Source: a virus. Taken from it: a stretch of DNA of 64,000 bases. The stretch is taken from IMG/VR virus record IMGVR_UViG_3300003690_003155, positions 32,001 to 96,000 of that record; one strand, written 5' to 3'. The position numbers were made by a program, and so were the translations under genes. The first letter of the stretch is position 1. Each line of letters begins with the position of its first letter. The notes beneath the pieces are model-generated. The model was not told the origin of the DNA and did not search any database. It worked only from the letters and a program-made list of their open reading frames with translations. This document shows positions 1-64,000 of this stretch, in pieces.

Positions 1-898
1 AGTCGAGTATGCAAGAATAGAAGTTGATCTCTTGATCAATACACTGACTATTCTGATAAAAGTATTTAGAGATTGTAATTAGACAGTCTCTCTTTTTTTC
101 TTCATCCATAGGATTTGCATACATATAATTAAATAAGCGTCTAAATAATTCATCATAATCACTGTTAAACGATGCTTCGTTCTCAATGATTGCTTTACGA
201 ATTAAAAAATATTTTCTCTGAGATAATAGGTCGATTAACCCGCCGAGAAATTCTGTTGTAATATTACTGGTAGTGTTTTCTCCATCAGATAAATAATATT
301 TTTGTAAAGCGTTAATACCTTTTCTAAAATCCGGATAACAACTATTAACAATATTTGTAAAGTTTTCTTTGTTAATTTTTATCTCTTCAGCTTTAACAAT
401 AGATATTAATTTAGTTAAGTATTCATTTTTATCATAAGTAATATCAAATATTTGACATCTACTTTGTAGAGCTGGAATAATCTTATGCTTATAATTTGCT
501 GTAAGTATGAATCTTGTTAAGTCGTGATATTCTTCTATCGAGTTGCGTAGCGCTTTTTGTGCGTCAATAGATAATCCATCACACTCGTCAAGTACTATAA
601 CCTTAATTTGCCCAAAGAGACTCTTTGTCTGCGCGAAGTTTAAAACTTTTGTACGGATTGTATCTATCCCGTTTTCATCAGATGCATTGATATAGAGATA
701 TTGACACTTAAGAATATCCTTAACAATAATTTTAGCTAGAGAAGTTTTCCCAATACCAGGCTTTCCTACAAATAAAACATTAGGTATATTGTTATCTTCT
801 TGTACTTTATTAAAATAATTTTTAGTACTTTTGTCTAGAACTATTTCATCTAAAGTACTCGGTCGATACTTTTCACACCAAATATCAGAAATTGTCAT
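1..898 (-). CDS. gp44: Clamp loader large subunit (T4 gp44 / RFC small-subunit-like AAA+), runs off the window edge
   Basis: Manual translation from ATG 898: MTISDIWCEKYRPSTLDEIVL, Walker A GKPGIGKTS, INASDENGIDTIR, Walker B ILDECDGL, C-terminal DQEINFYSCILD. Absent from the ORF track because it is truncated. Confidence 0.93.
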   Translation of the reverse strand, partial: MTISDIWCEKYRPSTLDEIVLDKSTKNYFNKVQEDNNIPNVLFVGKPGIGKTSLAKIIVKDILKCQYLYINASDENGIDTIRTKVLNFAQTKSLFGQIKVIVLDECDGLSIDAQKALRNSIEEYHDLTRFILTANYKHKIIPALQSRCQIFDITYDKNEYLTKLISIVKAEEIKINKENFTNIVNSCYPDFRKGINALQKYYLSDGENTTSNITTEFLGGLIDLLSQRKYFLIRKAIIENEASFNSDYDELFRRLFNYMYANPMDEEKKRDCLITISKYFYQNSQCIDQEINFYSCILD

Positions 899-1086
899 TG
901 TAGGGAATGTACTATCTGATGTACTTCTGCATTTTTAATCCACTCACTATTAATACTCTTATCTATTTTTAATTGTTTAAATGCCTTTTCTTCAGCTTCA
1001 AGGACATTTTGAGCTTTGACTGTATACTCTCGGCGCATAATTTTGCCTTTCCAATCGGGAGATTTAAATTCTACTTCGTAAATCAT
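895..1086 (-). CDS. Hypothetical protein (63 aa)
   Basis: Fills the gap between dut and gp44, with an ATGA overlap onto the gp44 start. Confidence 0.7.
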   Translation of the reverse strand: MIYEVEFKSPDWKGKIMRREYTVKAQNVLEAEEKAFKQLKIDKSINSEWIKNAEVHQIVHSLQ

Positions 1087-1091
1087 AATAA

Positions 1092-1622
1092 TTATCCAGT
1101 CGATCCAAATCCATCTTCACCTCGCTCAGTGTCATCAATTTTATCTGCTTCAGAAATTGTTGCTGTAATATGAGGGTATAATACTAATTGAGCAATTCTG
1201 CTGCCTTTGTTTAAGGTTATATTTACATCGCTAAAATTATATAATTTAACACCCAGGTCGCCTCTGTATCCATTATCGATAATACCTAAATGGGGTTGAA
1301 TGTTATGCTTAAATCCTAAGCCGCTTCTAGGTTCTACTCGAAACCAATATCCTGGTGTAATATATGCTAATGTTAGGCCTACAGGTACAACTACAGAGCC
1401 TCGTCCCGGTACTATAACCTCCTCTACGCTATATACATCATATCCGGAATCACTGTCATGAGCTCTATGTGGTAATTTGGCATCCGGATGAGTTTTCATT
1501 ACTTTGAGTTCAATCTCTTTATTACAAAATGTTACATTCGCGCTACCATCATCATTTTCACCGATTGCGAATGAGCGAAGAGAAGATAATGATTGATATT
1601 GTAACGGCTGAAAATCGTCCAT
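1092..1622 (-). CDS. dut: Trimeric dUTPase
   Basis: Motifs DSGYDV, PRSGLG, GIIDNGYRGDL, RIAQL, RGEDGFGSTG. Confidence 0.97.
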   Translation of the reverse strand: MDDFQPLQYQSLSSLRSFAIGENDDGSANVTFCNKEIELKVMKTHPDAKLPHRAHDSDSGYDVYSVEEVIVPGRGSVVVPVGLTLAYITPGYWFRVEPRSGLGFKHNIQPHLGIIDNGYRGDLGVKLYNFSDVNITLNKGSRIAQLVLYPHITATISEADKIDDTERGEDGFGSTG

Positions 1623-1628
1623 ACAATG

Positions 1629-1656
1629 AATATAGTATATAATTTAGATTTTTCAA
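1629..1656 (-). promoter_or_regulatory. Sigma70-like early/middle promoter for dut
   Basis: TTGAAA-N16-TATATT-N6-ATG on the minus strand. Confidence 0.55.
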
Positions 1657-1657
1657 G

Positions 1658-1663
1658 TAAATA
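1658..1663 (+). promoter_or_regulatory. T4-type late promoter core (TAAATA)
   Basis: TAAATA-N5-ATG(1669); the same spacing recurs at many genes. Confidence 0.65.
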
Positions 1664-1668
1664 CTTTT

Positions 1669-2148
1669 ATGGATGACATTGATCCTGCTGATTTAATATC
1701 GCAATTAAAAACCGTACCGAGAGCTAGTAGACAATTAGCACAACAGTCAGAGAGATTTAATATTTCTAAAGATGAAGTTGAAGATTTTATTATACAAAAA
1801 TCATCTAAATTAATTCAAGATTCTTTAGAGTTAATAGATAATATGAAGGAAGTGGTTCATCATATGCCTGAAGCAGAAAATGTCTCTTCTCTCGCTGAAC
1901 TTATTAAGGCTTCAACTGGTGCTATTGAAACATTAAATAAATTAGTCGTTCAAGATAAAAAATCTAATACTACTATAAAAGCAAAACAGTTAGATATAGA
2001 TTCTAGAAAAGAACTTCAAAGCGCTGATCAACAGCATTCATTAATGTTAAGTAGAGATGAGGTTCTTGATCGTTTATTGAAAGATTCAAAAATAATTAAT
2101 GTAGAGTCAGATGTAAAGGAACCCGATAAGCTAGACCCCCCTACCTAA
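1669..2148 (+). CDS. gp16: Probable terminase small subunit (gp16-like)
   Basis: Size and helical pattern (LIQDSLELIDNMKEV...ENVSSLAELIKASTGAIETLNKL...LSRDEVLDRLLK) resemble marine T4-like gp16; late promoter upstream. Confidence 0.6.
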   Translation: MDDIDPADLISQLKTVPRASRQLAQQSERFNISKDEVEDFIIQKSSKLIQDSLELIDNMKEVVHHMPEAENVSSLAELIKASTGAIETLNKLVVQDKKSNTTIKAKQLDIDSRKELQSADQQHSLMLSRDEVLDRLLKDSKIINVESDVKEPDKLDPPT

Positions 2149-3220
2149 GAATACCCATATCAAATGGTCTTTGAAGAGTTTGTATTTTGTTTAATAAGAT
2201 ATCTACTTCTTCTTTAGAGTTTTCTATTACTACTTCATGGACCCCGGGTACTATTTTTTGAATATTATTTAATTTATTCATTGTAAGCCATGATAAAACG
2301 GTATAGGTTCCACCTAATGCAGTAGCAATATTTTCATTAATCTCAGGCTGATTTTTCTTTAATCTTTCATAATGGTAATGATCAGTAACTAAATTTTCTT
2401 TATGAGCATCTGCGGCAACTTCTCCTGTGTTGATTATTTGCTGCATGTTTCGTTTAAATAAAGATTCAACTCGATTGCTTAATTGAACAATATTTGTTCG
2501 GGTTTCCATTTCTAATTTATCATCAATGATACTATTATAAGGTAAAGGAGTTGTATCTTGCATAAATTCATCTGCATAATGCGTGTATCTACTTTGAGGG
2601 TATTGCCATTGATAAAATAAAAAACCTACACTTTCAGATATTTCTTGTAAAATAGTATCTTCTACAGACAGTCTTTCTGATAATATTTCTTTTACTTTTA
2701 AGTGACATTTACGGTACTTATCTAACCACCACGCGATGAATTCACCATTTTTATCTTCATTTGCTATATCAAAGCTATTTGAAATTTTGCTTATTTTTTC
2801 ATTTACATTTGTAGAGTCATTTTCAGTCAAAGGAATTTTTTTCCCTTTTACAGTTAATGCAACTAAGCCTAATTCTTTATCCTGAAATATAATCGGGTTT
2901 CCAGCGTCATCCTTTCGTAAGGAATCTCCATCGTCAACGTCCATTTCTTTTCTTTTAAGGTATTTTGTTGCTTTAGGAGATTTAGCAAATTTTTGTAAGT
3001 CTAAGTTTGCATTTGCTATACCTTCCCAAAAGTCTGCTTCCGCAGTAATAGGATCTGATTCATATTTTAAACTATCATAATATTTTGATAATGCTACAAA
3101 ATTAATATATTTTTCAATTATAGAATTAAAATTTGTAGATGCGATATGAAAATCTACTGAATTAGTTAATCGAGTATTTACTATATCAGGTATTCCAGTT
3201 TTTGATGGTATTGCGCTCAT
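2141..3220 (-). CDS. Hypothetical protein, last gene of the baseplate operon
   Basis: 359 aa ORF co-oriented with and 1 nt from the gp27-like gene; no recognised motif. Confidence 0.75.
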   Translation of the reverse strand: MSAIPSKTGIPDIVNTRLTNSVDFHIASTNFNSIIEKYINFVALSKYYDSLKYESDPITAEADFWEGIANANLDLQKFAKSPKATKYLKRKEMDVDDGDSLRKDDAGNPIIFQDKELGLVALTVKGKKIPLTENDSTNVNEKISKISNSFDIANEDKNGEFIAWWLDKYRKCHLKVKEILSERLSVEDTILQEISESVGFLFYQWQYPQSRYTHYADEFMQDTTPLPYNSIIDDKLEMETRTNIVQLSNRVESLFKRNMQQIINTGEVAADAHKENLVTDHYHYERLKKNQPEINENIATALGGTYTVLSWLTMNKLNNIQKIVPGVHEVVIENSKEEVDILLNKIQTLQRPFDMGILR

Positions 3221-3221
3221 A

Positions 3222-4868
3222 TTAACTAGCTCCTGCAGCTCGGGTTCCTATTCCTCTTTCAAATTTATCTATTTTACTACATACTAGTTTTGTATTAAAT
3301 TGGCCTTCTTGTAAAGTTGTTATGTTTCGAAGGATAAACCAAAACCCAGGGACATTTTCCATAAATTTATCTAGCTTCTCACCTGCAACTTCTATACCTA
3401 TAAATTTACCTCCGGTCATCATCCAATTATTCTTACTACCAACTCCGGTGAGATTTATTGTTACTTTATCAGAGTTATCTAATATTTTTTGTTGTAGCAT
3501 AATTTTTCCATAGCTACTATCTTGATCTGATGCAGTATGTAAGTTAAAAAATCTTTCTTTATTAGGCTTAGTGAGATCAGTTTTATTAACATTTGGAGCG
3601 AGTTCACCATCGTTTGAATTTGCATCTGGAAATGCCGTCATATAAATTGAAAAATTTTCATTAAAATCTTGAACACTACCTTTCTTATTGTTTAATTTAA
3701 ATAATTTTCGGCCGACATCATATGAAGTTATAGTATGATCTACTATTTTATCTGTAGCAGCGGTTGGTTGTTTTTTATGAAAAGTAACATTCTGTATATT
3801 TACTGGAATTAGGAGATTTTGGATATCAGGATCTGCAAATATAGAATGAGATTGTCTTTTACTATAATGCATTCTTATATCGTCTGTTTCTATTTTTATA
3901 ACACCAGCAAATTTTCTTTTAAAGTTTGTATCCGACCAGCTTTCTGCCATAGTATTAAGATCAATAGCATCATTAATTATATTAGTAAGAGATCTTAAAC
4001 TAAACATTCCATTATAATATAATAAAATACCCATATCGCCATGTATTTTAGAGACATACTTTGACATTAAATCAAACAATCCTACCATAGGAGCTGTATT
4101 TTGAGGTAAAGTATACATTATTTTTGAAGAACTTTCATCCCATTCTTGTTCATTAATTATAGGACTCCAATCTAAATTTTCTTCTGTGGTAGCTTCCATC
4201 CCACCGGTTCGACTGCAAAATCTTCGCAATAGATGTTTTATGGCGTCACTAACTTTTATACCGCATTGCTCTCGACTAAATTGAGAGACACCTTCTGATA
4301 TTGCAACATCGAGTGCTTCGTATGGGTTGTTCTCATCTGCACCCCATTCTGAATGATCCGGGCCCCAACTAACATAATCATTAGTACTCCATGGAAATTT
4401 CTGATACATTAAAGCACCGTATTCAACATCTGCAAAATAATATGTTATTGTTTTTTCATTGTTTACTAAACCTTCGACCATATTTTTAGTTATATATATT
4501 CTATCAACTAAAGTTTCTCTCTCACATCTTGTCGCAGTAGATTGTTGTTCGATTTTTATATGTAGAAACTCTCCACCTGTAGCAATATTTTCATATTGAC
4601 TATTCTCATTTTCTCCCTTTATTTCGGCGGTGTCCATTCCCATTAGTATTTTATCAGAAAGCAATTGTAAGCTTCCAATTACAAATGGAGATTTATACGT
4701 AGAGTCAAATGTTATTTTTTTGAATTCTACTTTTCTTACATTTCTTTGTTGCGCCTTTTCATTTATAAACCTTATAGATATAAAAAAATCTGTAGCGTTA
4801 GAACTAATTTGAAACGTGCCTTGTTCCGTTGATTGTTCTTGTATATCTTGTAAAGCTGGTTTTGCCAT
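3222..4868 (-). CDS. Baseplate hub protein (gp27 / late control D-like)
   Basis: Position in the tail module; pattern PFVIGSLQL...VSDAIKHLL...YYNGMFSLRSL...KVTINLTG...GFWFILRNITTL...FNTKLVCSK is typical of hub proteins. Confidence 0.6.
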   Translation of the reverse strand: MAKPALQDIQEQSTEQGTFQISSNATDFFISIRFINEKAQQRNVRKVEFKKITFDSTYKSPFVIGSLQLLSDKILMGMDTAEIKGENENSQYENIATGGEFLHIKIEQQSTATRCERETLVDRIYITKNMVEGLVNNEKTITYYFADVEYGALMYQKFPWSTNDYVSWGPDHSEWGADENNPYEALDVAISEGVSQFSREQCGIKVSDAIKHLLRRFCSRTGGMEATTEENLDWSPIINEQEWDESSSKIMYTLPQNTAPMVGLFDLMSKYVSKIHGDMGILLYYNGMFSLRSLTNIINDAIDLNTMAESWSDTNFKRKFAGVIKIETDDIRMHYSKRQSHSIFADPDIQNLLIPVNIQNVTFHKKQPTAATDKIVDHTITSYDVGRKLFKLNNKKGSVQDFNENFSIYMTAFPDANSNDGELAPNVNKTDLTKPNKERFFNLHTASDQDSSYGKIMLQQKILDNSDKVTINLTGVGSKNNWMMTGGKFIGIEVAGEKLDKFMENVPGFWFILRNITTLQEGQFNTKLVCSKIDKFERGIGTRAAGAS

Positions 4869-4870
4869 TA

Positions 4871-5226
4871 TTATACTTGCTTGTTAATTTCAGATAATAT
4901 TCTACTTACATATGTTGGTTTTATAACTGTATATTTGTCACCAGTAATAGGATTATTAATCGGATTTTGTATATTATTAGCAAGACATATCAACCACCAT
5001 AAATTCTGATTTCCGTATACTTGATCTGAAAATGATGTCCATGGCATATTAGCTGTAACTCTTACTTCGAAAAATACTTGTGGATTAAGATCATCAGGAA
5101 ATGATATTTTTTTAATTATATTATAAAAAAAATACTTATCTGATTAAAGATGTTCTCATATCTAGTATCATCTAGAGATTTTAACTCTGCTATATTATTT
5201 CGAGTGAGTTGTAAATCTGTAATCAT
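4871..5226 (-). pseudogene. gp53-like (LysM-like) baseplate wedge gene with an apparent frameshift
   Basis: ATG 5226 gives MITDLQLTRNNIAELKSLDDTRYENIFNQISIFFII*. A second frame continues DKYFFYNIIKKISFPDDLNPQVFF...MPWTSFSDQVYGNQNLWWLICLANNIQNP...KQV*, with the YG..LWW.I..AN.I.NP gp53 signature. Span is 356 nt (3n+2). Confidence 0.75.
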
Positions 5227-5229
5227 ATT

Positions 5230-6549
5230 TTAATCTCCATCGTTACCGCCTCTTCCCGTTGGCCAACCACCCGGGCCAGTGTTCATTCCTCCAGGTCTCG
5301 CTCCTACTGCTCCTGTTTGAGCCGCTTCATATGCTTTACCGTCATCTCCTTCATCCCAATTCCTATCACCATATACATCTGGATATGGTTCAGATTCTTC
5401 ATGACTTCGAACTGGGTTATTAATACTATCAAACATTAAATTCTTTGTCTCTGGTGTAAGACTTGTGAGAGTTAGTTGTATTTCATAACCTTCAGGAACA
5501 ATTACTTCTGTTGCCGATGTGTTTTTTGTAACTTTAAATGGAGGCATTTTTCTTCTGACTCCAATAAAGTTTATCTTGATATTACTTAAAAAACTCCATC
5601 TATAACTAAAGACACCCGGTAAGGAGGATTGATATATTACAGGCGGTGTTATTGCAGTTTTATTTACTCTATTAGGTAAATTTTGATATGTTAATAAAAA
5701 TATAAATCTATAGTTTTTCATCCATTCAGACACGTCATCATATCTTGTGTTATCTAAATAAAACGTAATATTATAACTCGGACCAGAGTCGGAATATTGA
5801 AATGTCTTTGCAAAATCAATACCAACACCAGGAGAAACTGCCGATGTTAATGCAGCCATGAATTCTATGGGCGTTTGAAGTATGGACCCTTCTTGAGACC
5901 AATTATTAGATATTGTTTTATATGAATCTTCTAAATAAGGCAAACGGTATATAAACTTAGTTTTTTTGACACCATATATGTTTTCATATGATTTTAAATA
6001 TTCTGGCATCTCGAATTTAGTTGTACCAAATGCGCTATCAGCGCCACTAGTAATAGATTCAGATAATCCTTGAAATCCGCTCATTGTGTTGTTGAGCGCT
6101 TTGCCAAATGCACTTGGTAATTTATCAGCAATATTTTTTATACTTTTAGCATAACTTTCTGGATCATCGCCCCATTTTTTACCTGGACCGTAAATTTGTT
6201 CAGTAAAAAGTTTAAGGTTTTGAAAAAAGGCTGGGACAGTTACTATATACTCTCTTAATGTAACAGTTGGTATGGTTTTTACTGCTACTGAATCTTTAGC
6301 TGATTTTGTCCATCGAAATTGTTTTGTTATATTTATATCCATATGATCTGCACCGTCAGGTGGTACAGGTACATCTGCTACAGTATCTGATATAACGTTA
6401 CTTTTTGCTCTTGATATTATTTTTCCGGCGGTCGCCTTTATTGTGTCATTAGTAGTAAGCTCCACACCATTTTTAGAATCTCCCTCCATATTTGTACATG
6501 TCGGCTTTGAAAACTCAAATAAATATCTATCGTTTATATTAGTAGGCAT
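5230..6549 (-). CDS. Baseplate tail-tube cap (gp48-like) with Gly-rich C-terminal tail
   Basis: Follows the gp29-like gene; C-terminal tube-fold-like segment PPVIY...SFLSNIKINF...YEIQLTLTSL. Confidence 0.55.
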   Translation of the reverse strand: MPTNINDRYLFEFSKPTCTNMEGDSKNGVELTTNDTIKATAGKIISRAKSNVISDTVADVPVPPDGADHMDINITKQFRWTKSAKDSVAVKTIPTVTLREYIVTVPAFFQNLKLFTEQIYGPGKKWGDDPESYAKSIKNIADKLPSAFGKALNNTMSGFQGLSESITSGADSAFGTTKFEMPEYLKSYENIYGVKKTKFIYRLPYLEDSYKTISNNWSQEGSILQTPIEFMAALTSAVSPGVGIDFAKTFQYSDSGPSYNITFYLDNTRYDDVSEWMKNYRFIFLLTYQNLPNRVNKTAITPPVIYQSSLPGVFSYRWSFLSNIKINFIGVRRKMPPFKVTKNTSATEVIVPEGYEIQLTLTSLTPETKNLMFDSINNPVRSHEESEPYPDVYGDRNWDEGDDGKAYEAAQTGAVGARPGGMNTGPGGWPTGRGGNDGD

Positions 6550-6564
6550 AATTATTAATTAGTA

Positions 6565-8322
6565 TCAATTTAACCATTGTTTTAAGGTAGGACCTTCACT
6601 AAACATATCAACTGGCGGAGGTTCAGGTGTATTAAGAAAGTTATTTGTTGTACTGTTTACATTTATTCCTTGTTGTACTGGATCCACTCCAGTACCCTCG
6701 TTCTTTTTTTCTCTCTTCATTTTTTGTTGAATTTCGATCCGACGTTGTTCCTCGTCGAACTTTTCGACTTCATGAAGTTTATCTTGCACCGTACCGAATT
6801 CCGTAATGTTTTCGCGAATAAGCTCTTCAGCCGCGTTATATCTTAAGTCTTCTTCTTTAGTTCTTACAGGATCTTTTAGACCAGATAATTTTCTCATTAA
6901 CCATAATGCAGGTTCTCCTGTCCAAGCAGATCGTTCCGTTGTTGGGTCACCTAAACCACCTAACCTATGTCTAGTTTGCTGCGCTTCGACAAAACGTTTA
7001 TACAGCGCATACTGATCATCAGTAAGTCTTTTTTTTGCCCATTTTAGTTTCTTCTTAGTACCTCCTGGATCATTACTACTTATATCAAGAGATTGTTCGG
7101 CCATTGAGTCAAAAATGCCAATACCAGAAGATAGAACATCATGAGTCATTACACCTTGGCCTATAAAAGGAATAGCTCTTACTCCGACTCTGGAACCAAC
7201 GCTGAGCGCACCTTGACCGGTTTTACCGACCAGTCCCCATGTTTTGAAGGGACCGAGCTGCATCAGCTCCTTCCATTTTATTCCTCCTGTGAGAAAAGCC
7301 GATTTTTCCATCGCTTTTTCTATAGATTTCGCGAGTGGCTGCATTGCTTTTTGCCACATCGTCGAGCTTGTCTGCTGGAGGGCAACACTGGCAGCGTCAC
7401 CAGCAGCATCTAGTTGGCCTTGCGATATAATAGACCTACGTGGACTTGGGTCATTGAAGCCGGGTTCGCCGTGGTGCCGCTCAGGATTTTCTGTAGATGC
7501 CTGAGCTACTTGAGGCTGGTTATTGCCGTTGGTGCGGCGATATCCGACCCAATGCTCCTCCGTGGTTCTATTAGCAGCTTCGTCCCGTTCTCTTTGTTCT
7601 TGTGCTTTTTGCCACCATCGCTTTATACCTTCGCCCCATTTGGAGGTGTTAGGTTTTAAAGCATCATAAAGCCGCTGGAATGTTTCAATGGCCTTGGCTT
7701 TATTTTCTGGAGTATTAACTTTGTTGTTATAAAAATCTTTGGCAAGATCCTCACCCTTGTTGCCCAAGTCCTCGACGGTTTCGGTTACCGAGTCGATGAT
7801 CGACTCGGCGAGGGCGGATTCGGTAGCACGCAACTTGTCAAGTTGCCGTCTTTCGTCATACCATGAAGCTTCAGGGGCAGTATCTCTACCCATGATCATA
7901 TCTGTGGCAGCTTTTAAATAATCATCCATTTTATTCAATACTGCATCTTTCATTTTCCCAGCGCGGGATGAAATTCGTTTCCCTATATCTTGTAACATTG
8001 CATCTGGGTTAAGTAAATCTCCAAACAATGCTAAAAATCCTAAACCAGCCCCTGCTCCTAAAACTTTCTTTCCGGTGAGTGCTTTAAAGAAATCTCTCAT
8101 TTCTTTTTTTGCTACTCGAGCAGAGTGACCGGCGGTGACACTCGGTGGTATTGGTCGATCGGCATCACGAGTTGAACCAGATAATCTTCTGGCGCCGCCC
8201 GCTTGGTTTCTTATTGTTCTATGAAGAGATTTAATTTCAGAAACAAAATCAGATTGATTCCGTTCTAAGTTAATAGTTCTAGCATGTATATCTGCTAACA
8301 GTCGATCTCCAGCCGCTGACAT
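6565..8322 (-). CDS. Putative tape measure / baseplate hub protein (gp29-like)
   Basis: 585 aa, helical and Gly/Ala-rich, located between gp26-like and gp48-like genes; size close to T4 gp29; C-terminal INVNSTTNN. Confidence 0.5.
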   Translation of the reverse strand: MSAAGDRLLADIHARTINLERNQSDFVSEIKSLHRTIRNQAGGARRLSGSTRDADRPIPPSVTAGHSARVAKKEMRDFFKALTGKKVLGAGAGLGFLALFGDLLNPDAMLQDIGKRISSRAGKMKDAVLNKMDDYLKAATDMIMGRDTAPEASWYDERRQLDKLRATESALAESIIDSVTETVEDLGNKGEDLAKDFYNNKVNTPENKAKAIETFQRLYDALKPNTSKWGEGIKRWWQKAQEQRERDEAANRTTEEHWVGYRRTNGNNQPQVAQASTENPERHHGEPGFNDPSPRRSIISQGQLDAAGDAASVALQQTSSTMWQKAMQPLAKSIEKAMEKSAFLTGGIKWKELMQLGPFKTWGLVGKTGQGALSVGSRVGVRAIPFIGQGVMTHDVLSSGIGIFDSMAEQSLDISSNDPGGTKKKLKWAKKRLTDDQYALYKRFVEAQQTRHRLGGLGDPTTERSAWTGEPALWLMRKLSGLKDPVRTKEEDLRYNAAEELIRENITEFGTVQDKLHEVEKFDEEQRRIEIQQKMKREKKNEGTGVDPVQQGINVNSTTNNFLNTPEPPPVDMFSEGPTLKQWLN

Positions 8323-8336
8323 ATGTAATTATTTAA

Positions 8337-8981
8337 TTACAAATCTACGAAAAAAGAAAAATCTGCTTCAATGACTCTGAGTTTATTTAATTCCCCTAAA
8401 ATAGAATTAGTATGATTTGCTAAGGAATTTAAGATTTTAATATCAAATAATAAGAACAAACTGTATATTTCATCTAACTCCATATCTTTTATAGTATATT
8501 CTTCAGTATCTAATGTAATAGTATCTATAAATCTAAATGTATCAAAAAACATTATATCAGATTCAACTATTTCTTTTTTATTTAAAATATACTTGAGGAT
8601 AATATTTTCATCTGTTAATAGTGGAAGTTTAAATTTAAATGTTAAATCTGCGTCTTTTAATTTTGTTATTAAAGGTTCATTTACAACTGTATTGAAATCT
8701 AGGTTTATACTTTCATCGCTTACCTCGTTTTTCCAATGTTGAATTAAATATAATTTATCTCGATATGTAACGGTATCTATTTTACAAATACTGAGAATAT
8801 AATCATTTAAATACTGTAAATAAGATAAAGTAACTATATGATCATCTCGTATATTTCTAATTATAGCATATAGCTTATTTTGAAATTGAACATTTAGTTG
8901 TGGAGTAGAAATTGTGCCGCTATCCGGTAATTCTATATCCTTAGTACAAAGGTCTTTAAATTTATCGAGAAGGTTGCTCAT
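8337..8981 (-). CDS. Baseplate hub assembly protein (gp26-like)
   Basis: Position; N-terminal IELPDSG and TYRDKLYLI resemble gp26-family patterns. Confidence 0.4.
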   Translation of the reverse strand: MSNLLDKFKDLCTKDIELPDSGTISTPQLNVQFQNKLYAIIRNIRDDHIVTLSYLQYLNDYILSICKIDTVTYRDKLYLIQHWKNEVSDESINLDFNTVVNEPLITKLKDADLTFKFKLPLLTDENIILKYILNKKEIVESDIMFFDTFRFIDTITLDTEEYTIKDMELDEIYSLFLLFDIKILNSLANHTNSILGELNKLRVIEADFSFFVDL

Positions 8982-9642
8982 TTTTAAGTCTTTTTATTAA
9001 AAGTGTTATATATTGTCTAAATTGATCATATGTTATATAGTCAAAATCTTGATATGTAAAATTACCTCGTCGCATAAGAAATAGTTGCTCATCTAATAAA
9101 TTTTCATATGAATATATCGTACATAAGTACAATATGTAATTAATTATATCTAAGTTATATGAAAATCTACTATTAAATTCATCGTTTATATAATAGATAT
9201 AAGAGTTATTTAATTTTTCTTTATATTCATTTATATATGGAGAACATTTTTTAATTAATGGTAAGGGAACATCTTCATAATTGTCCTTAGTTATAAAAGC
9301 TATAGTTCCGTTTTTTTCAATTTTTTTAATAAACGAGGCGTTTGAGAAAAAGTCTATTGATGGATAGCCAATAGTTATAAAATAGTCATCTATAATATGA
9401 TTACTTTCTGAATAGGTAGGTAGATCTTTAAGAAAATTTTCTTTATAAATTAGTAGGTCACCTTTATTAGTGTTTAATTTTATTGCAGAATTTTTATTAA
9501 TAAATTTTTCAGCTTTTAATTTTGTTACAAATTCAATAATATTTTTACTACAGAGTCTCTTAGCAAAAAATTCAATTAATTCTTTATATTTTTTCTCACT
9601 ATGAAGGTTCGAAGCTTCAATTAAGTCATTATAACTTATCAT
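8962..9642 (-). CDS. Baseplate hub assembly protein with gp51-like C-terminus
   Basis: C-terminal EQLFLMRRGNFTYQDFDYITYDQFRQYITLLIKRLKNE resembles the gp51 pattern. Confidence 0.45.
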   Translation of the reverse strand: MISYNDLIEASNLHSEKKYKELIEFFAKRLCSKNIIEFVTKLKAEKFINKNSAIKLNTNKGDLLIYKENFLKDLPTYSESNHIIDDYFITIGYPSIDFFSNASFIKKIEKNGTIAFITKDNYEDVPLPLIKKCSPYINEYKEKLNNSYIYYINDEFNSRFSYNLDIINYILYLCTIYSYENLLDEQLFLMRRGNFTYQDFDYITYDQFRQYITLLIKRLKNEQPSR

Positions 9643-10880
9643 GGTCCAGGAGGCTTAGTACCTCGAGTTTCACCAAACGACGGGTCGTTTGGATCTTCTA
9701 AGGGATTCTTCCGGGCTTCCTGATCCCGTAGGGCTTGTACATATGCTCGTTTCTGTTGTTTCGGGCTTTGATCTTTCAAAGGTGGTGTAACCGCCGGTCG
9801 AGTTGGTTTCTTCGGCTCCCATGCCTGGCCAGCTTTAAAGAAACTAGGGTTGTCACCTGGTCCCATAAATGCTCCTTCAGATTTACCAGTTCTTTCAACT
9901 AAATCACCAGTTTGAATGCCTATTTTTGACTTTTGTTCCGGAGTCATTACATCACCAGGTCCTATGAGCGTGGATTTACCGTTAACCTTGTATACACCTT
10001 TACTCTTAGCATCCGGTTTTTTTGCACTCGGACTTGGCGGAACTTCGGCAGTCCATATATCATCAGACCAATCTCCTTTTGTTTTATCTAAAGCTGGATT
10101 ATATTTTCCAGGCTCTGGTGCTGGTGCTGGTGCAGGCGGCGGAGGAGGAGCTGCTTCTATATGTGGAGTGAGTACCTCATAACGCGAAAATCTCCATTTA
10201 ACAGAAATAGAACCAGTATCCATTTCACCAGTATATTCGTTTACACCTGCATCATTTATTTGATAAGGTATACAATCTTTATACTTATAAATTTTACGTA
10301 CAACTGGACTGCTAGAACCTGGTGATCCAAATAACATAGACATAAAACTTGTTTTACGAGATGTAACCATTTGTTTTGATAAGAAAAATATATCTATATT
10401 TGCTGTAAGAACAGGCTTATCTATATTTCCATATACTCCATATAATTGAGCCCATGGTCTAAATATACCATCAATAACACTAACATTAGTTTCGTAAAAT
10501 TGAACATCAAGATCATTATCAGGATAATCATGACTCTCCATAAAAGGACCTGTAGGTAAAATACCATTAATAGTTTTTCCTCTATTTTGTACAGTATTGT
10601 GTTCAGTCGTTGTATCAACACCTGTAGCTAAGAACATATATCCTCCTCCCTTACCAAAAAACTTTTCATGAACTTTTCTATTTGTATCAATACCTGGTTT
10701 AGTATTAAATGGACGTAAACCTAATTTTTTAATTGCTTTATCATTTATAGATGCAGGGAGGTTATCAATAGACACTAAGAAGAAGTTTTGTGCAGCGGGA
10801 AATGTAGAAAAATCCTGTAATAGTTCAAAGAAAGTTTCTCTTAGATTTCTTGCATCTGATGGAGGTAATTTAACGTCCAT
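9639..10880 (-). CDS. Tail tube initiator (gp54-like) with Pro/Lys-rich C-terminal extension
   Basis: Tube-like fold (LDVQFYET...IYKYKDCIPYQI...ISVKWRFSRY) directly after gp19, followed by APPPPPAPAPAPEP and about 170 low-complexity residues. Confidence 0.55.
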   Translation of the reverse strand: MDVKLPPSDARNLRETFFELLQDFSTFPAAQNFFLVSIDNLPASINDKAIKKLGLRPFNTKPGIDTNRKVHEKFFGKGGGYMFLATGVDTTTEHNTVQNRGKTINGILPTGPFMESHDYPDNDLDVQFYETNVSVIDGIFRPWAQLYGVYGNIDKPVLTANIDIFFLSKQMVTSRKTSFMSMLFGSPGSSSPVVRKIYKYKDCIPYQINDAGVNEYTGEMDTGSISVKWRFSRYEVLTPHIEAAPPPPPAPAPAPEPGKYNPALDKTKGDWSDDIWTAEVPPSPSAKKPDAKSKGVYKVNGKSTLIGPGDVMTPEQKSKIGIQTGDLVERTGKSEGAFMGPGDNPSFFKAGQAWEPKKPTRPAVTPPLKDQSPKQQKRAYVQALRDQEARKNPLEDPNDPSFGETRGTKPPGP

Positions 10881-10897
10881 ACAAATATTTAAGGCTA

Positions 10898-11488
10898 TTA
10901 ACCTAATACTGCACCAGCTAATTTACCAATAGCGTTAACTGCAGTGTTAAGTTCATTATCTCTCCTGAAGAATTGATACGCTACAGTTATGGTAACAGTC
11001 GCGACTTCACCATCACCAGTAATGTTATAACCTATATCACCACAGTCTGTAGGGAACACACCGTATAGCTTATATGTACGTAATGGTTCAAATTGAGTAT
11101 CTAATTGAACTAAAGTAACTGTACTGTTATTATGAAGTACTCCATCACCAGAGGTTGTTTCATCGTTATAAGTTTCAGTTATCCAATTTTCCATTGCAAT
11201 ACGAGCTTGAGTTGTTGCATCACAATAAAAGTCAATAGTAAAGGCATCGCTTGAATTATATGACACAGTGCCAGGAATTCGGAAGTTAAATCCATTATAA
11301 GGAACATCTTTTGTTGCAATTGTTTTACCGGGTAATGTAGCTGCCGTGGCATACACTAAATCGTCTTCTGTAAATACAGGTGTACCTTTATTAGAAACGT
11401 CTAATACACGAAACTGAAAGTCACGCGCAAAGTCTCTCGTTTGCGCTACTTTGTAAAAATCTTGAATTGTTTGTTTGATATCAGCCAT
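10898..11488 (-). CDS. gp19: Tail tube protein
   Basis: FARDFQFRV, ATLPGK, VPYNGFNFRIPG, YKLYGVFPT, VTITVAYQFF; directly after the sheath gene. Confidence 0.88.
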   Translation of the reverse strand: MADIKQTIQDFYKVAQTRDFARDFQFRVLDVSNKGTPVFTEDDLVYATAATLPGKTIATKDVPYNGFNFRIPGTVSYNSSDAFTIDFYCDATTQARIAMENWITETYNDETTSGDGVLHNNSTVTLVQLDTQFEPLRTYKLYGVFPTDCGDIGYNITGDGEVATVTITVAYQFFRRDNELNTAVNAIGKLAGAVLG

Positions 11489-11519
11489 GATGTTATAATT
11501 ATTTAGTTTTTACTTTAAT

Positions 11520-14180
11520 TTATTGTCCAACTATCTCCTCAAAATTAACCTCTGTGTTAACAGCATAAAAGTTAACCAATATAAACTCTGCCGCGCGAAC
11601 AGGCTTCAAATAGATATCTACTCTCAACTCGTTTTGATCAATAACAGAAGGTGGGTTATTCCTTTCGTCACAAACAATAAGGTAATCATAAACACCTTCT
11701 GTTTGTTTGCAGTTCTCAAAAATCGGTGTTAATGTATTAACGACCTTAGTCCTTGTTAGGAACGTATTAGGTTCAAAGACAAAGAATTTCAAGGTCTGCC
11801 GGGTTCTTTTCTCTAAATCAAGAAACAGTCTACGAACATTAACTCTATCAAATGCCGTGGGTTTCCGTTGTAATGTCTTTTGACCAAATACAATAATACC
11901 TTCAGCGGGGAATTGTGTAACAGGATTAATAGCAATCCTATATAATTGATCTCTTTGACGTTGTGTCGGGCTAACCGCAATATCATTTACACCTGTGACA
12001 ACGCCGCGATTGAAACCAGCCGGTGCATACCATGGTGCAAAGTTTGAATCATTATTAGCATAAATTTTAGCTGCAACACCAGAGAACGGAATCCAGATTT
12101 GCTTACCACTTGTACCGTCCCAGACTTTTGCCCAGTTACCGTAAGTTGTAGCGAAGTTACTATTAGCAATACCAAATTGATGTCTTAATGGCCAGTATAC
12201 ATGCTTACTAAAGTTTTTAGTTTTATCATCAAGAACTTTACCAGCTTCACCTTGTACAACTAATGGCCTAAGCGCATCAGCAATAAAGATATGATCTTTT
12301 CTCGTCTGTCGAGCAAATGTCTCAAATCTATTAAAGATAGTTCTATAATTATCTCTTTGAGTTATGTAGGTTGATCCTATCATATTTTGATCTGGTGTAA
12401 AGAACCCTGTACTTGTTCCACCAACATCTTGAAAATCAGTATCAATAAAGGACTCGCTATTATTTGCCGCAAATGCATGTATTGTACCTAACCCAGCTTC
12501 AATAGAAACATCAATAGTAAATACATCAACATTCTGAGCAATTTCAAATATTCTATCTAATTTATCAGGAATACTGCCAACAAATTTAGTTGTATTATTA
12601 GTTGTATGATATACACCTAATGGAAATAATCCTTGTATTACTTCATAGTTTGGCGAATCGGTGCCATCTAAAGGCCCGCCAGAACCAACTACACTGTTTA
12701 AAATTGCAGCGTTACTATTACTAGCATGAGCAACTCTAACTGTCTTTGTAGGAACGTCTCCAACTGTTGAAGTCCAATCTCCACTGTATTCACTAATATT
12801 TGGATTTATTAAAATTTTTATATTTGGCGACGCATTATCTTGATCTTCAAGGAAAAATGATCTTTGTTGACCTCCGTTCTCGTTTTGGACTTTTCGTCTA
12901 GAGTTAAGAGATCCAGTATATCCTTCTGCTAAGAAATTAGTTAATTCTAATTCAGAATTAGCAAACGGTGTATTTCGAATTTTGAAAACACCTAAACTTA
13001 TGGTGTCGAGAAATTCTGGACCGTCAATATCAAATTTAGAAAATGTTTCTAAAGTTTTACTTGTACTACTCTTTTCTTCTGTGGCCAGGCTAGTTAAATT
13101 AAATCCTATTCTAGATCCTGGGACTGTTGCATATCCTGTTCCGGAAATTTCAGTTGCTGTACTAGTAGTAGTATATACTGCATTTACTGTATCAAAGTTA
13201 GTTGCAGGATTACTATTAGAACCATCAGCTGTTCCAACATAATAACCTTCGAAATTATTATTAGTTATTGTAGCTCCTTTATTTAGTACAATAATACCTG
13301 CTCCAGCCGTGCTTGTAAAATCACCAGTAAATGGAGCACCTTCAGGTGAACCTCCGATGTTTCCGTCATTACTCCAAGTTATGTTACCTTTGCTTGCCGA
13401 ATTAAATTGAGCTTCAGTTAACTCAACAAGAGTAGGAGATCCGATAACATAATAATCTGCAGCACTTAAAGAGCTGTTTGAATCATCAAGAGCGCCAACG
13501 TCATTACTTTGTACTTGACCGGTAACAAGAGTTTTACCTATTATACTAGCAGCAAAATTAGCATCTGAATAAGAACTGACTCCAGTGGTTGTTAAATCTT
13601 TACCCATTGCACCGGTGTTGGCCGCTGATAATCGAAATACTGCCGTTGAATCTGGTGAGGAGGCGAGCATGCCACTAAGACCGGTCATCGAAGTATTAAC
13701 AAAAGATAAAGTGTCATTAGAATCCTTCATCACTAATTCAATATTAATAGTATCAGTTGAAAGGGTGTCTGTGACTGTTATTTCCGTGCCCGCAGTAGTA
13801 GAGAGATCGATCCAGCTGCCATTGGTAGTATCAACGGCTGTTATAGTTGCTGTTGTTGGAGATGCGACAGGATAAACTAGAGCAGAATATTTTCGATCGC
13901 CGGTCGAGGAACCATAAGGTAACCGAGAGACAAAAACATTTGCGTCGCTATTAAAGACTTGTCGCGTAGAATGATAAAAATATCTCTCAGCTGCGTTTGT
14001 AGGTTTGCCGTAAATTTCTTCAAATTCCGCGAATGTGCCTACATTAAAAACCTCGTCTGTAGGTCCTTGATTGGAAAATCCAGCGACAAATACACCAGTA
14101 CCTACTGGCGCTGCAGGCCGTTGCGTCAAATCAATTTCTCTTATTTCTACTCCAGGTGATTGGATTGTTCTTCTACTCAT
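11520..14180 (-). CDS. gp18: Tail sheath protein
   Basis: SPGVEIREIDLT, GPTDE, PWYAPAGFNRG, FGQKTLQ, AFDRVNVRRLF, FEPN, KPVRAAEFI. Confidence 0.97.
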   Translation of the reverse strand: MSRRTIQSPGVEIREIDLTQRPAAPVGTGVFVAGFSNQGPTDEVFNVGTFAEFEEIYGKPTNAAERYFYHSTRQVFNSDANVFVSRLPYGSSTGDRKYSALVYPVASPTTATITAVDTTNGSWIDLSTTAGTEITVTDTLSTDTINIELVMKDSNDTLSFVNTSMTGLSGMLASSPDSTAVFRLSAANTGAMGKDLTTTGVSSYSDANFAASIIGKTLVTGQVQSNDVGALDDSNSSLSAADYYVIGSPTLVELTEAQFNSASKGNITWSNDGNIGGSPEGAPFTGDFTSTAGAGIIVLNKGATITNNNFEGYYVGTADGSNSNPATNFDTVNAVYTTTSTATEISGTGYATVPGSRIGFNLTSLATEEKSSTSKTLETFSKFDIDGPEFLDTISLGVFKIRNTPFANSELELTNFLAEGYTGSLNSRRKVQNENGGQQRSFFLEDQDNASPNIKILINPNISEYSGDWTSTVGDVPTKTVRVAHASNSNAAILNSVVGSGGPLDGTDSPNYEVIQGLFPLGVYHTTNNTTKFVGSIPDKLDRIFEIAQNVDVFTIDVSIEAGLGTIHAFAANNSESFIDTDFQDVGGTSTGFFTPDQNMIGSTYITQRDNYRTIFNRFETFARQTRKDHIFIADALRPLVVQGEAGKVLDDKTKNFSKHVYWPLRHQFGIANSNFATTYGNWAKVWDGTSGKQIWIPFSGVAAKIYANNDSNFAPWYAPAGFNRGVVTGVNDIAVSPTQRQRDQLYRIAINPVTQFPAEGIIVFGQKTLQRKPTAFDRVNVRRLFLDLEKRTRQTLKFFVFEPNTFLTRTKVVNTLTPIFENCKQTEGVYDYLIVCDERNNPPSVIDQNELRVDIYLKPVRAAEFILVNFYAVNTEVNFEEIVGQ

Positions 14181-14185
14181 AGTAA

Positions 14186-14202
14186 ACCTTTACAAATATT
14201 TA
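14186..14202 (-). promoter_or_regulatory. Late promoter plus Shine-Dalgarno-like AAAGGT for gp18
   Basis: Minus strand reads TAAATA-tttgt-AAAGGT-ttact-ATG. Confidence 0.6.
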
Positions 14203-14226
14203 TTGTTTTCCGCTGACATATTTTAG

Positions 14227-14253
14227 TTGATTTGGCGAAATAAGCATTATAAT
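14227..14253 (+). promoter_or_regulatory. Sigma70-like promoter for rmlA
   Basis: TTGATT-N15-TATAAT-N8-ATG. Confidence 0.5.
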
Positions 14254-14261
14254 ATAAATAT

Positions 14262-15140
14262 ATGAAGGGCATCATCTTAGCTGGAGGTACTGGATCAAGA
14301 GTTTATCCTAGTACAAAAACAGTTTCAAAGCAACTTTTGCCTATTTATGACAAGCCTACAATTTATTATCCCCTATCGACTTTAATAAAATTAGGTATTA
14401 AAGATATAATGATTATAACAAATGCTCAAGCATATCCTCATTTGTTACATTTGTTTAATCAAGCAGATAAGACAGTCGATCCATGGACGAATCGTCGACC
14501 GTATTTAGGGATTAATTTTACTTTTAAAGTACAACTGTATCCAGCTGGTATAGCTGAGGCGTTAATTATTGCTGAACAATGGCAAGGAAGTGAGGATGTT
14601 TGTTTGATTTTAGGTGATAATATTTTTACGGGTATTACATTACCGGAATTCAGAGGGGCAAGTATTGTTGGTTATAAGGTAAAGAACCCGTCATTATATG
14701 GTGTTGTTGCTTTTAGCGATGATAAAGAAATTCTTTCTTTAGAAGAAAAACCAGAATGTCCAAAAAGTAATTATGCAATAACAGGTATTTATTTTTATGA
14801 TTTAACTGCGGGGGAAAGAGCCCGGCAATTAAAACCTTCTGATCGTGGAGAATTAGAAATAACTGATTTAAATAAAAATTATTTAAATGATAGCTTATTG
14901 CAATTAAATTTATTAGATAGTAATGATGCATGGTTTGATACCGGGGATCCTGATGAAATGTTTGCGGCATCGATGTATGTAAAATCTATACAAGATAGAA
15001 CTAATACAATGATTGGTTGTATTGAAGGTGAATCATGGAAGCAGGGAAATATTACCGAACAGCAATTTAAAAAGATTGTTGAAAAAATGCCTAGTTGTTC
15101 TTATAAGACTAATGCTGCTATGAGCTATTTTTGGGGATAA
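14262..15140 (+). CDS. rmlA: Glucose-1-phosphate thymidylyltransferase
   Basis: MKGIILAGGTGSRVYP, SKQLLPIYDKP, LILGDNIF, PSDRGELEITD, AWFDTG. Confidence 0.97.
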   Translation: MKGIILAGGTGSRVYPSTKTVSKQLLPIYDKPTIYYPLSTLIKLGIKDIMIITNAQAYPHLLHLFNQADKTVDPWTNRRPYLGINFTFKVQLYPAGIAEALIIAEQWQGSEDVCLILGDNIFTGITLPEFRGASIVGYKVKNPSLYGVVAFSDDKEILSLEEKPECPKSNYAITGIYFYDLTAGERARQLKPSDRGELEITDLNKNYLNDSLLQLNLLDSNDAWFDTGDPDEMFAASMYVKSIQDRTNTMIGCIEGESWKQGNITEQQFKKIVEKMPSCSYKTNAAMSYFWG

Positions 15141-15149
15141 ATATTAATA

Positions 15150-15488
15150 ATGAAAATCGTTACATATATGAAACCATCATGTGGCTGGAGTAATGGAGTT
15201 CGATCTATAATGCGCAAGTACGATTTGCCATTTGAAGATCGCGACATTATAAATGACTCTGAATACCGTCAGGAAATGATTCAGAAAACTGGTCAAATGT
15301 TGCAACCTTGTGTTGAGGTAGACGGTAAAATGTTGGTGGATGTTAGCGGTGAGGAGGTTGAAGCTTATTTATTAGCTAACGATTTTGTAACTGCTAGCAG
15401 TGGTGAGGCTGATGCCCCTACAAATAAAGCGTGTGCAAAGCATGAACCGGATGAAGCATCGATTGATTTTGGCCAGCCTCGAATGTAG
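15150..15488 (+). CDS. Monothiol-type glutaredoxin (CGWS)
   Basis: YMKPSCGWSNGVR, TGQMLQPCVEVDG thioredoxin-fold pattern. Confidence 0.85.
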   Translation: MKIVTYMKPSCGWSNGVRSIMRKYDLPFEDRDIINDSEYRQEMIQKTGQMLQPCVEVDGKMLVDVSGEEVEAYLLANDFVTASSGEADAPTNKACAKHEPDEASIDFGQPRM

Positions 15489-15494
15489 TTAATT

Positions 15495-16064
15495 ATGGCT
15501 GGTGATCTTTTTAATCTTTCACGAGACGTGGAAGCTTCTATTATTCCAGCAGGTGATAAAGTCACTTTAGCAGAAGGAGTTCCTGCTTATATGACTCAAT
15601 CATTAGGAGGGTCATATACTGTTGTAGTTAATGGCAATATGTATCGCGTTGAGGGTAAAGACGCAGATGCATTGGGTGTTGAACCAGAAGCGACGCCAGC
15701 TGATGGAGCGGCTCGAGCCACAACTGAAGGAGAATTAGATGATCAGATTTGGGAGCAATTAAAAACGGTTTATGATCCAGAAATTCCAGTAAACTTAGCT
15801 GATTTAGGGTTGATTTATAGCCGCAAAGCTTCTCCTCTTTATGATGAAGTAACGTTTAAGCCTACTGGGGCGTGGCGAGTTGATATAAAAATGACTTTAA
15901 CGGCACCTGGTTGTGGTATGGGACCAATGCTTCAAGATGATGTTAAAAATAAAGTATTATGTATTAAGGGTGTCGATGAGGTAGATGTTCAATTAGTTTG
16001 GGACCCACCTTGGGGTAATGACATGATGTCAGATGAGGCTAAATTAGAGCTTGGAATGTTATGA
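15495..16064 (+). CDS. sufT: Fe-S cluster assembly protein SufT (DUF59)
   Basis: TQSLGGSYTV, YDPEIPVNLADLGLIY, MTLTAPGCGMG, LVWDPPW, MSDEAKLELG. Confidence 0.93.
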   Translation: MAGDLFNLSRDVEASIIPAGDKVTLAEGVPAYMTQSLGGSYTVVVNGNMYRVEGKDADALGVEPEATPADGAARATTEGELDDQIWEQLKTVYDPEIPVNLADLGLIYSRKASPLYDEVTFKPTGAWRVDIKMTLTAPGCGMGPMLQDDVKNKVLCIKGVDEVDVQLVWDPPWGNDMMSDEAKLELGML

Positions 16065-16066
16065 TC

Positions 16067-16282
16067 TTAAATTTGAGTTCCGACTGTTCCTTTAATATTA
16101 TAATATTGTAAGTATTTTCTTACTTCATTAATATCTACAAAATATTCCGGTAACAATTCTCCGTCTTTACGTACCTCTGAACTTGATACAATAAACTGTC
16201 CAGTGCTTTCTATAATAACTGTTTTATTTTTAGTATTATATATAAAGTCAGGGTATGATTCCATTAGTGTCTTCATATCCAT
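16067..16282 (-). CDS. Hypothetical protein (71 aa)
   Basis: Tightly coupled downstream of the gp3-like gene. Confidence 0.65.
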   Translation of the reverse strand: MDMKTLMESYPDFIYNTKNKTVIIESTGQFIVSSSEVRKDGELLPEYFVDINEVRKYLQYYNIKGTVGTQI

Positions 16283-16284
16283 AA

Positions 16285-16854
16285 TTAAATTAATTTTGCT
16301 TCTATTTTTGTAAACTCAAAAGTTGCAGAAGAAACAATTTCAGCTTCGTTAGTATAGTCCCAATTTATTTCAGCGAGTCTAGTTGGAAATGCCCCGATAT
16401 AATCCCATTGTATTTTTCTATTTTCATATTCATCTAAACCGTATACTGTTAAGTTAGATGCATAAATTGGTAGTTGCTGGTTAGGTTTGGTGTATTTTAT
16501 AATCTTGTCTTCGTTAAAGTGCCCGGTCTTTACATCATTAATAATATCAAGCCATTTATATATTGCCCAATAATTTTTAAACTCATTATCTACTTTAAAA
16601 TCTATATTTAAAGGATCATATGACGGTCGCGCATGTGAGCTTACTTTTATAGTTTGTGCACCATATGGAAGAGTTTTTTCAGGTACACTTATGACTGGAG
16701 TCACAGCACCAGCAATACTTATCTCTAAACTATTTGCGTCAATTTTATTTGTATTTCTAGTTATATTATCTACAATTTCTTTTATACCTTCAGGTAGATT
16801 TAAAACTAATATAAATTTATCTTGTCTATTTTTATTGAGTGGGGCTTGATTCAT
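16285..16854 (-). CDS. gp3: Tail completion / tube terminator (gp3-like)
   Basis: KFILVL, YDPLNIDFKVDNEFKNYWAIYKWL, GAFPTRLAEINW, ATFEF. Confidence 0.75.
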   Translation of the reverse strand: MNQAPLNKNRQDKFILVLNLPEGIKEIVDNITRNTNKIDANSLEISIAGAVTPVISVPEKTLPYGAQTIKVSSHARPSYDPLNIDFKVDNEFKNYWAIYKWLDIINDVKTGHFNEDKIIKYTKPNQQLPIYASNLTVYGLDEYENRKIQWDYIGAFPTRLAEINWDYTNEAEIVSSATFEFTKIEAKLI

Positions 16855-18569
16855 ACTCTAACATATCCTCTTTCTTCTAAGTCTGCCATATCTGTATTAT
16901 AATTAGGTCCTTGATCCTGTTCTAAAATATTTATGTTCTTAAAGTAAACTGGAGGAGGTTTCCATGTATCATCAATATTTTGCATTTTATAATCTTGTAG
17001 AAAATTGCTAAACTTTTGATCAATGTATGGTCCTAGTTCTATTTTTGCAGGACGTTGATTGTCATCAATTTCTATAACATTATAATATTTTTGTATAACA
17101 CTATTTTCTAAAATTAATAACGCCCAGACCATAGCCATTACTCGGTCGTCGAAATCAAATCCAGGTTGCGCTGCCCAAGACCCATTAGGGTATCGTACGA
17201 AATTTTTAAGTTCTATTACTGCTGGTTTTGATCTTATGTCAACACATTTGAGCTCATTAATCCAATATCTCATATTAGTTATACCTTTATATTTGGTATT
17301 AGTATGAGCATAAACTCCTAGTCTGTCGAATTTAACTTGCCCTACTTTAGGAGACCAATTAACTATACTTCTATAATTATATTGATGATATAGGTTATCT
17401 ACGACTTGGCTGCCACAATTATTTCTCTCTATTAATACTGGGGGCGTACCCCAATGGTAACATATATCACGAACTTTAGTAGTAAACTCAAACGGGTTAA
17501 TTTCATTACTTACATATTCTGCAACTTGTTTTATATCCTGTAAATCAGTTATATCTAAAACTTGTATAACGCTATAATTTTGTCCGATGCCTTCTGCTAC
17601 GTCGACACCTATAGTATATAAATGATCTTTATCTGGTTCATCCCATACACAGTAACATCCATCATCAAACATATATGTAGGTTCTTTTGTCCTAGCGGTA
17701 AGCTGCTCGTAAAAGAGTTCATCGATAAAGGAGTCACCAGTATCAAGAAACTTACAATCAAACTCTTGCGCAAAGGCTTCTTCACTGCCTATAGATTTTA
17801 TAGTATCTTTTTTCCATTGTTCATCTCTACCAGGAACTTCATGCCATAATATTTTTTCTGAATGCCAATTATTTGTTCCTTTTTCTGCTTCTGTATATAA
17901 TGTAAAAAATAAATTACCGCTTCCGTTAGGAGTAGATGCTACGAATATTTTAGATTTTGTTGATGAAGAAATAATAGGATATACTGAGCTCCAAAACTGC
18001 TCAACGAGATTATTTGGAATAAACGCTAACTCATCTAGAATTAATACGTTAACAGATTCTCCTCGACCAGCATCTGAGCTCGTTGTACTAATACCAATAC
18101 TGCTACCGTTTGCTAATTTCATAGAAGTCTTACCATACTCTACAACTCCTGGTTTTAGATAATTTGGTAAATTTTCGTATGCGAGCCTAACTCTTCCAAA
18201 AATACTAATAGCTGTTTGTTCTTTATTAGCGACAATTAATATGCGTTGATCGTCTTGAAAGCAAGCAATCCATAAGGCATAAATTGTCATCATAGTAGTT
18301 TTCCCAGTTTGTCTGCTAGCTAAACAAGCTACAAATCTATGATCTCTTAAACTACGTAATATTCTTCTCTGAAAAGGATATAACTGTATTTTCATCTTAC
18401 CTTGATCGAGATTTACAATGTGAAAAAACCCTTCTGCAAAGTGAATAATATTCTGTCTTGCCTTTTTGAGTGACTTGACCATCTCTGGAGTCCATTCAAA
18501 CTCCATATCAGGGTTAGGTAAGTTTATGTTACCTAAATAAAATTTATCGTCTTTTTTTAGCCTCGGCAC
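16851..18569 (-). CDS. gp17: Terminase large subunit
   Basis: FYLGNINL, LYPFQ, SRQTGKTT, LILDELAF, STPNG, FAQEFDCKF, IGVDVAEG, IERNN, DDRVMA; GTG start. Confidence 0.97.
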   Translation of the reverse strand: MPRLKKDDKFYLGNINLPNPDMEFEWTPEMVKSLKKARQNIIHFAEGFFHIVNLDQGKMKIQLYPFQRRILRSLRDHRFVACLASRQTGKTTMMTIYALWIACFQDDQRILIVANKEQTAISIFGRVRLAYENLPNYLKPGVVEYGKTSMKLANGSSIGISTTSSDAGRGESVNVLILDELAFIPNNLVEQFWSSVYPIISSSTKSKIFVASTPNGSGNLFFTLYTEAEKGTNNWHSEKILWHEVPGRDEQWKKDTIKSIGSEEAFAQEFDCKFLDTGDSFIDELFYEQLTARTKEPTYMFDDGCYCVWDEPDKDHLYTIGVDVAEGIGQNYSVIQVLDITDLQDIKQVAEYVSNEINPFEFTTKVRDICYHWGTPPVLIERNNCGSQVVDNLYHQYNYRSIVNWSPKVGQVKFDRLGVYAHTNTKYKGITNMRYWINELKCVDIRSKPAVIELKNFVRYPNGSWAAQPGFDFDDRVMAMVWALLILENSVIQKYYNVIEIDDNQRPAKIELGPYIDQKFSNFLQDYKMQNIDDTWKPPPVYFKNINILEQDQGPNYNTDMADLEERGYVRV

Positions 18570-18582
18570 TATAAATATTTAC
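18570..18582. promoter_or_regulatory. Bidirectional late promoter in a 13-bp intergenic gap
   Basis: tataaatatttac contains the palindrome TAAATATTTA: TAAATA-N5-ATG on + and TAAATA-N6-GTG on -. Confidence 0.75.
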
Positions 18583-19851
18583 ATGACCGACAGAGATTTA
18601 AACTCTATTAATGAAGCTTTTATGAAAGCTACGAGTTCGAATACCGCTAAAGAGGGTGAAGAGCCGAAAAAACTTGTTACTGAAGATGTGGAGGATAGTC
18701 TTGACGAAACTGATTTCGGTGATCCTAGTCGTTATAGTGGTGATCGTTTAGATGGAGATTGGGACCCAGCACCTGGTGATATAGTAGAAGTAGAAGGTGA
18801 AGAGGAGGATTTTGTAGTTCTCGATATTGATGGAGACTATGTACATTTAGCTGCTGTGGGTGATGGAATAGAGGTTAAGAAAGATTCTATCGTGAAAAAG
18901 GAATATCCAGAAGCTACGGAATCACAGTATAGTGATCGTATACCAGTTAGAGTAAAGAGAGAGTCAATAACATTAAAGGAGAGAAAAATGGATTATTTAA
19001 AAAATATTATGAGCGAATATGAGGACACATTGTGTTCTAGTAAATATAAAGTTCGCGAGAAAAACGAGGTTGGTAAAGATCCGGTGAAGCCAGATGAATC
19101 TGTTGGAAAGAAGAAGATAAATGCGAAGACTCAACGACCAGAGGGTGAGGTTACGGAGGACGGCGCGCAACCTAAAAAGCAAAAAACGGTAGAAGATTTA
19201 CAGGTGCCCGTCGAAGCAGGAAACGAAGTTGTCGACAAAAAGGTAAAAAAAGAGAAGAAAGTTGCTAAGGAGAGTATAAATACTTGTAACAAAGGTAATA
19301 TTATGTCGGAAGATAAAACAGACGATAAGTCAATATTTGATAAGCTCTATGAGCAGGTAATGGGTGAAGACGATGATTTTGAACTCGGTCTAACTCCCGG
19401 TGATGATCTCGGTTTTGATGGCGAGGTTGATGACGCGCTCGGAGATGAAGGTGGCGAAGATGTCACAGTAACGTTAACCCCAGTACAAGCCGATGCTATT
19501 CGAGCGGTCGCTGATCAGCTCGCTCCTCCAGATGACGAGGAAGAGGATGAGTTTGGTGGCGACGAAGAGCCTGTTGGAGATGAAAACTTCGAGGGTGTTG
19601 AAGAGGATGTAACACCATCAACTGGTGTGCCTACATCTGATGGTAAGACACCTGGTACAGATCCTTCTGATGGTGGAGGTAAAGCCACTGATGTAGCTGC
19701 TGATAGTTTAGGCGGTAAGTCGACAGGTACAGGCGATGCCAAGGTTACTGACGATGAGACTACTGGTAAAGAAACTGGTGAAGGTAAAAAGCCAGGAGTT
19801 CACAAAGCCAGTGGTAAGCCCGGGCCGTTAAAGGCTAAGTCGAAGACCTAA
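18583..19851 (+). CDS. Highly acidic late protein (putative prohead core / internal head protein)
   Basis: Very D/E-rich, low-complexity, late promoter upstream and terminator downstream; possible internal starts at 18988 and 19303. Confidence 0.6.
   Translation: MTDRDLNSINEAFMKATSSNTAKEGEEPKKLVTEDVEDSLDETDFGDPSRYSGDRLDGDWDPAPGDIVEVEGEEEDFVVLDIDGDYVHLAAVGDGIEVKKDSIVKKEYPEATESQYSDRIPVRVKRESITLKERKMDYLKNIMSEYEDTLCSSKYKVREKNEVGKDPVKPDESVGKKKINAKTQRPEGEVTEDGAQPKKQKTVEDLQVPVEAGNEVVDKKVKKEKKVAKESINTCNKGNIMSEDKTDDKSIFDKLYEQVMGEDDDFELGLTPGDDLGFDGEVDDALGDEGGEDVTVTLTPVQADAIRAVADQLAPPDDEEEDEFGGDEEPVGDENFEGVEEDVTPSTGVPTSDGKTPGTDPSDGGGKATDVAADSLGGKSTGTGDAKVTDDETTGKETGEGKKPGVHKASGKPGPLKAKSKT
19275..19296 (+). 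promoter_or_regulatory. Intragenic late promoter plus Shine-Dalgarno-like site
   Basis: Perfect TATAAATA (19275-19282), AAAGGT (19291-19296), in-frame ATG at 19303; mirrors the gp18 leader. Confidence 0.6.
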
Positions 19852-19875
19852 TACAATTAAAACATAATACCTTTG

Positions 19876-19906
19876 AAAGCCCCTTACAAATGTAAGGGGC
19901 TTTTTT
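19876..19906 (+). terminator. Rho-independent terminator
   Basis: AAAGCCCCTTAC-AAAT-GTAAGGGGCTTT stem-loop ending in T6, 24 nt after the stop at 19851. Confidence 0.9.
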
Positions 19907-19920
19907 ATTAAATAATTAAA

Positions 19921-20232
19921 ATGTTATTTACGCGGAAATTTTTTGAAGCTTTAGGACTCCCGGATTTATATAAATTGAGAGGTAGTACAGGATCAGGAAG
20001 ATTGCATCAAAATTTATTACCAGCTAGTCATAGAACAAAACCTAATTCTTGTCATAAGCTAAAAAGATTAAAAGATGAGCAAAATGGAGTATTTCTTTTA
20101 AACGCTCAAGAAGTGCAAAGTATAAAAGAGTTATTTAAGATTACAGATTTAGAAAAGACAGGTTCTCGAAATTTAGGTAATACTGGAATAACAATGTATA
20201 TAACAGATAACAAATATTATATTAAAAAATAA
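19921..20232 (+). CDS. Hypothetical late protein
   Basis: TAAATA-N6-ATG; TAATG-coupled to gp14. Confidence 0.75.
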   Translation: MLFTRKFFEALGLPDLYKLRGSTGSGRLHQNLLPASHRTKPNSCHKLKRLKDEQNGVFLLNAQEVQSIKELFKITDLEKTGSRNLGNTGITMYITDNKYYIKK

Positions 20233-20966
20233 TGGCATCAGCATGGAGTACAGATACAGCTACCGCGGTAAATTATCATAGCGATGCTGAGGATATTATA
20301 CGATTTAATAATAAATCGCTAGGTACAAACGAGCGTAATCAAACATATAAAAAATGGTGGAAAGAGCAAGTAAGATTATATGGAACTAGTGTTAGTTATT
20401 ATGTTCGAAAATTTGATCTAGATTTAACTGATAAAGTGTATGGTGAGAACCCATATGAAGGATATCAAACTCCGCAGACACTTACTATGTTAATGGATTT
20501 AACGGACGGTGCTATAACGTACTCTCAATATGGTTTAGTATCTGATGATGAATTAGCGGCTGTGATAGATATTGAAACTTATCAAAAAACTCTTTCTTCT
20601 TATTATGCTAGTTCGACAATTACGGAGCCAAATGCTGGAGATGTATTTCAATTAATTGAATATGGGGATGATCGGCCCGCTGGCCGTAACGGTAAGATAT
20701 TTGAGATTACTGAGCGATTAGATGAGAGTGTCAGAGAAATAAATCAATTACAAGGACATTATGTATTTAAACTCCGGGCACGGAGGAACGATCATACATT
20801 CTTACCAGGATTAACTGCAGAGGCTAAATCTACACAAGTAGTTGATGTATCAGGTGTTGGGCCGTTATCTGCTATTGAAACTGATTACATACATGATATA
20901 GATACAGAACAAACAACGTATTTTGACTATGGTACTAACGACGATGTGTATGGTGATTATTACTAA
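20232..20966 (+). CDS. gp14: Neck / head closure protein (gp14-like)
   Basis: EQVRLYGTSVSYYVR, DKVYGE, SQYGLVSDDEL, EPNAGDVF, IFEITE. Confidence 0.8.
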   Translation: MASAWSTDTATAVNYHSDAEDIIRFNNKSLGTNERNQTYKKWWKEQVRLYGTSVSYYVRKFDLDLTDKVYGENPYEGYQTPQTLTMLMDLTDGAITYSQYGLVSDDELAAVIDIETYQKTLSSYYASSTITEPNAGDVFQLIEYGDDRPAGRNGKIFEITERLDESVREINQLQGHYVFKLRARRNDHTFLPGLTAEAKSTQVVDVSGVGPLSAIETDYIHDIDTEQTTYFDYGTNDDVYGDYY

Positions 20967-21156
20967 ACTCGTATTCTACATCTTTTAATACTGAGTGAAA
21001 TCTTTCGTTGATATATTTATTAATAGGTATTGGCTTAAGACAATCTGGGCTATGACCCAGTTTTTCTGCTTTATCAGAAATGATATTCACAGCTTCGAAT
21101 AAACATAACCATCGAGCTAAATGTGAATAATCTCTTGTTGGTGACTTATTTATCAT
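20935..21156 (-). CDS. Hypothetical protein (73 aa)
   Basis: Third gene of a small minus-strand operon. Confidence 0.65.
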   Translation of the reverse strand: MINKSPTRDYSHLARWLCLFEAVNIISDKAEKLGHSPDCLKPIPINKYINERFHSVLKDVEYEFSNNHHTHRR

Positions 21157-21535
21157 AAATTATTGTTGTAAGTAAAACGGTATTAATATCAATTACAATT
21201 TTATTAGCCGCTTTACATTCATCGCATTCAAATTCATTTTCTTCTGTTAGAGCAACATAGACATTATTCATTTTTTTACATTTTTGACATTCAGCTAGGA
21301 CTCGATTTTGTTCAGCTAATTGAGATAATACTAATGCTTCTTTTTCGAGATTTAATCGTGCTATATATCTAAGAATATTATTATAGAGAAGAAAAAAAAG
21401 TATTTGAAACCCTGTTGTACCTATTAATACCTGTATAAAAGTAGTAAGTGAAGGGTAAAATAAAAATGTAATACCGCTTATTGAACTCGAAATTAAAAAT
21501 ACAATTAATAAACTCTTAACTATCTGACTCATCAT
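21146..21535 (-). CDS. Membrane protein with two TM helices and a Zn ribbon
   Basis: Two hydrophobic stretches followed by CQKC...CDEC. Confidence 0.7.
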   Translation of the reverse strand: MMSQIVKSLLIVFLISSSISGITFLFYPSLTTFIQVLIGTTGFQILFFLLYNNILRYIARLNLEKEALVLSQLAEQNRVLAECQKCKKMNNVYVALTEENEFECDECKAANKIVIDINTVLLTTIIYDK

Positions 21536-21878
21536 GATCTAAATCTTCTGACACTGATTTTATAAGATCCTGAATTTTTTGCAACTTAAAAGTTGCGGAT
21601 TTAACAATTTTTTTATTTAAGTGTACGGCGGGATTATCGGCAAGCTGATTTATTAAATACGTAGCATCTGATATGTTTTTAAAGGCACTACCAAGCTGTT
21701 CGATTAAGTGATCTCCTGGAAATGGTATTAAGTCAGCTTTAACTCGATTATAAGTTTTGGGACTTGCTTTTGCAATATCAGCTAATGTTTTTGTCGTAGG
21801 TCGAACATGTCTAGCCTTTACGTCTTTCCAATACTTGTTAGTATACTTATATAAATCTTCGAAAAGTATGCCTTTCAT
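21516..21878 (-). CDS. Hypothetical late protein
   Basis: The ORF track starts at 21881; the second ATG (21878) fits TAAATA-N6-ATG. Confidence 0.7.
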   Translation of the reverse strand: MKGILFEDLYKYTNKYWKDVKARHVRPTTKTLADIAKASPKTYNRVKADLIPFPGDHLIEQLGSAFKNISDATYLINQLADNPAVHLNKKIVKSATFKLQKIQDLIKSVSEDLDHDESDS

Positions 21879-21880
21879 CA

Positions 21881-21901
21881 TAAGTATTTAATAAATACTT
21901 A
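21881..21901. promoter_or_regulatory. Perfect palindromic bidirectional late promoter
   Basis: TAAGTATTTA-A-TAAATACTTA (10-bp arms) between divergent genes. Confidence 0.75.
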
Positions 21902-21902
21902 C

Positions 21903-22307
21903 ATGGGAAAGTTTGAAAATAAATTTTTATCTTTACTTAAAGAAGATGAATTTGATGATCCGGTAAGCGCTATCGCCGCTGGTCCAGAAGATGATGCACA
22001 ATCTTTTGCTAATACTTTAGATGATCCTAGTAATGCATCTGAGTTCGAAGATGTAATCGATCAGCATCCTAATGAACTTAAGGAGCTTGAAGATTTACAA
22101 GAATGGATTGGTAATATTGATGAAGTAATAGAGTATCTTAATGGCGGAATTGGGAGTGTCTTAGGTCAATTGAGATCTGATAATAAAATTGGTACTATTT
22201 TTTCTGATGTTTCTGATGCTACAAAAAGCGAAGTACTTGATGTAGTTGAAAGATTAGCTAGTTTAAATCAAATTTTCAAAAACCTCTATCTAGAAAAACA
22301 TAAATAA
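21903..22307 (+). CDS. Acidic hypothetical late protein (putative internal head protein)
   Basis: TAAATA-N5-ATG; N-terminus MGKFENKFLSLLKED. Confidence 0.7.
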   Translation: MGKFENKFLSLLKEDEFDDPVSAIAAGPEDDAQSFANTLDDPSNASEFEDVIDQHPNELKELEDLQEWIGNIDEVIEYLNGGIGSVLGQLRSDNKIGTIFSDVSDATKSEVLDVVERLASLNQIFKNLYLEKHK

Positions 22308-22314
22308 TTATATC

Positions 22315-22668
22315 ATGGCTTACAGTACAGATCATATAAATCATTTAAAGCGGGTTGTCCAGGAAACAGCAGATGTGACAAGCTCGGCTAAACTCCATTG
22401 GAAGCACGCTAGCCCAGACGAGAGTGAGGCACTTGAAGCGGCATTTCATGCGGCTAAGAAGGCCCGGAAGTTTGCCACGCTGGAATTAGAAGCTGCTGAG
22501 GCTGAGAATGCACTTGCAGAGCCAATTGCTCCTGCTCCTGCACCACAACCCGAGCCGGTTGGTGACCTCACGATCGCTGAAGAGAAACATTTAAATCAGA
22601 AGTGGGGTTCATATTGTCGCCGTCAAGGTCGTAATCTGACTGCTAGACCAGAAGGGTGGGGAGAATAA
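22315..22668 (+). CDS. Hypothetical protein, Ala/Pro-rich
   Basis: TAAATA-N8-ATG; visibly higher GC than neighbours. Confidence 0.7.
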   Translation: MAYSTDHINHLKRVVQETADVTSSAKLHWKHASPDESEALEAAFHAAKKARKFATLELEAAEAENALAEPIAPAPAPQPEPVGDLTIAEEKHLNQKWGSYCRRQGRNLTARPEGWGE

Positions 22669-22679
22669 TTTAAAATATT

Positions 22680-22985
22680 ATGTATTCAAGAGGTTCATAT
22701 ACAGTAGCTAAGCCAGTTTCGGCGTTTGGTACTACTAATAATACGACATATGGTTTAGGTGAAACGTGGGATGGTTTTATTGTTACTAAAGCTTGTACAG
22801 GGACTGTTACCATTACTCTTATTGATGGCTATAACGCACAAACGATCGACACAATCACGAGTCCTGCAGGGAAGGCGACGATGGTTCCGTTTGTGAATCC
22901 GCAACCAGGAACATACAACGTATCACTTTGTAAAGTTACAAATTCAGTCGGGTCTGAAAATGCTAATATTATCGTTTTTCAGTAA
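22680..22985 (+). CDS. Hypothetical Thr-rich beta-strand protein (possible virion decoration)
   Basis: T/G/V/N-rich 101 aa ORF in a late operon. Confidence 0.65.
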   Translation: MYSRGSYTVAKPVSAFGTTNNTTYGLGETWDGFIVTKACTGTVTITLIDGYNAQTIDTITSPAGKATMVPFVNPQPGTYNVSLCKVTNSVGSENANIIVFQ

Positions 22986-24012
22986 TTCTTGATAATAGTA
23001 ATTTACCTTTTAATTCACTATAACTATTTTTAATTATAAACCGTGATGAGATTTCGTCGCGGTTTATTTTTATGCATAAGTCATTAAAGTCTTTATATTG
23101 TAATAATTCTTCAGGCCATATAAAACATTCTTCACCCTGACTAAGTAATGAGCGAGTTTTCTCTTTTGCAGTTTGATCGCAATATTGATTGTCAAGTACC
23201 CAAATACGCTTATGAAATGGTTTCTGTCTTATTTGGTGTTCTTGCTTTTTAGTAAAACAAGATCTTCCTTTACTAATACCACCAACAGCAACTCCGTTCT
23301 TAACAAAGAAACTATCTATTGGTCCTTCAAATATAAAAATATAATCTAAATTATTGTCTACTTTATCAATATTAAATATTGTTTTATCAGCGCCTATCTT
23401 TGATAAGTATTTTGGTTTTGTATCTTTTTTATTTTGTTTTAATTTTCTTGATTGATAGAAGACGATATTTTTATCATCATAAAAAGGAATGATTATTCTA
23501 TTTTTGTGTACGAAATCATTTCTACAAAACCAAAGTGTCTTAGGCTTATTAATTGCTGTAAACAGTTTTCTCTCTTTACATGTAATAATTGCATGAGTTA
23601 TCATTGGTTCATGATTATAAAAATTACATTGAATGTTATCATATAAGTTAATACAATCATCTGGTAATGATGGTGGTGGTTTTTCAGGGGTAAGTGTATC
23701 TTGTTTAGTATCGATAGGTATATTAAATGTATCTATTTCCTTACATTCATTAATTATATCAATATAAGATTTACCTGTTACTTCTTGAACCCACTTAATC
23801 GGCGATCCAGTCCAGCCGCAATTGTGGCAAAAAATATGATCTTCCTTTACTATATAATAAAGACGTCTTTTTTTATTCCAAGATTTACCTTCCCTGCATA
23901 TAGGACATCCACCTTCATATACATTGGTTAATTTTTTGTACTTAGGGTATCCTGCGTACTGATAAAATTTTTCAACAATATACTCTTGTGGAATTACTTC
24001 ACTTAGATTCAT
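22969..24012 (-). CDS. gp61: DNA primase
   Basis: Zn finger CPIC...CHNCG, RIIIPF, PKYL, TOPRIM FEGPIDSFF, WVLDN, KDFND. Confidence 0.95.
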   Translation of the reverse strand: MNLSEVIPQEYIVEKFYQYAGYPKYKKLTNVYEGGCPICREGKSWNKKRRLYYIVKEDHIFCHNCGWTGSPIKWVQEVTGKSYIDIINECKEIDTFNIPIDTKQDTLTPEKPPPSLPDDCINLYDNIQCNFYNHEPMITHAIITCKERKLFTAINKPKTLWFCRNDFVHKNRIIIPFYDDKNIVFYQSRKLKQNKKDTKPKYLSKIGADKTIFNIDKVDNNLDYIFIFEGPIDSFFVKNGVAVGGISKGRSCFTKKQEHQIRQKPFHKRIWVLDNQYCDQTAKEKTRSLLSQGEECFIWPEELLQYKDFNDLCIKINRDEISSRFIIKNSYSELKGKLLLSRITEKR

Positions 24013-24193
24013 CTACCGGGCGAGTACTAACTAGTACCTTTGAAATAAATTGACCGGTCATTGGATCAGTATAATGCGCTTCAGTACGAATTTCATTACC
24101 CATACGAATCTCTCTTATTACAGGAGCTACAGTAGCTCCTGATGGAGCAGTAATGGTGTGTGGATTTGGAACGTATTTAATTTTGTGTGGCAT
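23999..24193 (-). CDS. Hypothetical protein (64 aa)
   Basis: Overlaps both neighbours in the same operon. Confidence 0.65.
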   Translation of the reverse strand: MPHKIKYVPNPHTITAPSGATVAPVIREIRMGNEIRTEAHYTDPMTGQFISKVLVSTRPVDESK

Positions 24194-25088
24194 TTTTAAT
24201 TGCTTTGTTAATAATATTTATTATATTTTCATTATTATTAAAGGATTCTCGCCATGAAGTATAGTTTCTGACAATAGACCATAAATTTAATTTTTTAGCT
24301 TCTTCAAGAAATTTATTATAATTACTTTTAGTATTTTTGCTATCTTTTAATTGTTTTTCATATACAGGTACTTCATCTGGATAATAATCATATCCAACTG
24401 ATAGATCCATTAGTTGTAAATTTCTCTCATAAATAACCTGTTGTTGTTCTGTTAATTTAGTTAAATCTAATTTTTTAAATCGTGCTAGACCATATCTAGG
24501 AATCCCTGGTATATTATCAGATCTATCACCTGTAACTGCTCTATAATTTAAATATTGCTCTTTAGGTACTCCTGTATATTCTTCAAAATTTTGTAGTGTA
24601 ATTTCTTTCTTTTTAATAGGGCTATAAACTTTTGTATCTTGAGATATTGTTTGTAGTAAGTCCTTATCTGTAGTTACTATAACTTTTTTTCCTTTTAGGA
24701 TAGTTGAGAGCCATGCCATTAAATCATCAGCTTCCATTCTAAGCGGATACATATTATGTACTCCTAATAAAGCAATAACTTCTTGTATTTTTTCAGCGAA
24801 CTCAAGTACGTCTTTAAATTTGTCATTATCTCTGTTCGCTTTATATTGTACAGTTATCGCCTCACTTCTAAAATTAGTAGAAGGCCATTCTAATTTTTTA
24901 TCCCAGGTACAATAAATGTTTTCTGGTCTAAACTTATCAACATAAGATTTTAAAGATCGTAGAAATAAGAATATTTGGCCTGGACTATTATCTTCGTCTA
25001 ATTTAAAATTATTAGTCCAGAATATACGATATAAAAGATTGTTACCATCAATTATAAGATTATTTGTTCCACCAGTTCGCATTTTCAA
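24177..25088 (-). CDS. rnh: T4 RNase H-like 5'-3' exonuclease
   Basis: LIIDGNNL, YKANR, EADD, TTDKDLLQ, GDRSDNIPGI. Confidence 0.93.
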   Translation of the reverse strand: MKMRTGGTNNLIIDGNNLLYRIFWTNNFKLDEDNSPGQIFLFLRSLKSYVDKFRPENIYCTWDKKLEWPSTNFRSEAITVQYKANRDNDKFKDVLEFAEKIQEVIALLGVHNMYPLRMEADDLMAWLSTILKGKKVIVTTDKDLLQTISQDTKVYSPIKKKEITLQNFEEYTGVPKEQYLNYRAVTGDRSDNIPGIPRYGLARFKKLDLTKLTEQQQVIYERNLQLMDLSVGYDYYPDEVPVYEKQLKDSKNTKSNYNKFLEEAKKLNLWSIVRNYTSWRESFNNNENIINIINKAIKNATQN

Positions 25089-26058
25089 TATACCACATTA
25101 TAGTATGCTTTAAATCATTTTCAAATGTGTTTTCAGTTACAGAAAATTCTAATTGGGATCCTGATTTAATCATCATTGATCGATACATTGAGTCTCTTAA
25201 GCTATATCTAATATCATGACCTTTTCTATCCTCAACAAAACTAATAAAACTTGTTGATGTGTTTAATATTTTTAGTACAAGATATACAACATCAATATTA
25301 GGTATTTCTGAATGGTATTCTGAGTCAGGAGCAAGATTATATATTTGTCCTGCGGTGCCGCGTGTTAATACGTTATAGAGTTTTTCGCAATGATCTTTGA
25401 CGTACATCCATTGACGGACATTAACACCCTTCCCATATACTGGAATTGGTTCATTATTATTAACTTTTTGTATAACAACCGGTATAAACTTTTCAGTGTA
25501 TTGTCTTGGACCAAAGTTATTTGTACATCTTGTTATAACAATATCTTTTTTGTATGTTTTATGAAATGATAGGGCTAATAAATCTGCGCCAGCTTTTGTT
25601 GCTGAATATATTGACGATGGTTCTAATAAACTATATTCTTCGCTTGGTTCAGAATTAAGTTGTAAACTGCCGTATACTTCATCTGTACCTACTTGAAGAA
25701 ATCTTGTATTGTCGGGTAATTGTTTTAATAATTCATATACACCTACATAATTACTATCTATAAAGACATCACCAGCTTCGATACTATTATCTACATGAGA
25801 CTCTGCAGCGAAATTTACAATATAATCATATTCTTTATCTAATTTAAAATCCGAGATACTTACATATATTATATCTAATTTATTACTAGACTTTTTATAC
25901 ATGTCCCATAGATAGTCTTCTGTTTTTTCAGATACACAATATGCATAACTATCTATTATTGTTATTTTGCAATTTTTACATTTTTTATACAGTAATTCGA
26001 CGAAGTGACTTCCAATAAATCCTAAGCCGCCTGTTACTAAAATATTTTTATCTTTCAT
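25060..26058 (-). CDS. rmlB: dTDP-glucose 4,6-dehydratase
   Basis: TGGLGFIGS, FAAESHVDNSI, TDEVYG, YSATKAG, NNFGPRQ, DRKGHDIRY. Confidence 0.95.
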   Translation of the reverse strand: MKDKNILVTGGLGFIGSHFVELLYKKCKNCKITIIDSYAYCVSEKTEDYLWDMYKKSSNKLDIIYVSISDFKLDKEYDYIVNFAAESHVDNSIEAGDVFIDSNYVGVYELLKQLPDNTRFLQVGTDEVYGSLQLNSEPSEEYSLLEPSSIYSATKAGADLLALSFHKTYKKDIVITRCTNNFGPRQYTEKFIPVVIQKVNNNEPIPVYGKGVNVRQWMYVKDHCEKLYNVLTRGTAGQIYNLAPDSEYHSEIPNIDVVYLVLKILNTSTSFISFVEDRKGHDIRYSLRDSMYRSMMIKSGSQLEFSVTENTFENDLKHTIMWYIENANWWNK

Positions 26059-26726
26059 GTTTTTAATGTGTTAAGTACTTTATCAATATTTTCTTTTGTT
26101 CTATGATCCCACCAATAATGATGAGCAAAACTATCGCGAATATTTGATTCTGAAGAGTGTACATTAGATACTACTCCTTCATTTAATTCCCCGTCAATAT
26201 TTTGTCTTATATGTGGATATTCAAAATATAAATGTTTTATCATTTCTTGATCATCAGCATTTGTTTGAGACCGGGGAAGTTCAGATATTGTTGTTGGTTT
26301 TAGAAAAGTGCATGTGTTAAAAAATACTCTACTAAATATTGTATTTTTTATAATCATAAACCCAGTACATAGTCCGTGAGTATCTGATGATATAGTTATA
26401 TCTTTATGTATTAAGTTTTTAGATTCATCGAATATATTATAAGTAGGGTCTTTGATAAGAATATCAATATCGGAATATATAATATAATCGTACTGGGGAC
26501 CGAGTTTTTGGCCGTGATCATATTGTAGTTGGTTTGTGATAAGACTTAGTTTTCGAAGACGGCATATACTTTTATCTATATCATCGATTAAAATATGTTT
26601 ATATTCGTAGTTATTAGCTATAGCATACTTTTTAAAATACGGCTCAGTACATTCATATAAATCATTATATATTGATTCTTTTGGTGAATTATGATAGGTA
26701 AGAAGTAAAATACTTTTATCTTTCAT
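26055..26726 (-). CDS. GT34-like (MNN10/GMA12) glycosyltransferase
   Basis: KYAIANNYEY, YDYIIYSDID (DxD), LCTGFMIIKN, DDQ, FAHH. Confidence 0.7.
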   Translation of the reverse strand: MKDKSILLLTYHNSPKESIYNDLYECTEPYFKKYAIANNYEYKHILIDDIDKSICRLRKLSLITNQLQYDHGQKLGPQYDYIIYSDIDILIKDPTYNIFDESKNLIHKDITISSDTHGLCTGFMIIKNTIFSRVFFNTCTFLKPTTISELPRSQTNADDQEMIKHLYFEYPHIRQNIDGELNEGVVSNVHSSESNIRDSFAHHYWWDHRTKENIDKVLNTLKT

Positions 26727-27639
26727 CTGCTAGCTCTTTCGTGAGGTAGGTTTCCTTTTCACTCAATATTCTCATTAACGCATCTCGCTCCTGTGGCATA
26801 TCTAATCCGTATACTTTTAATTTATCTGTTGATAGAATACAATTAGATCTGTTAGATCTGTTAGCAACAATATGTTGTTTTAATTCATCGTAATTAATAA
26901 ATTTCCAATTTGGATTCCATAGTCCATGTTTATCTAAGATTTCACAAACTTGTTTTGTTGAAAGAGGTGCAGGATTAACACAGTTATATACACCTCCTGG
27001 CAGGTCATGAATATTAATAATTTTATTAATTACAAGAAGTAGATCCTCAATAACAGTTTTAGAGTTTACTTCATCAAGAATATTATTATATTTTAAAATT
27101 TTACTTAAGTAATTTTTTTGTGAATTAAAGTCATTGCAAACTGGCATTCTTATTCTCAATGTATAAACATTATCAAAGTTGTGTAAGCATAATTCTGCTG
27201 CATGCTTTGTTTTACTATACCAACTACTATCAGGATTAGTTAGTCCGAAATTTGGTTCATCTTCTTCTGTGTAATGTTTTTCTCCATCGTATATACATCC
27301 AGAGCTTACATTAATAATTTTTATATTATGTTGCGCGCAAAATTGAGCTAAAATAATAGGAAACGTTACATTTAAATCCCAGCAAATCTGTTTATTTTCC
27401 TCACAGGCATCTACATTTGGACTTCCAGTATATCCGACACAATTAATTATCCATTTAGCGTCACATCCTCGAATTTCATTTAATATATTATTAAATAACG
27501 TTTCTTTTAATTTTCCGGGAGTCGTATACGGGTAATGACATAAATGAACTACGTCATGTATATCTCCTGAGGTATCCAAAAAGTATTTGTATGCCTTTTT
27601 GCCTATATAACCGTTCCCTAAAACAATTATCTTATTCAT
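26716..27639 (-). CDS. NDP-4-keto-6-deoxyglucose epimerase/reductase (RmlD/NRS-ER-like)
   Basis: LGNGYIG, INCVGYTGSPNVDACE, SSGCIY, YSKTK, LRIRMP, RSNCIL. Confidence 0.85.
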   Translation of the reverse strand: MNKIIVLGNGYIGKKAYKYFLDTSGDIHDVVHLCHYPYTTPGKLKETLFNNILNEIRGCDAKWIINCVGYTGSPNVDACEENKQICWDLNVTFPIILAQFCAQHNIKIINVSSGCIYDGEKHYTEEDEPNFGLTNPDSSWYSKTKHAAELCLHNFDNVYTLRIRMPVCNDFNSQKNYLSKILKYNNILDEVNSKTVIEDLLLVINKIINIHDLPGGVYNCVNPAPLSTKQVCEILDKHGLWNPNWKFINYDELKQHIVANRSNRSNCILSTDKLKVYGLDMPQERDALMRILSEKETYLTKELADER

Positions 27640-27946
27640 TTCTAGTATTTGTTTGCTCTTGTATTTCTTTAAAAAAATCTAAACTAGACACTCTTCTTAG
27701 TAAAGTTTCTATAGCATCATAATCTTGAGGTGTTTTACCTGAAATAAGTAATACACTATCTCCTCTAATATCATATCCTACTAATATAAATGATTTTAAA
27801 TGTTCAATTAAATAATCATTAATAAATGACATGTCTTGTTCATTAATGTCATTTGATTCAATTGCATTAATATTTGATTTTAATAAATTATCGAAATTTT
27901 TACGTTTAGGTGTTGTTTTCTTCATTAGATGTAATTTGTTTTTCAA
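27632..27946 (-). CDS. Hypothetical protein
   Basis: Operon-coupled ORF; the start may be an internal Met. Confidence 0.65.
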   Translation of the reverse strand: MKNKLHLMKKTTPKRKNFDNLLKSNINAIESNDINEQDMSFINDYLIEHLKSFILVGYDIRGDSVLLISGKTPQDYDAIETLLRRVSSLDFFKEIQEQTNTRNE

Positions 27947-28214
27947 TTAATTTAGTTATAATTACCTCCATGCTATCTGTTTTTAATTGAAAGTTCTTAA
28001 AATGATTTCCGTCGTGCAATTCAAATTTAAAATCACCACTCCAATCATAATTAACATAACAAGTTATATATAGAGCTGCCGTTTTAGGGTTAACCATTAG
28101 TGTCCACCTACGTGAATCCTGGTGCGAATAATCAGAAAAAATTCTGTTGACAGTATATCCATTGTCTCTTAAGCGCTTAATAAAATAACCACATGTAGTA
28201 ACTTTATTTTTCAT
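27906..28214 (-). CDS. Hypothetical protein
   Basis: TAATG-coupled to the clamp gene. Confidence 0.7.
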   Translation of the reverse strand: MKNKVTTCGYFIKRLRDNGYTVNRIFSDYSHQDSRRWTLMVNPKTAALYITCYVNYDWSGDFKFELHDGNHFKNFQLKTDSMEVIITKLIEKQITSNEENNT

Positions 28215-28945
28215 TAATTTTTATAACTAGTACTAATGAATGTAAGTTTACTATTTTCAAGCTCCAGTTTCATCATAAGCATTTTATATTCATGATTTAT
28301 ATGTATAATAGCTTCAGTAAAACTCAATGTAGATATAAGTCTAAATAATTCTATATCTAAAATTAATTCATAATCCAAGTCGTCTCCGCTATATTTATCT
28401 GCTAATAAGGTTGTATAACTATCTACGTTTTGTAGTTTTTTATCTGATAGCTCGGCATATACATTTGTATTTTCAGTTTTAATATATACCTTACTTGATT
28501 CAGTTACAAAAGGCAGTGCTTTTAATATTGAATTATTTTTTTCTCTTGTTAATTTAAAATTAGTACCGAATGTGATATTGTCTATTTTATTAAAATCAAA
28601 TGCACTGGTATTAGTTAGACTATCATCAAATAAATGATATGTAAATCTGTTAATATTACTATTATATTTTATGCAATTTTCTTTTATTTCAAGACGTATA
28701 TCATCTTCATCTAAGCAGGATAGGATTTTAGTTAATTTTATTGTATCTGGTAGACATATTGTACCCTCTTCAGGGTGATCATCCCACCTGACTTTATATT
28801 CTGCTTTAAGAAAAATATTAGAATTATTATGTACTATAGTAGATATAGTATCACGTATATCTAATGTCGCAGATGAGTTTAATCTCGATATTGGATTAAG
28901 AAAATTTTGAATAAAATTATCTTTATTCTTTATTGGTAGAATCAT
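28214..28945 (-). CDS. gp45: Sliding clamp (gp45-like)
   Basis: 243 aa two-domain clamp-like alternation (FLNPISRLN...ICLPDTIKLTKILS...) inside the replication module. Confidence 0.65.
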   Translation of the reverse strand: MILPIKNKDNFIQNFLNPISRLNSSATLDIRDTISTIVHNNSNIFLKAEYKVRWDDHPEEGTICLPDTIKLTKILSCLDEDDIRLEIKENCIKYNSNINRFTYHLFDDSLTNTSAFDFNKIDNITFGTNFKLTREKNNSILKALPFVTESSKVYIKTENTNVYAELSDKKLQNVDSYTTLLADKYSGDDLDYELILDIELFRLISTLSFTEAIIHINHEYKMLMMKLELENSKLTFISTSYKN

Positions 28946-29300
28946 TGTTTAATTTGATCCGGATATTAATTTCTTTTGCGTTTCTCGCAACTTGTCTTTC
29001 AATTAAGTTTACAAATTTAGTGATTTGCTTTTCAACAGAAGATACCCGCTCTATTAAGGTATTTAATAGAGCAGGATCTGTGTTAATTTGAGGCTGTGGT
29101 ACAGCTCGTACGACGTTGGTCTGTGGCGGTGGCGCAGCTTGTAGTCGCGGGTCAGGTTGTGGTCTTTCCTGTCCATAAATATCCTTAGATAAAGGTATAT
29201 CTTGCATAGTAGCGCTTTTTTGTACAATACCTTTATTTAGTTTAAAGGCTTGCGAATTTAATCCATGCACAAACGATTTTATCTCATCATCTGGGTTCAT
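28923..29300 (-). CDS. Hypothetical protein (Pro/Gln linker plus coiled coil)
   Basis: ORF between gp32 and gp45. Confidence 0.7.
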   Translation of the reverse strand: MNPDDEIKSFVHGLNSQAFKLNKGIVQKSATMQDIPLSKDIYGQERPQPDPRLQAAPPPQTNVVRAVPQPQINTDPALLNTLIERVSSVEKQITKFVNLIERQVARNAKEINIRIKLNNDSTNKE

Positions 29301-29303
29301 TTA

Positions 29304-30161
29304 TTAGTCCAAACTATCAAGTAATTCCTTTACTTTATTATCATCAACCACGGTTTCGGAATCTTTTTTATCTGATGTGTCCAAATCATCAAAATTTAAA
29401 TCATCTTCTTCCTCATCGGAGGAAGCAGTTGTTGATTCTTTTGTCATATCTCCTGTTACAGATTCTTCAGTCTGACCATGAAAATGTTCATTGAGCATTG
29501 TTTGCAATTCATCGTAACTTTTGACAGGAAATACATTTTCAAGATCAATTGTATTGTCGTAAATATCTTTAATATTATCAGTTTCCACGCCTGTGATTTT
29601 CGAAGGAGTTTGAAACCGAGAGCTAACATATGTTGGATATCCGCCCTGTTCTTCTACTTTGACTCTAAAATTACATCCATCTTTCGAAAGATCAAAAATA
29701 CGTTCACCAAATTCATCAGCGTCATCTCCCTCCATTGCCTCCATTACAATTTTATGTAATTGACGACCAAATCGAAGAATTTTTACCTTACCTTCATTTT
29801 CAGGATTATCAGGATCCTTTACTACATAAACGTTAACGAGCCAATTTTCCTTACGGTTTAAAGCTTTTGACTTTTCTTTTTCTTCTTCAGAACCAGTACG
29901 AGAGAGTCTATACCGAGCCTCTGCAATAGGATCTCTTTCTCCCCATGTCTGTGGACTAATCGCACTTTGATATTGCCCGGTCATTTCACTAACCCATCCA
30001 TGTGAGTAATAATGAAAAAACGTCTTACTAGGGTCTTTTACAAAAGGCACTAAACGTAGTGTATATGTATTACCCGGTTTTAGCCGCATAATATTACTTG
30101 TATTCTGTTGTGCGGTTTGCGCCATCGCACCCTTAATTGATTCAAACATATTCGTTGTCAT
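29304..30161 (-). CDS. gp32: Single-stranded DNA-binding protein
   Basis: LRLVP, NVYVVKDPDNPENEGKVKILRFG, FDLSKDGCNFRVK, acidic C-terminal tail. Confidence 0.93.
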   Translation of the reverse strand: MTTNMFESIKGAMAQTAQQNTSNIMRLKPGNTYTLRLVPFVKDPSKTFFHYYSHGWVSEMTGQYQSAISPQTWGERDPIAEARYRLSRTGSEEEKEKSKALNRKENWLVNVYVVKDPDNPENEGKVKILRFGRQLHKIVMEAMEGDDADEFGERIFDLSKDGCNFRVKVEEQGGYPTYVSSRFQTPSKITGVETDNIKDIYDNTIDLENVFPVKSYDELQTMLNEHFHGQTEESVTGDMTKESTTASSDEEEDDLNFDDLDTSDKKDSETVVDDNKVKELLDSLD

Positions 30162-30799
30162 TTTCTTTTTAATATTTTATTTATAGTTTTAGTTAATTTT
30201 ATTCCCAATGGTTTGAGTTTCTCCGAAAATGTATATCGCGATCTCAAACTACTTAACGTATTATAAAAGCTATCACATACAAATTCAACTATATTTTTTT
30301 CGAGATTAATATTTTTTTCTGATACATCTAGAACCAACAAACAATAATAACTAATATCATCTTTTTTTAGATCTAAAATAAAATCAGGATATATGCCTTT
30401 TTGGATATTTAAATATTCTCTACAATTTGTTAGTTTATGCTCTACACACTTATCATAGATGAATTTAAAGCTGTTTCTTAGTCTAGTAATATTAAATTGA
30501 TCATCAGGCATAGTTAGTTCTATTTCTTTTATATATTTTTTATATATAGAAATAGCTCGAAATGTATTATAAAATTCAAACGGTACGTATTTCTCTGAAT
30601 GTAATTTATAAGGCGCACTAAAAAATAAATTCGGATCTATTTTTTTATTTTTTAATGTTATTGATATTTTTTTAAGTAATACGTATTTTTCATCGTCTAA
30701 ATTGTCGAATTTTTTTCGTGGTGTAAATCCTTTCTTATTTCTCGAAGTCTTAAGATATGTGTTGTATATATCCTGTTCAAACATTGACAATTTGATCAT
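30158..30799 (-). CDS. Hypothetical basic protein; positional candidate for helicase loader gp59
   Basis: 213 aa K-rich protein directly upstream of gp32, as gp59 is in T4; no motif-level proof. Confidence 0.4.
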   Translation of the reverse strand: MIKLSMFEQDIYNTYLKTSRNKKGFTPRKKFDNLDDEKYVLLKKISITLKNKKIDPNLFFSAPYKLHSEKYVPFEFYNTFRAISIYKKYIKEIELTMPDDQFNITRLRNSFKFIYDKCVEHKLTNCREYLNIQKGIYPDFILDLKKDDISYYCLLVLDVSEKNINLEKNIVEFVCDSFYNTLSSLRSRYTFSEKLKPLGIKLTKTINKILKRK

Positions 30800-31074
30800 A
30801 GGTTTATAGAATTTTTCTTGAGGTACTTAGTGATGTATTTACTTTTATATAAATACGGGTCATGTTGTAAGAAAGTTCTTACTAATTGAAAATTACAATC
30901 TAACAATAATAATTCTTTAAATAATTGTCTATATTTTTTTTCTTTTAATACTAATAAAAATACATTTGCGAGATTAATTTTTCTATTTTCGCATATAGAG
31001 ACAAAACTACATAACATTAGAAAAGTATGTACAATATCTTTTTTTTCTAAAATTGTATACGGGGTTTCCATCAT
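30796..31074 (-). CDS. Hypothetical protein
   Basis: ATGA overlaps on both sides. Confidence 0.7.
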   Translation of the reverse strand: MMETPYTILEKKDIVHTFLMLCSFVSICENRKINLANVFLLVLKEKKYRQLFKELLLLDCNFQLVRTFLQHDPYLYKSKYITKYLKKNSINL

Positions 31075-31967
31075 TTTATATTTAACGGTTCAAACTGTTT
31101 ACTTAAAGTGAGTACATTATCATTTAATATTCCGCCGGCCGCATATTCATGACCTCCTCCATTACATATTTTTTTAGCGAATGTGCTTAGATTGAAATCT
31201 ATATTTCTTTTTCTCCGTAAATATACTCTATTATTTTTTAAATTAATCATCATGCAAACATCACATTTATATTCATCAACTATATATTGCCCTAAATCAT
31301 TGATATATTCATTTGCAAATGTACTGATAAAATTATAATCTTTACCTGATATGGAAAGTTTTGCTTGAAATAGCTTTATATTTTCTCTCATTTTTTTAAA
31401 CTTATAAAAATGATAACTAATTATTTTATTTTGTTCATTAGTAAATCCGAAAAAACCATTTTCAAAGTCATTAATAAAATTGTGTAATTTATCGCCATTC
31501 TTATACCAAAGTAAAAAATTTAACTTATTGCTTTCTGGGTATTTTAATTCATAGCAATCATAATCATCTGCAAAGGTGATTAGCTTTTTTTGTTCATTTG
31601 TTAGATTTATATTCGGATAAGCTTTATTAAGCATTTGATAAAGATGCTTACTACATGAAGTTTGATCTGTATTAATAAATGTCTTTGCATATGAATAATT
31701 ATTTTCATGAGATTTATGATGATCAAAAATTACTACATTTTTCTTATCTATTAAATCTTTAATCTCTGTAGTATCTAAATCAAAGAAATATACTTTTTTA
31801 TAATCTTCGATTTTGTTATAATTCAGCCAACCAAGTATTTTTTCACGTATATTAGAAACCTTTAATGTTACAGCTTTTGGCTTGGTTTGCTTAAACCAGG
31901 TATAAATTAAATAACTACAGCAACCATCAAGATCTAAATCTGTGAAAATTATTTCTTTATTAGACAT
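31071..31967 (-). CDS. DHH/DHHA1 phosphoesterase
   Basis: DLDLDG, FFDL, IFDHH, GGGHEYAAG. Confidence 0.92.
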   Translation of the reverse strand: MSNKEIIFTDLDLDGCCSYLIYTWFKQTKPKAVTLKVSNIREKILGWLNYNKIEDYKKVYFFDLDTTEIKDLIDKKNVVIFDHHKSHENNYSYAKTFINTDQTSCSKHLYQMLNKAYPNINLTNEQKKLITFADDYDCYELKYPESNKLNFLLWYKNGDKLHNFINDFENGFFGFTNEQNKIISYHFYKFKKMRENIKLFQAKLSISGKDYNFISTFANEYINDLGQYIVDEYKCDVCMMINLKNNRVYLRRKRNIDFNLSTFAKKICNGGGHEYAAGGILNDNVLTLSKQFEPLNIK

Positions 31968-31976
31968 TGTATATAT

Positions 31977-33314
31977 TTACATTACTCTTCCGAATTGTAC
32001 AGCGTCATTTTCCGCGGTATTAACATCTTCATTAATGTTTAAATCATTGCTCTCCATAAGAGTAAGAGTATTGTAATCTATAGAGATTCGAGTACTACCT
32101 GTATTAGAACCAAATCTATTTTTAATAATGCCCATATGTAGCGCATTATCTTCTTCATCTTCTTCTGTCCTCCAAATACTTACAATAACATCCGCCGTTG
32201 CTCCTAATCCATAACTTTCTCCAATAGATTCTAATCCAGGAGCATTACCATATCCTGTTCTATTTACTTGTGTCGCGGATATGATGGGACATTCAAAGGT
32301 ATATGACATTGCTCTTACTTGTTCAGAAATACTTTTAACGCGTTCATATGAATTATTGCCATATGTACTTGCTAACAGATTTAAATAATCTAGTACTATA
32401 ATGTCAGGTTTAAATTTGTTATTAATTAATTTTTTAATAAACCCTTCAAGTTGCGGAGGTGTAATAGAGCCAGGAGCAAATTCTTTAATTATTATATTTG
32501 CTCTAGGATGTGTCATTTTAAATCTCCCTACTTTCTCTTTTAATGTTTCTATATGTTCATCTAAATGATTTATTGGAAGACCTGTAAGTTTTGATGTAAT
32601 TCTCTTACAATAAATCATTTCAGACATTTCAAGAGAAACTACTAAAACATTTTTATCTGCTGCCGCGGCGTTACTTGCTATGTTACTTAAAAATATAGAT
32701 TTACCTACATTAGTCGGGCCAGCAAAAATATACATACTACGCCCTAGCTCTAAAAATCCTCCTCCTAATCTAGCATCTAACCAATCCCATCCGGTTTTGA
32801 TCTTTTCCTCACGTGTTGTTAAATCAATAACATGTTGCTCAATATCTTTAAAATAATTATGACCTATATTTGTAGTGAGAGAAATATTACATGCTTTTGT
32901 AAATTTATCATGAATAGTTTTTACGTTTCTTTCTTTATTATCAACAATTTCTAAAAAGGTATTAAATACAGCTTGCTCTTGTAAAAACTTCTCTGTATAA
33001 GAGTATAAAACATCGTTTGATAAATCTATTTCTAAAGTATCAGTAATTTTTTTACTCGATTCATAATGTTGTTTAAGCTGAGGTGTATTTAAATATATTT
33101 CTAACTCTGTATGTGTTGGCCGTCTATTATTTTGTCGGTAAAGAGCTTGTATGATTTTAACTATTTGCTGAAAGTCTTTATTTTTAAAAAATTTATAATT
33201 AAGATTATCAATAATAGAATTTAAATAAGCTTCGTCTTCAAGACAGTTCTTGAAAACTACCTTTTCTAAATATTCTAAATCGATGTCTAAGTAATTACTT
33301 TCGTTTGTCAGCAT
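31977..33314 (-). CDS. gp41: Replicative DNA helicase
   Basis: TGWDWLD, GPTNVGKS, SLEMSE, IVLDYLNLL, SATQVNRTG, ESYG, KNRFG. Confidence 0.96.
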   Translation of the reverse strand: MLTNESNYLDIDLEYLEKVVFKNCLEDEAYLNSIIDNLNYKFFKNKDFQQIVKIIQALYRQNNRRPTHTELEIYLNTPQLKQHYESSKKITDTLEIDLSNDVLYSYTEKFLQEQAVFNTFLEIVDNKERNVKTIHDKFTKACNISLTTNIGHNYFKDIEQHVIDLTTREEKIKTGWDWLDARLGGGFLELGRSMYIFAGPTNVGKSIFLSNIASNAAAADKNVLVVSLEMSEMIYCKRITSKLTGLPINHLDEHIETLKEKVGRFKMTHPRANIIIKEFAPGSITPPQLEGFIKKLINNKFKPDIIVLDYLNLLASTYGNNSYERVKSISEQVRAMSYTFECPIISATQVNRTGYGNAPGLESIGESYGLGATADVIVSIWRTEEDEEDNALHMGIIKNRFGSNTGSTRISIDYNTLTLMESNDLNINEDVNTAENDAVQFGRVM

Positions 33315-33996
33315 GTTTAACGAGAGTATTATAGAAGTAATCTTCTGATTTGCTATACTCCTCTGTGTGGTTGAGTAATCCCGGAGATTCGTGAATAACG
33401 TGAATAGGGGCAGTAATTAAGCGCAACCCAGCTAAATGACAGTCTAAACAAAATTTTAAATCATAATGATGAAATCCCTTCATATTAGTATCAAATTTTA
33501 TTTTTTTCTTTGCGATTGATTTAGTTCGGACAGCTAAGAATAGACCATCTAATAATATTACTTCTTTTGGTGTAAGTCCAAATATAGTTGTCGAATAGTC
33601 AGTATTATTTTGATAATGTGATACTACTCCAGATAGAGTTTCTTTTTTACATAAAAAATGCCATAAGCAAGGTCTTGTAACCTGTAATTTACTGCCTCCT
33701 GCTAGACCGACTACATCAAATCCTTGCTTAAACAAATTACGAATTTCTGTTAAGAAGTTTATACTATCAATAAACACATCATCATGTATAAATAAAATAC
33801 AGTCATATTTCTTAAGGTTTTGTGATGTAAGATACTTATTATAAACAGCACATAAACCGTTAGTGTTGCTATATGTGGGTTCTAGATCAAATGTGGTTAC
33901 AGTATTATTTGCGTGTAAGGTGAGGCTTCTAGATAATCTAGTAGCTTTAAAGCTAGATTTATTACTCTGAGTTGCAACCGCTATTAAAGTTTTCAT
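33295..33996 (-). CDS. GT-A glycosyltransferase (GT2-like)
   Basis: GLCAVYN, FIHDDV, VVGLAG, LDGLFLAV, FHHYDLKFC, HESPG. Confidence 0.85.
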   Translation of the reverse strand: MKTLIAVATQSNKSSFKATRLSRSLTLHANNTVTTFDLEPTYSNTNGLCAVYNKYLTSQNLKKYDCILFIHDDVFIDSINFLTEIRNLFKQGFDVVGLAGGSKLQVTRPCLWHFLCKKETLSGVVSHYQNNTDYSTTIFGLTPKEVILLDGLFLAVRTKSIAKKKIKFDTNMKGFHHYDLKFCLDCHLAGLRLITAPIHVIHESPGLLNHTEEYSKSEDYFYNTLVKHADKRK

Positions 33997-34631
33997 ATAA
34001 AAAAAGGTGAATTTAGTTTAAATTTTTCTTTTTCGAAAAATTCATTTTTAGTAAAATTAAATTCATATATTGTTCCTTCTTCCGCTACTTTCCAGCCAGG
34101 TATTTGTGCTGAACTAAATGACTTATCATCTGAAAATAATGTAGATCCAGACCTAAAAATACGTAATCTACCCATGTTTGGTTCATACATCCAGCATCCG
34201 AATGTTCCTTCAAGCTCTGATAGTGCATTTTTAATACCAGATATATATATCAATGGTAATATCACACTACTATCGACTTTATTTGTTTTACTTTTAAGTT
34301 CATATTTTTCTTTTAATTCATTAAAGTTTTGTAATACTCCGTTATGTGCTAAATATGTATCTTTATATGTAAATGGGTGAGAAGTATCAATATTGAATGT
34401 TCTAATTTCTGATGTAGGAGATTGTACATGTCCTAGATAATATATACAAAAAGGATTTTCTTGTATAGGCTTATCGAAATCTTGTTCGTGTTTTGTTGCT
34501 ACCTGAATGTTATTTTTCATCCCTCCAGGAAACACCTTTGTTATACTGCGTACAAAATTACCCCTTTCGGTATTTTTTGTATATAACTCTCTAAAAGTTT
34601 TAATATCCGTTGATCCAAAAATTCCGCACAT
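33993..34631 (-). CDS. Stand-alone class II (Ntn) glutamine amidotransferase
   Basis: N-terminal MCGIFG, ERG, LGHVQSPT, SHPF, AHNGVL, VDSSV, GTFG. Confidence 0.92.
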   Translation of the reverse strand: MCGIFGSTDIKTFRELYTKNTERGNFVRSITKVFPGGMKNNIQVATKHEQDFDKPIQENPFCIYYLGHVQSPTSEIRTFNIDTSHPFTYKDTYLAHNGVLQNFNELKEKYELKSKTNKVDSSVILPLIYISGIKNALSELEGTFGCWMYEPNMGRLRIFRSGSTLFSDDKSFSSAQIPGWKVAEEGTIYEFNFTKNEFFEKEKFKLNSPFFI

Positions 34632-34632
34632 A

Positions 34633-35589
34633 TTATTTTAATTGTATGAACTTTGTGTCTTTAAAGCAAGTTAAATCCTTACCTCCTGCGTAAGAAATAG
34701 AGCTTCTAAGTGCCTGTTGTATTTCCTGTAATCGTACTTCATATTCTGGAGCAAGTTCTAAGTCAACTTGTTTACCTTCAACAAAATGTAATCTATCTCC
34801 ATTTTGTTTATATGAGGTACTGCCGTAATATTCTTTTGCACCACGTACGACTTTAGCAGGCGAATCTGCACACGGTGCAAAAAAAGAACCAGACATAACA
34901 CAATCAGCTCCAGCAACTAATGCTTTTGCAATATCACCAAAATGCCTACAACCACCGTCAGCCATAATTTTAGCTGATGTTTTATGTGGAGCAATTTTAA
35001 GTAATGTTGAAAACATGGGTGTTCCGAACCCTGTTTTAAATCTAGTTGTACATATGACACCGGATCCAATTCCAACTTTAACTATATCTGCTCCTGCGTC
35101 TTGCAATTGCTTAAATCCTTCAACCGTACCTACGTTACCAGCAATAACTATTACATCTTCTTGAAGATAGTTCTTAATATATTTTATCATTGCTATCACT
35201 TTAATATGATGACCGTGGGCTACGTCAATTGTAATAATGTCAATTTTATAATTATTATCTATAATTGATTGTAAGTGTTGATATGACTCTTCATTTACTC
35301 CTATACTAGCACTCACACATTTACAATGGTAGTCATTAAGTCTTTGTACTGTTTCAAATACATCTTGAAATCGATGCATGATATAAAAATAATTATCTCG
35401 ATCTAATTGTTGGCATAAATTAGGATTTATTACTGTTTCCATATTAGATGGAACAATTGGTAATTCAAATTTCCATTTACCTAATTTAAATGTAGTATCG
35501 GCTTGTTTTCTGGAGCCTAAAAGACTATACTTCGGTACTAAGAGTACATCAGAATAATCTAACTCCCCATGGAATGTCTGTTCGCTCAT
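34633..35589 (-). CDS. guaC: GMP reductase
   Basis: LDYSDVLLVP, PSNMETVI, FYIMHRF, TIDVAHGH, IAGNV, KVGIGSGVICTTR, ADGG, VEGK; no CBS domain. Confidence 0.92.
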   Translation of the reverse strand: MSEQTFHGELDYSDVLLVPKYSLLGSRKQADTTFKLGKWKFELPIVPSNMETVINPNLCQQLDRDNYFYIMHRFQDVFETVQRLNDYHCKCVSASIGVNEESYQHLQSIIDNNYKIDIITIDVAHGHHIKVIAMIKYIKNYLQEDVIVIAGNVGTVEGFKQLQDAGADIVKVGIGSGVICTTRFKTGFGTPMFSTLLKIAPHKTSAKIMADGGCRHFGDIAKALVAGADCVMSGSFFAPCADSPAKVVRGAKEYYGSTSYKQNGDRLHFVEGKQVDLELAPEYEVRLQEIQQALRSSISYAGGKDLTCFKDTKFIQLK

Positions 35590-36253
35590 ATTCTATTGGG
35601 TCTTTCATTGCGTCATTGTCTAAAAATCCTTGTATACGAGAACTACATGCGGTACAATACCCGCATGCTAATTCTTTTCCTTCGTAACAAGTCCATGTGT
35701 CTTCAAATCTCACACCATTATCTAATCCTATATTAATAATTTCTTTTTTGGATAATTGCAATAATGGTGCTTCTATTTTAATTCTATTTTTACGATTTAA
35801 AGCAGTTAAATTATTAATTTGTTCTAAAAATTCTATACTTCCGTCCCAATACCCCGCTTGACTATCTACAAGAGCTGATCCATGATATACTGTTTCTGCT
35901 CCAACAGCTTCAGCGTATGAACAGGCAATAGATAACATCATCATATTTCTAAAAGGTACATAATTAACAGTTTGTGCATCTCCTAAAACGTCTTTTGCGT
36001 GAGCGACTTTAATATTGTTGTTTGTTAAAGAGGAAGTATTAGCAATTTTTTTGAAAAATTGTATATCTAATATTTTATGTTGCTCAATATTATCATAATT
36101 AATTAATTGGAAGCCGGCGAATTGGATTTCTTTGCGATGTTTTTGACCGTAATCAAAAGTTATTGCATATATATCATCATGCTGAGCTGATACCATGCTT
36201 AATATTACAGCACTGTCTAATCCTCCTGAAACTGGTATAACTGCTTTACTCAT
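35549..36253 (-). CDS. queC: 7-cyano-7-deazaguanine synthase
   Basis: SGGLDS, FDYGQKH, YVPFRN, TWTCY...CGYCTAC zinc site. Confidence 0.96.
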   Translation of the reverse strand: MSKAVIPVSGGLDSAVILSMVSAQHDDIYAITFDYGQKHRKEIQFAGFQLINYDNIEQHKILDIQFFKKIANTSSLTNNNIKVAHAKDVLGDAQTVNYVPFRNMMMLSIACSYAEAVGAETVYHGSALVDSQAGYWDGSIEFLEQINNLTALNRKNRIKIEAPLLQLSKKEIINIGLDNGVRFEDTWTCYEGKELACGYCTACSSRIQGFLDNDAMKDPIEYERTDIPWGVRLF

Positions 36254-37034
36254 TTATTTGTAACTTAATAGTTTTAGGTTGTAATTTTTTATATTGCTCA
36301 TCCCATAAGTACTGGTATTTACCGCAATCTCTTGTCGTATGATAAGGTTTTATATGTTCATTATAATGTAAAATATAATCCTCGTGTTGTTCCATTAAAT
36401 GACTATCCCGGCGATGATAAACATTAAATCTTGGCTCGAGATCTATATAATTTCCCTGGCAATATTCATTTATTATCCATTGATCATGCTTGTCGTCATT
36501 TTTCTTATGTAACTCTAAGCATGTTTGAGTAAATTTATTTTTTCGGAGCACCTCTAAATTCATCATTATAATTCCGCAGTTTCCTGACAGTTTTTTATTT
36601 TTATATTGCATAATGCTTATATTATCTACTACTTTATCTGAGGGACATGGTTTCAATGCAATACCGATATCTTTTGTATCCATTTTGTAAATTTCTATTA
36701 AATCTAAATTTACAATTATATCAATATCTAAGTATAAAATTTTATCTTCATTAATAAGTTCCGGCATAAACAATCTTAACATTGTTGCTTCAGAGACATG
36801 ATCTAATCCCGTATACTCACGACTCCATTTTTTAAAATACTCTTGAAATGAGAAATTATCAAAGTGTGAAATCCATTTATTTAAATTATCTATTTTGTTT
36901 TTATTTTGTATATTATGAATAAGATGAACCGCGATTTCATGTTTTTTGTTTTTGTTTACAATTGAATTTATTACAACTGGTATAAATTCAATTAATTTCT
37001 TATCACTACAAAAACAGATATTTATTTTACTCAT
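36246..37034 (-). CDS. GT8-family glycosyltransferase
   Basis: RLFMPELI, KILYLDIDIIV, NCGIIMMNL, HDQWIIN, ILHY...KPY. Confidence 0.9.
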   Translation of the reverse strand: MSKINICFCSDKKLIEFIPVVINSIVNKNKKHEIAVHLIHNIQNKNKIDNLNKWISHFDNFSFQEYFKKWSREYTGLDHVSEATMLRLFMPELINEDKILYLDIDIIVNLDLIEIYKMDTKDIGIALKPCPSDKVVDNISIMQYKNKKLSGNCGIIMMNLEVLRKNKFTQTCLELHKKNDDKHDQWIINEYCQGNYIDLEPRFNVYHRRDSHLMEQHEDYILHYNEHIKPYHTTRDCGKYQYLWDEQYKKLQPKTIKLQINE

Positions 37035-38142
37035 CTTGTTGGTCTAATATAGCAGTTTCATCTAATGATTTACCATATCGGTATTTTTCATTTATAGATG
37101 ATTCTATATTAGGTAAGATAGAATTCCACAGTTTTTCATCGTTGCGCCAATTTTTATAATATCCTAATTTTTTATCTCCCATGCTATATGTAGAACCGTT
37201 TTGTTGAATAATGCCATGAGCAACGGCTACCTCTTTTAAACCAGAATATTTTTCTAACCCGGTTTTAAAATTTAAATATGCTTCTGCTTGTAAAAACGCT
37301 GGTATGAATCTATTTTTTATAGTAAGCATTCGAAGAGTAACTCCTGAGTAATTTCTACTTTCTGTTAATGCTTCGTCGCTGTCATTTGAAGCATCAGTTC
37401 TTTCTTTCTTCGCTGCCATTTGGACTAATAAGGAGGCCATGTACATAGGACCCGAACCACCAGCTTGTTGCTTGACTAAGGTAGGATGGAGTGCACCAGG
37501 ATCAGCATATGTGTGATTACTACATATAATAGTCGTACCAGTTACGGCAGCTTTAAATGTAATAATGCGCATCATGGATTTAAGCTGCTTAGCTCGGAGC
37601 CCCATGTCCATGGCTCCTTTATTAGCCTCAGCATCAGCAATTTCTTTTGATGATGCTAAATTTCCAAGAGAATCAATCGATATAATAAATTTTCCGTGAA
37701 GTTCTGGTTCTTCTTCAACCCCGTCTAAGAATGCAACGAGTTGATTACGACAGTTTTCAACAGTATCAACCGGAACATATTTTACATTTGAAACGTCAAG
37801 ACCTACGTTTTCAGCTCCTTCTTTTTCAATAGCAATTTCAGTATCAAATATTACAGGAACCATTCCTTTTTCTTGAGCTTTAGCAAGAATTTTATTTAAA
37901 ATAAAAGTTTTACCACATTGAGGCTCTCCAGCAAAAATTGTTATTCTTCCTTTTGGTACACCGCCATATAGTGAACCGGATAAAATTGAATTTAATACTA
38001 AGCATCCGGTATCGATCCACTCAGTTACATTACTTAGCGTATTTTCTTCTAGAGTAGTTGCGTTTCTATTAAGCTTCTGTAATTTAGCAAATGCTTTATC
38101 AACAAGAGTCTTATCGTACGCCTTTTCAGCATATTTTGACAT
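37027..38142 (-). CDS. uvsX: RecA-like recombinase
   Basis: IDTGCLVLN, GGVPKGRIT, GEPQCGKT, FDTE, IDSLGNL, DMG, NHTY. Confidence 0.95.
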   Translation of the reverse strand: MSKYAEKAYDKTLVDKAFAKLQKLNRNATTLEENTLSNVTEWIDTGCLVLNSILSGSLYGGVPKGRITIFAGEPQCGKTFILNKILAKAQEKGMVPVIFDTEIAIEKEGAENVGLDVSNVKYVPVDTVENCRNQLVAFLDGVEEEPELHGKFIISIDSLGNLASSKEIADAEANKGAMDMGLRAKQLKSMMRIITFKAAVTGTTIICSNHTYADPGALHPTLVKQQAGGSGPMYMASLLVQMAAKKERTDASNDSDEALTESRNYSGVTLRMLTIKNRFIPAFLQAEAYLNFKTGLEKYSGLKEVAVAHGIIQQNGSTYSMGDKKLGYYKNWRNDEKLWNSILPNIESSINEKYRYGKSLDETAILDQQDE

Positions 38143-38143
38143 A

Positions 38144-38503
38144 TTAGTCTTCGAATAATGTTACTTCAGGAATATTTTCTTCTAAGACTTCTACAGGAGG
38201 TTCTGGGTTTGGTTCTGAAACTACATTAACATTAATCTTACCAGTGTAATGCTCTAAGATTTTATCAGAAATGGTAACCTCAAGCTCGGTATACTGATCA
38301 TTAGTATAGTTAAAAATAGCAGGCTTGCCAGAAGAAAATTCAGTAAAGAATAGAGGCATAACATCTACTTTCATGTTTGACGCGTCATTGGGCGTTACCA
38401 TGATCATTGCGGGAGATTTTACTCGCATATTTGATTCCGTCTTTTCAATTAATTCTCCGAAGCAAGTCCTACCAATGCTGTCAATATATGTGATAATATC
38501 CAT
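38144..38503 (-). CDS. Hypothetical protein (possible Sm-like fold)
   Basis: IDSIGRTCFGEL...VKSPAMI beta pattern; has its own promoter. Confidence 0.7.
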   Translation of the reverse strand: MDIITYIDSIGRTCFGELIEKTESNMRVKSPAMIMVTPNDASNMKVDVMPLFFTEFSSGKPAIFNYTNDQYTELEVTISDKILEHYTGKINVNVVSEPNPEPPVEVLEENIPEVTLFED

Positions 38504-38509
38504 ATAAGT

Positions 38510-38537
38510 ATTATATTAACTATATTTTAATTTGCAA
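38510..38537 (-). promoter_or_regulatory. Sigma70-like promoter heading the uvsX-queC-guaC-gp41 operon
   Basis: TTGCAA-N16-TATAAT-N6-ATG. Confidence 0.7.
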
Positions 38538-41181
38538 GGTCAACTTTAAAGAAATCAAATAAATCTAAATTTACAGCTTGACCTGGTTTAAATGTCTTCC
38601 AGTCCACGTTTTCATAGAAGCGATCAATAACGCTATAAACAATTTTGTCGAACATTTTTTCGTAGTCTACTTTAAAATCTTTTTCAAATTCTACTGGTAA
38701 GTTATATTTAAAACCCAGCGAGTTTAAACCAAACTTATTGGGCATAGTATAAAAATAACGTATTTTATCACCAGAGCTAATATTTTCATGTTTACTGGAA
38801 ATATTATAATATTTTAAAAGGTTATTATAGTATATAGAAGACTTAACATGAATTGGAGTTCCTTTTTTTACTTTCCAATCTTTTGCGTAAATACTGTATT
38901 TTTCGTAATCTCTTACTCCCATGACAAATGCAATGTCTTTTATGGGTAATGACTTAAAAATTTCATATGTCTCTTCAAAAATTTCATTTGTAGATTTTTG
39001 ATTTTCAGTCATGATCATGTGTTCTATGATTTTTTTAACATATGGTTTGATTGCATTAGGCATTGTAGTTCTAACTACCTCAACACCAGTATATTTGAAT
39101 TTATTACATACAATTCCTTCGTCGTCTAATTTATGTAGTACGTATCGTTTTTTTTGTAAAAATACTCCCTTATCACAAATTGACTCTCTTTTAAAGATAA
39201 ACCTAGGATCATTAGTTAGTAGTGTTTCTTTTGCCCATTTCTTAATATGCACGTTTAAATCGTCTTCTATATCTTGAACAAGATTATATACCTCTTCGTT
39301 AATATTATTGTCCTTATGCAAGGATACCCCTATATGATCTAGTAAAGGAGTAATAGTACAATATAAGCTATCTGTATCGTTATATATGATTGGGTCGTTT
39401 TTTTCGAGGTTTTTATCGGTTAATCCGGTTTTCTTTTTAATATAATTTCTTAAAATAATATTACTCTGTTTTATGACATCTCTCCCAGTTAATGTAATTG
39501 ATCTTGCGATATCGCCATCAGCCATCGCCGAGTTTTTGTTACCAAAATACCCATAAATACGGTTGATAAGGATTTTTAACGTAAATTGCCCAATCCAAAA
39601 TTGATCGATATTATATTGTGTGTCTGTAATTTCTTTCTCCAGTTTAATCTTATTGTCTTTATTTTTTTCTTTTTTAAGCTTAAGACATAATTGGTGTTTT
39701 CTTTCACGAGCCATGGTCCATTGCTTCTTTTTCTTTGATCTTATTTTATAGAAGTGTTCTGTAATGCGTGGAAAAATTCCTTTGACTTTTTGTGAAAAAA
39801 GCTTTTTTGCTCTTGTGACTGCTATTTCATTTTTAGTACACCACGTGTTAAAATCCCCGTAAGACATCTCAATATCTTTGTTATTTACTGTCTTTATATA
39901 TACTTTACCGTTATCAGTACCAATAATGCTTCCTACTTTAGTTTCCGGGCTTAAGTTAAGAGTTATCATGACACTAGGGTATAGGGAATTAGCATCAAAT
40001 GATATAATATTCTTCTGAAACCCACGTTTTGGTTCACTTACATATGCACCTTCGTATTTCCCAGTACGGTCGTCATCTTTTATAAAAGTTGGAATAACAC
40101 GAGGTGGGTTTGATTTTCTTGCTTCAACAATCGCACGACCGTTAACTGTACTAATAGTACCGAGAGCAGCGTTAAATGGTGTTAACCCTATGTATGACAG
40201 CATTCTTGCTAGATCCATATACATAAGCTTAGCTTCAAGCTTTACTAACAGTCTCACATCTTGGATGTTATAGTCTACAAATTTGTCCCAGTTATCAATA
40301 GACAGTACCGCAAGGTTAGTTTCTCCTATATCTACCTTGTTCTCTCCTAGTTCTATGTGAGCTATGTTATCTAGCTTATAACTGTCTCTCATGCCCAGAC
40401 TGAAGGTTTTATACACATCGAGATAATCTAACATTGTTACACCTTCGACCACATATTTCGATGTTTGCTTACCAAAATTACCACGATACACTCGTTGATA
40501 AATTGGCTTCATAATTTCATCATGAACAGGCGAAAACCGGCGCGTAGTATCTTCTCCTAGTACATTTCTAACTCGATTAATTACATACGGAATATCAAAA
40601 ACCTCACTAGCCCACCCAGATAAAATATCAGGCCGAACCTCACAATAAAAGTCTAAAAATTTCTGTAATAACTCGGTTTCGGTCTTACAATAAACATATT
40701 TTACGTCGTTAGATTTTGGTTTATATTTGTTAATACCCCATGTAAAGTACATTTTTTCTACAGTATCGTAAACTGTAATTACGTTAATAGGATGGCTTGC
40801 TTCATCTGGTTTTGGAAACTCATCAGGGGAATATGTTTCAATATCAAAGAACCAAATTTTTAGCGGAAATTTACTAAAATTATCATTTTCATGAACCTCC
40901 CAAAACCTGTCAACTAAAAATTGTTGATACGGGGAAATATTCTCATAAATTTTATGATCACTAAGATCTTCAATTTTTCTTCTTCTATCTAATTCACTAT
41001 TAGAATTGATTCTGCGTAATTTTGTACCATATAATGATATTGCATCATGACGATTTGAATTTGTTTCACAATAGAAATATGGCTGATACGGGCAATCAGT
41101 TTCAATTCTGTTTCCGTCTTCATCCCATGTGTAAAGCCGCATTACACGCTGGTTTGGTATGTATGCTAAATTTCTATACAC
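38527..41181 (-). CDS. gp43: Family B DNA polymerase
   Basis: Exo FDIET, FDIPY, YNIQDV; Pol SFDANSLYPS, KILINRIYGYFG, YNDTDS, KKRY; GTG start; uninterrupted. Confidence 0.98.
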   Translation of the reverse strand: MYRNLAYIPNQRVMRLYTWDEDGNRIETDCPYQPYFYCETNSNRHDAISLYGTKLRRINSNSELDRRRKIEDLSDHKIYENISPYQQFLVDRFWEVHENDNFSKFPLKIWFFDIETYSPDEFPKPDEASHPINVITVYDTVEKMYFTWGINKYKPKSNDVKYVYCKTETELLQKFLDFYCEVRPDILSGWASEVFDIPYVINRVRNVLGEDTTRRFSPVHDEIMKPIYQRVYRGNFGKQTSKYVVEGVTMLDYLDVYKTFSLGMRDSYKLDNIAHIELGENKVDIGETNLAVLSIDNWDKFVDYNIQDVRLLVKLEAKLMYMDLARMLSYIGLTPFNAALGTISTVNGRAIVEARKSNPPRVIPTFIKDDDRTGKYEGAYVSEPKRGFQKNIISFDANSLYPSVMITLNLSPETKVGSIIGTDNGKVYIKTVNNKDIEMSYGDFNTWCTKNEIAVTRAKKLFSQKVKGIFPRITEHFYKIRSKKKKQWTMARERKHQLCLKLKKEKNKDNKIKLEKEITDTQYNIDQFWIGQFTLKILINRIYGYFGNKNSAMADGDIARSITLTGRDVIKQSNIILRNYIKKKTGLTDKNLEKNDPIIYNDTDSLYCTITPLLDHIGVSLHKDNNINEEVYNLVQDIEDDLNVHIKKWAKETLLTNDPRFIFKRESICDKGVFLQKKRYVLHKLDDEGIVCNKFKYTGVEVVRTTMPNAIKPYVKKIIEHMIMTENQKSTNEIFEETYEIFKSLPIKDIAFVMGVRDYEKYSIYAKDWKVKKGTPIHVKSSIYYNNLLKYYNISSKHENISSGDKIRYFYTMPNKFGLNSLGFKYNLPVEFEKDFKVDYEKMFDKIVYSVIDRFYENVDWKTFKPGQAVNLDLFDFFKVDLAN

Positions 41182-41187
41182 GCGCTT

Positions 41188-41216
41188 AGTATAATGAAAA
41201 TTAAGAAAAAAATCAA
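41188..41216 (-). promoter_or_regulatory. Sigma70-like promoter for gp43
   Basis: TTGATT-N17-TATACT-N6-GTG. Confidence 0.7.
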
Positions 41217-42445
41217 CTGATTTCGTTTTTTAGATTAATTAATTTTCGGCGTTTATCTCCATATGGGAATGAGTAAAGCTCAGTATAAAAATCAATATTA
41301 TCTTCCATCCATCTATTGTTCATATATCCACGAGCTCTCTTAACTTCTTTTATATATTTCTTATAATCCTTAGTTAAATATTCTATTTTATTCACCAAAT
41401 CATCTCCAGTTTTAAATTTATGAAATGCGGAATCATATGTACATAAATCCTGACAAATGCACGGAATTCCAAAGGCACAAGATTCAATAAATTTTAAATT
41501 ACTCTTAGCTTTATTAAAATTACTATCTTCTAACGGTGCATAAAAAATAGTCGGATTAAATTTAGTAATATATTCTGGATAATCGACAAGACTTGTCCAT
41601 GTCCAATATTCGATTTTTTTTGTCTGAACTAAATCTCTAAGAGATAGAGGGAATCCTCCTACAAAAACCCATGTAAATTTATCTACAGTTTTTCTTATTG
41701 TATCAATAATGTGATGGAAATCATCTCGTTGTCCGACTTTGTTATCAACGTCAAAATGCGCACCACTTCCGCAATAAACAATACGAGGCTTACTTTTATA
41801 TTTTTGATAATTTTCGCGTATAGTATTAAAATTAAAAAATCGGTCCATCCAAAATTTAGGAATAAAATTAGGTATTATTGTAACGTTTTTATTACCAGTT
41901 TTCTCAATATAATATTCTTTCATGAATTTATTTGTAACAGTAATTTCGTCGCACATTTGCATAATCTCCATACTTGTTTTTCTGATGTTTGGATCATCAA
42001 AAGCAAATTTAAATTTATTATAATCAGGAATATCTTCTTTAAAAATTATATCGTCAATTTCATATATAATTTTAAAGTTAAGTTCTTTGGATAATTCTTT
42101 TAACCATTTTATATAACTAAATTGAGCGTCTGTAGCTTGTCTCTGTATGCGAACTGTCTTGACCCCTCTATAAAAGTTTTTATCTCCTATCATTACAGTA
42201 CCGCCTTGTACATTTACCTTGTTACCATAACAATTAAGTAGTAATTCAGGCCATATCATCCTCCAATGACCACACCCAGAATAATCAGCATAAAAATTTA
42301 AACCACGCGGTAAATCTGGCGCCTTATGACCAATCTCGCTCGTCGCTATTTGAGGCGGAGTAGGTAGAGCATTTACAAGAGGGTTACTTATTGACACCGG
42401 TGAAAACGGTAATCGGTTTGTTGTATACTGAAACGGTGTAATCAT
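41213..42445 (-). CDS. GT-B-like glycosyltransferase
   Basis: SGCGHWRM, IYEIDD, CDEITVT, IPNF, APLEDSNFNKAKSNLKFIE, GIPCI. Confidence 0.85.
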   Translation of the reverse strand: MITPFQYTTNRLPFSPVSISNPLVNALPTPPQIATSEIGHKAPDLPRGLNFYADYSGCGHWRMIWPELLLNCYGNKVNVQGGTVMIGDKNFYRGVKTVRIQRQATDAQFSYIKWLKELSKELNFKIIYEIDDIIFKEDIPDYNKFKFAFDDPNIRKTSMEIMQMCDEITVTNKFMKEYYIEKTGNKNVTIIPNFIPKFWMDRFFNFNTIRENYQKYKSKPRIVYCGSGAHFDVDNKVGQRDDFHHIIDTIRKTVDKFTWVFVGGFPLSLRDLVQTKKIEYWTWTSLVDYPEYITKFNPTIFYAPLEDSNFNKAKSNLKFIESCAFGIPCICQDLCTYDSAFHKFKTGDDLVNKIEYLTKDYKKYIKEVKRARGYMNNRWMEDNIDFYTELYSFPYGDKRRKLINLKNEIS

Positions 42446-42454
42446 TATAAAAAT

Positions 42455-44281
42455 TTATATTAAATTATTAGATAAGTCCACTCTATTAGTGATACTATTC
42501 TTTTTTTCTAGAACTATAACTTCACCAGTTGCTGCTTTTACTGATTCCTTTCTATGTGAAATAATATATATACTTTCCTTATGTTGCTCGACTCGCTCTT
42601 TAATTATATTCAATATTAACTCTACTCCCTTTTCATCTAAAGAAGTATCTAGTAGTTCATCAAATATTACCAAATTATACGCTATATCTCCCTGGAGCCT
42701 CCTCATATCCATAAATGTAAATAACATAGCGAGGTCTATACTTTTTCTCTCAGCACCAGAAAAGTTAAAATAAGAACATTCTTGATTTTTTTCATTTACT
42801 ATTTCTTCTTCAAAATATTCATTAAACCTACAAATACAGTTAGCATCCATTTTTTGTAAATAATAAAGCAATTGATTATTTAGTACATCTAAAATCTTTT
42901 TTACTATAAAGGATTTAACGCCTTCTTCTGATAAAATATATTTTACTATTTCTAATATTTCTAAATCTGAATATATATTATTTGACAATTCCTCTAATTC
43001 ATTGACTTCTTTTATTTTCGTTTTTATTTTAAAGTCTAAATCTGTTATTTCTATATTGGTTTCTTTTTTTTGCACTTCACATAGTTCTTTTTTATTTTTT
43101 TTAAGATCTTTTGTAAGGGTGCTAATATATGTTATTGTTAATTTATTATTATTGTGTACGGTTTTAATATTAGAAATATATTCATTAAGTTGACCTTCTG
43201 CTAATAAATTGATATTTCTTAAATCTAAAATACTTTTTTGCTGGTGATTAATACTTTCAATATCTTGATCACAGTTATTAATATCTTTTTTAATTTTATT
43301 TTTTTCTTTTTTAATATGTGTTCTATCATTATTAGTAATTTGATGTAGGCATGTAGGACAAACATTTTCATCAGTGCCAATATCAATAAGCTGTTTATTA
43401 TAGAACTTTACTTCTGTTTGATGTTGAGTGATTTTAGTAGAATTAGAATCTAATTGTTTCTGTATTTCATTTAATTTAATTTTAATATGTTGTAGTTTAT
43501 TTTTACTTTTACTGTACAGGTCCTTATTTATATCTTTTATTTTTTGTTTATTTCTTGTTATATCGTCATTGATAATTTCAAGTCGCTCTTTAATTTTATT
43601 TTTCTGTTCAGTAATATTACTTATAATTTTATTTTTTTGTTCTTCAAGAAGTTTATAGATATTACTTGCATGGTCAAAATCTTTCGTAATATGTTCGTAT
43701 TTTTTCTGGACATCGTTATATTCTGATCTAGCTTTTAAAAGCATATCAGAGAATATTTCTAAATTTAAAATACCCTCGATGAACTTTCTTTTTTCTACTT
43801 TCTTTTGTGCCATGAACGGTAAAGTAGAATTAAGAGACATTATTACACAGTTCTGAAAGACTTCTGGAGAGCTGTTAAGTATTAATTTTATTTTTTTATT
43901 TGTATTAGGAATAGTACTCTCAGTAACATCAATATCATCAATAAATAAATAACACTTTGTTGGTTTTAGTTTACGTACTATTCTATAGTTTTTAATTTTA
44001 TTATTTTCATTTATTGAAAATTGTAAATCAACATATGTATTTTTTTTATTTATATAATTTACGATGAACTCTTTTGATAATTCCCTTATTGTTTCTCCGA
44101 ATATAGCAAAATGTATAGCATCAGCTATTGTAGATTTACCGACACCATTTCTTCTATCTTCTTTATCTCTGTTTATACCAGTAATAATATTTAAACCGGT
44201 TCGGAAATTAATTTCAATCGGTTCATTTCCGATAGAGAGAAAATTACAAATTTTTACACATTTAAAATTTACGTATTTCAT
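42455..44281 (-). CDS. gp46: Recombination endonuclease ATPase subunit (SbcC/Rad50-like)
   Basis: NFLSIGN, NGVGKST, zinc hook CPTC, FSGAE, IFDE, ISH. Confidence 0.96.
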   Translation of the reverse strand: MKYVNFKCVKICNFLSIGNEPIEINFRTGLNIITGINRDKEDRRNGVGKSTIADAIHFAIFGETIRELSKEFIVNYINKKNTYVDLQFSINENNKIKNYRIVRKLKPTKCYLFIDDIDVTESTIPNTNKKIKLILNSSPEVFQNCVIMSLNSTLPFMAQKKVEKRKFIEGILNLEIFSDMLLKARSEYNDVQKKYEHITKDFDHASNIYKLLEEQKNKIISNITEQKNKIKERLEIINDDITRNKQKIKDINKDLYSKSKNKLQHIKIKLNEIQKQLDSNSTKITQHQTEVKFYNKQLIDIGTDENVCPTCLHQITNNDRTHIKKEKNKIKKDINNCDQDIESINHQQKSILDLRNINLLAEGQLNEYISNIKTVHNNNKLTITYISTLTKDLKKNKKELCEVQKKETNIEITDLDFKIKTKIKEVNELEELSNNIYSDLEILEIVKYILSEEGVKSFIVKKILDVLNNQLLYYLQKMDANCICRFNEYFEEEIVNEKNQECSYFNFSGAERKSIDLAMLFTFMDMRRLQGDIAYNLVIFDELLDTSLDEKGVELILNIIKERVEQHKESIYIISHRKESVKAATGEVIVLEKKNSITNRVDLSNNLI

Positions 44282-45321
44282 GTAAACTGATTATATAAGC
44301 TTACTGTTTTCATTATTACCTTTTCTTTATTATCTATATCTAAAGATTCAACGTATTCTATAATACATTGCTTTATGTTTAAATCGCCAAGTTCATTTGT
44401 TAGCTGAATATTGTCTCCTATATTAAATTTATTTAAATAATCCGTCGTTAAGGAGAACGGAGATTCAAAATTTATTGATGCGATTATTTTATCAAGCAAA
44501 TTCGTTTTAATATCCTTATCTATAACGATTTTTATAGCGAGATTCGACCATCCTTTATGTTTCGCTATGTCTTTTAGCTTTTGAAGTTCGCTTAAATTAA
44601 CTTTTACATGCATTGGAGATACATTATTTTCAATAAATTCATATTTTATATTTTTACCACTAAAATCCAATATATAATATCCTTTTTGATCTCCGATATC
44701 GTGAAAATCCATTTGAAACGGGTTGCCTGCATAAACTATTTCTCCGTTTGAATATTTTCGTCGTTGTCTTTTGTGAAAATGCCCCGAAAAAATAAGCTTA
44801 GACTTTAAAAGTAGGTCGCAAGACTCGAATCCGAACTCACAAATCTTAAAACTATTAAAATTAAAATTTTGAACTTCAAAATGTCCTATTAATAGGTCAC
44901 AAGTTGGTATATTTTTAACAGGTGTTCCCCATGGACAAAAGCCAACCTCTTTATTATAGATTGTCTGTATGGTAGGTTTATCGATAATTGTAATATTTTT
45001 TCTGTTGTTTAATATTGACAACGAATGTACAGTAGAGTTATCTTTATAATAAGCATCATGATTACCAGGAATCATGGTTATTTCAAAATCTTTAAATAAG
45101 TCTAATAAGTTATTTGCAAAATGAAGAGATTTTACGTTTATTTCGTCTCGATAGTGAAAAAAGTCTCCCCCAAAAATTAATTCTGTAATTTTTTGTGATT
45201 TTAATTGGCTCGTAAACCACTTGGCCCATGAAAGAGTAACATCGTGCCATTTTTCACTATTTTGATGTATACCTATATGTAGATCGGAAAAAAATCCGAT
45301 TCTTTTGCTATTTAAAGACAT
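44278..45321 (-). CDS. gp47: Recombination endonuclease nuclease subunit (SbcD/Mre11-like)
   Basis: SDLHIG, GDFF, PGNHD, GHFE, SGHFH. Confidence 0.96.
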   Translation of the reverse strand: MSLNSKRIGFFSDLHIGIHQNSEKWHDVTLSWAKWFTSQLKSQKITELIFGGDFFHYRDEINVKSLHFANNLLDLFKDFEITMIPGNHDAYYKDNSTVHSLSILNNRKNITIIDKPTIQTIYNKEVGFCPWGTPVKNIPTCDLLIGHFEVQNFNFNSFKICEFGFESCDLLLKSKLIFSGHFHKRQRRKYSNGEIVYAGNPFQMDFHDIGDQKGYYILDFSGKNIKYEFIENNVSPMHVKVNLSELQKLKDIAKHKGWSNLAIKIVIDKDIKTNLLDKIIASINFESPFSLTTDYLNKFNIGDNIQLTNELGDLNIKQCIIEYVESLDIDNKEKVIMKTVSLYNQFT

Positions 45322-45774
45322 TTATGTATATAATTCTTGGTCGTAGTCCTTATTAGGAGCCTTATTAGAAGCATCCTCCTGACTTACTAGTTCTCCATAA
45401 ACTTGTTGTTGATAGTCGGTAATTGTTTGTCGATATTTTTTTTCTTTTTTTATTCTATTAATAAATGCATGATAGGCAATTGTCGTAAAATAAGAAAATG
45501 GGTTTGAAGGAGAGTCAATTCTAAATTTTTTATTCTTTACGGCCGCAACCATTTTTACTACTGCGTCGCCAATCATGTCATCTTTATAGCTATAATTTAT
45601 AAAGTTCGGCGAATAGCTTAATCCAACTGCAATTTTATAAACTGATGTAGCTAGATCATCTATTAAATCGTCTGTTACATAATAGTCTTTTAAGTGTTGT
45701 AAGAAATCTTTTGGATTAACGTAGTAAGTTTTTTTATTAGGTTTTTTTGATTTTTTTATTATTCTGGGCTTCAT
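45322..45774 (-). CDS. gp55: Late-transcription sigma factor
   Basis: YYVNPKDF, IAVGLSYSPNFINYSYKDDMIGDA, NPFSYFTTIAYHAFINRIKKEKK. Confidence 0.95.
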   Translation of the reverse strand: MKPRIIKKSKKPNKKTYYVNPKDFLQHLKDYYVTDDLIDDLATSVYKIAVGLSYSPNFINYSYKDDMIGDAVVKMVAAVKNKKFRIDSPSNPFSYFTTIAYHAFINRIKKEKKYRQTITDYQQQVYGELVSQEDASNKAPNKDYDQELYT

Positions 45775-47197
45775 TGTATTGTGTAAAATTATAATTTATA
45801 TGCTCGCTGTCATATAATGCTAAGCGTTGTTCTATATGGCGGCGACCATATCGTAAATTATCAGCGATATCAAAGATTATAAGTTCTTTTTTATCAATAT
45901 GCAACCGCAACCCGCGGCCTATACTTTGTATTATTTTGATTTTTGCCTTACCACCGCTAGCAAATACTATATAATGTAAATTTTTTATATTAATGCCTGT
46001 AGAGAATATTTTTGATATAGCGACAACTACTATGTTACTTTGTTCTTCCATCAGGGCTTGTATTTTCTTACGTTCATCTACGTCTACTTCTCCCCTAATA
46101 AAATATATTTGTTTAGTCTTACAGGAATTCTGTAATGTATTCATTAATATTTCACCATGCTCTATATATTCAATTAATATTAATACGTTGTTATCTAGCT
46201 TATTTGAAAGCTTTGCTAATAAATTATTTCTAAAGCAATTTTTACGTATAAATTCATTTTCTTGTAAATAATAAGCGTTAGAATTATTACCGTGATATAT
46301 TTCTGCCGAAGATGTATCGTAATTTAATTCTAAGACATGAACCTTAGCTGGAACAACATATTTTTCTTCTCTTAGTTCGTAAGCTTTTTTTTCAAATAAT
46401 TGAGGTCCTATTTTACCAAATATATTCCATTTATCTAATAACTCGTCTGGTAAGGTCCCGGTGAAGCCGAATCGATGGGATGTATCTATTCTCTTAAGAA
46501 TATTATTTATTTTATTTCCTCTTCTTACTTTATGTACTTCATCTACGATAAGAAAGTCTATATGCTTTATCCATGATATATCTTGCTTTGAACTTTGTAA
46601 AATACCTAAATTAGCAATAATAACATTATTAGATAAATTTAATTTGTTTTTTCCTGTATATATAGTAGTAGAAAAGGAAACATTGTATTGCTTAAAATCA
46701 GACATAGTTTGATCGACTAATCCTAAGTCTGGAACTATAACTAATCCTTTAAAATTTTTACTATAATTTTTGTAATAAAATTCTAACAATCCCGCCATTG
46801 TAAGAGTCTTACCACCTGCAGTCGCGAGGATTACAGTACCTCTCCCTATGTCGATGCATTTGTTGATTATATCCTGTTGATATTCTCTATATTCTAAACT
46901 TAAATTATACTTAATAATATTATCTTTACGTAATGTAGGTACCAGTACGTTTTTTATTTCTTTTGTAAAATCAATTGTTATATCTTTTGTTTTACAGAAT
47001 TTTGTAATTTCTATTAATAATCCAACATCAGTTTTTCCTTGTTTAGTAATTACATAAGTTCGCTGTGGTACGAACCTACCAAACCTTCTTTGGAAATGTG
47101 CCGCTTCATTTTTTACACTAAAATGTTCTCTAATAATATCTAACTCAGGTCCCTCTATTACTGCTTGAGAGTTTGAATTTAATGTTATATTAATCAT
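45737..47197 (-). CDS. uvsW: SF2 DNA helicase
   Basis: REYQ, ATAGGKT, DEVH, GFTGT, FSTGINI, QSIGRGLR. Confidence 0.96.
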   Translation of the reverse strand: MINITLNSNSQAVIEGPELDIIREHFSVKNEAAHFQRRFGRFVPQRTYVITKQGKTDVGLLIEITKFCKTKDITIDFTKEIKNVLVPTLRKDNIIKYNLSLEYREYQQDIINKCIDIGRGTVILATAGGKTLTMAGLLEFYYKNYSKNFKGLVIVPDLGLVDQTMSDFKQYNVSFSTTIYTGKNKLNLSNNVIIANLGILQSSKQDISWIKHIDFLIVDEVHKVRRGNKINNILKRIDTSHRFGFTGTLPDELLDKWNIFGKIGPQLFEKKAYELREEKYVVPAKVHVLELNYDTSSAEIYHGNNSNAYYLQENEFIRKNCFRNNLLAKLSNKLDNNVLILIEYIEHGEILMNTLQNSCKTKQIYFIRGEVDVDERKKIQALMEEQSNIVVVAISKIFSTGINIKNLHYIVFASGGKAKIKIIQSIGRGLRLHIDKKELIIFDIADNLRYGRRHIEQRLALYDSEHINYNFTQYNEAQNNKKIKKT

Positions 47198-47598
47198 TGA
47201 GTCTCAAGCTTTATTAACTCTACTAAGTTTCTTATATCATTCGTAGCGAAGCTTATATTTTTATATATATTTTCTAAGAAATTAATAACAAGTGCTTCAT
47301 TTTCAATGCTTTGATCTATAATTTTTATTTCTTTTTTATTTTGTACTGCTCTTTCTGCTATAGATCTATTTACTCGAATAGGTTCTTTATCTTGATAAGC
47401 GGTTATATATTCATCAATAGTAGAAGAGCGCTTAAACTTTAAATTATTTAATTTAATTTTATGATTAATTAATCTAGCAGCCCATTTATGTTTATTAGAG
47501 ATTAATTGCTCTTGAGTAGAAGTTACGTCTAATCTAGAAAGATTCGTATCTACTCTTGCTTCATCTAAATACTGATTGATAATATCACCAATCTCCAT
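47194..47598 (-). CDS. uvsY: Recombination mediator (UvsY-like)
   Basis: 134 aa helical protein next to uvsW; KHKW and FATNDIRNLVELIKLE resemble the UvsY C-terminus. Confidence 0.7.
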   Translation of the reverse strand: MEIGDIINQYLDEARVDTNLSRLDVTSTQEQLISNKHKWAARLINHKIKLNNLKFKRSSTIDEYITAYQDKEPIRVNRSIAERAVQNKKEIKIIDQSIENEALVINFLENIYKNISFATNDIRNLVELIKLETQ

Positions 47599-47604
47599 TT
47601 ATTT

Positions 47605-47638
47605 ATTATAGTCTTTTATTTGGAAAATCAACTAAATA
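47605..47638. promoter_or_regulatory. Back-to-back sigma70-like (-) and late (+) promoters
   Basis: Minus strand: TTGATT-N15-TATAAT-N6-ATG(47598). Plus strand: TAAATA(47633-47638)-N5-ATG(47644). Confidence 0.65.
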
Positions 47639-47643
47639 TATAT

Positions 47644-48486
47644 ATGAGTAACGCTCTAGAGCACATATTAAATAAAATTAACGAAGCTCAATTAATTCAA
47701 GATCCATGGCCATATTTGTTCATCGAGGAGTATGTACCGGAGTCATTTTATAAAAAACTCATTAACGAAACCACTAGTATCCATTTCCAAATTGGAGCGA
47801 GTCGTCGTCAAATACAAGAAGTATTAAATACCTGGTACGATATTTCCCCTATATCGAGTAATTATGGTGGTGAGACATTACAGGAGTATTGTGATATTGT
47901 TTCTAGTAAAGACTTGCAGGATGCTATTTACCTTAAATTTGCTGATTTTCTAAAAAAATATGGGCATGTTAATTATGTTAATAAGTCACAAGATATAGTT
48001 GGTGTTGTAACTGAATATGATGTTATAACTAGAGGGTGGAAATATCCAATACACTCAGATATAAAGAAAAAACTTTTTACTCATTTGCATTACTTAGCGG
48101 TTGAAGGTGATGATAAATCTATAGGAACACGATTGTATCCTAATACAGGAAAAGGAAACTCATTAGATTTTGATAAAGATTGTTTGATGACGCTACCTTA
48201 TCTTCCTAATAGTGTATTAATATTTTGCCCGAGTAATGTGAACGAACATAGAACTAATCATGCAGTATGTCATAGATCTAAACAAACAAACTATAGAAGA
48301 TCTCTTCACACATTTTATCACTGTGAGTTCCCGGCACCACCATTAGATCAAATAGATAAATGGGCATTAGTACCTGAAAATAAAAATTTAGGATATTATT
48401 ATACTGTTGAGAAGGAATATATGTACAATCGCTCTCGTCTCGCAAAAGAGCAAGTAAGTATATTTGGATCTGTTAAATTATTTTAA
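47644..48486 (+). CDS. 2OG-Fe(II) oxygenase-like protein
   Basis: DPWPYL, PIHSD (HxD), LHYL, GTRLY, YLPNS, TNHAV, RRSL. Start moved from TTG 47620 to ATG 47644. Confidence 0.75.
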   Translation: MSNALEHILNKINEAQLIQDPWPYLFIEEYVPESFYKKLINETTSIHFQIGASRRQIQEVLNTWYDISPISSNYGGETLQEYCDIVSSKDLQDAIYLKFADFLKKYGHVNYVNKSQDIVGVVTEYDVITRGWKYPIHSDIKKKLFTHLHYLAVEGDDKSIGTRLYPNTGKGNSLDFDKDCLMTLPYLPNSVLIFCPSNVNEHRTNHAVCHRSKQTNYRRSLHTFYHCEFPAPPLDQIDKWALVPENKNLGYYYTVEKEYMYNRSRLAKEQVSIFGSVKLF

Positions 48487-49116
48487 GTCTCTTACAAAAT
48501 CATAGAACTCTTGTCTCGTAAGATCTCCTTTATCTAAAAATGCACCTGACATTCTAGCAGTTTTCATTGTACTATTGTGCTTAACTCCTCTAACACACGC
48601 ACACATATGATCTGCTTCTACTAGAACCGCAACTCCTTTATTTTGTTCAGCCACAAGATCAATGTGTTTATGAATTTGCATAGTTAAATTCTCTTGTACT
48701 TGTGGCCTACGCGCAAACCATTCAACGATTCTATTCAACTTACTGAGTCCGATAACCTTTCCTTCTTTACCAGGTATATAAGATACATGAGCAAAACCGA
48801 CAAATGGTAAGTGATGATGAGAGCAAAAAGAATGTACTGTAATATTACCTTGAAAAACTAAACCATCGTACTTATCGACGTTATCAAACGCTGTTATTTT
48901 AGGAGGCTCGTTATAACACCCTTCCGCTAGGTCATTGACAAATGCTTTTGCCACCCGTCTCGGTGTGTCTGCGCTATTAGGATCGTTTCTCCAGTCGAAC
49001 CCTAAGGCATCCATATATCCCTCGTACGCCTTTGCAGCGCTATTAATAATATTTTCTTTTTCTTCTCGAGTTCTAGGTCGATTTTGATTGGCGTATTGAA
49101 GTAAAACCTCATTCAT
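48478..49116 (-). CDS. folE: GTP cyclohydrolase I
   Basis: TPRRVAK, SFCSHHHLPF, GLSKLNR, RRPQVQE, HMCACVRGV. Start placed at ATG 49116 from promoter spacing. Confidence 0.97.
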   Translation of the reverse strand: MNEVLLQYANQNRPRTREEKENIINSAAKAYEGYMDALGFDWRNDPNSADTPRRVAKAFVNDLAEGCYNEPPKITAFDNVDKYDGLVFQGNITVHSFCSHHHLPFVGFAHVSYIPGKEGKVIGLSKLNRIVEWFARRPQVQENLTMQIHKHIDLVAEQNKGVAVLVEADHMCACVRGVKHNSTMKTARMSGAFLDKGDLTRQEFYDFVRDLK

Positions 49117-49123
49117 ATGAATC

Positions 49124-49162
49124 ATTATAATATAATTGAATTATAAATCAACTAATTAAATA
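49124..49162. promoter_or_regulatory. Back-to-back sigma70-like (-) and late (+) promoters
   Basis: Minus strand: TTGATT-N16-TATAAT-N7-ATG(49116). Plus strand: TAAATA(49157-49162)-N5-GTG(49168). Confidence 0.65.
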
Positions 49163-49167
49163 ATTAT

Positions 49168-50076
49168 GTGGATTATGTTATTTTAAATAATGGTTGTTCT
49201 TTTTCTGCAGATTGGTCTTCGCATCGATATGGCGATAAAATCGGTGAGGACCATATATTAAGTGAACGTGACCAATTTGGCCGACGTAATCGGCCCCCAA
49301 AAGTCGTGGCACGCTCAAAATCATGGAATTGGACTACGTATTGTAAATACTTATCTGGAAAAATATATAATATTGCGATGGGTGGTACAGGTATTGAATC
49401 AGATAGATTAGCTAGTTTTATTAATGACGTTGATACTGGGCGCACCCACCGTAAGAACCTATATACATTTCAGGACAATTTTGAACCGACGGTACCATCA
49501 CCGGGTCCAGGTCAGCGTAACTCGATCCCAGCAGATCTTAAGTTAACACATTTTATTTATCAGCTGCCGTCATTATGTCGGCAAGTCATCCATACAACAT
49601 TAAATTATGAAGATTTTTTAAAGGCGCCTATAGGTTTACGTGAGGCGTGGGAGGATTATAGAAAATCTTTATCAGAGCCGTATGATCATGCAGCAGAAAA
49701 ACATAAATTTAAAAACAAAGAAGATTTATGGCGCAATGTTGCAGCACAATCATCTAATTTAGAAAAATACGTAACAAAGGCATTAAGTTCAATCCATGAA
49801 AGCGTAACCATGGTCCGGGAGAAATGGCCGGATATAAAAATTATACTATTAAAATATACACATTCACATGAAAATAATGGAGTAATAATGGAATTTAGTA
49901 AAGATTTTTATAAAAATGATGTACGTAAGTACTGTGATGATAATAATGTTACGTATATATATGAACATACCTTTAATACCAATTGGTTTGCCGAGCATGG
50001 GTTAGCAAATGACCGTCGCCACCCTAATGAAGCCGGAGCGAGACTTATAGCGAGTAAAGTTAAAGAATATTTATGA
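49168..50076 (+). CDS. SGNH/GDSL-like hydrolase or acyltransferase
   Basis: Block I NGCSFS, YNIAMGG, block V DRRHPNEAG. Confidence 0.7.
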   Translation: MDYVILNNGCSFSADWSSHRYGDKIGEDHILSERDQFGRRNRPPKVVARSKSWNWTTYCKYLSGKIYNIAMGGTGIESDRLASFINDVDTGRTHRKNLYTFQDNFEPTVPSPGPGQRNSIPADLKLTHFIYQLPSLCRQVIHTTLNYEDFLKAPIGLREAWEDYRKSLSEPYDHAAEKHKFKNKEDLWRNVAAQSSNLEKYVTKALSSIHESVTMVREKWPDIKIILLKYTHSHENNGVIMEFSKDFYKNDVRKYCDDNNVTYIYEHTFNTNWFAEHGLANDRRHPNEAGARLIASKVKEYL

Positions 50077-50192
50077 GAAAGATATGGTTTAAAATTAGAA
50101 TTAGATATGCGCAATTAAAGCAGTGGCTTTATTGTAAAATTAAAAAAGTAAAAAACAAGCCTGATGATCCTAATATATATCCTTTTTGGTAG
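50073..50192 (+). CDS. Small basic peptide (39 aa)
   Basis: MRKIWFKIRIRYAQLKQWLYCKIKKVKNKPDDPNIYPFW; ATGA overlap with the upstream gene; exactly fills the gap; below the ORF-track cutoff. Confidence 0.7.
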   Translation: MRKIWFKIRIRYAQLKQWLYCKIKKVKNKPDDPNIYPFW

Positions 50193-50197
50193 TTAGC

Positions 50198-50893
50198 GTG
50201 AAATATTGTATATTAAATAATGGGTGCTCTCATTCAGCAAAGACTATATCTACTCGAACTTCTTATTGTGATTTTTTACCTGGAGATGTATATAATATCG
50301 CATCACCAAATTCTGCGATTGAATGTCTTACATTAAAAGATTTTTTATATGAAAACAACGATATAATGTTAACACATTATATATATCAAATACCATCTCC
50401 GATTAGACAGTTACAATATGCAGGATTAAGCGACGATGGATTTTCGAAAACACCTATGGATGTAGTAGGTGATGTACAAAAACATATTAATATAATTTGT
50501 AATCATTACCGCAGCCAAGCAAAGTCTCATGGGACTTGGAATTCCCGGAGTCCAACCCCGATAACTAAAATTATACTTTTACGGTATGAAGAAACTAAAT
50601 ACCCTCTCATTTATGAATTTGGTAATAGTGATATTACGGATATTGAAAAAAATGATCCACTTGAGTATTGGTTTTATATTTGCGTTAGATTTTTTACGTC
50701 AGCTTTTTATAGAGACTTATTAGATTTAAGACGTGGTTTCCATAGAACAAATTTTTATAATGTTAGATATATATATGAAAATGATTTTAATACAGAACAG
50801 TTTAAGACTAACGGGTGGGCTAATGATGAATATGGTCATCCAAACGAAATAGGCGCTAAAATAATAGCTGATAAAATTAAGGAGTATATATAA
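50198..50893 (+). CDS. SGNH-like paralogue
   Basis: NGCSHS, LTHYIYQIPS, DEYGHPNEIG. GTG 50198 aligns with the paralogue start. Confidence 0.7.
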   Translation: MKYCILNNGCSHSAKTISTRTSYCDFLPGDVYNIASPNSAIECLTLKDFLYENNDIMLTHYIYQIPSPIRQLQYAGLSDDGFSKTPMDVVGDVQKHINIICNHYRSQAKSHGTWNSRSPTPITKIILLRYEETKYPLIYEFGNSDITDIEKNDPLEYWFYICVRFFTSAFYRDLLDLRRGFHRTNFYNVRYIYENDFNTEQFKTNGWANDEYGHPNEIGAKIIADKIKEYI

Positions 50894-50908
50894 AGAGTAA
50901 AATATAAC

Positions 50909-50936
50909 TTGATAAAGAGAGTTTTTAATATATAAT
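50909..50936 (+). promoter_or_regulatory. Sigma70-like promoter for queD-queE
   Basis: TTGATA-N16-TATAAT-N6-ATG. Confidence 0.7.
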
Positions 50937-50942
50937 AAATAT

Positions 50943-51443
50943 ATGAGTTTTATTAGTACGAAAATTCTTGAACTTGGTAGCTGTGCTTTTCGGCAACCTA
51001 ATGCAGAATCTCACTGTAGATATCTACACGGTTATAGACTAACAGCTAAGTTTTGGTTTAAAGCTAACCAGTTAGATGAGAACAATTGGGTAGTAGATTT
51101 CGGCAGTCTCGGTCACTTAAAAAAGCTTCTTAAGGATCAATTTGATCACATTACAGTTATAGATAAAAATGATCCTTATATTGATAGTTTTAAAGGCCTC
51201 GCTGATGCCGGAGTATTAGATTTACGAGTAATGGATGGAGTTGGTATCGAAAAATTTGCTCAATATTGCTTTAAAGTAAGCAATGACTTTATTTCAGAAC
51301 AATCTGAAGGGAGATGTTGGGTGGATAAAGTTGAAGTTTTTGAACATGAAAACAATTCTGCTATATATACAGAGAATATTACTACTACGATGAGATTTGC
51401 TGCTGATCCAGAAGCTGGATACCAAAACGCATGCGTTTGTTAA
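50943..51443 (+). CDS. queD: 6-carboxytetrahydropterin synthase
   Basis: SHCRYLHGY, WVVDFG, QFDH, GIEKFA, VFEHENNSA. Confidence 0.9.
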   Translation: MSFISTKILELGSCAFRQPNAESHCRYLHGYRLTAKFWFKANQLDENNWVVDFGSLGHLKKLLKDQFDHITVIDKNDPYIDSFKGLADAGVLDLRVMDGVGIEKFAQYCFKVSNDFISEQSEGRCWVDKVEVFEHENNSAIYTENITTTMRFAADPEAGYQNACVC

Positions 51444-51447
51444 TGAA

Positions 51448-51612
51448 ATGGGTAAAGGAAGCAAAAGAAGACGCAAAGAGGATATAGGAGAAATTGTTTC
51501 CAATTGGGATGAAATCGATTGGGGATATATAATGTTTACTAAAGACGAAGAAGCCGAAAAAGAAAAAAATGAGCGAAAAGGAATCAGAGATACTAAACGT
51601 CGACGGAAATGA
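51448..51612 (+). CDS. Small charged protein (54 aa)
   Basis: MGKGSKRRRKEDIGEIVSNWDEIDWG...; ATG 4 nt after the queD stop. Confidence 0.6.
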   Translation: MGKGSKRRRKEDIGEIVSNWDEIDWGYIMFTKDEEAEKEKNERKGIRDTKRRRK

Positions 51613-52339
51613 TACAATTTATCTATCAGATGATAAGATATTTTATACAGTAGAAGGAGAAGGCGAACTTATAGGCTACCCTTCTGTGTTTATGCGACTT
51701 TCGATGTGTAACTTAACATGTCAAGGATTTGCGTCAGAAGCCTCACCTCATGGATGTGATAGTTTTATTTCTTGGAGGGTAAAAAACAAACTTACATTAA
51801 AAGAGGTACTTGATTTTCTCGAGAGTAGTGGCTATAAAGATCATTTATACAACGGTGCTATATTAAAGATTACTGGAGGTGAGCCCTTAGTACAGCAAAA
51901 GGCATTATTACGCTTTTTAAGTTATATGGAAGTTGAATGGGGATGGGTTCCTCGTATAGATTTTGAAACTAATGCAACTATTTTACCTGATAAAGAATGG
52001 ACGAGAGTAGCTGCTACGTTTACCACATCCCCTAAAATGAGTAATAATGGTGACCCTGTAGATAGACGATATAAACCTACAGTATTAGAGTGGCATGCTC
52101 TAATGGGATCTGGTTTTAAGTTTGTTATTAATCAAGAATCAGATATAGATGAAGTTTTTGGTAAATATGTTGTACCGTTTGATATACCTACAGGCAGGGT
52201 ATGGTTAATGCCTTGTTGCGGTAGTAGAGAAGAGCATATAGAAAAGGCTCCTATGGTTGCTGAACTAGCTAAGAGGTATAGATTTAACTTTAGCCCACGA
52301 CTTCATTTATTAGTATGGGATATGGCTTTAAAAGTTTAA
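51569..52339 (+). CDS. queE: 7-carboxy-7-deazaguanine synthase (radical SAM)
   Basis: IFYTVEGEG, FMRLSMCNLTC...GCDS (extended Cys motif), ITGGEP, ETN, TSPK, SPRLH. Confidence 0.94.
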   Translation: MSEKESEILNVDGNDTIYLSDDKIFYTVEGEGELIGYPSVFMRLSMCNLTCQGFASEASPHGCDSFISWRVKNKLTLKEVLDFLESSGYKDHLYNGAILKITGGEPLVQQKALLRFLSYMEVEWGWVPRIDFETNATILPDKEWTRVAATFTTSPKMSNNGDPVDRRYKPTVLEWHALMGSGFKFVINQESDIDEVFGKYVVPFDIPTGRVWLMPCCGSREEHIEKAPMVAELAKRYRFNFSPRLHLLVWDMALKV

Positions 52340-52356
52340 TTAAATAAATATTAAAT

Positions 52357-53040
52357 ATGAGAATTGCAATTAGCGGGACTGGGTGTCAAGGTAAAACTAC
52401 TCTTATAAGAGATTTTCTTGATCAATGGCCTTCTTATACTACATCAAAAAAAACTTATAGAGATGTTATTAAAGACACCAACCTCTCTCATTCATCAAAA
52501 ACAAATGAAGACACACAATGGGATATTCTTAATTTTATGATTGATGAATTACAAAAAACTAAAAAAGGAGATAAAGTTATTTTCGATAGATGTCCTTTAG
52601 ATAATTTAGTTTATAGTATCTGGTCAAATGAAAAGAAGAATTCTGATATTACACAGAAATTTATTAAAAAGTGTATACCATTAGTTAGAGAAACCTTAAG
52701 ATTTATTGATATTATATTTTTTACTCCCATTACTAAAGTAGCTCCCGTAGAAATAGAAGAAGATGAGTTAAGAGACTCTGATTTAGAGTTTATAGAAGAA
52801 GTTGATCATTTATTTAAAGCAATTCATAGAGACCATCAGACTAATTCTAACAGTAATTTCTTTGTTGATGATGATAAGCCTGCTATGCTTGAAGTATTTG
52901 GAAATAGAAGAGAGCGTATAGAAATAATTAAATTATATCTTGACGAAGATGGTGACTTGATACAGCCAGGTAATATTATTGATGAAGAAACATTACATGA
53001 AATGGAAAAGATGAAGAAAGCCTTTAATGTAAAAGATTAA
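52357..53040 (+). CDS. P-loop nucleotide kinase-like protein (AAA_28 / dNMP kinase-like)
   Basis: MRIAISGTGCQGKTT, FDRCPLDNLVY, DELR. Confidence 0.8.
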   Translation: MRIAISGTGCQGKTTLIRDFLDQWPSYTTSKKTYRDVIKDTNLSHSSKTNEDTQWDILNFMIDELQKTKKGDKVIFDRCPLDNLVYSIWSNEKKNSDITQKFIKKCIPLVRETLRFIDIIFFTPITKVAPVEIEEDELRDSDLEFIEEVDHLFKAIHRDHQTNSNSNFFVDDDKPAMLEVFGNRRERIEIIKLYLDEDGDLIQPGNIIDEETLHEMEKMKKAFNVKD

Positions 53041-53048
53041 ATAATTAT

Positions 53049-53240
53049 ATGACTGATTATGATAACTTATGTGAGAGGTATATGACGAGACAAGTTCGGT
53101 CTTTTTATCCTCGTAAATTTGAACTTTCACAAGAATTTATTGAAGCATTTAAATTAGAATATTCAAGATTATCTGAATCGGGTCAAAATAGAAGAACTCT
53201 CTTAGAGAGAATACGTAAAGCATTATCCTTTCATCTTTAA
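53049..53240 (+). CDS. Hypothetical late protein (63 aa)
   Basis: TAAATA-N5-ATG. Confidence 0.65.
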   Translation: MTDYDNLCERYMTRQVRSFYPRKFELSQEFIEAFKLEYSRLSESGQNRRTLLERIRKALSFHL

Positions 53241-54023
53241 TTTCTGTAAAACTCTAACAATATATTTTAATATTTCAGATCTTACAATATCTACTTCATC
53301 AAATTTAAACGTATATATACCGTGGTCATAAGATTCCTTTTTATTAAACCCACGTATAATTGACTCAAAACCAGATTTAGTTCCTATATCGCTCTGTTGG
53401 GTATCACCAGTAACTATATATTTTGTACCTTCACCAAACCTTGTTAATATTGTAGTTAACTCTACTTGTGTTAAATTTTGAGCTTCATCTACAATAACAC
53501 ATGCATTATTAAATGTTAATCCCCGTACATAATTAACAGGTACGCACTTGATATACTCTTCTGCTATTAAGCTGGATGCTATCGATTTATCGATAAATTC
53601 AGTTAATTTCTCAAATAAAGGAAAACACCAGGGTAAAAATTTTTCATCGATTTCTCCTGGAAGAGACCCCATACTTTTTGATGCAGACTCTACAATACTC
53701 CTAATATAAACAATTTCTTGTACTTTATGTGTACGTAATAATTGTAATGCTATATATACTGAAAGATATGTTTTTGCTGAACCCGCAGGTCCGTCAACAA
53801 CCGCCATTTTACAATTATCCTTAAAGCAAGTTTCGAGAAACTGGTCGTGAATAGGAGTTATTTCGTATTTTTGCTTAACATCAAAATCTAAGAATCTATT
53901 TTTTTGTATACTTTCTTCAATTTCGTTATTTTTTATTACTGTTTTTATACTAACTCGTCGCCCGCTGAGCGTAGTCCTTTTAGTTGAGTTAGAAGCCGCC
54001 GGAACACGTCCCTTTCTAGCCAT
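53223..54023 (-). CDS. phoH: PhoH-like ATPase
   Basis: GPAGSAKTY, GSLPG, YVRGLTF, IVDEAQN, LTRFG, GDTQQSD, DIVRS. Confidence 0.95.
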   Translation of the reverse strand: MARKGRVPAASNSTKRTTLSGRRVSIKTVIKNNEIEESIQKNRFLDFDVKQKYEITPIHDQFLETCFKDNCKMAVVDGPAGSAKTYLSVYIALQLLRTHKVQEIVYIRSIVESASKSMGSLPGEIDEKFLPWCFPLFEKLTEFIDKSIASSLIAEEYIKCVPVNYVRGLTFNNACVIVDEAQNLTQVELTTILTRFGEGTKYIVTGDTQQSDIGTKSGFESIIRGFNKKESYDHGIYTFKFDEVDIVRSEILKYIVRVLQKLKMKG

Positions 54024-54070
54024 ATCTTTAATTATTTAATTGATTTATACCGATTATAAACTAAAATATT

Positions 54071-54904
54071 ATGGTGGATATACTGTTATCATGTTTATCG
54101 TTTAAGGAATATACAGGTTCAGAGATTTATTTTTATGAAATAGCTACCGCACTACATAAAGCGGGTCATAATGTACGTCTTTTTTCACCTATTCACGGCT
54201 CACCGCTCGTTGATAAAGTAGACAATGTATTTTTCGCAGATAGATATAACGTAGATAACGTCCAGTATGATGTAGTTATATTTTCACACGGAAATGTTAT
54301 ATGGGACTATATAAAAAACGTTAAGGCAAAAAAATTTATAAATGTTGTTCATTCAGAAGTTCTAGAATTAGAAGAACCACTTATTAATTCAAAAGTAAAT
54401 CTATACGTAGGGATAAGACCATCAATTGTTGAATTTATTAAAAATAAAATAACTAACGGTGAAGTTAAATTAATATATAATCCATTTGATTTTGATAGAT
54501 TTAATTCTAAAAAATGTAAGAAGAATAATAAAAAAGATAAAACAGTCCTCTTTCCAGGAAGCTTGGATTATTTACGATATAAACCGTTAAAATATTTACT
54601 TGATCTCTCTGAAAAACAAAATTTTAAAGTTATGCACGTCGGTAGAAACGACTATTCTATAGACCACCCTAATTTTATCACCTATGAGCCTACTTGGAAG
54701 GTGGAAAAATATTATAAAAAATGCGATATTGTATCAGGTATATTTTTAGGCCGAACTTCTATAGAGGGACTATTATGTGGTAAAAAGATATTACAATTTG
54801 ATGTTGATAATAAAGGTAATATAAAACAAGTATATTGGCATACTGAAGATAATTTACAAAAATTTAATAAACATACAATAGCAAAACAACTTCTCTGTGA
54901 ATAA
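54071..54904 (+). CDS. GT-B (GT4-like) glycosyltransferase
   Basis: YTGSEIYFYEIA...GHNV, IYNPFDFDRF, GRTSIEGLLCGK. Confidence 0.8.
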   Translation: MVDILLSCLSFKEYTGSEIYFYEIATALHKAGHNVRLFSPIHGSPLVDKVDNVFFADRYNVDNVQYDVVIFSHGNVIWDYIKNVKAKKFINVVHSEVLELEEPLINSKVNLYVGIRPSIVEFIKNKITNGEVKLIYNPFDFDRFNSKKCKKNNKKDKTVLFPGSLDYLRYKPLKYLLDLSEKQNFKVMHVGRNDYSIDHPNFITYEPTWKVEKYYKKCDIVSGIFLGRTSIEGLLCGKKILQFDVDNKGNIKQVYWHTEDNLQKFNKHTIAKQLLCE

Positions 54905-56648
54905 GAAAATACATATAGTTTTAAGTTACAAAAATAGAAAGACTCAATTTCTTTATACATTAAAAAAATTAGATGAATTTAATTTTTTAGATTCTAATCC
55001 AAACCGATTAACAGTCATAGTTGTTGACGACGGTAGTGATGATGATAATAGATTAGAGGATATTATAGATAATTATAATTTTAAAATAACTTTATTTAGA
55101 ATAGAACCTGAACAAAAAACTTGGGAAAATTATACTTGTGTACAATATAATATAGGATTTCGCTTAATTGACGGTAATGACGATGATCTTGTAATTTTAC
55201 AAAACCCTGAATGTGTACATAAAGGTAATATTTTAAAATATTCTTTAGATAATGTAACTCATAAAGATTATCTTGTATATAGTTGTATTAACTTATTTGA
55301 AAAGCAAACTCAAAGTATACTGACAACAGATACTTGTCAGCTCGGCCCGGACCACGTCGGTCCCGAAGGATCGCGCGGATTTCTAGTAGGCGGTATTGAC
55401 TGGTATGTTCATCCAAAGTGGAATCCTAGATATTTTCATTTTTGCAGTTGTATGACGTATAAAAATTTAAAAAAACTTAACGGTTTTGATATGAGATTTA
55501 TATACGGACATGCATTTGATGATGATGAATTTGCTTTAAGAATTAAGAAGTTAGGTTTAAATAGAAAAATTATTTTAGAGCCGTATGTTTGTCATTTATA
55601 TCATGAAAGGAACGATCCATCACCGGATAATAAAAAACGGTGGTCTAGTCTGTTTTATAATCGAGACTTATTTGAAGGTATAAAAAAATCAGATACTGAA
55701 ACTTATGCAGTTAATAAAAATACTTTATTTGGCCTACCTGACGACATTACTACTTTATTTTCTCAAGATTGGGGGTTTGATAAGATTCCTAATTTTGAAT
55801 TAGCTACAACAAAAATACCAAAAATTGCTAATTTTTATTGGGGTGGAGATAAGATGTCTTTTTTGCGCTATTTGACTCTTTTTTCTTTTGTGAAATATAA
55901 TCCAGAATGGGAAGTTCGGTTATATGTACCACGTAAACCTTCGAATAGTACGGGTGATGATGGTATTCATTCTTGGAAAGATCAAGTTAACGGTAAGGAT
56001 TATTTTAAACTTTTACCGAAAGAAGTAAAAATAATTAAAGCTGATTTTGCAAACAGTTTCATAGGAGATGACGCACCTGAAGCACATAGATCTGATCTTT
56101 TAGGGTGGCAAATATTATCTACCACAGGAGGTCTTTGGTGTGATATGGATATTTTATTTTGTAAACCAGTCATTCCAATTGATGAATCTCAGGTACTTTA
56201 TTCTCACGATACATTTATATGTTTTGACGACAGAACTCAGTCAATACCTATAGGGTTCTTTTTCTCTAGTCCAAAAAACGAAGCTTTTAAAAAGGTATTA
56301 CAGGCAAGTAAGAGACTTTATGATAAAAATGATTATCAATGTATAGGCACTAAAGCTATAGCTTCTGTATTTGATAGTATTGATAACTGTAAGAGTAAAT
56401 TTCCTGGTTTAAACGTTGTAAATATACACTACAACACAGTATATAAGTATGATTTTTTAAATTTAGATAAATTATATAAAGAAAATAATTTCTCTCACAT
56501 ACTTCATAGTGGGGAGAGTGTAGGAATTCATTGGTATGGAGGTCATCCATTAAGCCAGGAATTTAATAATAAAATTAATATAGATAATTATGATAAATTA
56601 GAACTTAATACTATTACTGCAGCAATAAAATATTTGAATATAAAATGA
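54897..56648 (+). CDS. Two-domain glycosyltransferase (GT2 plus GT32/DxD-type)
   Basis: N-domain VVDDGS, NGFD, DDDEF, HLYH; C-domain IPKIANFYWGG, RSDL, GGLWCDMD, IHWYGG. Confidence 0.85.
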   Translation: MNKKIHIVLSYKNRKTQFLYTLKKLDEFNFLDSNPNRLTVIVVDDGSDDDNRLEDIIDNYNFKITLFRIEPEQKTWENYTCVQYNIGFRLIDGNDDDLVILQNPECVHKGNILKYSLDNVTHKDYLVYSCINLFEKQTQSILTTDTCQLGPDHVGPEGSRGFLVGGIDWYVHPKWNPRYFHFCSCMTYKNLKKLNGFDMRFIYGHAFDDDEFALRIKKLGLNRKIILEPYVCHLYHERNDPSPDNKKRWSSLFYNRDLFEGIKKSDTETYAVNKNTLFGLPDDITTLFSQDWGFDKIPNFELATTKIPKIANFYWGGDKMSFLRYLTLFSFVKYNPEWEVRLYVPRKPSNSTGDDGIHSWKDQVNGKDYFKLLPKEVKIIKADFANSFIGDDAPEAHRSDLLGWQILSTTGGLWCDMDILFCKPVIPIDESQVLYSHDTFICFDDRTQSIPIGFFFSSPKNEAFKKVLQASKRLYDKNDYQCIGTKAIASVFDSIDNCKSKFPGLNVVNIHYNTVYKYDFLNLDKLYKENNFSHILHSGESVGIHWYGGHPLSQEFNNKINIDNYDKLELNTITAAIKYLNIK

Positions 56649-57715
56649 GTAAAAAAAATATTATAACAGTTACTGGCATTAGACCAGATTTTATACGAAT
56701 GTCTGAGATATTTAGACTTTTAGATAAAGATAAAGATATCAATCATATCTTAATACATACTGGTCAACATTATGATAAATTACTATCAGATGTTTTTTTT
56801 GATGATCTAGATATAAGACAACCGGATTATAATTTAGAAGTAGGCTCCTCCGATAAAAAGCATTATCATCAACAAGCTGAGCTCGGCCCAAAAATGATTG
56901 AAACTATAGAAAAAAATAACTTAAACCCAGATATAATATTATTCTTAGGTGATAGTAATTCCATTCTCGCATCAGTACCTCTTAAAAAAGAAGGTTATAA
57001 AATTGGTCATATCGAAGCCGCGATGAGAAGTTATGATGAAAGGATGTTAGAAGAGATTAATCGTAAAGTTTGTGACCATGTCAGTGATATATTATTTGTA
57101 TATCATGATAATTATAAGCAAAAAGCTTTAAGAGAAGGAATTCCTGAGGATAGAATACATGTAATAGGAAATACAATAGTTGAGCCTCTGCTTAAATTAG
57201 CAGAAAATACTCCTAAGAGTAACAAGCATATTCTTCTTGATATTCATCGCCCGGAGAATTTTAAATATAGAGATAGAATGGAAAAAATATTAAATTATGC
57301 TAATTCTTGTATACGTAAATTTCAAATACCAGTTAAAATGCTTTTATTTAATAGAACAATAAAAGCAATTGAGGATTATAAGTTAAATTTAGAAGATATA
57401 GAGTTAATACCGCTTATGGGATATAAGGATTTTATTAAATTTCAACAAGAATGTAAATTTATAATAAGTGATAGTGGTACTGCACAAGAAGAGCCAGCTT
57501 TATTACATATTCCCGTAATTGTACCCAGAGATGTTACTGAACGACCTGAATCGGTAGAAAATAATTGTAGTTTTATGCTATCGCTAGAGGCACAAGATCA
57601 TTTAACTACTTCTCTTAAATGGCTTGCTTCAAAAAAACCGAATTCAATAGAATGGTTAGGAGACGGTACTACTAGTCATCGTGTATTAGCGCTATTAAAG
57701 ACATTTTTAAGATGA
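56645..57715 (+). CDS. UDP-HexNAc 2-epimerase (WecB family, FnlC/QnlB-like)
   Basis: GIRPDFIRMS, HTGQHYD, LGDSNS, HIEAAMRS, EEINR, SDSGTAQEE, TERPE. Confidence 0.92.
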   Translation: MSKKNIITVTGIRPDFIRMSEIFRLLDKDKDINHILIHTGQHYDKLLSDVFFDDLDIRQPDYNLEVGSSDKKHYHQQAELGPKMIETIEKNNLNPDIILFLGDSNSILASVPLKKEGYKIGHIEAAMRSYDERMLEEINRKVCDHVSDILFVYHDNYKQKALREGIPEDRIHVIGNTIVEPLLKLAENTPKSNKHILLDIHRPENFKYRDRMEKILNYANSCIRKFQIPVKMLLFNRTIKAIEDYKLNLEDIELIPLMGYKDFIKFQQECKFIISDSGTAQEEPALLHIPVIVPRDVTERPESVENNCSFMLSLEAQDHLTTSLKWLASKKPNSIEWLGDGTTSHRVLALLKTFLR

Positions 57716-58467
57716 TAGATATTAAAGTAATAGTCCCAGGGTATAATTGTGAGCCCTGGATTCATAAAACAATTAATTCTATAAAAAATCAGACTTTTAC
57801 AAATTTTAAATGTGTAATTATTGACGACACATCAACTGATAATACTCTTGAAGTAGCTGAGCAAATTATTAATAGTGATAATCGATTTAAACTTGTACGT
57901 AATACAGAGAATAATGGTGCATTAAAAAATATTTACGACGGCATAAAAATAATTAGCGACGATGATGAAGATGTTATTATTACAGTTGATGGAGATGACT
58001 GGCTTTACGATGAAAATGTTTTTGAAAAAGTTAATGATACGTATTTAGAAAATAATTGTCTTATTACATATGGAAGCTTTATTGAATATCCTTCTAATAC
58101 TACACACCCGTATTATCTAGCATCATATGATGAAAATGTAATTGAAAATAATTTATTTAGAGATGCCGACTGGAAGGCCTCTCATTTAAGAACATTTAAA
58201 GCAAAATTATGGAATAGTATTAAGTATGAAGATTTTATTGATCCAGAAACCGGTAAATTTTACGAAACGGCATGGGATTTAGCCTTTATGATACCGATGT
58301 TAGAAATGGCAGGAGATAGAAGTAGGCATATAAATGATATACTCTATGTATATAATAAGGAAAATCCCACAAGTGATATGTATATAAAAACACAATTGCA
58401 ATTAAGCACTGCAGACAGGATTAGAAAAAAACCAAGATATAAAAAACAGCTATTTATTACCCCGTAG
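57712..58467 (+). CDS. GT2 glycosyltransferase
   Basis: VPGYN, IDDTSTD, VDGDDWL, SHLRTF, DLAFMIPMLEMAG, LYVYN. Confidence 0.9.
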   Translation: MIDIKVIVPGYNCEPWIHKTINSIKNQTFTNFKCVIIDDTSTDNTLEVAEQIINSDNRFKLVRNTENNGALKNIYDGIKIISDDDEDVIITVDGDDWLYDENVFEKVNDTYLENNCLITYGSFIEYPSNTTHPYYLASYDENVIENNLFRDADWKASHLRTFKAKLWNSIKYEDFIDPETGKFYETAWDLAFMIPMLEMAGDRSRHINDILYVYNKENPTSDMYIKTQLQLSTADRIRKKPRYKKQLFITP

Positions 58468-58498
58468 TTTTTTTGAAGAGTTAATATAAAATATTAAT

Positions 58499-59419
58499 AT
58501 GGAGAAGATATTTATAACAGGCGGCGCAGGGTACTTAGGTCGTCATTTAGTTGAACATTATTATAACGATAATGAAATTACAGTTTTCTCAAGAGATGAG
58601 GCAAAACACGTTTACTTAAAAAAGAAATTTCCTAAGATAAATTGTATTATAGGAGATATTCGTAATTTTGATTTATTAAAAAGAGCATCTAGAGATCATA
58701 CTATAGGCATTTTTCCGGCGTCGATCAAACATATTGAATCTGTTGATCAAAACGTAGAAGAAGGTGTTAATATTTTGGTGAATGGAGCTATTAATTCAAG
58801 GAGAATTGCTGAAGAAAATGAATTTAAAGCTGCTTGTTTTATTTCATCAGATAAATCACGAGCAGCGACTACGTTGTACGGTGCAATGAAATTTATAGCA
58901 GGAGAATCATTTATCATTGACGCAGAACAGTCGAAAGTTAAATTATCTACTGCTATCTATGGTAATGTTTTAAATTCGACTGGTAGTATCATTCCGTTAA
59001 TATGGGATTCTATAAAAAATAAGTATTCATTAACTTTATATTCTGAACAAATGACCCGGTATATGATTGATATACAGCAAGCTGTTACTTTAGTAACATT
59101 AGGACTTAAAACAACTGGATATAATGTAATACCAAATTTACAAGCATTTAAAGTAAAGGATTTATTTGAAATATATGCTGATAGATTTGGACTAAAATAC
59201 ACATTAGGCAGTCCACGTATATCAGAAAAGTTACATGAAATGATGGTCGCTAACGAAGAGGTATCTCGAACTTATTATAATCCTGAGGAAGATACTTTTT
59301 ATATGCATTATAAAGATATAACTAAATCCCCAATAAAGGACGAAATGACGAGTGATAAAGTAACAGTATCAAAAGAAAATTTATTAAAACGTCTAGAAAA
59401 TTATGATTACTTTAAATAA
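58499..59419 (+). CDS. UDP-GlcNAc 4,6-dehydratase (PseB/FnlA/CapE-like)
   Basis: TGGAGYLG, FSRDEAKH, IGDIR, ASIKH, SSDK, YGAMK, YGNV, MTRY, EKLHE. Confidence 0.88.
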   Translation: MEKIFITGGAGYLGRHLVEHYYNDNEITVFSRDEAKHVYLKKKFPKINCIIGDIRNFDLLKRASRDHTIGIFPASIKHIESVDQNVEEGVNILVNGAINSRRIAEENEFKAACFISSDKSRAATTLYGAMKFIAGESFIIDAEQSKVKLSTAIYGNVLNSTGSIIPLIWDSIKNKYSLTLYSEQMTRYMIDIQQAVTLVTLGLKTTGYNVIPNLQAFKVKDLFEIYADRFGLKYTLGSPRISEKLHEMMVANEEVSRTYYNPEEDTFYMHYKDITKSPIKDEMTSDKVTVSKENLLKRLENYDYFK

Positions 59420-59422
59420 ACT

Positions 59423-60268
59423 ATGAAAGTATATGTTTTAGGCTCTAATGGAATGTTAGGTAAATATGTTTCTACATATCTATCTAAACTATATTCGGTT
59501 ATTAATGTTACTCGAGATAAGTTGGATATCGAATCTGCAATGGAAGGTGACATTAAGACTTTTTTTAAAAGGCATTGGTGGGATGAGCAGGAATTCCCAG
59601 GAATTAGTATTGAAAAGGGAGATGTTATTGTAAACTGTATCGGTTTAATAAAACCTTTAATCGATAGTTCAAATACAGTAGCAGCTATTAAAATTAATTC
59701 TTTATTTCCTTATATACTCTCTGAAATTGGCGAACGTCATTCTGCTAATGTTATACATATTACCACTGATTGTGTGTGGTCAGGTAAAGAAGGAAATTAT
59801 AACGAAGACTCTCCTCACGATGCTCTTGATGTATATGGTAAAACAAAGTCATTGGGTGAACCCACTAATTGTACAGTTATTCGAACTTCAATTATAGGAG
59901 AAGAAATCAATAATAATCGATCTTTAGTAGAATGGATAAGATCTAGAAAAGACAAAGATGCAAATGGTTTCTTAAATCATATATGGAATGGTGTTACATG
60001 CTTAGAGCTTGCTAAATGTATAGAGCATATTATTAGAAATAATAGTTACTGGAAAGGCGTTAGACATATTTTTTCTCCCGCTAGTGTAACTAAAGCTATA
60101 TTATTAAAATTAATTAACGACATTTATAATTTTAATATTACTATTAATAATATAGATGCTGCGATTGCTTGTGATAGGAGTTTAAGTACTAAGTTTGCTG
60201 GAACAATCGACTATGATATATTAGAGTTAGAGGATCAAATAAAAGAAATGAAAGAATTTAAATTATGA
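59423..60268 (+). CDS. RmlD-family 4-ketoreductase (QnlA/WbvR-like)
   Basis: LGSNGMLG, NCIGLIK, INSLFP, HITTDCVWSG, DVYGKTKSLGE, RTSIIG. Confidence 0.88.
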   Translation: MKVYVLGSNGMLGKYVSTYLSKLYSVINVTRDKLDIESAMEGDIKTFFKRHWWDEQEFPGISIEKGDVIVNCIGLIKPLIDSSNTVAAIKINSLFPYILSEIGERHSANVIHITTDCVWSGKEGNYNEDSPHDALDVYGKTKSLGEPTNCTVIRTSIIGEEINNNRSLVEWIRSRKDKDANGFLNHIWNGVTCLELAKCIEHIIRNNSYWKGVRHIFSPASVTKAILLKLINDIYNFNITINNIDAAIACDRSLSTKFAGTIDYDILELEDQIKEMKEFKL

Positions 60269-60678
60269 GGCAAATATTTTCTAAAGTAGAAAAGGGTAAA
60301 TTGTTACATCGCATAACTTGTAAAGATGATGTAACTCCGGGTAGAACTGATCTAGCTAGTGAAAAAGAATTTTTACAATGTGCTGCATTAAATCTACCAA
60401 AAGGTAAAACGTTTAGACCTCATAAGCATCTTTATAAAGATGGTGAAGATAAAGCTATTGCTCAAGAGTCTTGGGTAATTATAAAAGGAAAAGCTAAATT
60501 TGTTATGTATGACTTAGATGATCAAGTTATTGCAGAAGAAACATTAAATGAAGGAGATATGTCTATGACATTTTACGGTGGTCATACATATGAAGTCTTA
60601 GAGGAAGGTACTATAGTGTACGAATTTAAAACTGGTCCTTATTACGGTCAAAAAATAGATAAAGTTTTTTTAGATTAA
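60265..60678 (+). CDS. Cupin-fold protein (WbuC-like)
   Basis: FRPHKH, AQE, GGHTY, EFKTGPY. Confidence 0.8.
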   Translation: MRQIFSKVEKGKLLHRITCKDDVTPGRTDLASEKEFLQCAALNLPKGKTFRPHKHLYKDGEDKAIAQESWVIIKGKAKFVMYDLDDQVIAEETLNEGDMSMTFYGGHTYEVLEEGTIVYEFKTGPYYGQKIDKVFLD

Positions 60679-60681
60679 TTA

Positions 60682-61296
60682 ATGAAGCGACAATTTCCAA
60701 AAGAGTGGGTTGATATTGTAAGTGAACGATATTTTAAATATATTGCTGAGAATCGTCCTGTTAATTATAATTATTTTCGATCTCCTGGTGCATATGAACT
60801 TCGATATGCAAGAGATGGTTTTACTGAAAAAGAAATAGCGTATTATAATGAAATATTACATCCACCTAATATTGCTATTTTAGAGCATATTGTTGATCAC
60901 TATGAACAATATGAAGGTTTGCAGTTTTTAGACAATGGTTGTGGGTTCGGTGTGTTATCGATTTTTTTAAAAAAAATAGGAATTAGTTGCTACAATTATG
61001 ATACTTTAGATCAAATTGGATTTCTACCTACTTTTGAACCAGTAATAACAGAGAATGTACCACTGGATGTTAATGTTATTGTATCTAGCGGTATGTATAT
61101 TAATAATTTAGACTATCTTAAATTATCTGATTTAAAATATTTAATGATCGATAAAGATTGGAAAGCTCGATCCACAACTTTCTCAGCCACTGGGAATAAA
61201 ATTGCTTTTATAAACATTGTACCTAATTTAATTGAAAAATTTAATTTAAAACGACTTGAAAAAGTAAGAGACACAGTTATAATTTATGGAAAATGA
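60682..61296 (+). CDS. SAM-dependent methyltransferase-like protein
   Basis: Motif I FLDNGCGFG, YNYD. Confidence 0.7.
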   Translation: MKRQFPKEWVDIVSERYFKYIAENRPVNYNYFRSPGAYELRYARDGFTEKEIAYYNEILHPPNIAILEHIVDHYEQYEGLQFLDNGCGFGVLSIFLKKIGISCYNYDTLDQIGFLPTFEPVITENVPLDVNVIVSSGMYINNLDYLKLSDLKYLMIDKDWKARSTTFSATGNKIAFINIVPNLIEKFNLKRLEKVRDTVIIYGK

Positions 61297-61883
61297 ATTT
61301 TGATGTAGTTAAACGGTTTGAAGATCGAGTGGCTGATTTCTTTGGTGCGCCATATGGAGTTTCTATAGACTGCTGTACACATGGACTTGAGTTATGTCTT
61401 AGACATACAAAGGCTACACTAATAACAGTCCCAAAACGTACGTATATATCAATACCTTTTTTAGCTGATAAGCTTAATATACAGTTAAAATGGAAGGATG
61501 AGAAATGGAGTGATTTTTATTATTTAACTAATAATATTATAGATGCAGCAGTACTATGGAAGCGTAATAGTTATATTGCTGGTACATATATGTGTATTAG
61601 TTTTCAATTTCAAAAGCATTTAAGCCTGGGAAGAGGTGGTATTATTTTAACAGATAATAAAGTAGCGTCTGAACAACTTAAAAAAATGTCATATGATGGT
61701 AGAGTATCTGATATTCCGTGGCGACAACAAAATATTAGTACAATAGGGTATCATTATTATATGACACCAGAAATTGCATTGAAAGGGGTAGATAAGTTAC
61801 CTTATGCTATTAATACTACACCCAGGAAATGGGTAATATCTGATTATCCAGATTTAACGGAACTGGATATTTTTAAAAAATGA
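61293..61883 (+). CDS. DegT/DnrJ/EryC1/StrS PLP aminotransferase (short form)
   Basis: FEDRVADFFGAPYG, CTHGL, IDAA, SFQFQKHL, GGII, GYHYYM. Confidence 0.85.
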   Translation: MNFDVVKRFEDRVADFFGAPYGVSIDCCTHGLELCLRHTKATLITVPKRTYISIPFLADKLNIQLKWKDEKWSDFYYLTNNIIDAAVLWKRNSYIAGTYMCISFQFQKHLSLGRGGIILTDNKVASEQLKKMSYDGRVSDIPWRQQNISTIGYHYYMTPEIALKGVDKLPYAINTTPRKWVISDYPDLTELDIFKK

Positions 61884-62863
61884 AAAAGAAAGCATTTATA
61901 ACAGGAATCAATGGACAGGATGGCAGTTATCTCGCGGAATATTTACTTGAGAATGATTATAAAGTATATGGTATAGTGAGAAGGAATTCAGTCCCGGAGC
62001 ATCAAGAATCTAGAGTTGATGATTTATATAAAAATGGATTAATTGATACTGAATATGGAGATTTGCTTGATGTGTGTTCACTAGAAAGAGTTATTAAATC
62101 GGTTCAACCAGATGAAATTTATAATCTCGGAGCCCAGAGTCATGTAAGAATTAGTTTTGATGTTCCTCAATTTACAGTTAGTACAAATGCGTTAGGGGTT
62201 TTAAATTTATTAGAAGTATATAGACAGAATTGCCCTACCGCTAAATTTTATCAAGCTAGTTCATCTGAAATGTTCGGTACAAGTGTTGATGAAGATAATT
62301 TTCAAAGAGAGAATACTCCTATGAACCCAACCAGCCCGTATGGTTGTGCTAAAGTATTCGGTTATAACATAGTGCGTAATTACCGTAGAGGGTATAAATT
62401 GTTTGCTACCAATGGTATTTTGTTTAACCATGAGTCACCTCGTCGTGGATCCAATTTTGTAACGAATAAAGTAGTAAAGGCTGCTGTTAGAATCAAAGCC
62501 GGGTTACAAGAAGGATTAGAATTAGGTAATATGGATTCATATAGAGATTGGGGTCATTCTAAAGATTATGTAAGAGCAATGCACATGATATTGCAGCACT
62601 CTGAGCCAGATGATTTTGTAATATCTACAGGTAAGACACATTCTATTAGAGAGTTATGTGAATATGTGTTTAGTAATCTTGATCTTGACTATAAAAAATA
62701 CGTAAAACAAAATCCTAAATATATGCGCCCAGAAGAATTAAAATATTTGCGGGGCGATTCCTCTAAAGCACGCTCAGTATTAAAATGGGAACCAAAATAT
62801 ACGTTTGAAACGTTATTAGATGATATGATCCAGCATTGGAAATCTATATACAATGTGGACTAA
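61880..62863 (+). CDS. gmd: GDP-mannose 4,6-dehydratase
   Basis: ITGINGQDGSYLAE, LGAQSHV, QASSSEMFG, SPYGCAK, FNHESPRRG, RDWGH. Confidence 0.97.
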   Translation: MKKKAFITGINGQDGSYLAEYLLENDYKVYGIVRRNSVPEHQESRVDDLYKNGLIDTEYGDLLDVCSLERVIKSVQPDEIYNLGAQSHVRISFDVPQFTVSTNALGVLNLLEVYRQNCPTAKFYQASSSEMFGTSVDEDNFQRENTPMNPTSPYGCAKVFGYNIVRNYRRGYKLFATNGILFNHESPRRGSNFVTNKVVKAAVRIKAGLQEGLELGNMDSYRDWGHSKDYVRAMHMILQHSEPDDFVISTGKTHSIRELCEYVFSNLDLDYKKYVKQNPKYMRPEELKYLRGDSSKARSVLKWEPKYTFETLLDDMIQHWKSIYNVD

Positions 62864-63714
62864 TGAATAACGATGTCGTAAGTATAAATTTCTTCAATAA
62901 GCATGTAGGTAGGTTTAAATATGTAAATGATCATTGGCCGCAACCAAGTATTAATTATATTAACCCACCGGTATTAGAGTGGGAAGGGGTTAGTGTTTTT
63001 TCTGATGAGCAATGTTTTACAGATCTACCTATTAAAGTAAAAAGTAAATATAAAGTAGCATGGGCGCTGGAGAGCCCGGTTGTTAGGCCACAAATATATA
63101 ATAATTGTACGGAATTAATTGATATATTTGATAAAATTTATATTTGTAATCCTGAATTTTATGAAAATCATTCAAAAATTGAGAAACTGGAATTTGGTGC
63201 GTGTTTTATTTGGGAATCTCATTGCCGTGTTTACCCTAAAAATAAATTATTATCAATAGTTGCTTCAAAAAAGAAATATGCACCTGGACACAAACTTAGA
63301 CATAAAATTATAAATGACAAAATACACCCAGAATTAGAGTTATGGGGGTCAGGGTATAGGCCGTATGATGAAGAGCCCGATAGTACGGTATTACCATTTA
63401 AAGATTATATGTATACAATTGCTATTGAGAATTGTGTATATCCTGGCTATTTTACAGATAAAATAATCGATTGTTTTGCAACCGGCTGTATTCCAATATA
63501 CCAGGGATGTCCTTTAATGGATCAACGGTTTGATAAAAGAGGATTTTATACATTTAACACTATCTCTGAATTAAAAAACATATTAGATAAAATTAGCTCC
63601 GAAGATTATTATAGTAAATTGGAGTACGTAAAAGAAAATTATAAATTATTTAAGAAGTATGCTTCTCCTGATTTAAATTTAGTTAATGTATTAAAAAAAG
63701 ATGGCTTCCTATGA
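62863..63714 (+). CDS. GT10-like (fucosyltransferase-type) glycosyltransferase
   Basis: ESP, GHKLRH, YMYTIAIEN, YFTDKIIDCFATGCIPIYQG. Start likely ATG 62863 (TAATG overlap) rather than 62836. Confidence 0.8.
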   Translation: MNNDVVSINFFNKHVGRFKYVNDHWPQPSINYINPPVLEWEGVSVFSDEQCFTDLPIKVKSKYKVAWALESPVVRPQIYNNCTELIDIFDKIYICNPEFYENHSKIEKLEFGACFIWESHCRVYPKNKLLSIVASKKKYAPGHKLRHKIINDKIHPELELWGSGYRPYDEEPDSTVLPFKDYMYTIAIENCVYPGYFTDKIIDCFATGCIPIYQGCPLMDQRFDKRGFYTFNTISELKNILDKISSEDYYSKLEYVKENYKLFKKYASPDLNLVNVLKKDGFL

Positions 63715-64000
63715 GAAAAAAAGTTTTAGCGGCGGGATTTTTTGATTTATTTCATAGCGGTCATGTTAGATATTTTGAAAGTTGTTCGAAATACGGAGAT
63801 GTATATGTTTCTATAGGTACAGACGAAAATAGTATTTTTATTAAAAATAAAAAACCTATTTATATAGAAGATGAAAGGTTATATTTAGTAAAGAGCTGTA
63901 AGTTTGTAAAGGAAGCAAAGCTTAGCTATAATAGTATAGGTAAATGTTCGTTTAAAAGTTATTTACAAGAATTAAAACCAGATTATTTTATAATTAATGA
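63711..64000 (+). CDS. Cytidylyltransferase-like nucleotidyltransferase (HxGH), partial
   Basis: Manual translation MRKKVLAAGFFDLFHSGHVRY...IGTD...KPIYIEDERL...KPDY; runs off the window edge. Confidence 0.85.
   Translation, partial: MRKKVLAAGFFDLFHSGHVRYFESCSKYGDVYVSIGTDENSIFIKNKKPIYIEDERLYLVKSCKFVKEAKLSYNSIGKCSFKSYLQELKPDYFIIN

Follow-up and report, generated by a model that had tools for sequence, protein, structure and literature searches.

A predicted DpdA3-type 7-deazaguanine DNA hypermodification pathway divided between two distant modules in an uncultured T4-like phage

Here, we analysed a window of 64,000 nucleotides (positions 32,001 to 96,000 of the IMG/VR virus record IMGVR_UViG_3300003690_003155), in which the G+C content varies between 25 and 41% (31% for the genome). 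The window lies on a contig of 122,091 bp (G000, 61% complete) of an uncultured T4-like phage, whose gp43 shares no more than 31% identity with that of any isolate. Employing Pfam, PHROG and TIGR profiles, we found that all four genes for the production of preQ0, namely FolE, QueD, QueE and QueC, are encoded within the window, accompanied by a number of further genes:

33993..34631, minus strand: stand-alone class-II (Ntn) glutamine amidotransferase (GATase), 212 aa, N-terminus MCGIFG (GATase_6 E 2.4e-10; GATase_7 E 1.3e-7)
34633..35589, minus strand: GuaC-like (type 2) enzyme of the IMPDH/GMPR family, 318 aa (PF00478 E 2.6e-60, residues 10-315)
35549..36253, minus strand: QueC, 7-cyano-7-deazaguanine (preQ0) synthase (PF06508 E 3e-58; TIGR00364 173.6 bits, cut-off 150.3)
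48478..49125, minus strand: FolE, GTP cyclohydrolase I (PF01227 E 1.6e-47; phrog_2197 E 1.8e-59)
50943..51443, plus strand: QueD, 6-carboxytetrahydropterin synthase (PF01242 E 3.1e-17; phrog_2389 E 2.7e-35)
51569..52339, plus strand: QueE, radical-SAM 7-carboxy-7-deazaguanine synthase (phrog_2076 E 2.8e-41; Fer4_12 E 1.2e-4)
52357..53040, plus strand: Kin1, P-loop nucleoside/nucleotide kinase (AAA_28 E 1.6e-13; phrog_2107 E 1.7e-15)
53049..53240, plus strand: conserved 63-aa ORF after Kin1, without assigned family
53223..54023, minus strand: PhoH-like ATPase, which travels with QueD, QueE and Kin1 (PF02562 E 6.9e-49)

An earlier sequence-only reading of the window had named the four precursor genes, an overlap of guaC with queC and a P-loop kinase following queE, and all three observations were confirmed: the overlap spans 41 nt, and Kin1 starts 17 nt past the queE stop codon. 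The four enzymes would convert GTP to preQ0. FolE, the first step of the pathway, consumes GTP. The window QueE shares 37% identity with a haloviral QueE.

The stand-alone GATase resembles one half of a known arrangement. In Enterobacteria phage 9g-type systems (DpdA1, dG+), a class-II glutaminase with N-terminal Cys is likewise combined with QueC, as Gat-QueC, and the window QueC also matches the Gat-QueC-like phrog_10428. Unlike in the 9g type, glutaminase and QueC do not form one polypeptide here but are two separate ORFs (33993-34631 and 35549-36253) with GuaC, or another ORF in distant relatives, between them, and the transglycosylase assigned to the system (see below) is DpdA3 instead of DpdA1. 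By its sequence, the GATase is the predicted ‘Gat’ half of Gat-QueC, encoded as its own gene, and it probably supplies ammonia to QueC. It adjoins QueC and GuaC in seven related loci and, in distant relatives without GuaC, still lies close to QueC.

Which enzyme would transfer the deazaguanine to DNA? The sequence-only reading had recognised no TGT/DpdA-like gene in the 64 kb, and four profile and HMM searches, extended to the whole contig, agree with it. PF01702 gave no matches at E ≤ 10 in the window or the 122,091-bp contig, Pfam scans of 26, 62 and 47 ORFs of the contig yielded neither TGT nor DUF6610, and the DpdA3 PHROGs 19058 and 20335 had no matches on the contig. A purpose-built DpdA3 HMM run against all six frames of the contig reached a best E value of 0.42, compared to 1.3e-147 in the positive control. 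The contig, however, is incomplete. It breaks off 175 bp past gp23 and within queF, since the terminal 123 nt code on the minus strand for the C-terminal 41 aa of QueF (E 9e-23, 88% identity with a relative's QueF). A contig from another assembly, which contains locus L115, matches G000:120703-122091 with 100.000% identity over 1,389 bp and continues beyond this end with a second module:

L115:8313-9263: QueF (QueF_N E 1.9e-32; QueF E 2.6e-18)
L115:7760-8338: Kin2, second kinase
L115:7408-7758: p116, 116-aa ORF
L115:6834-7430: DpdN-like formyltransferase (Formyl_trans_N E 1.4e-10)
L115:5998-6837: DpdA3

On the overlapping contig, DpdA3 is located approximately 2.3-3.1 kb past the end of the window's contig. 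The second module would start about 26 kb past the end of the window, directly after the major capsid gene, with DpdA3 at about 28 kb. Overlap and synteny indicate that the phage of the window encodes DpdA3 off-contig, and it might carry a different variant at that spot. The caveat of the sequence-only reading that DpdA may lie outside the window has thus proven apt, since DpdA3 was found past the contig end, beside QueF and the DpdN-like formyltransferase, whereas its main proposal, a pathway without any DpdA in which the G pool is lowered by GuaC and gp43 receives a deaza-nucleotide phosphorylated by the kinase, has not survived. Although the kinase and GuaC genes are real and the contig is devoid of DpdA, this proposal is largely refuted by the sequence comparisons and would now appear very improbable: DpdA3 is present on the contig overlapping the end as well as in a complete relative, and each of the 29 related loci whose sequence continues beyond DpdA3 keeps the module of DpdA3 and kinase. 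With DpdA3 located past the contig end, the absence of DpdA cannot be used as an argument for replacement at the nucleotide level.

In the complete relative (G006; 200,819 bp with terminal repeats, CheckV 100%, gp43 85% identical), both modules lie at the same places as in the window's phage taken together with the overlapping contig. DpdA3 of this genome matches phrog_19058 (E 5.1e-44), one of the two PHROGs without a match on the window's contig; the protein is 41% identical to DpdA3 of CP220 (YP_009169190.1, E 4e-50). In a fold search of the PDB with the DpdA3 model (pLDDT 88.5, pTM 0.86), each of the top 50 matches was a tRNA-guanine transglycosylase (TMq ~0.60, with a best E of 2e-8 and a probability of 1.00), and the modelled protein has a TGT-like TIM-barrel fold. 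Despite this fold, the Pfam TGT model PF01702 found nothing in the 11 related records tested. D56 (LLDNS) and D222 (DTSNP) are invariant across 21 sequences; they may correspond to the catalytic aspartates of TGT.

The gene set matches that of a phage with characterised DNA, vB_FspM_immuto_2-6A of Flavobacterium. Both share FolE, QueD, QueE, QueC, QueF, DpdA3, DpdN, an AAA_28 kinase and a purine phosphoribosyltransferase (PRT), with identities of 45% for DpdA3, 42% for DpdN (YP_010114479.1, E 2.9e-43 for the L115 formyltransferase), 46% for QueF, 34% for the kinase and 29% for the PRT. The order in the Flavobacterium phage is DpdA3, one further ORF, DpdN, kinase and QueF, and the local order of DpdA3, DpdN, kinase and QueF is the same here. 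In contrast to the Flavobacterium phage, the phage of the window has two far-apart modules, a T4-like genome and a family-B polymerase, and adds the GuaC-like gene, the stand-alone GATase, the second kinase adjoining QueE and the 116-aa ORF; a PRA-PH-like hydrolase, present in the Flavobacterium phage, was not found in our lineage, whose DNA chemistry is predicted from its genes. According to the available text of PMC10516641 and its supplement DS1, DpdA3 phages are completely modified, and G is fully replaced by formyl-dPreQ1 (fdPreQ1) in the Flavobacterium phage. Both markers of the fdPreQ1 subtype are present, QueF with its C-terminal 41 aa on the contig and as full gene on L115, and the DpdN-type formyltransferase on L115.

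A second point of reference is the Campylobacter phage CP220, also a T4-like myovirus, with a DpdA3 that is 38-41% identical, a phrog_2107 kinase immediately after it and an HD plus kinase fusion upstream. Supplement DS1 of PMC10516641 lists neither QueF nor DpdN for CP220, and the available text describes a pathway that stops early and ends in dADG. The sequence-only reading had started from the premise that fletcherviruses carry dADG without a recognised DpdA. This premise turned out to be mistaken or outdated: CP220, the phage with dADG, is a Firehammervirus whose DpdA3 has been recognised since 2023, and fletcherviruses are reported to carry dI. The reading had also named a dpdA elsewhere combined with partial modification as evidence against itself; a dpdA3 was indeed found elsewhere, but DpdA3 goes along with complete replacement in the available text of PMC10516641.

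Gene content and synteny, the overlap of the two contigs and the TGT fold of DpdA3 are direct observations. From these, we consider it likely that the window holds that half of a DpdA3-type 7-deazaguanine DNA hypermodification system which makes preQ0, and that the second half lies past the contig end. The predicted pathway is therefore of the DpdA3 type and split into two modules, and not DpdA-less. The first half would comprise FolE, QueD, QueE, QueC and the stand-alone glutaminase, the second QueF, the kinase, the 116-aa ORF, the formyltransferase and DpdA3. QueF would reduce preQ0 to preQ1, DpdA3 would put the deazaguanine in the place of guanine in DNA, and 7-(formylamino)methyl-7-deazaguanine would be formed by the formyltransferase. 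The final base is predicted from gene content, and the stand-alone GATase could also point to an archaeosine-like product. That the Que genes serve tRNA instead, by providing queuosine for tRNAs of the host or the phage, is hardly credible: the transglycosylase is DpdA3 and not bacterial Tgt, as reflected by the lack of PF01702 matches in the tested records, and the DpdN-like formyltransferase is located beside it as in the phage with proven fdPreQ1 DNA.

Does GuaC belong to this system? The protein is an IMPDH/GMPR barrel without CBS insert and with the catalytic Cys loop kept, as judged from PF00478 and from a full-length alignment with the type 2 GMP reductase 1ypf of B. anthracis (E 3e-73), in which its loop GIGSGVICTTR is aligned to GIGPGKVCITK. 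Its scores stay below the equivalog cut-offs of NCBI, with 309.6 bits for NF003966 (cut-off 344) and 279.8 for TIGR01306 (cut-off 465.65), and we regard it as a putative GMP reductase that would convert GMP to IMP with NADPH. The best matches in the phage collection are 42-43% identical and labelled as Bacillus, Listeria, Staphylococcus and Enterococcus phages. Among the closer loci, the partly overlapping block of QueC, GuaC and GATase is kept in seven of seven (GuaC identity 61-92%), and GuaC-family genes, uncommon among phages with 70 of 50,697 records, recur within 3-10 kb from DpdA3 in two further lineages, i.e. in three DpdA3 lineages in all. Both observations argue against an auxiliary gene for general purine balance (GMP via IMP to AMP in an A+T-rich genome) that was inserted by chance between queC and the GATase gene and is unconnected with the DNA modification. 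Such an origin is nevertheless quite possible, if short of probable: many phages, e.g. Bacillus phage G, Caulobacter Cr30, Thermus phiYS40 and Xanthomonas XacN1, have GuaC-like genes without Que genes, QueC is absent in four of the five other GuaC-bearing viral records, and the low G+C content of the window fits as well. GuaC is also absent from three of five other DpdA3 fragments and from the isolates listed in the phage-collection search. Since it is missing in all five more distant relative contigs (13-58% complete), three of which hold a different ORF in its slot, GuaC is an accessory of some lineages only and not a core part of the system.

QueE is found upstream of Kin1 in 37 of 40 related loci, in most of which the PhoH-like gene is kept nearby at shifting positions; the 63-aa ORF after Kin1, which matches no Pfam or PHROG family, shows 77-96% identity in closer relatives and 33-47% in three more distant loci. 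Kin1 has no sequence relatives among solved structures. The nearest folds to its model (pLDDT 84) are NadR ribosylnicotinamide kinase, deoxyadenosine kinases, thymidylate kinases and AbmG (E 2e-5 to 1e-3, TM 0.5-0.6), a fold search that does not discriminate between GMP kinases and nucleoside kinases. Kin1 is 24-29% identical to Kin2 and to the kinases of CP220 and the Flavobacterium phage, and of 34 related loci, 29 have a paralogous kinase adjoining DpdA3, while the sequence of the remaining five ends at or near DpdA3. Kin1 is hence a conserved member of the system and a paralogue of the kinase beside DpdA3. Small P-loop kinases beside DpdA3 were also found in the loci L174 and L175, in CP220 (gp057), in the Flavobacterium phage, and in phiST (CGPG_00066) and Chryseobacterium phage MA9V-3 (both AAA_18). 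Kinases and a purine PRT accompany DpdA3 in several lineages and the literature gives no account of them; the main text of PMC10516641 contains no occurrence of ‘kinase’ or ‘phosphoribosyltransferase’.

Pre-replicative base replacement is known from T4 hmC and from the Z-genome pathway of PurZ, MazZ and DatZ. In DpdA3 phages, too, the complete replacement of G might take place on nucleotides, at least in part: DpdA3 would exchange the base on dGMP, or the PRT would make a deazaguanine ribonucleotide, the kinases would form the triphosphate to be incorporated by the polymerase, and PRT and GuaC would clear the displaced guanine. This would explain 100% replacement and would agree with the small kinase beside DpdA3 in every lineage examined and, as in the known pre-replicative pathways, with NTP-pyrophosphohydrolase-type genes close to the base-changing enzyme in three DpdA3 clusters (MazG in phiST, the PRA-PH-like gene of the Flavobacterium phage and the HD domain fused to a kinase in CP220). 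Likewise, the available text of PMC10516641 reports ADG nucleoside in infected cells and failed tests of DpdA3 in E. coli, and describes no DpdA3 shown biochemically to act on DNA. The acidic DpdA3 proteins (pI 5.0-6.1) are a weak hint that proves nothing, since gp32 has a pI of 4.7. On the other hand, the fold of DpdA3 is that of polynucleotide-acting enzymes, and no MazG, HD or dGTPase family was detected among the ORFs of the contig or the complete relative, a search for dGTP removal that could miss remote homologues; p116 has no likeness to MazG-like proteins. Moreover, a kinase adjoins FolE in a DpdA2-type mycobacteriophage cluster, a subfamily reported in the available text of PMC10516641 to modify <0.1% of G, and a kinase therefore does not imply complete or pre-replicative replacement. 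Of the nucleotide-level proposal in the sequence-only reading, the conserved kinase has stood, while the absence of DpdA and a core role of GuaC have fallen, and we consider a nucleotide-level step unlikely.

We instead favour a role of the kinases and PRT as a guanine sink or in recycling. Tentatively, we suggest that the PRT, the two kinases and, where present, GuaC handle the free guanine released by base exchange. This idea is based on the assignment of the PRT to the 6-oxopurine type (1vdm with E 5.5e-18, and XGPRT), on its place in the Flavobacterium phage, where FolE follows directly downstream, on the clustering of DpdA3, kinase and PRT within 3.7 kb of one another in L120 and L121, and on GuaC-family genes being rare in phages yet present in three DpdA3 lineages. 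The patchy occurrence of GuaC described above argues against it, as does its presence without QueC in most other records, so that it may be a general purine gene; nor can the kinase fold single out a GMP kinase. The freed guanine would become GMP, which would either be turned into GTP again to supply FolE or be passed on to IMP. Its removal would pull the exchange to completion and may at the same time rebalance the purines in a genome with 31% G+C.

The sequence-only reading had recognised four deazaguanine precursor genes in the window, and family searches confirmed all of them. Its observations that a GuaC-like gene overlaps queC (by 41 nt) and that a kinase follows queE hold as well, the latter being a 227-aa P-loop protein (AAA_28, phrog_2107; 52357-53040, plus strand; here Kin1) that starts 17 nt past queE. 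Absent from that reading was a separate glutaminase, a gene of its own that corresponds to the 'Gat' portion of Gat-QueC.

35549-36253, minus strand, QueC
48478-49125, minus strand, FolE
50943-51443, plus strand, QueD
51569-52339, plus strand, QueE
33993-34631, stand-alone class-II glutaminase, the gene after guaC, N-terminus MCGIFG

The separate glutaminase may act as an ammonia supplier for QueC, or it may hint at a different end product. As stated earlier, the window contains no TGT or DpdA, and Pfam, PHROG and HMM searches extended this to the whole contig from which the window was taken. The Pfam TGT model, which matches in 14 of 14 control genomes, gave zero hits on the contig at E<=10, neither TGT nor DUF6610 appeared in Pfam scans of 135 ORFs, and the two PHROGs matched by DpdA3 of the Campylobacter phage CP220 found no match on it. 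Our own DpdA3 HMM, run against all six frames of the contig, reached E 0.42 at best (positive control: 1.3e-147), and tblastn with the DpdA3, kinase and HD protein of CP220 likewise returned none (best E 0.3).

The proposal of a pathway working without DpdA nevertheless turned out to be an artefact, as the contig is incomplete (linear, 122,091 bp, CheckV completeness 61%). Via gp43 we found a relative, G006 (200,819 bp, terminal repeats present, completeness estimated at 100%), whose gp43 is 85% identical and in which all deazaguanine genes of the window occur at the same places. The Pfam TGT model found none in G006 either. When the 132 G006 ORFs without a close counterpart on the window contig were scanned, a second module came to light right after gp23, composed of QueF, an AAA_28 kinase, a 116-aa ORF (p116), a formyltransferase and an ORF of 272 aa that has no Pfam family, with a purine phosphoribosyltransferase (PRT) located 5 kb beyond it. 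The 272-aa ORF matches the CP220-type DpdA3 PHROG (E 5.1e-44) and shares 41% identity with the CP220 protein. The window contig ends 175 bp past gp23, and on its minus strand the final 123 nt code for the C-terminal 41 residues of QueF (88% identity with QueF of G006); the assembly breaks exactly where the QueF-DpdA3 module starts. Of the 34 viral loci that have DpdA3 relatives, one (L115) comes from a contig that overlaps this end with 100.000% identity over 1,389 bp and continues with QueF, a second kinase (Kin2), p116, the formyltransferase and DpdA3. On the scale of the window, DpdA3 would lie about 28 kb beyond base 64000, in line with the caveat, already raised in the sequence-only reading, that DpdA might be found outside. 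The window phage hence has a DpdA3, QueF and DpdN deazaguanine system, with DpdA3 read from the overlapping contig and from relatives, and with GuaC, the split glutaminase and the duplicated kinase as accessories.

Three window ORFs were considered as a hidden DpdA and rejected. For a 288-aa ORF (47620-48486), searches of Pfam, PHROG and NCBIfam gave no family, and its single tblastn match is weak and uninformative. The ORFs 49168-50076 and 50186-50893, in tandem between FolE and QueD, are mutual paralogues with N- and C-terminal motifs in common and a weak GDSL-lipase likeness (E 8.6e-4); the second has no match in phages, and the pair occurs in some relatives but not in the cluster of G006. 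Since other genes replace them in G006, all three are regarded as non-core. The part of G006 missing from the window contig (~40%) holds, among others, the following genes:

L086:4926-7301, ClpB-like chaperone
L086:10292-12448, class-II ribonucleotide reductase
L087:3993-4547, second QueD/PTPS-like gene (PF01242, E 1.5e-22)
L087:4567-5253, methyltransferase
L087:5827-6747, MptE-like region
L087:10504-12294, carbamoyltransferase

The second QueD-like gene is followed by the methyltransferase and then by an unassigned ORF and the MptE-like protein; as DpdL of phage phiST is likewise QueD-like, it could constitute another deazaguanine-tailoring step.

DpdA3 of L115 is 45% identical to that of vB_FspM_immuto_2-6A (a Flavobacterium phage) and 38% identical to that of CP220. 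Sequence searches against solved structures gave nothing useful, but the best 50 PDB matches of a structural model (21 homologues, pLDDT 88.5) were all tRNA-guanine transglycosylases, with E from 2e-8 and TMq of about 0.6. Two aspartates (in LLDNS and DTSNP), which may correspond to the TGT catalytic pair, are invariant in the alignment of these homologues. The Flavobacterium phage also shares the companions, its DpdN being 42% identical to the formyltransferase found here and its QueF 46% identical; the gene order is DpdA3, DpdN, p116, kinase, QueF here and DpdA3, an additional gene, DpdN, kinase, QueF there. Its DNA is described as containing dA, dC, dT and formyl-dPreQ1 instead of dG (PMC10516641). 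Given this matching gene content, most or all G of the window phage should be replaced by 7-(formylamino)methyl-7-deazaguanine. The Campylobacter comparison in the sequence-only reading needs correction, as the dADG phage CP220 is a Firehammervirus, while fletcherviruses are described as carrying dI in place of dG. A further DpdA3-like ORF, annotated 'NadR', was noticed in Bacillus phage BSTP12 (L177:4902-5690; 25% identical to L115 DpdA3, weak DUF6610 match); it is part of a Gat-QueC, QueD and FolE cluster immediately preceding DNA polymerase I, and a P-loop ORF lies directly upstream of it.

QueE lies upstream of Kin1 in 37 of 40 related loci, at identities down to 41%, whereas the position of PhoH varies. 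Kin2, a 24%-identical paralogue of Kin1, is present in the DpdA3 module of 29 of the 34 loci, the other five ending at or near DpdA3. Sequence searches of both kinases against solved structures gave nothing useful; for the Kin1 model (pLDDT 84) the closest folds, at E 2e-5 to 1e-3, are the ribosylnicotinamide kinase domain of NadR, deoxyadenosine and thymidylate kinases, and AbmG, which places Kin1 among nucleoside or nucleotide kinases at the level of fold rather than of substrate. A small P-loop kinase also adjoins DpdA3 in phages CP220 and phiST, in a Chryseobacterium phage and in the Flavobacterium phage. Three of these clusters additionally contain a gene of NTP-pyrophosphohydrolase type, which is MazG, PRA-PH-like or HD. 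The PRT shows likeness to purine PRTs of archaea and to XGPRT, and the Flavobacterium phage carries a PRT directly upstream of FolE. DpdA3 clusters of at least five lineages have a small kinase beside the transglycosylase, often a PRT or NTP pyrophosphohydrolase and sometimes a GMP reductase. We found no discussion of these companions in the literature searched, and the terms 'kinase' and 'phosphoribosyl' have 0 occurrences in the main text of PMC10516641, in which DpdA3 was defined.

The GuaC-like ORF (34633-35589, minus strand) belongs over its full length to the IMPDH/GMP-reductase family, and its closest solved relative is the bacterial GMP reductase 1ypf (E 3e-73); the catalytic Cys loop is conserved, and the score stays under the NCBI equivalog cut-off (309.6 vs 344 bits). 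A block of QueC, GuaC, GATase, glycosyltransferase and DnaB is kept in 7 of 7 closer related loci (GuaC identity 61-92%) and in G006. More distant relatives (gp43 about 46% identical) retain the frame from UvsX and QueC to GATase, glycosyltransferase and DnaB, with a 460-495-aa opposite-strand ORF of no family in the GuaC slot and an IMPDH-family gene in none of five contigs. As it is missing there, and as phages without Que genes also carry such genes, GuaC is accessory and non-core. GuaC-like genes are scarce among phages (70 of 50,697 records), yet they recur near DpdA3 in two other DpdA3 lineages, at a distance of 3 kb in one and about 9 kb in the other.

The remaining module member, p116 (between formyltransferase and Kin2; L085:11896-12246, minus strand, and L115:7408-7758, plus strand), is strongly conserved, with 44 invariant columns in 10 sequences. 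A protein-atlas match to clusters in which 34-59% of members carry DUF1599 (score 0.96) suggests a possible DUF1599 likeness, which we treat as a lead only, since p116 has no Pfam match even at E<=10. Its profile, set against MazG-like proteins from two further DpdA3 phages, gave negative results (probability 0.5% and 0.1%).

But, what could such companions contribute? TGT-type base exchange releases one free guanine per site, and guanine is poorly soluble and also competes in the exchange reaction. Exchanging all G of a 200-kb genome of 31% G+C would create a large load of free guanine. The PRT could clear the released base by converting it to GMP, the kinases could bring GMP back to GTP, the substrate of FolE, and GMP reductase could turn surplus GMP into IMP; together, these steps would supply the pathway and drive base exchange until it is complete. 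Such guanine removal and recycling fits all companions except the pyrophosphohydrolases, and we advance it tentatively, with confidence somewhat short of even. Alternatively, DpdA3 or the PRT could make a deazaguanine nucleotide that the kinases activate for the polymerase, close to the nucleotide-level replacement suggested before. This would accommodate the pyrophosphohydrolases of other DpdA3 clusters as well as the DpdA3 tests in E. coli, which failed according to the authors of PMC10516641; we consider it improbable, as the fold of DpdA3 is that of a polynucleotide transglycosylase and as ORF family scans and p116 profiles found no dGTP-removing enzyme in the window phage lineage. Moreover, a DpdA2-type mycobacteriophage cluster has a kinase beside FolE, yet its subfamily is reported to modify <0.1% of G (PMC10516641). 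Because of this cluster, we dropped the idea that kinase linkage is exclusive to DpdA3, the comparison outside DpdA3 comprising this one cluster with an annotated transglycosylase and a mostly unannotated, uninformative Pseudomonas phage region. For three DpdA3-phage genomes complete modification is reported, which led the authors to suggest that every 7-deazaguanine modification of DNA known so far is made after replication (PMC10516641). With guanine recycling or a nucleotide-level step, the companions offer a cheap and concrete hypothesis for 100% replacement being reached with DpdA3 alone among the subfamilies, and their lack may account for the failure of DpdA3 expressed on its own in E. 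coli.

The window phage is a T4-like myovirus, with family-B polymerase, UvsX, UvsW, UvsY, gp32, gp46/47, DnaB-like helicase, terminase, tail sheath and tube in the window and portal and gp23 close to the end of the contig. No isolate has a polymerase more than 31% identical to its own, hence it has no cultured relative; when the cluster was searched at nucleotide level among isolate phages, nothing beyond a 71-nt QueD stretch matched. Adjacent glutaredoxin and Fe-S cluster assembly genes (15150-16064) possibly support phage radical-SAM enzymes, and a DHH/DHHA1 phosphoesterase (31071-31967; weak RecJ-like match) adjoins the DnaB-like helicase. On the contig outside the window are a DUF366 protein (L003:14636-15223, plus strand, E 4.6e-21; 91% conserved with G006) and a twitch-domain radical-SAM protein (L003:10719-11771, minus strand; 73% conserved with G006). 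Glycosyltransferase and sugar-nucleotide genes are unusually numerous (33295-33996, 36246-37034, 41213-42445, 54071-64000 and L003:1854-8075), comprising GT2, GT4, GT8, GT10, GT25, epimerases, dehydratases, a cytidylyltransferase and a sulfotransferase. Several sit in between replication genes, and the glycosyltransferase at 33295-33996 adjoins the GATase even in distant relatives.

Our results show the full DpdA3, QueF and DpdN system in a clade of T4-like phages that is widespread and uncultured; this is the set of genes with which complete substitution of formyl-dPreQ1 for G has been linked. What remains as a testable residue is the conserved kinase, the PRT and sometimes the GMP reductase in the company of DpdA3.
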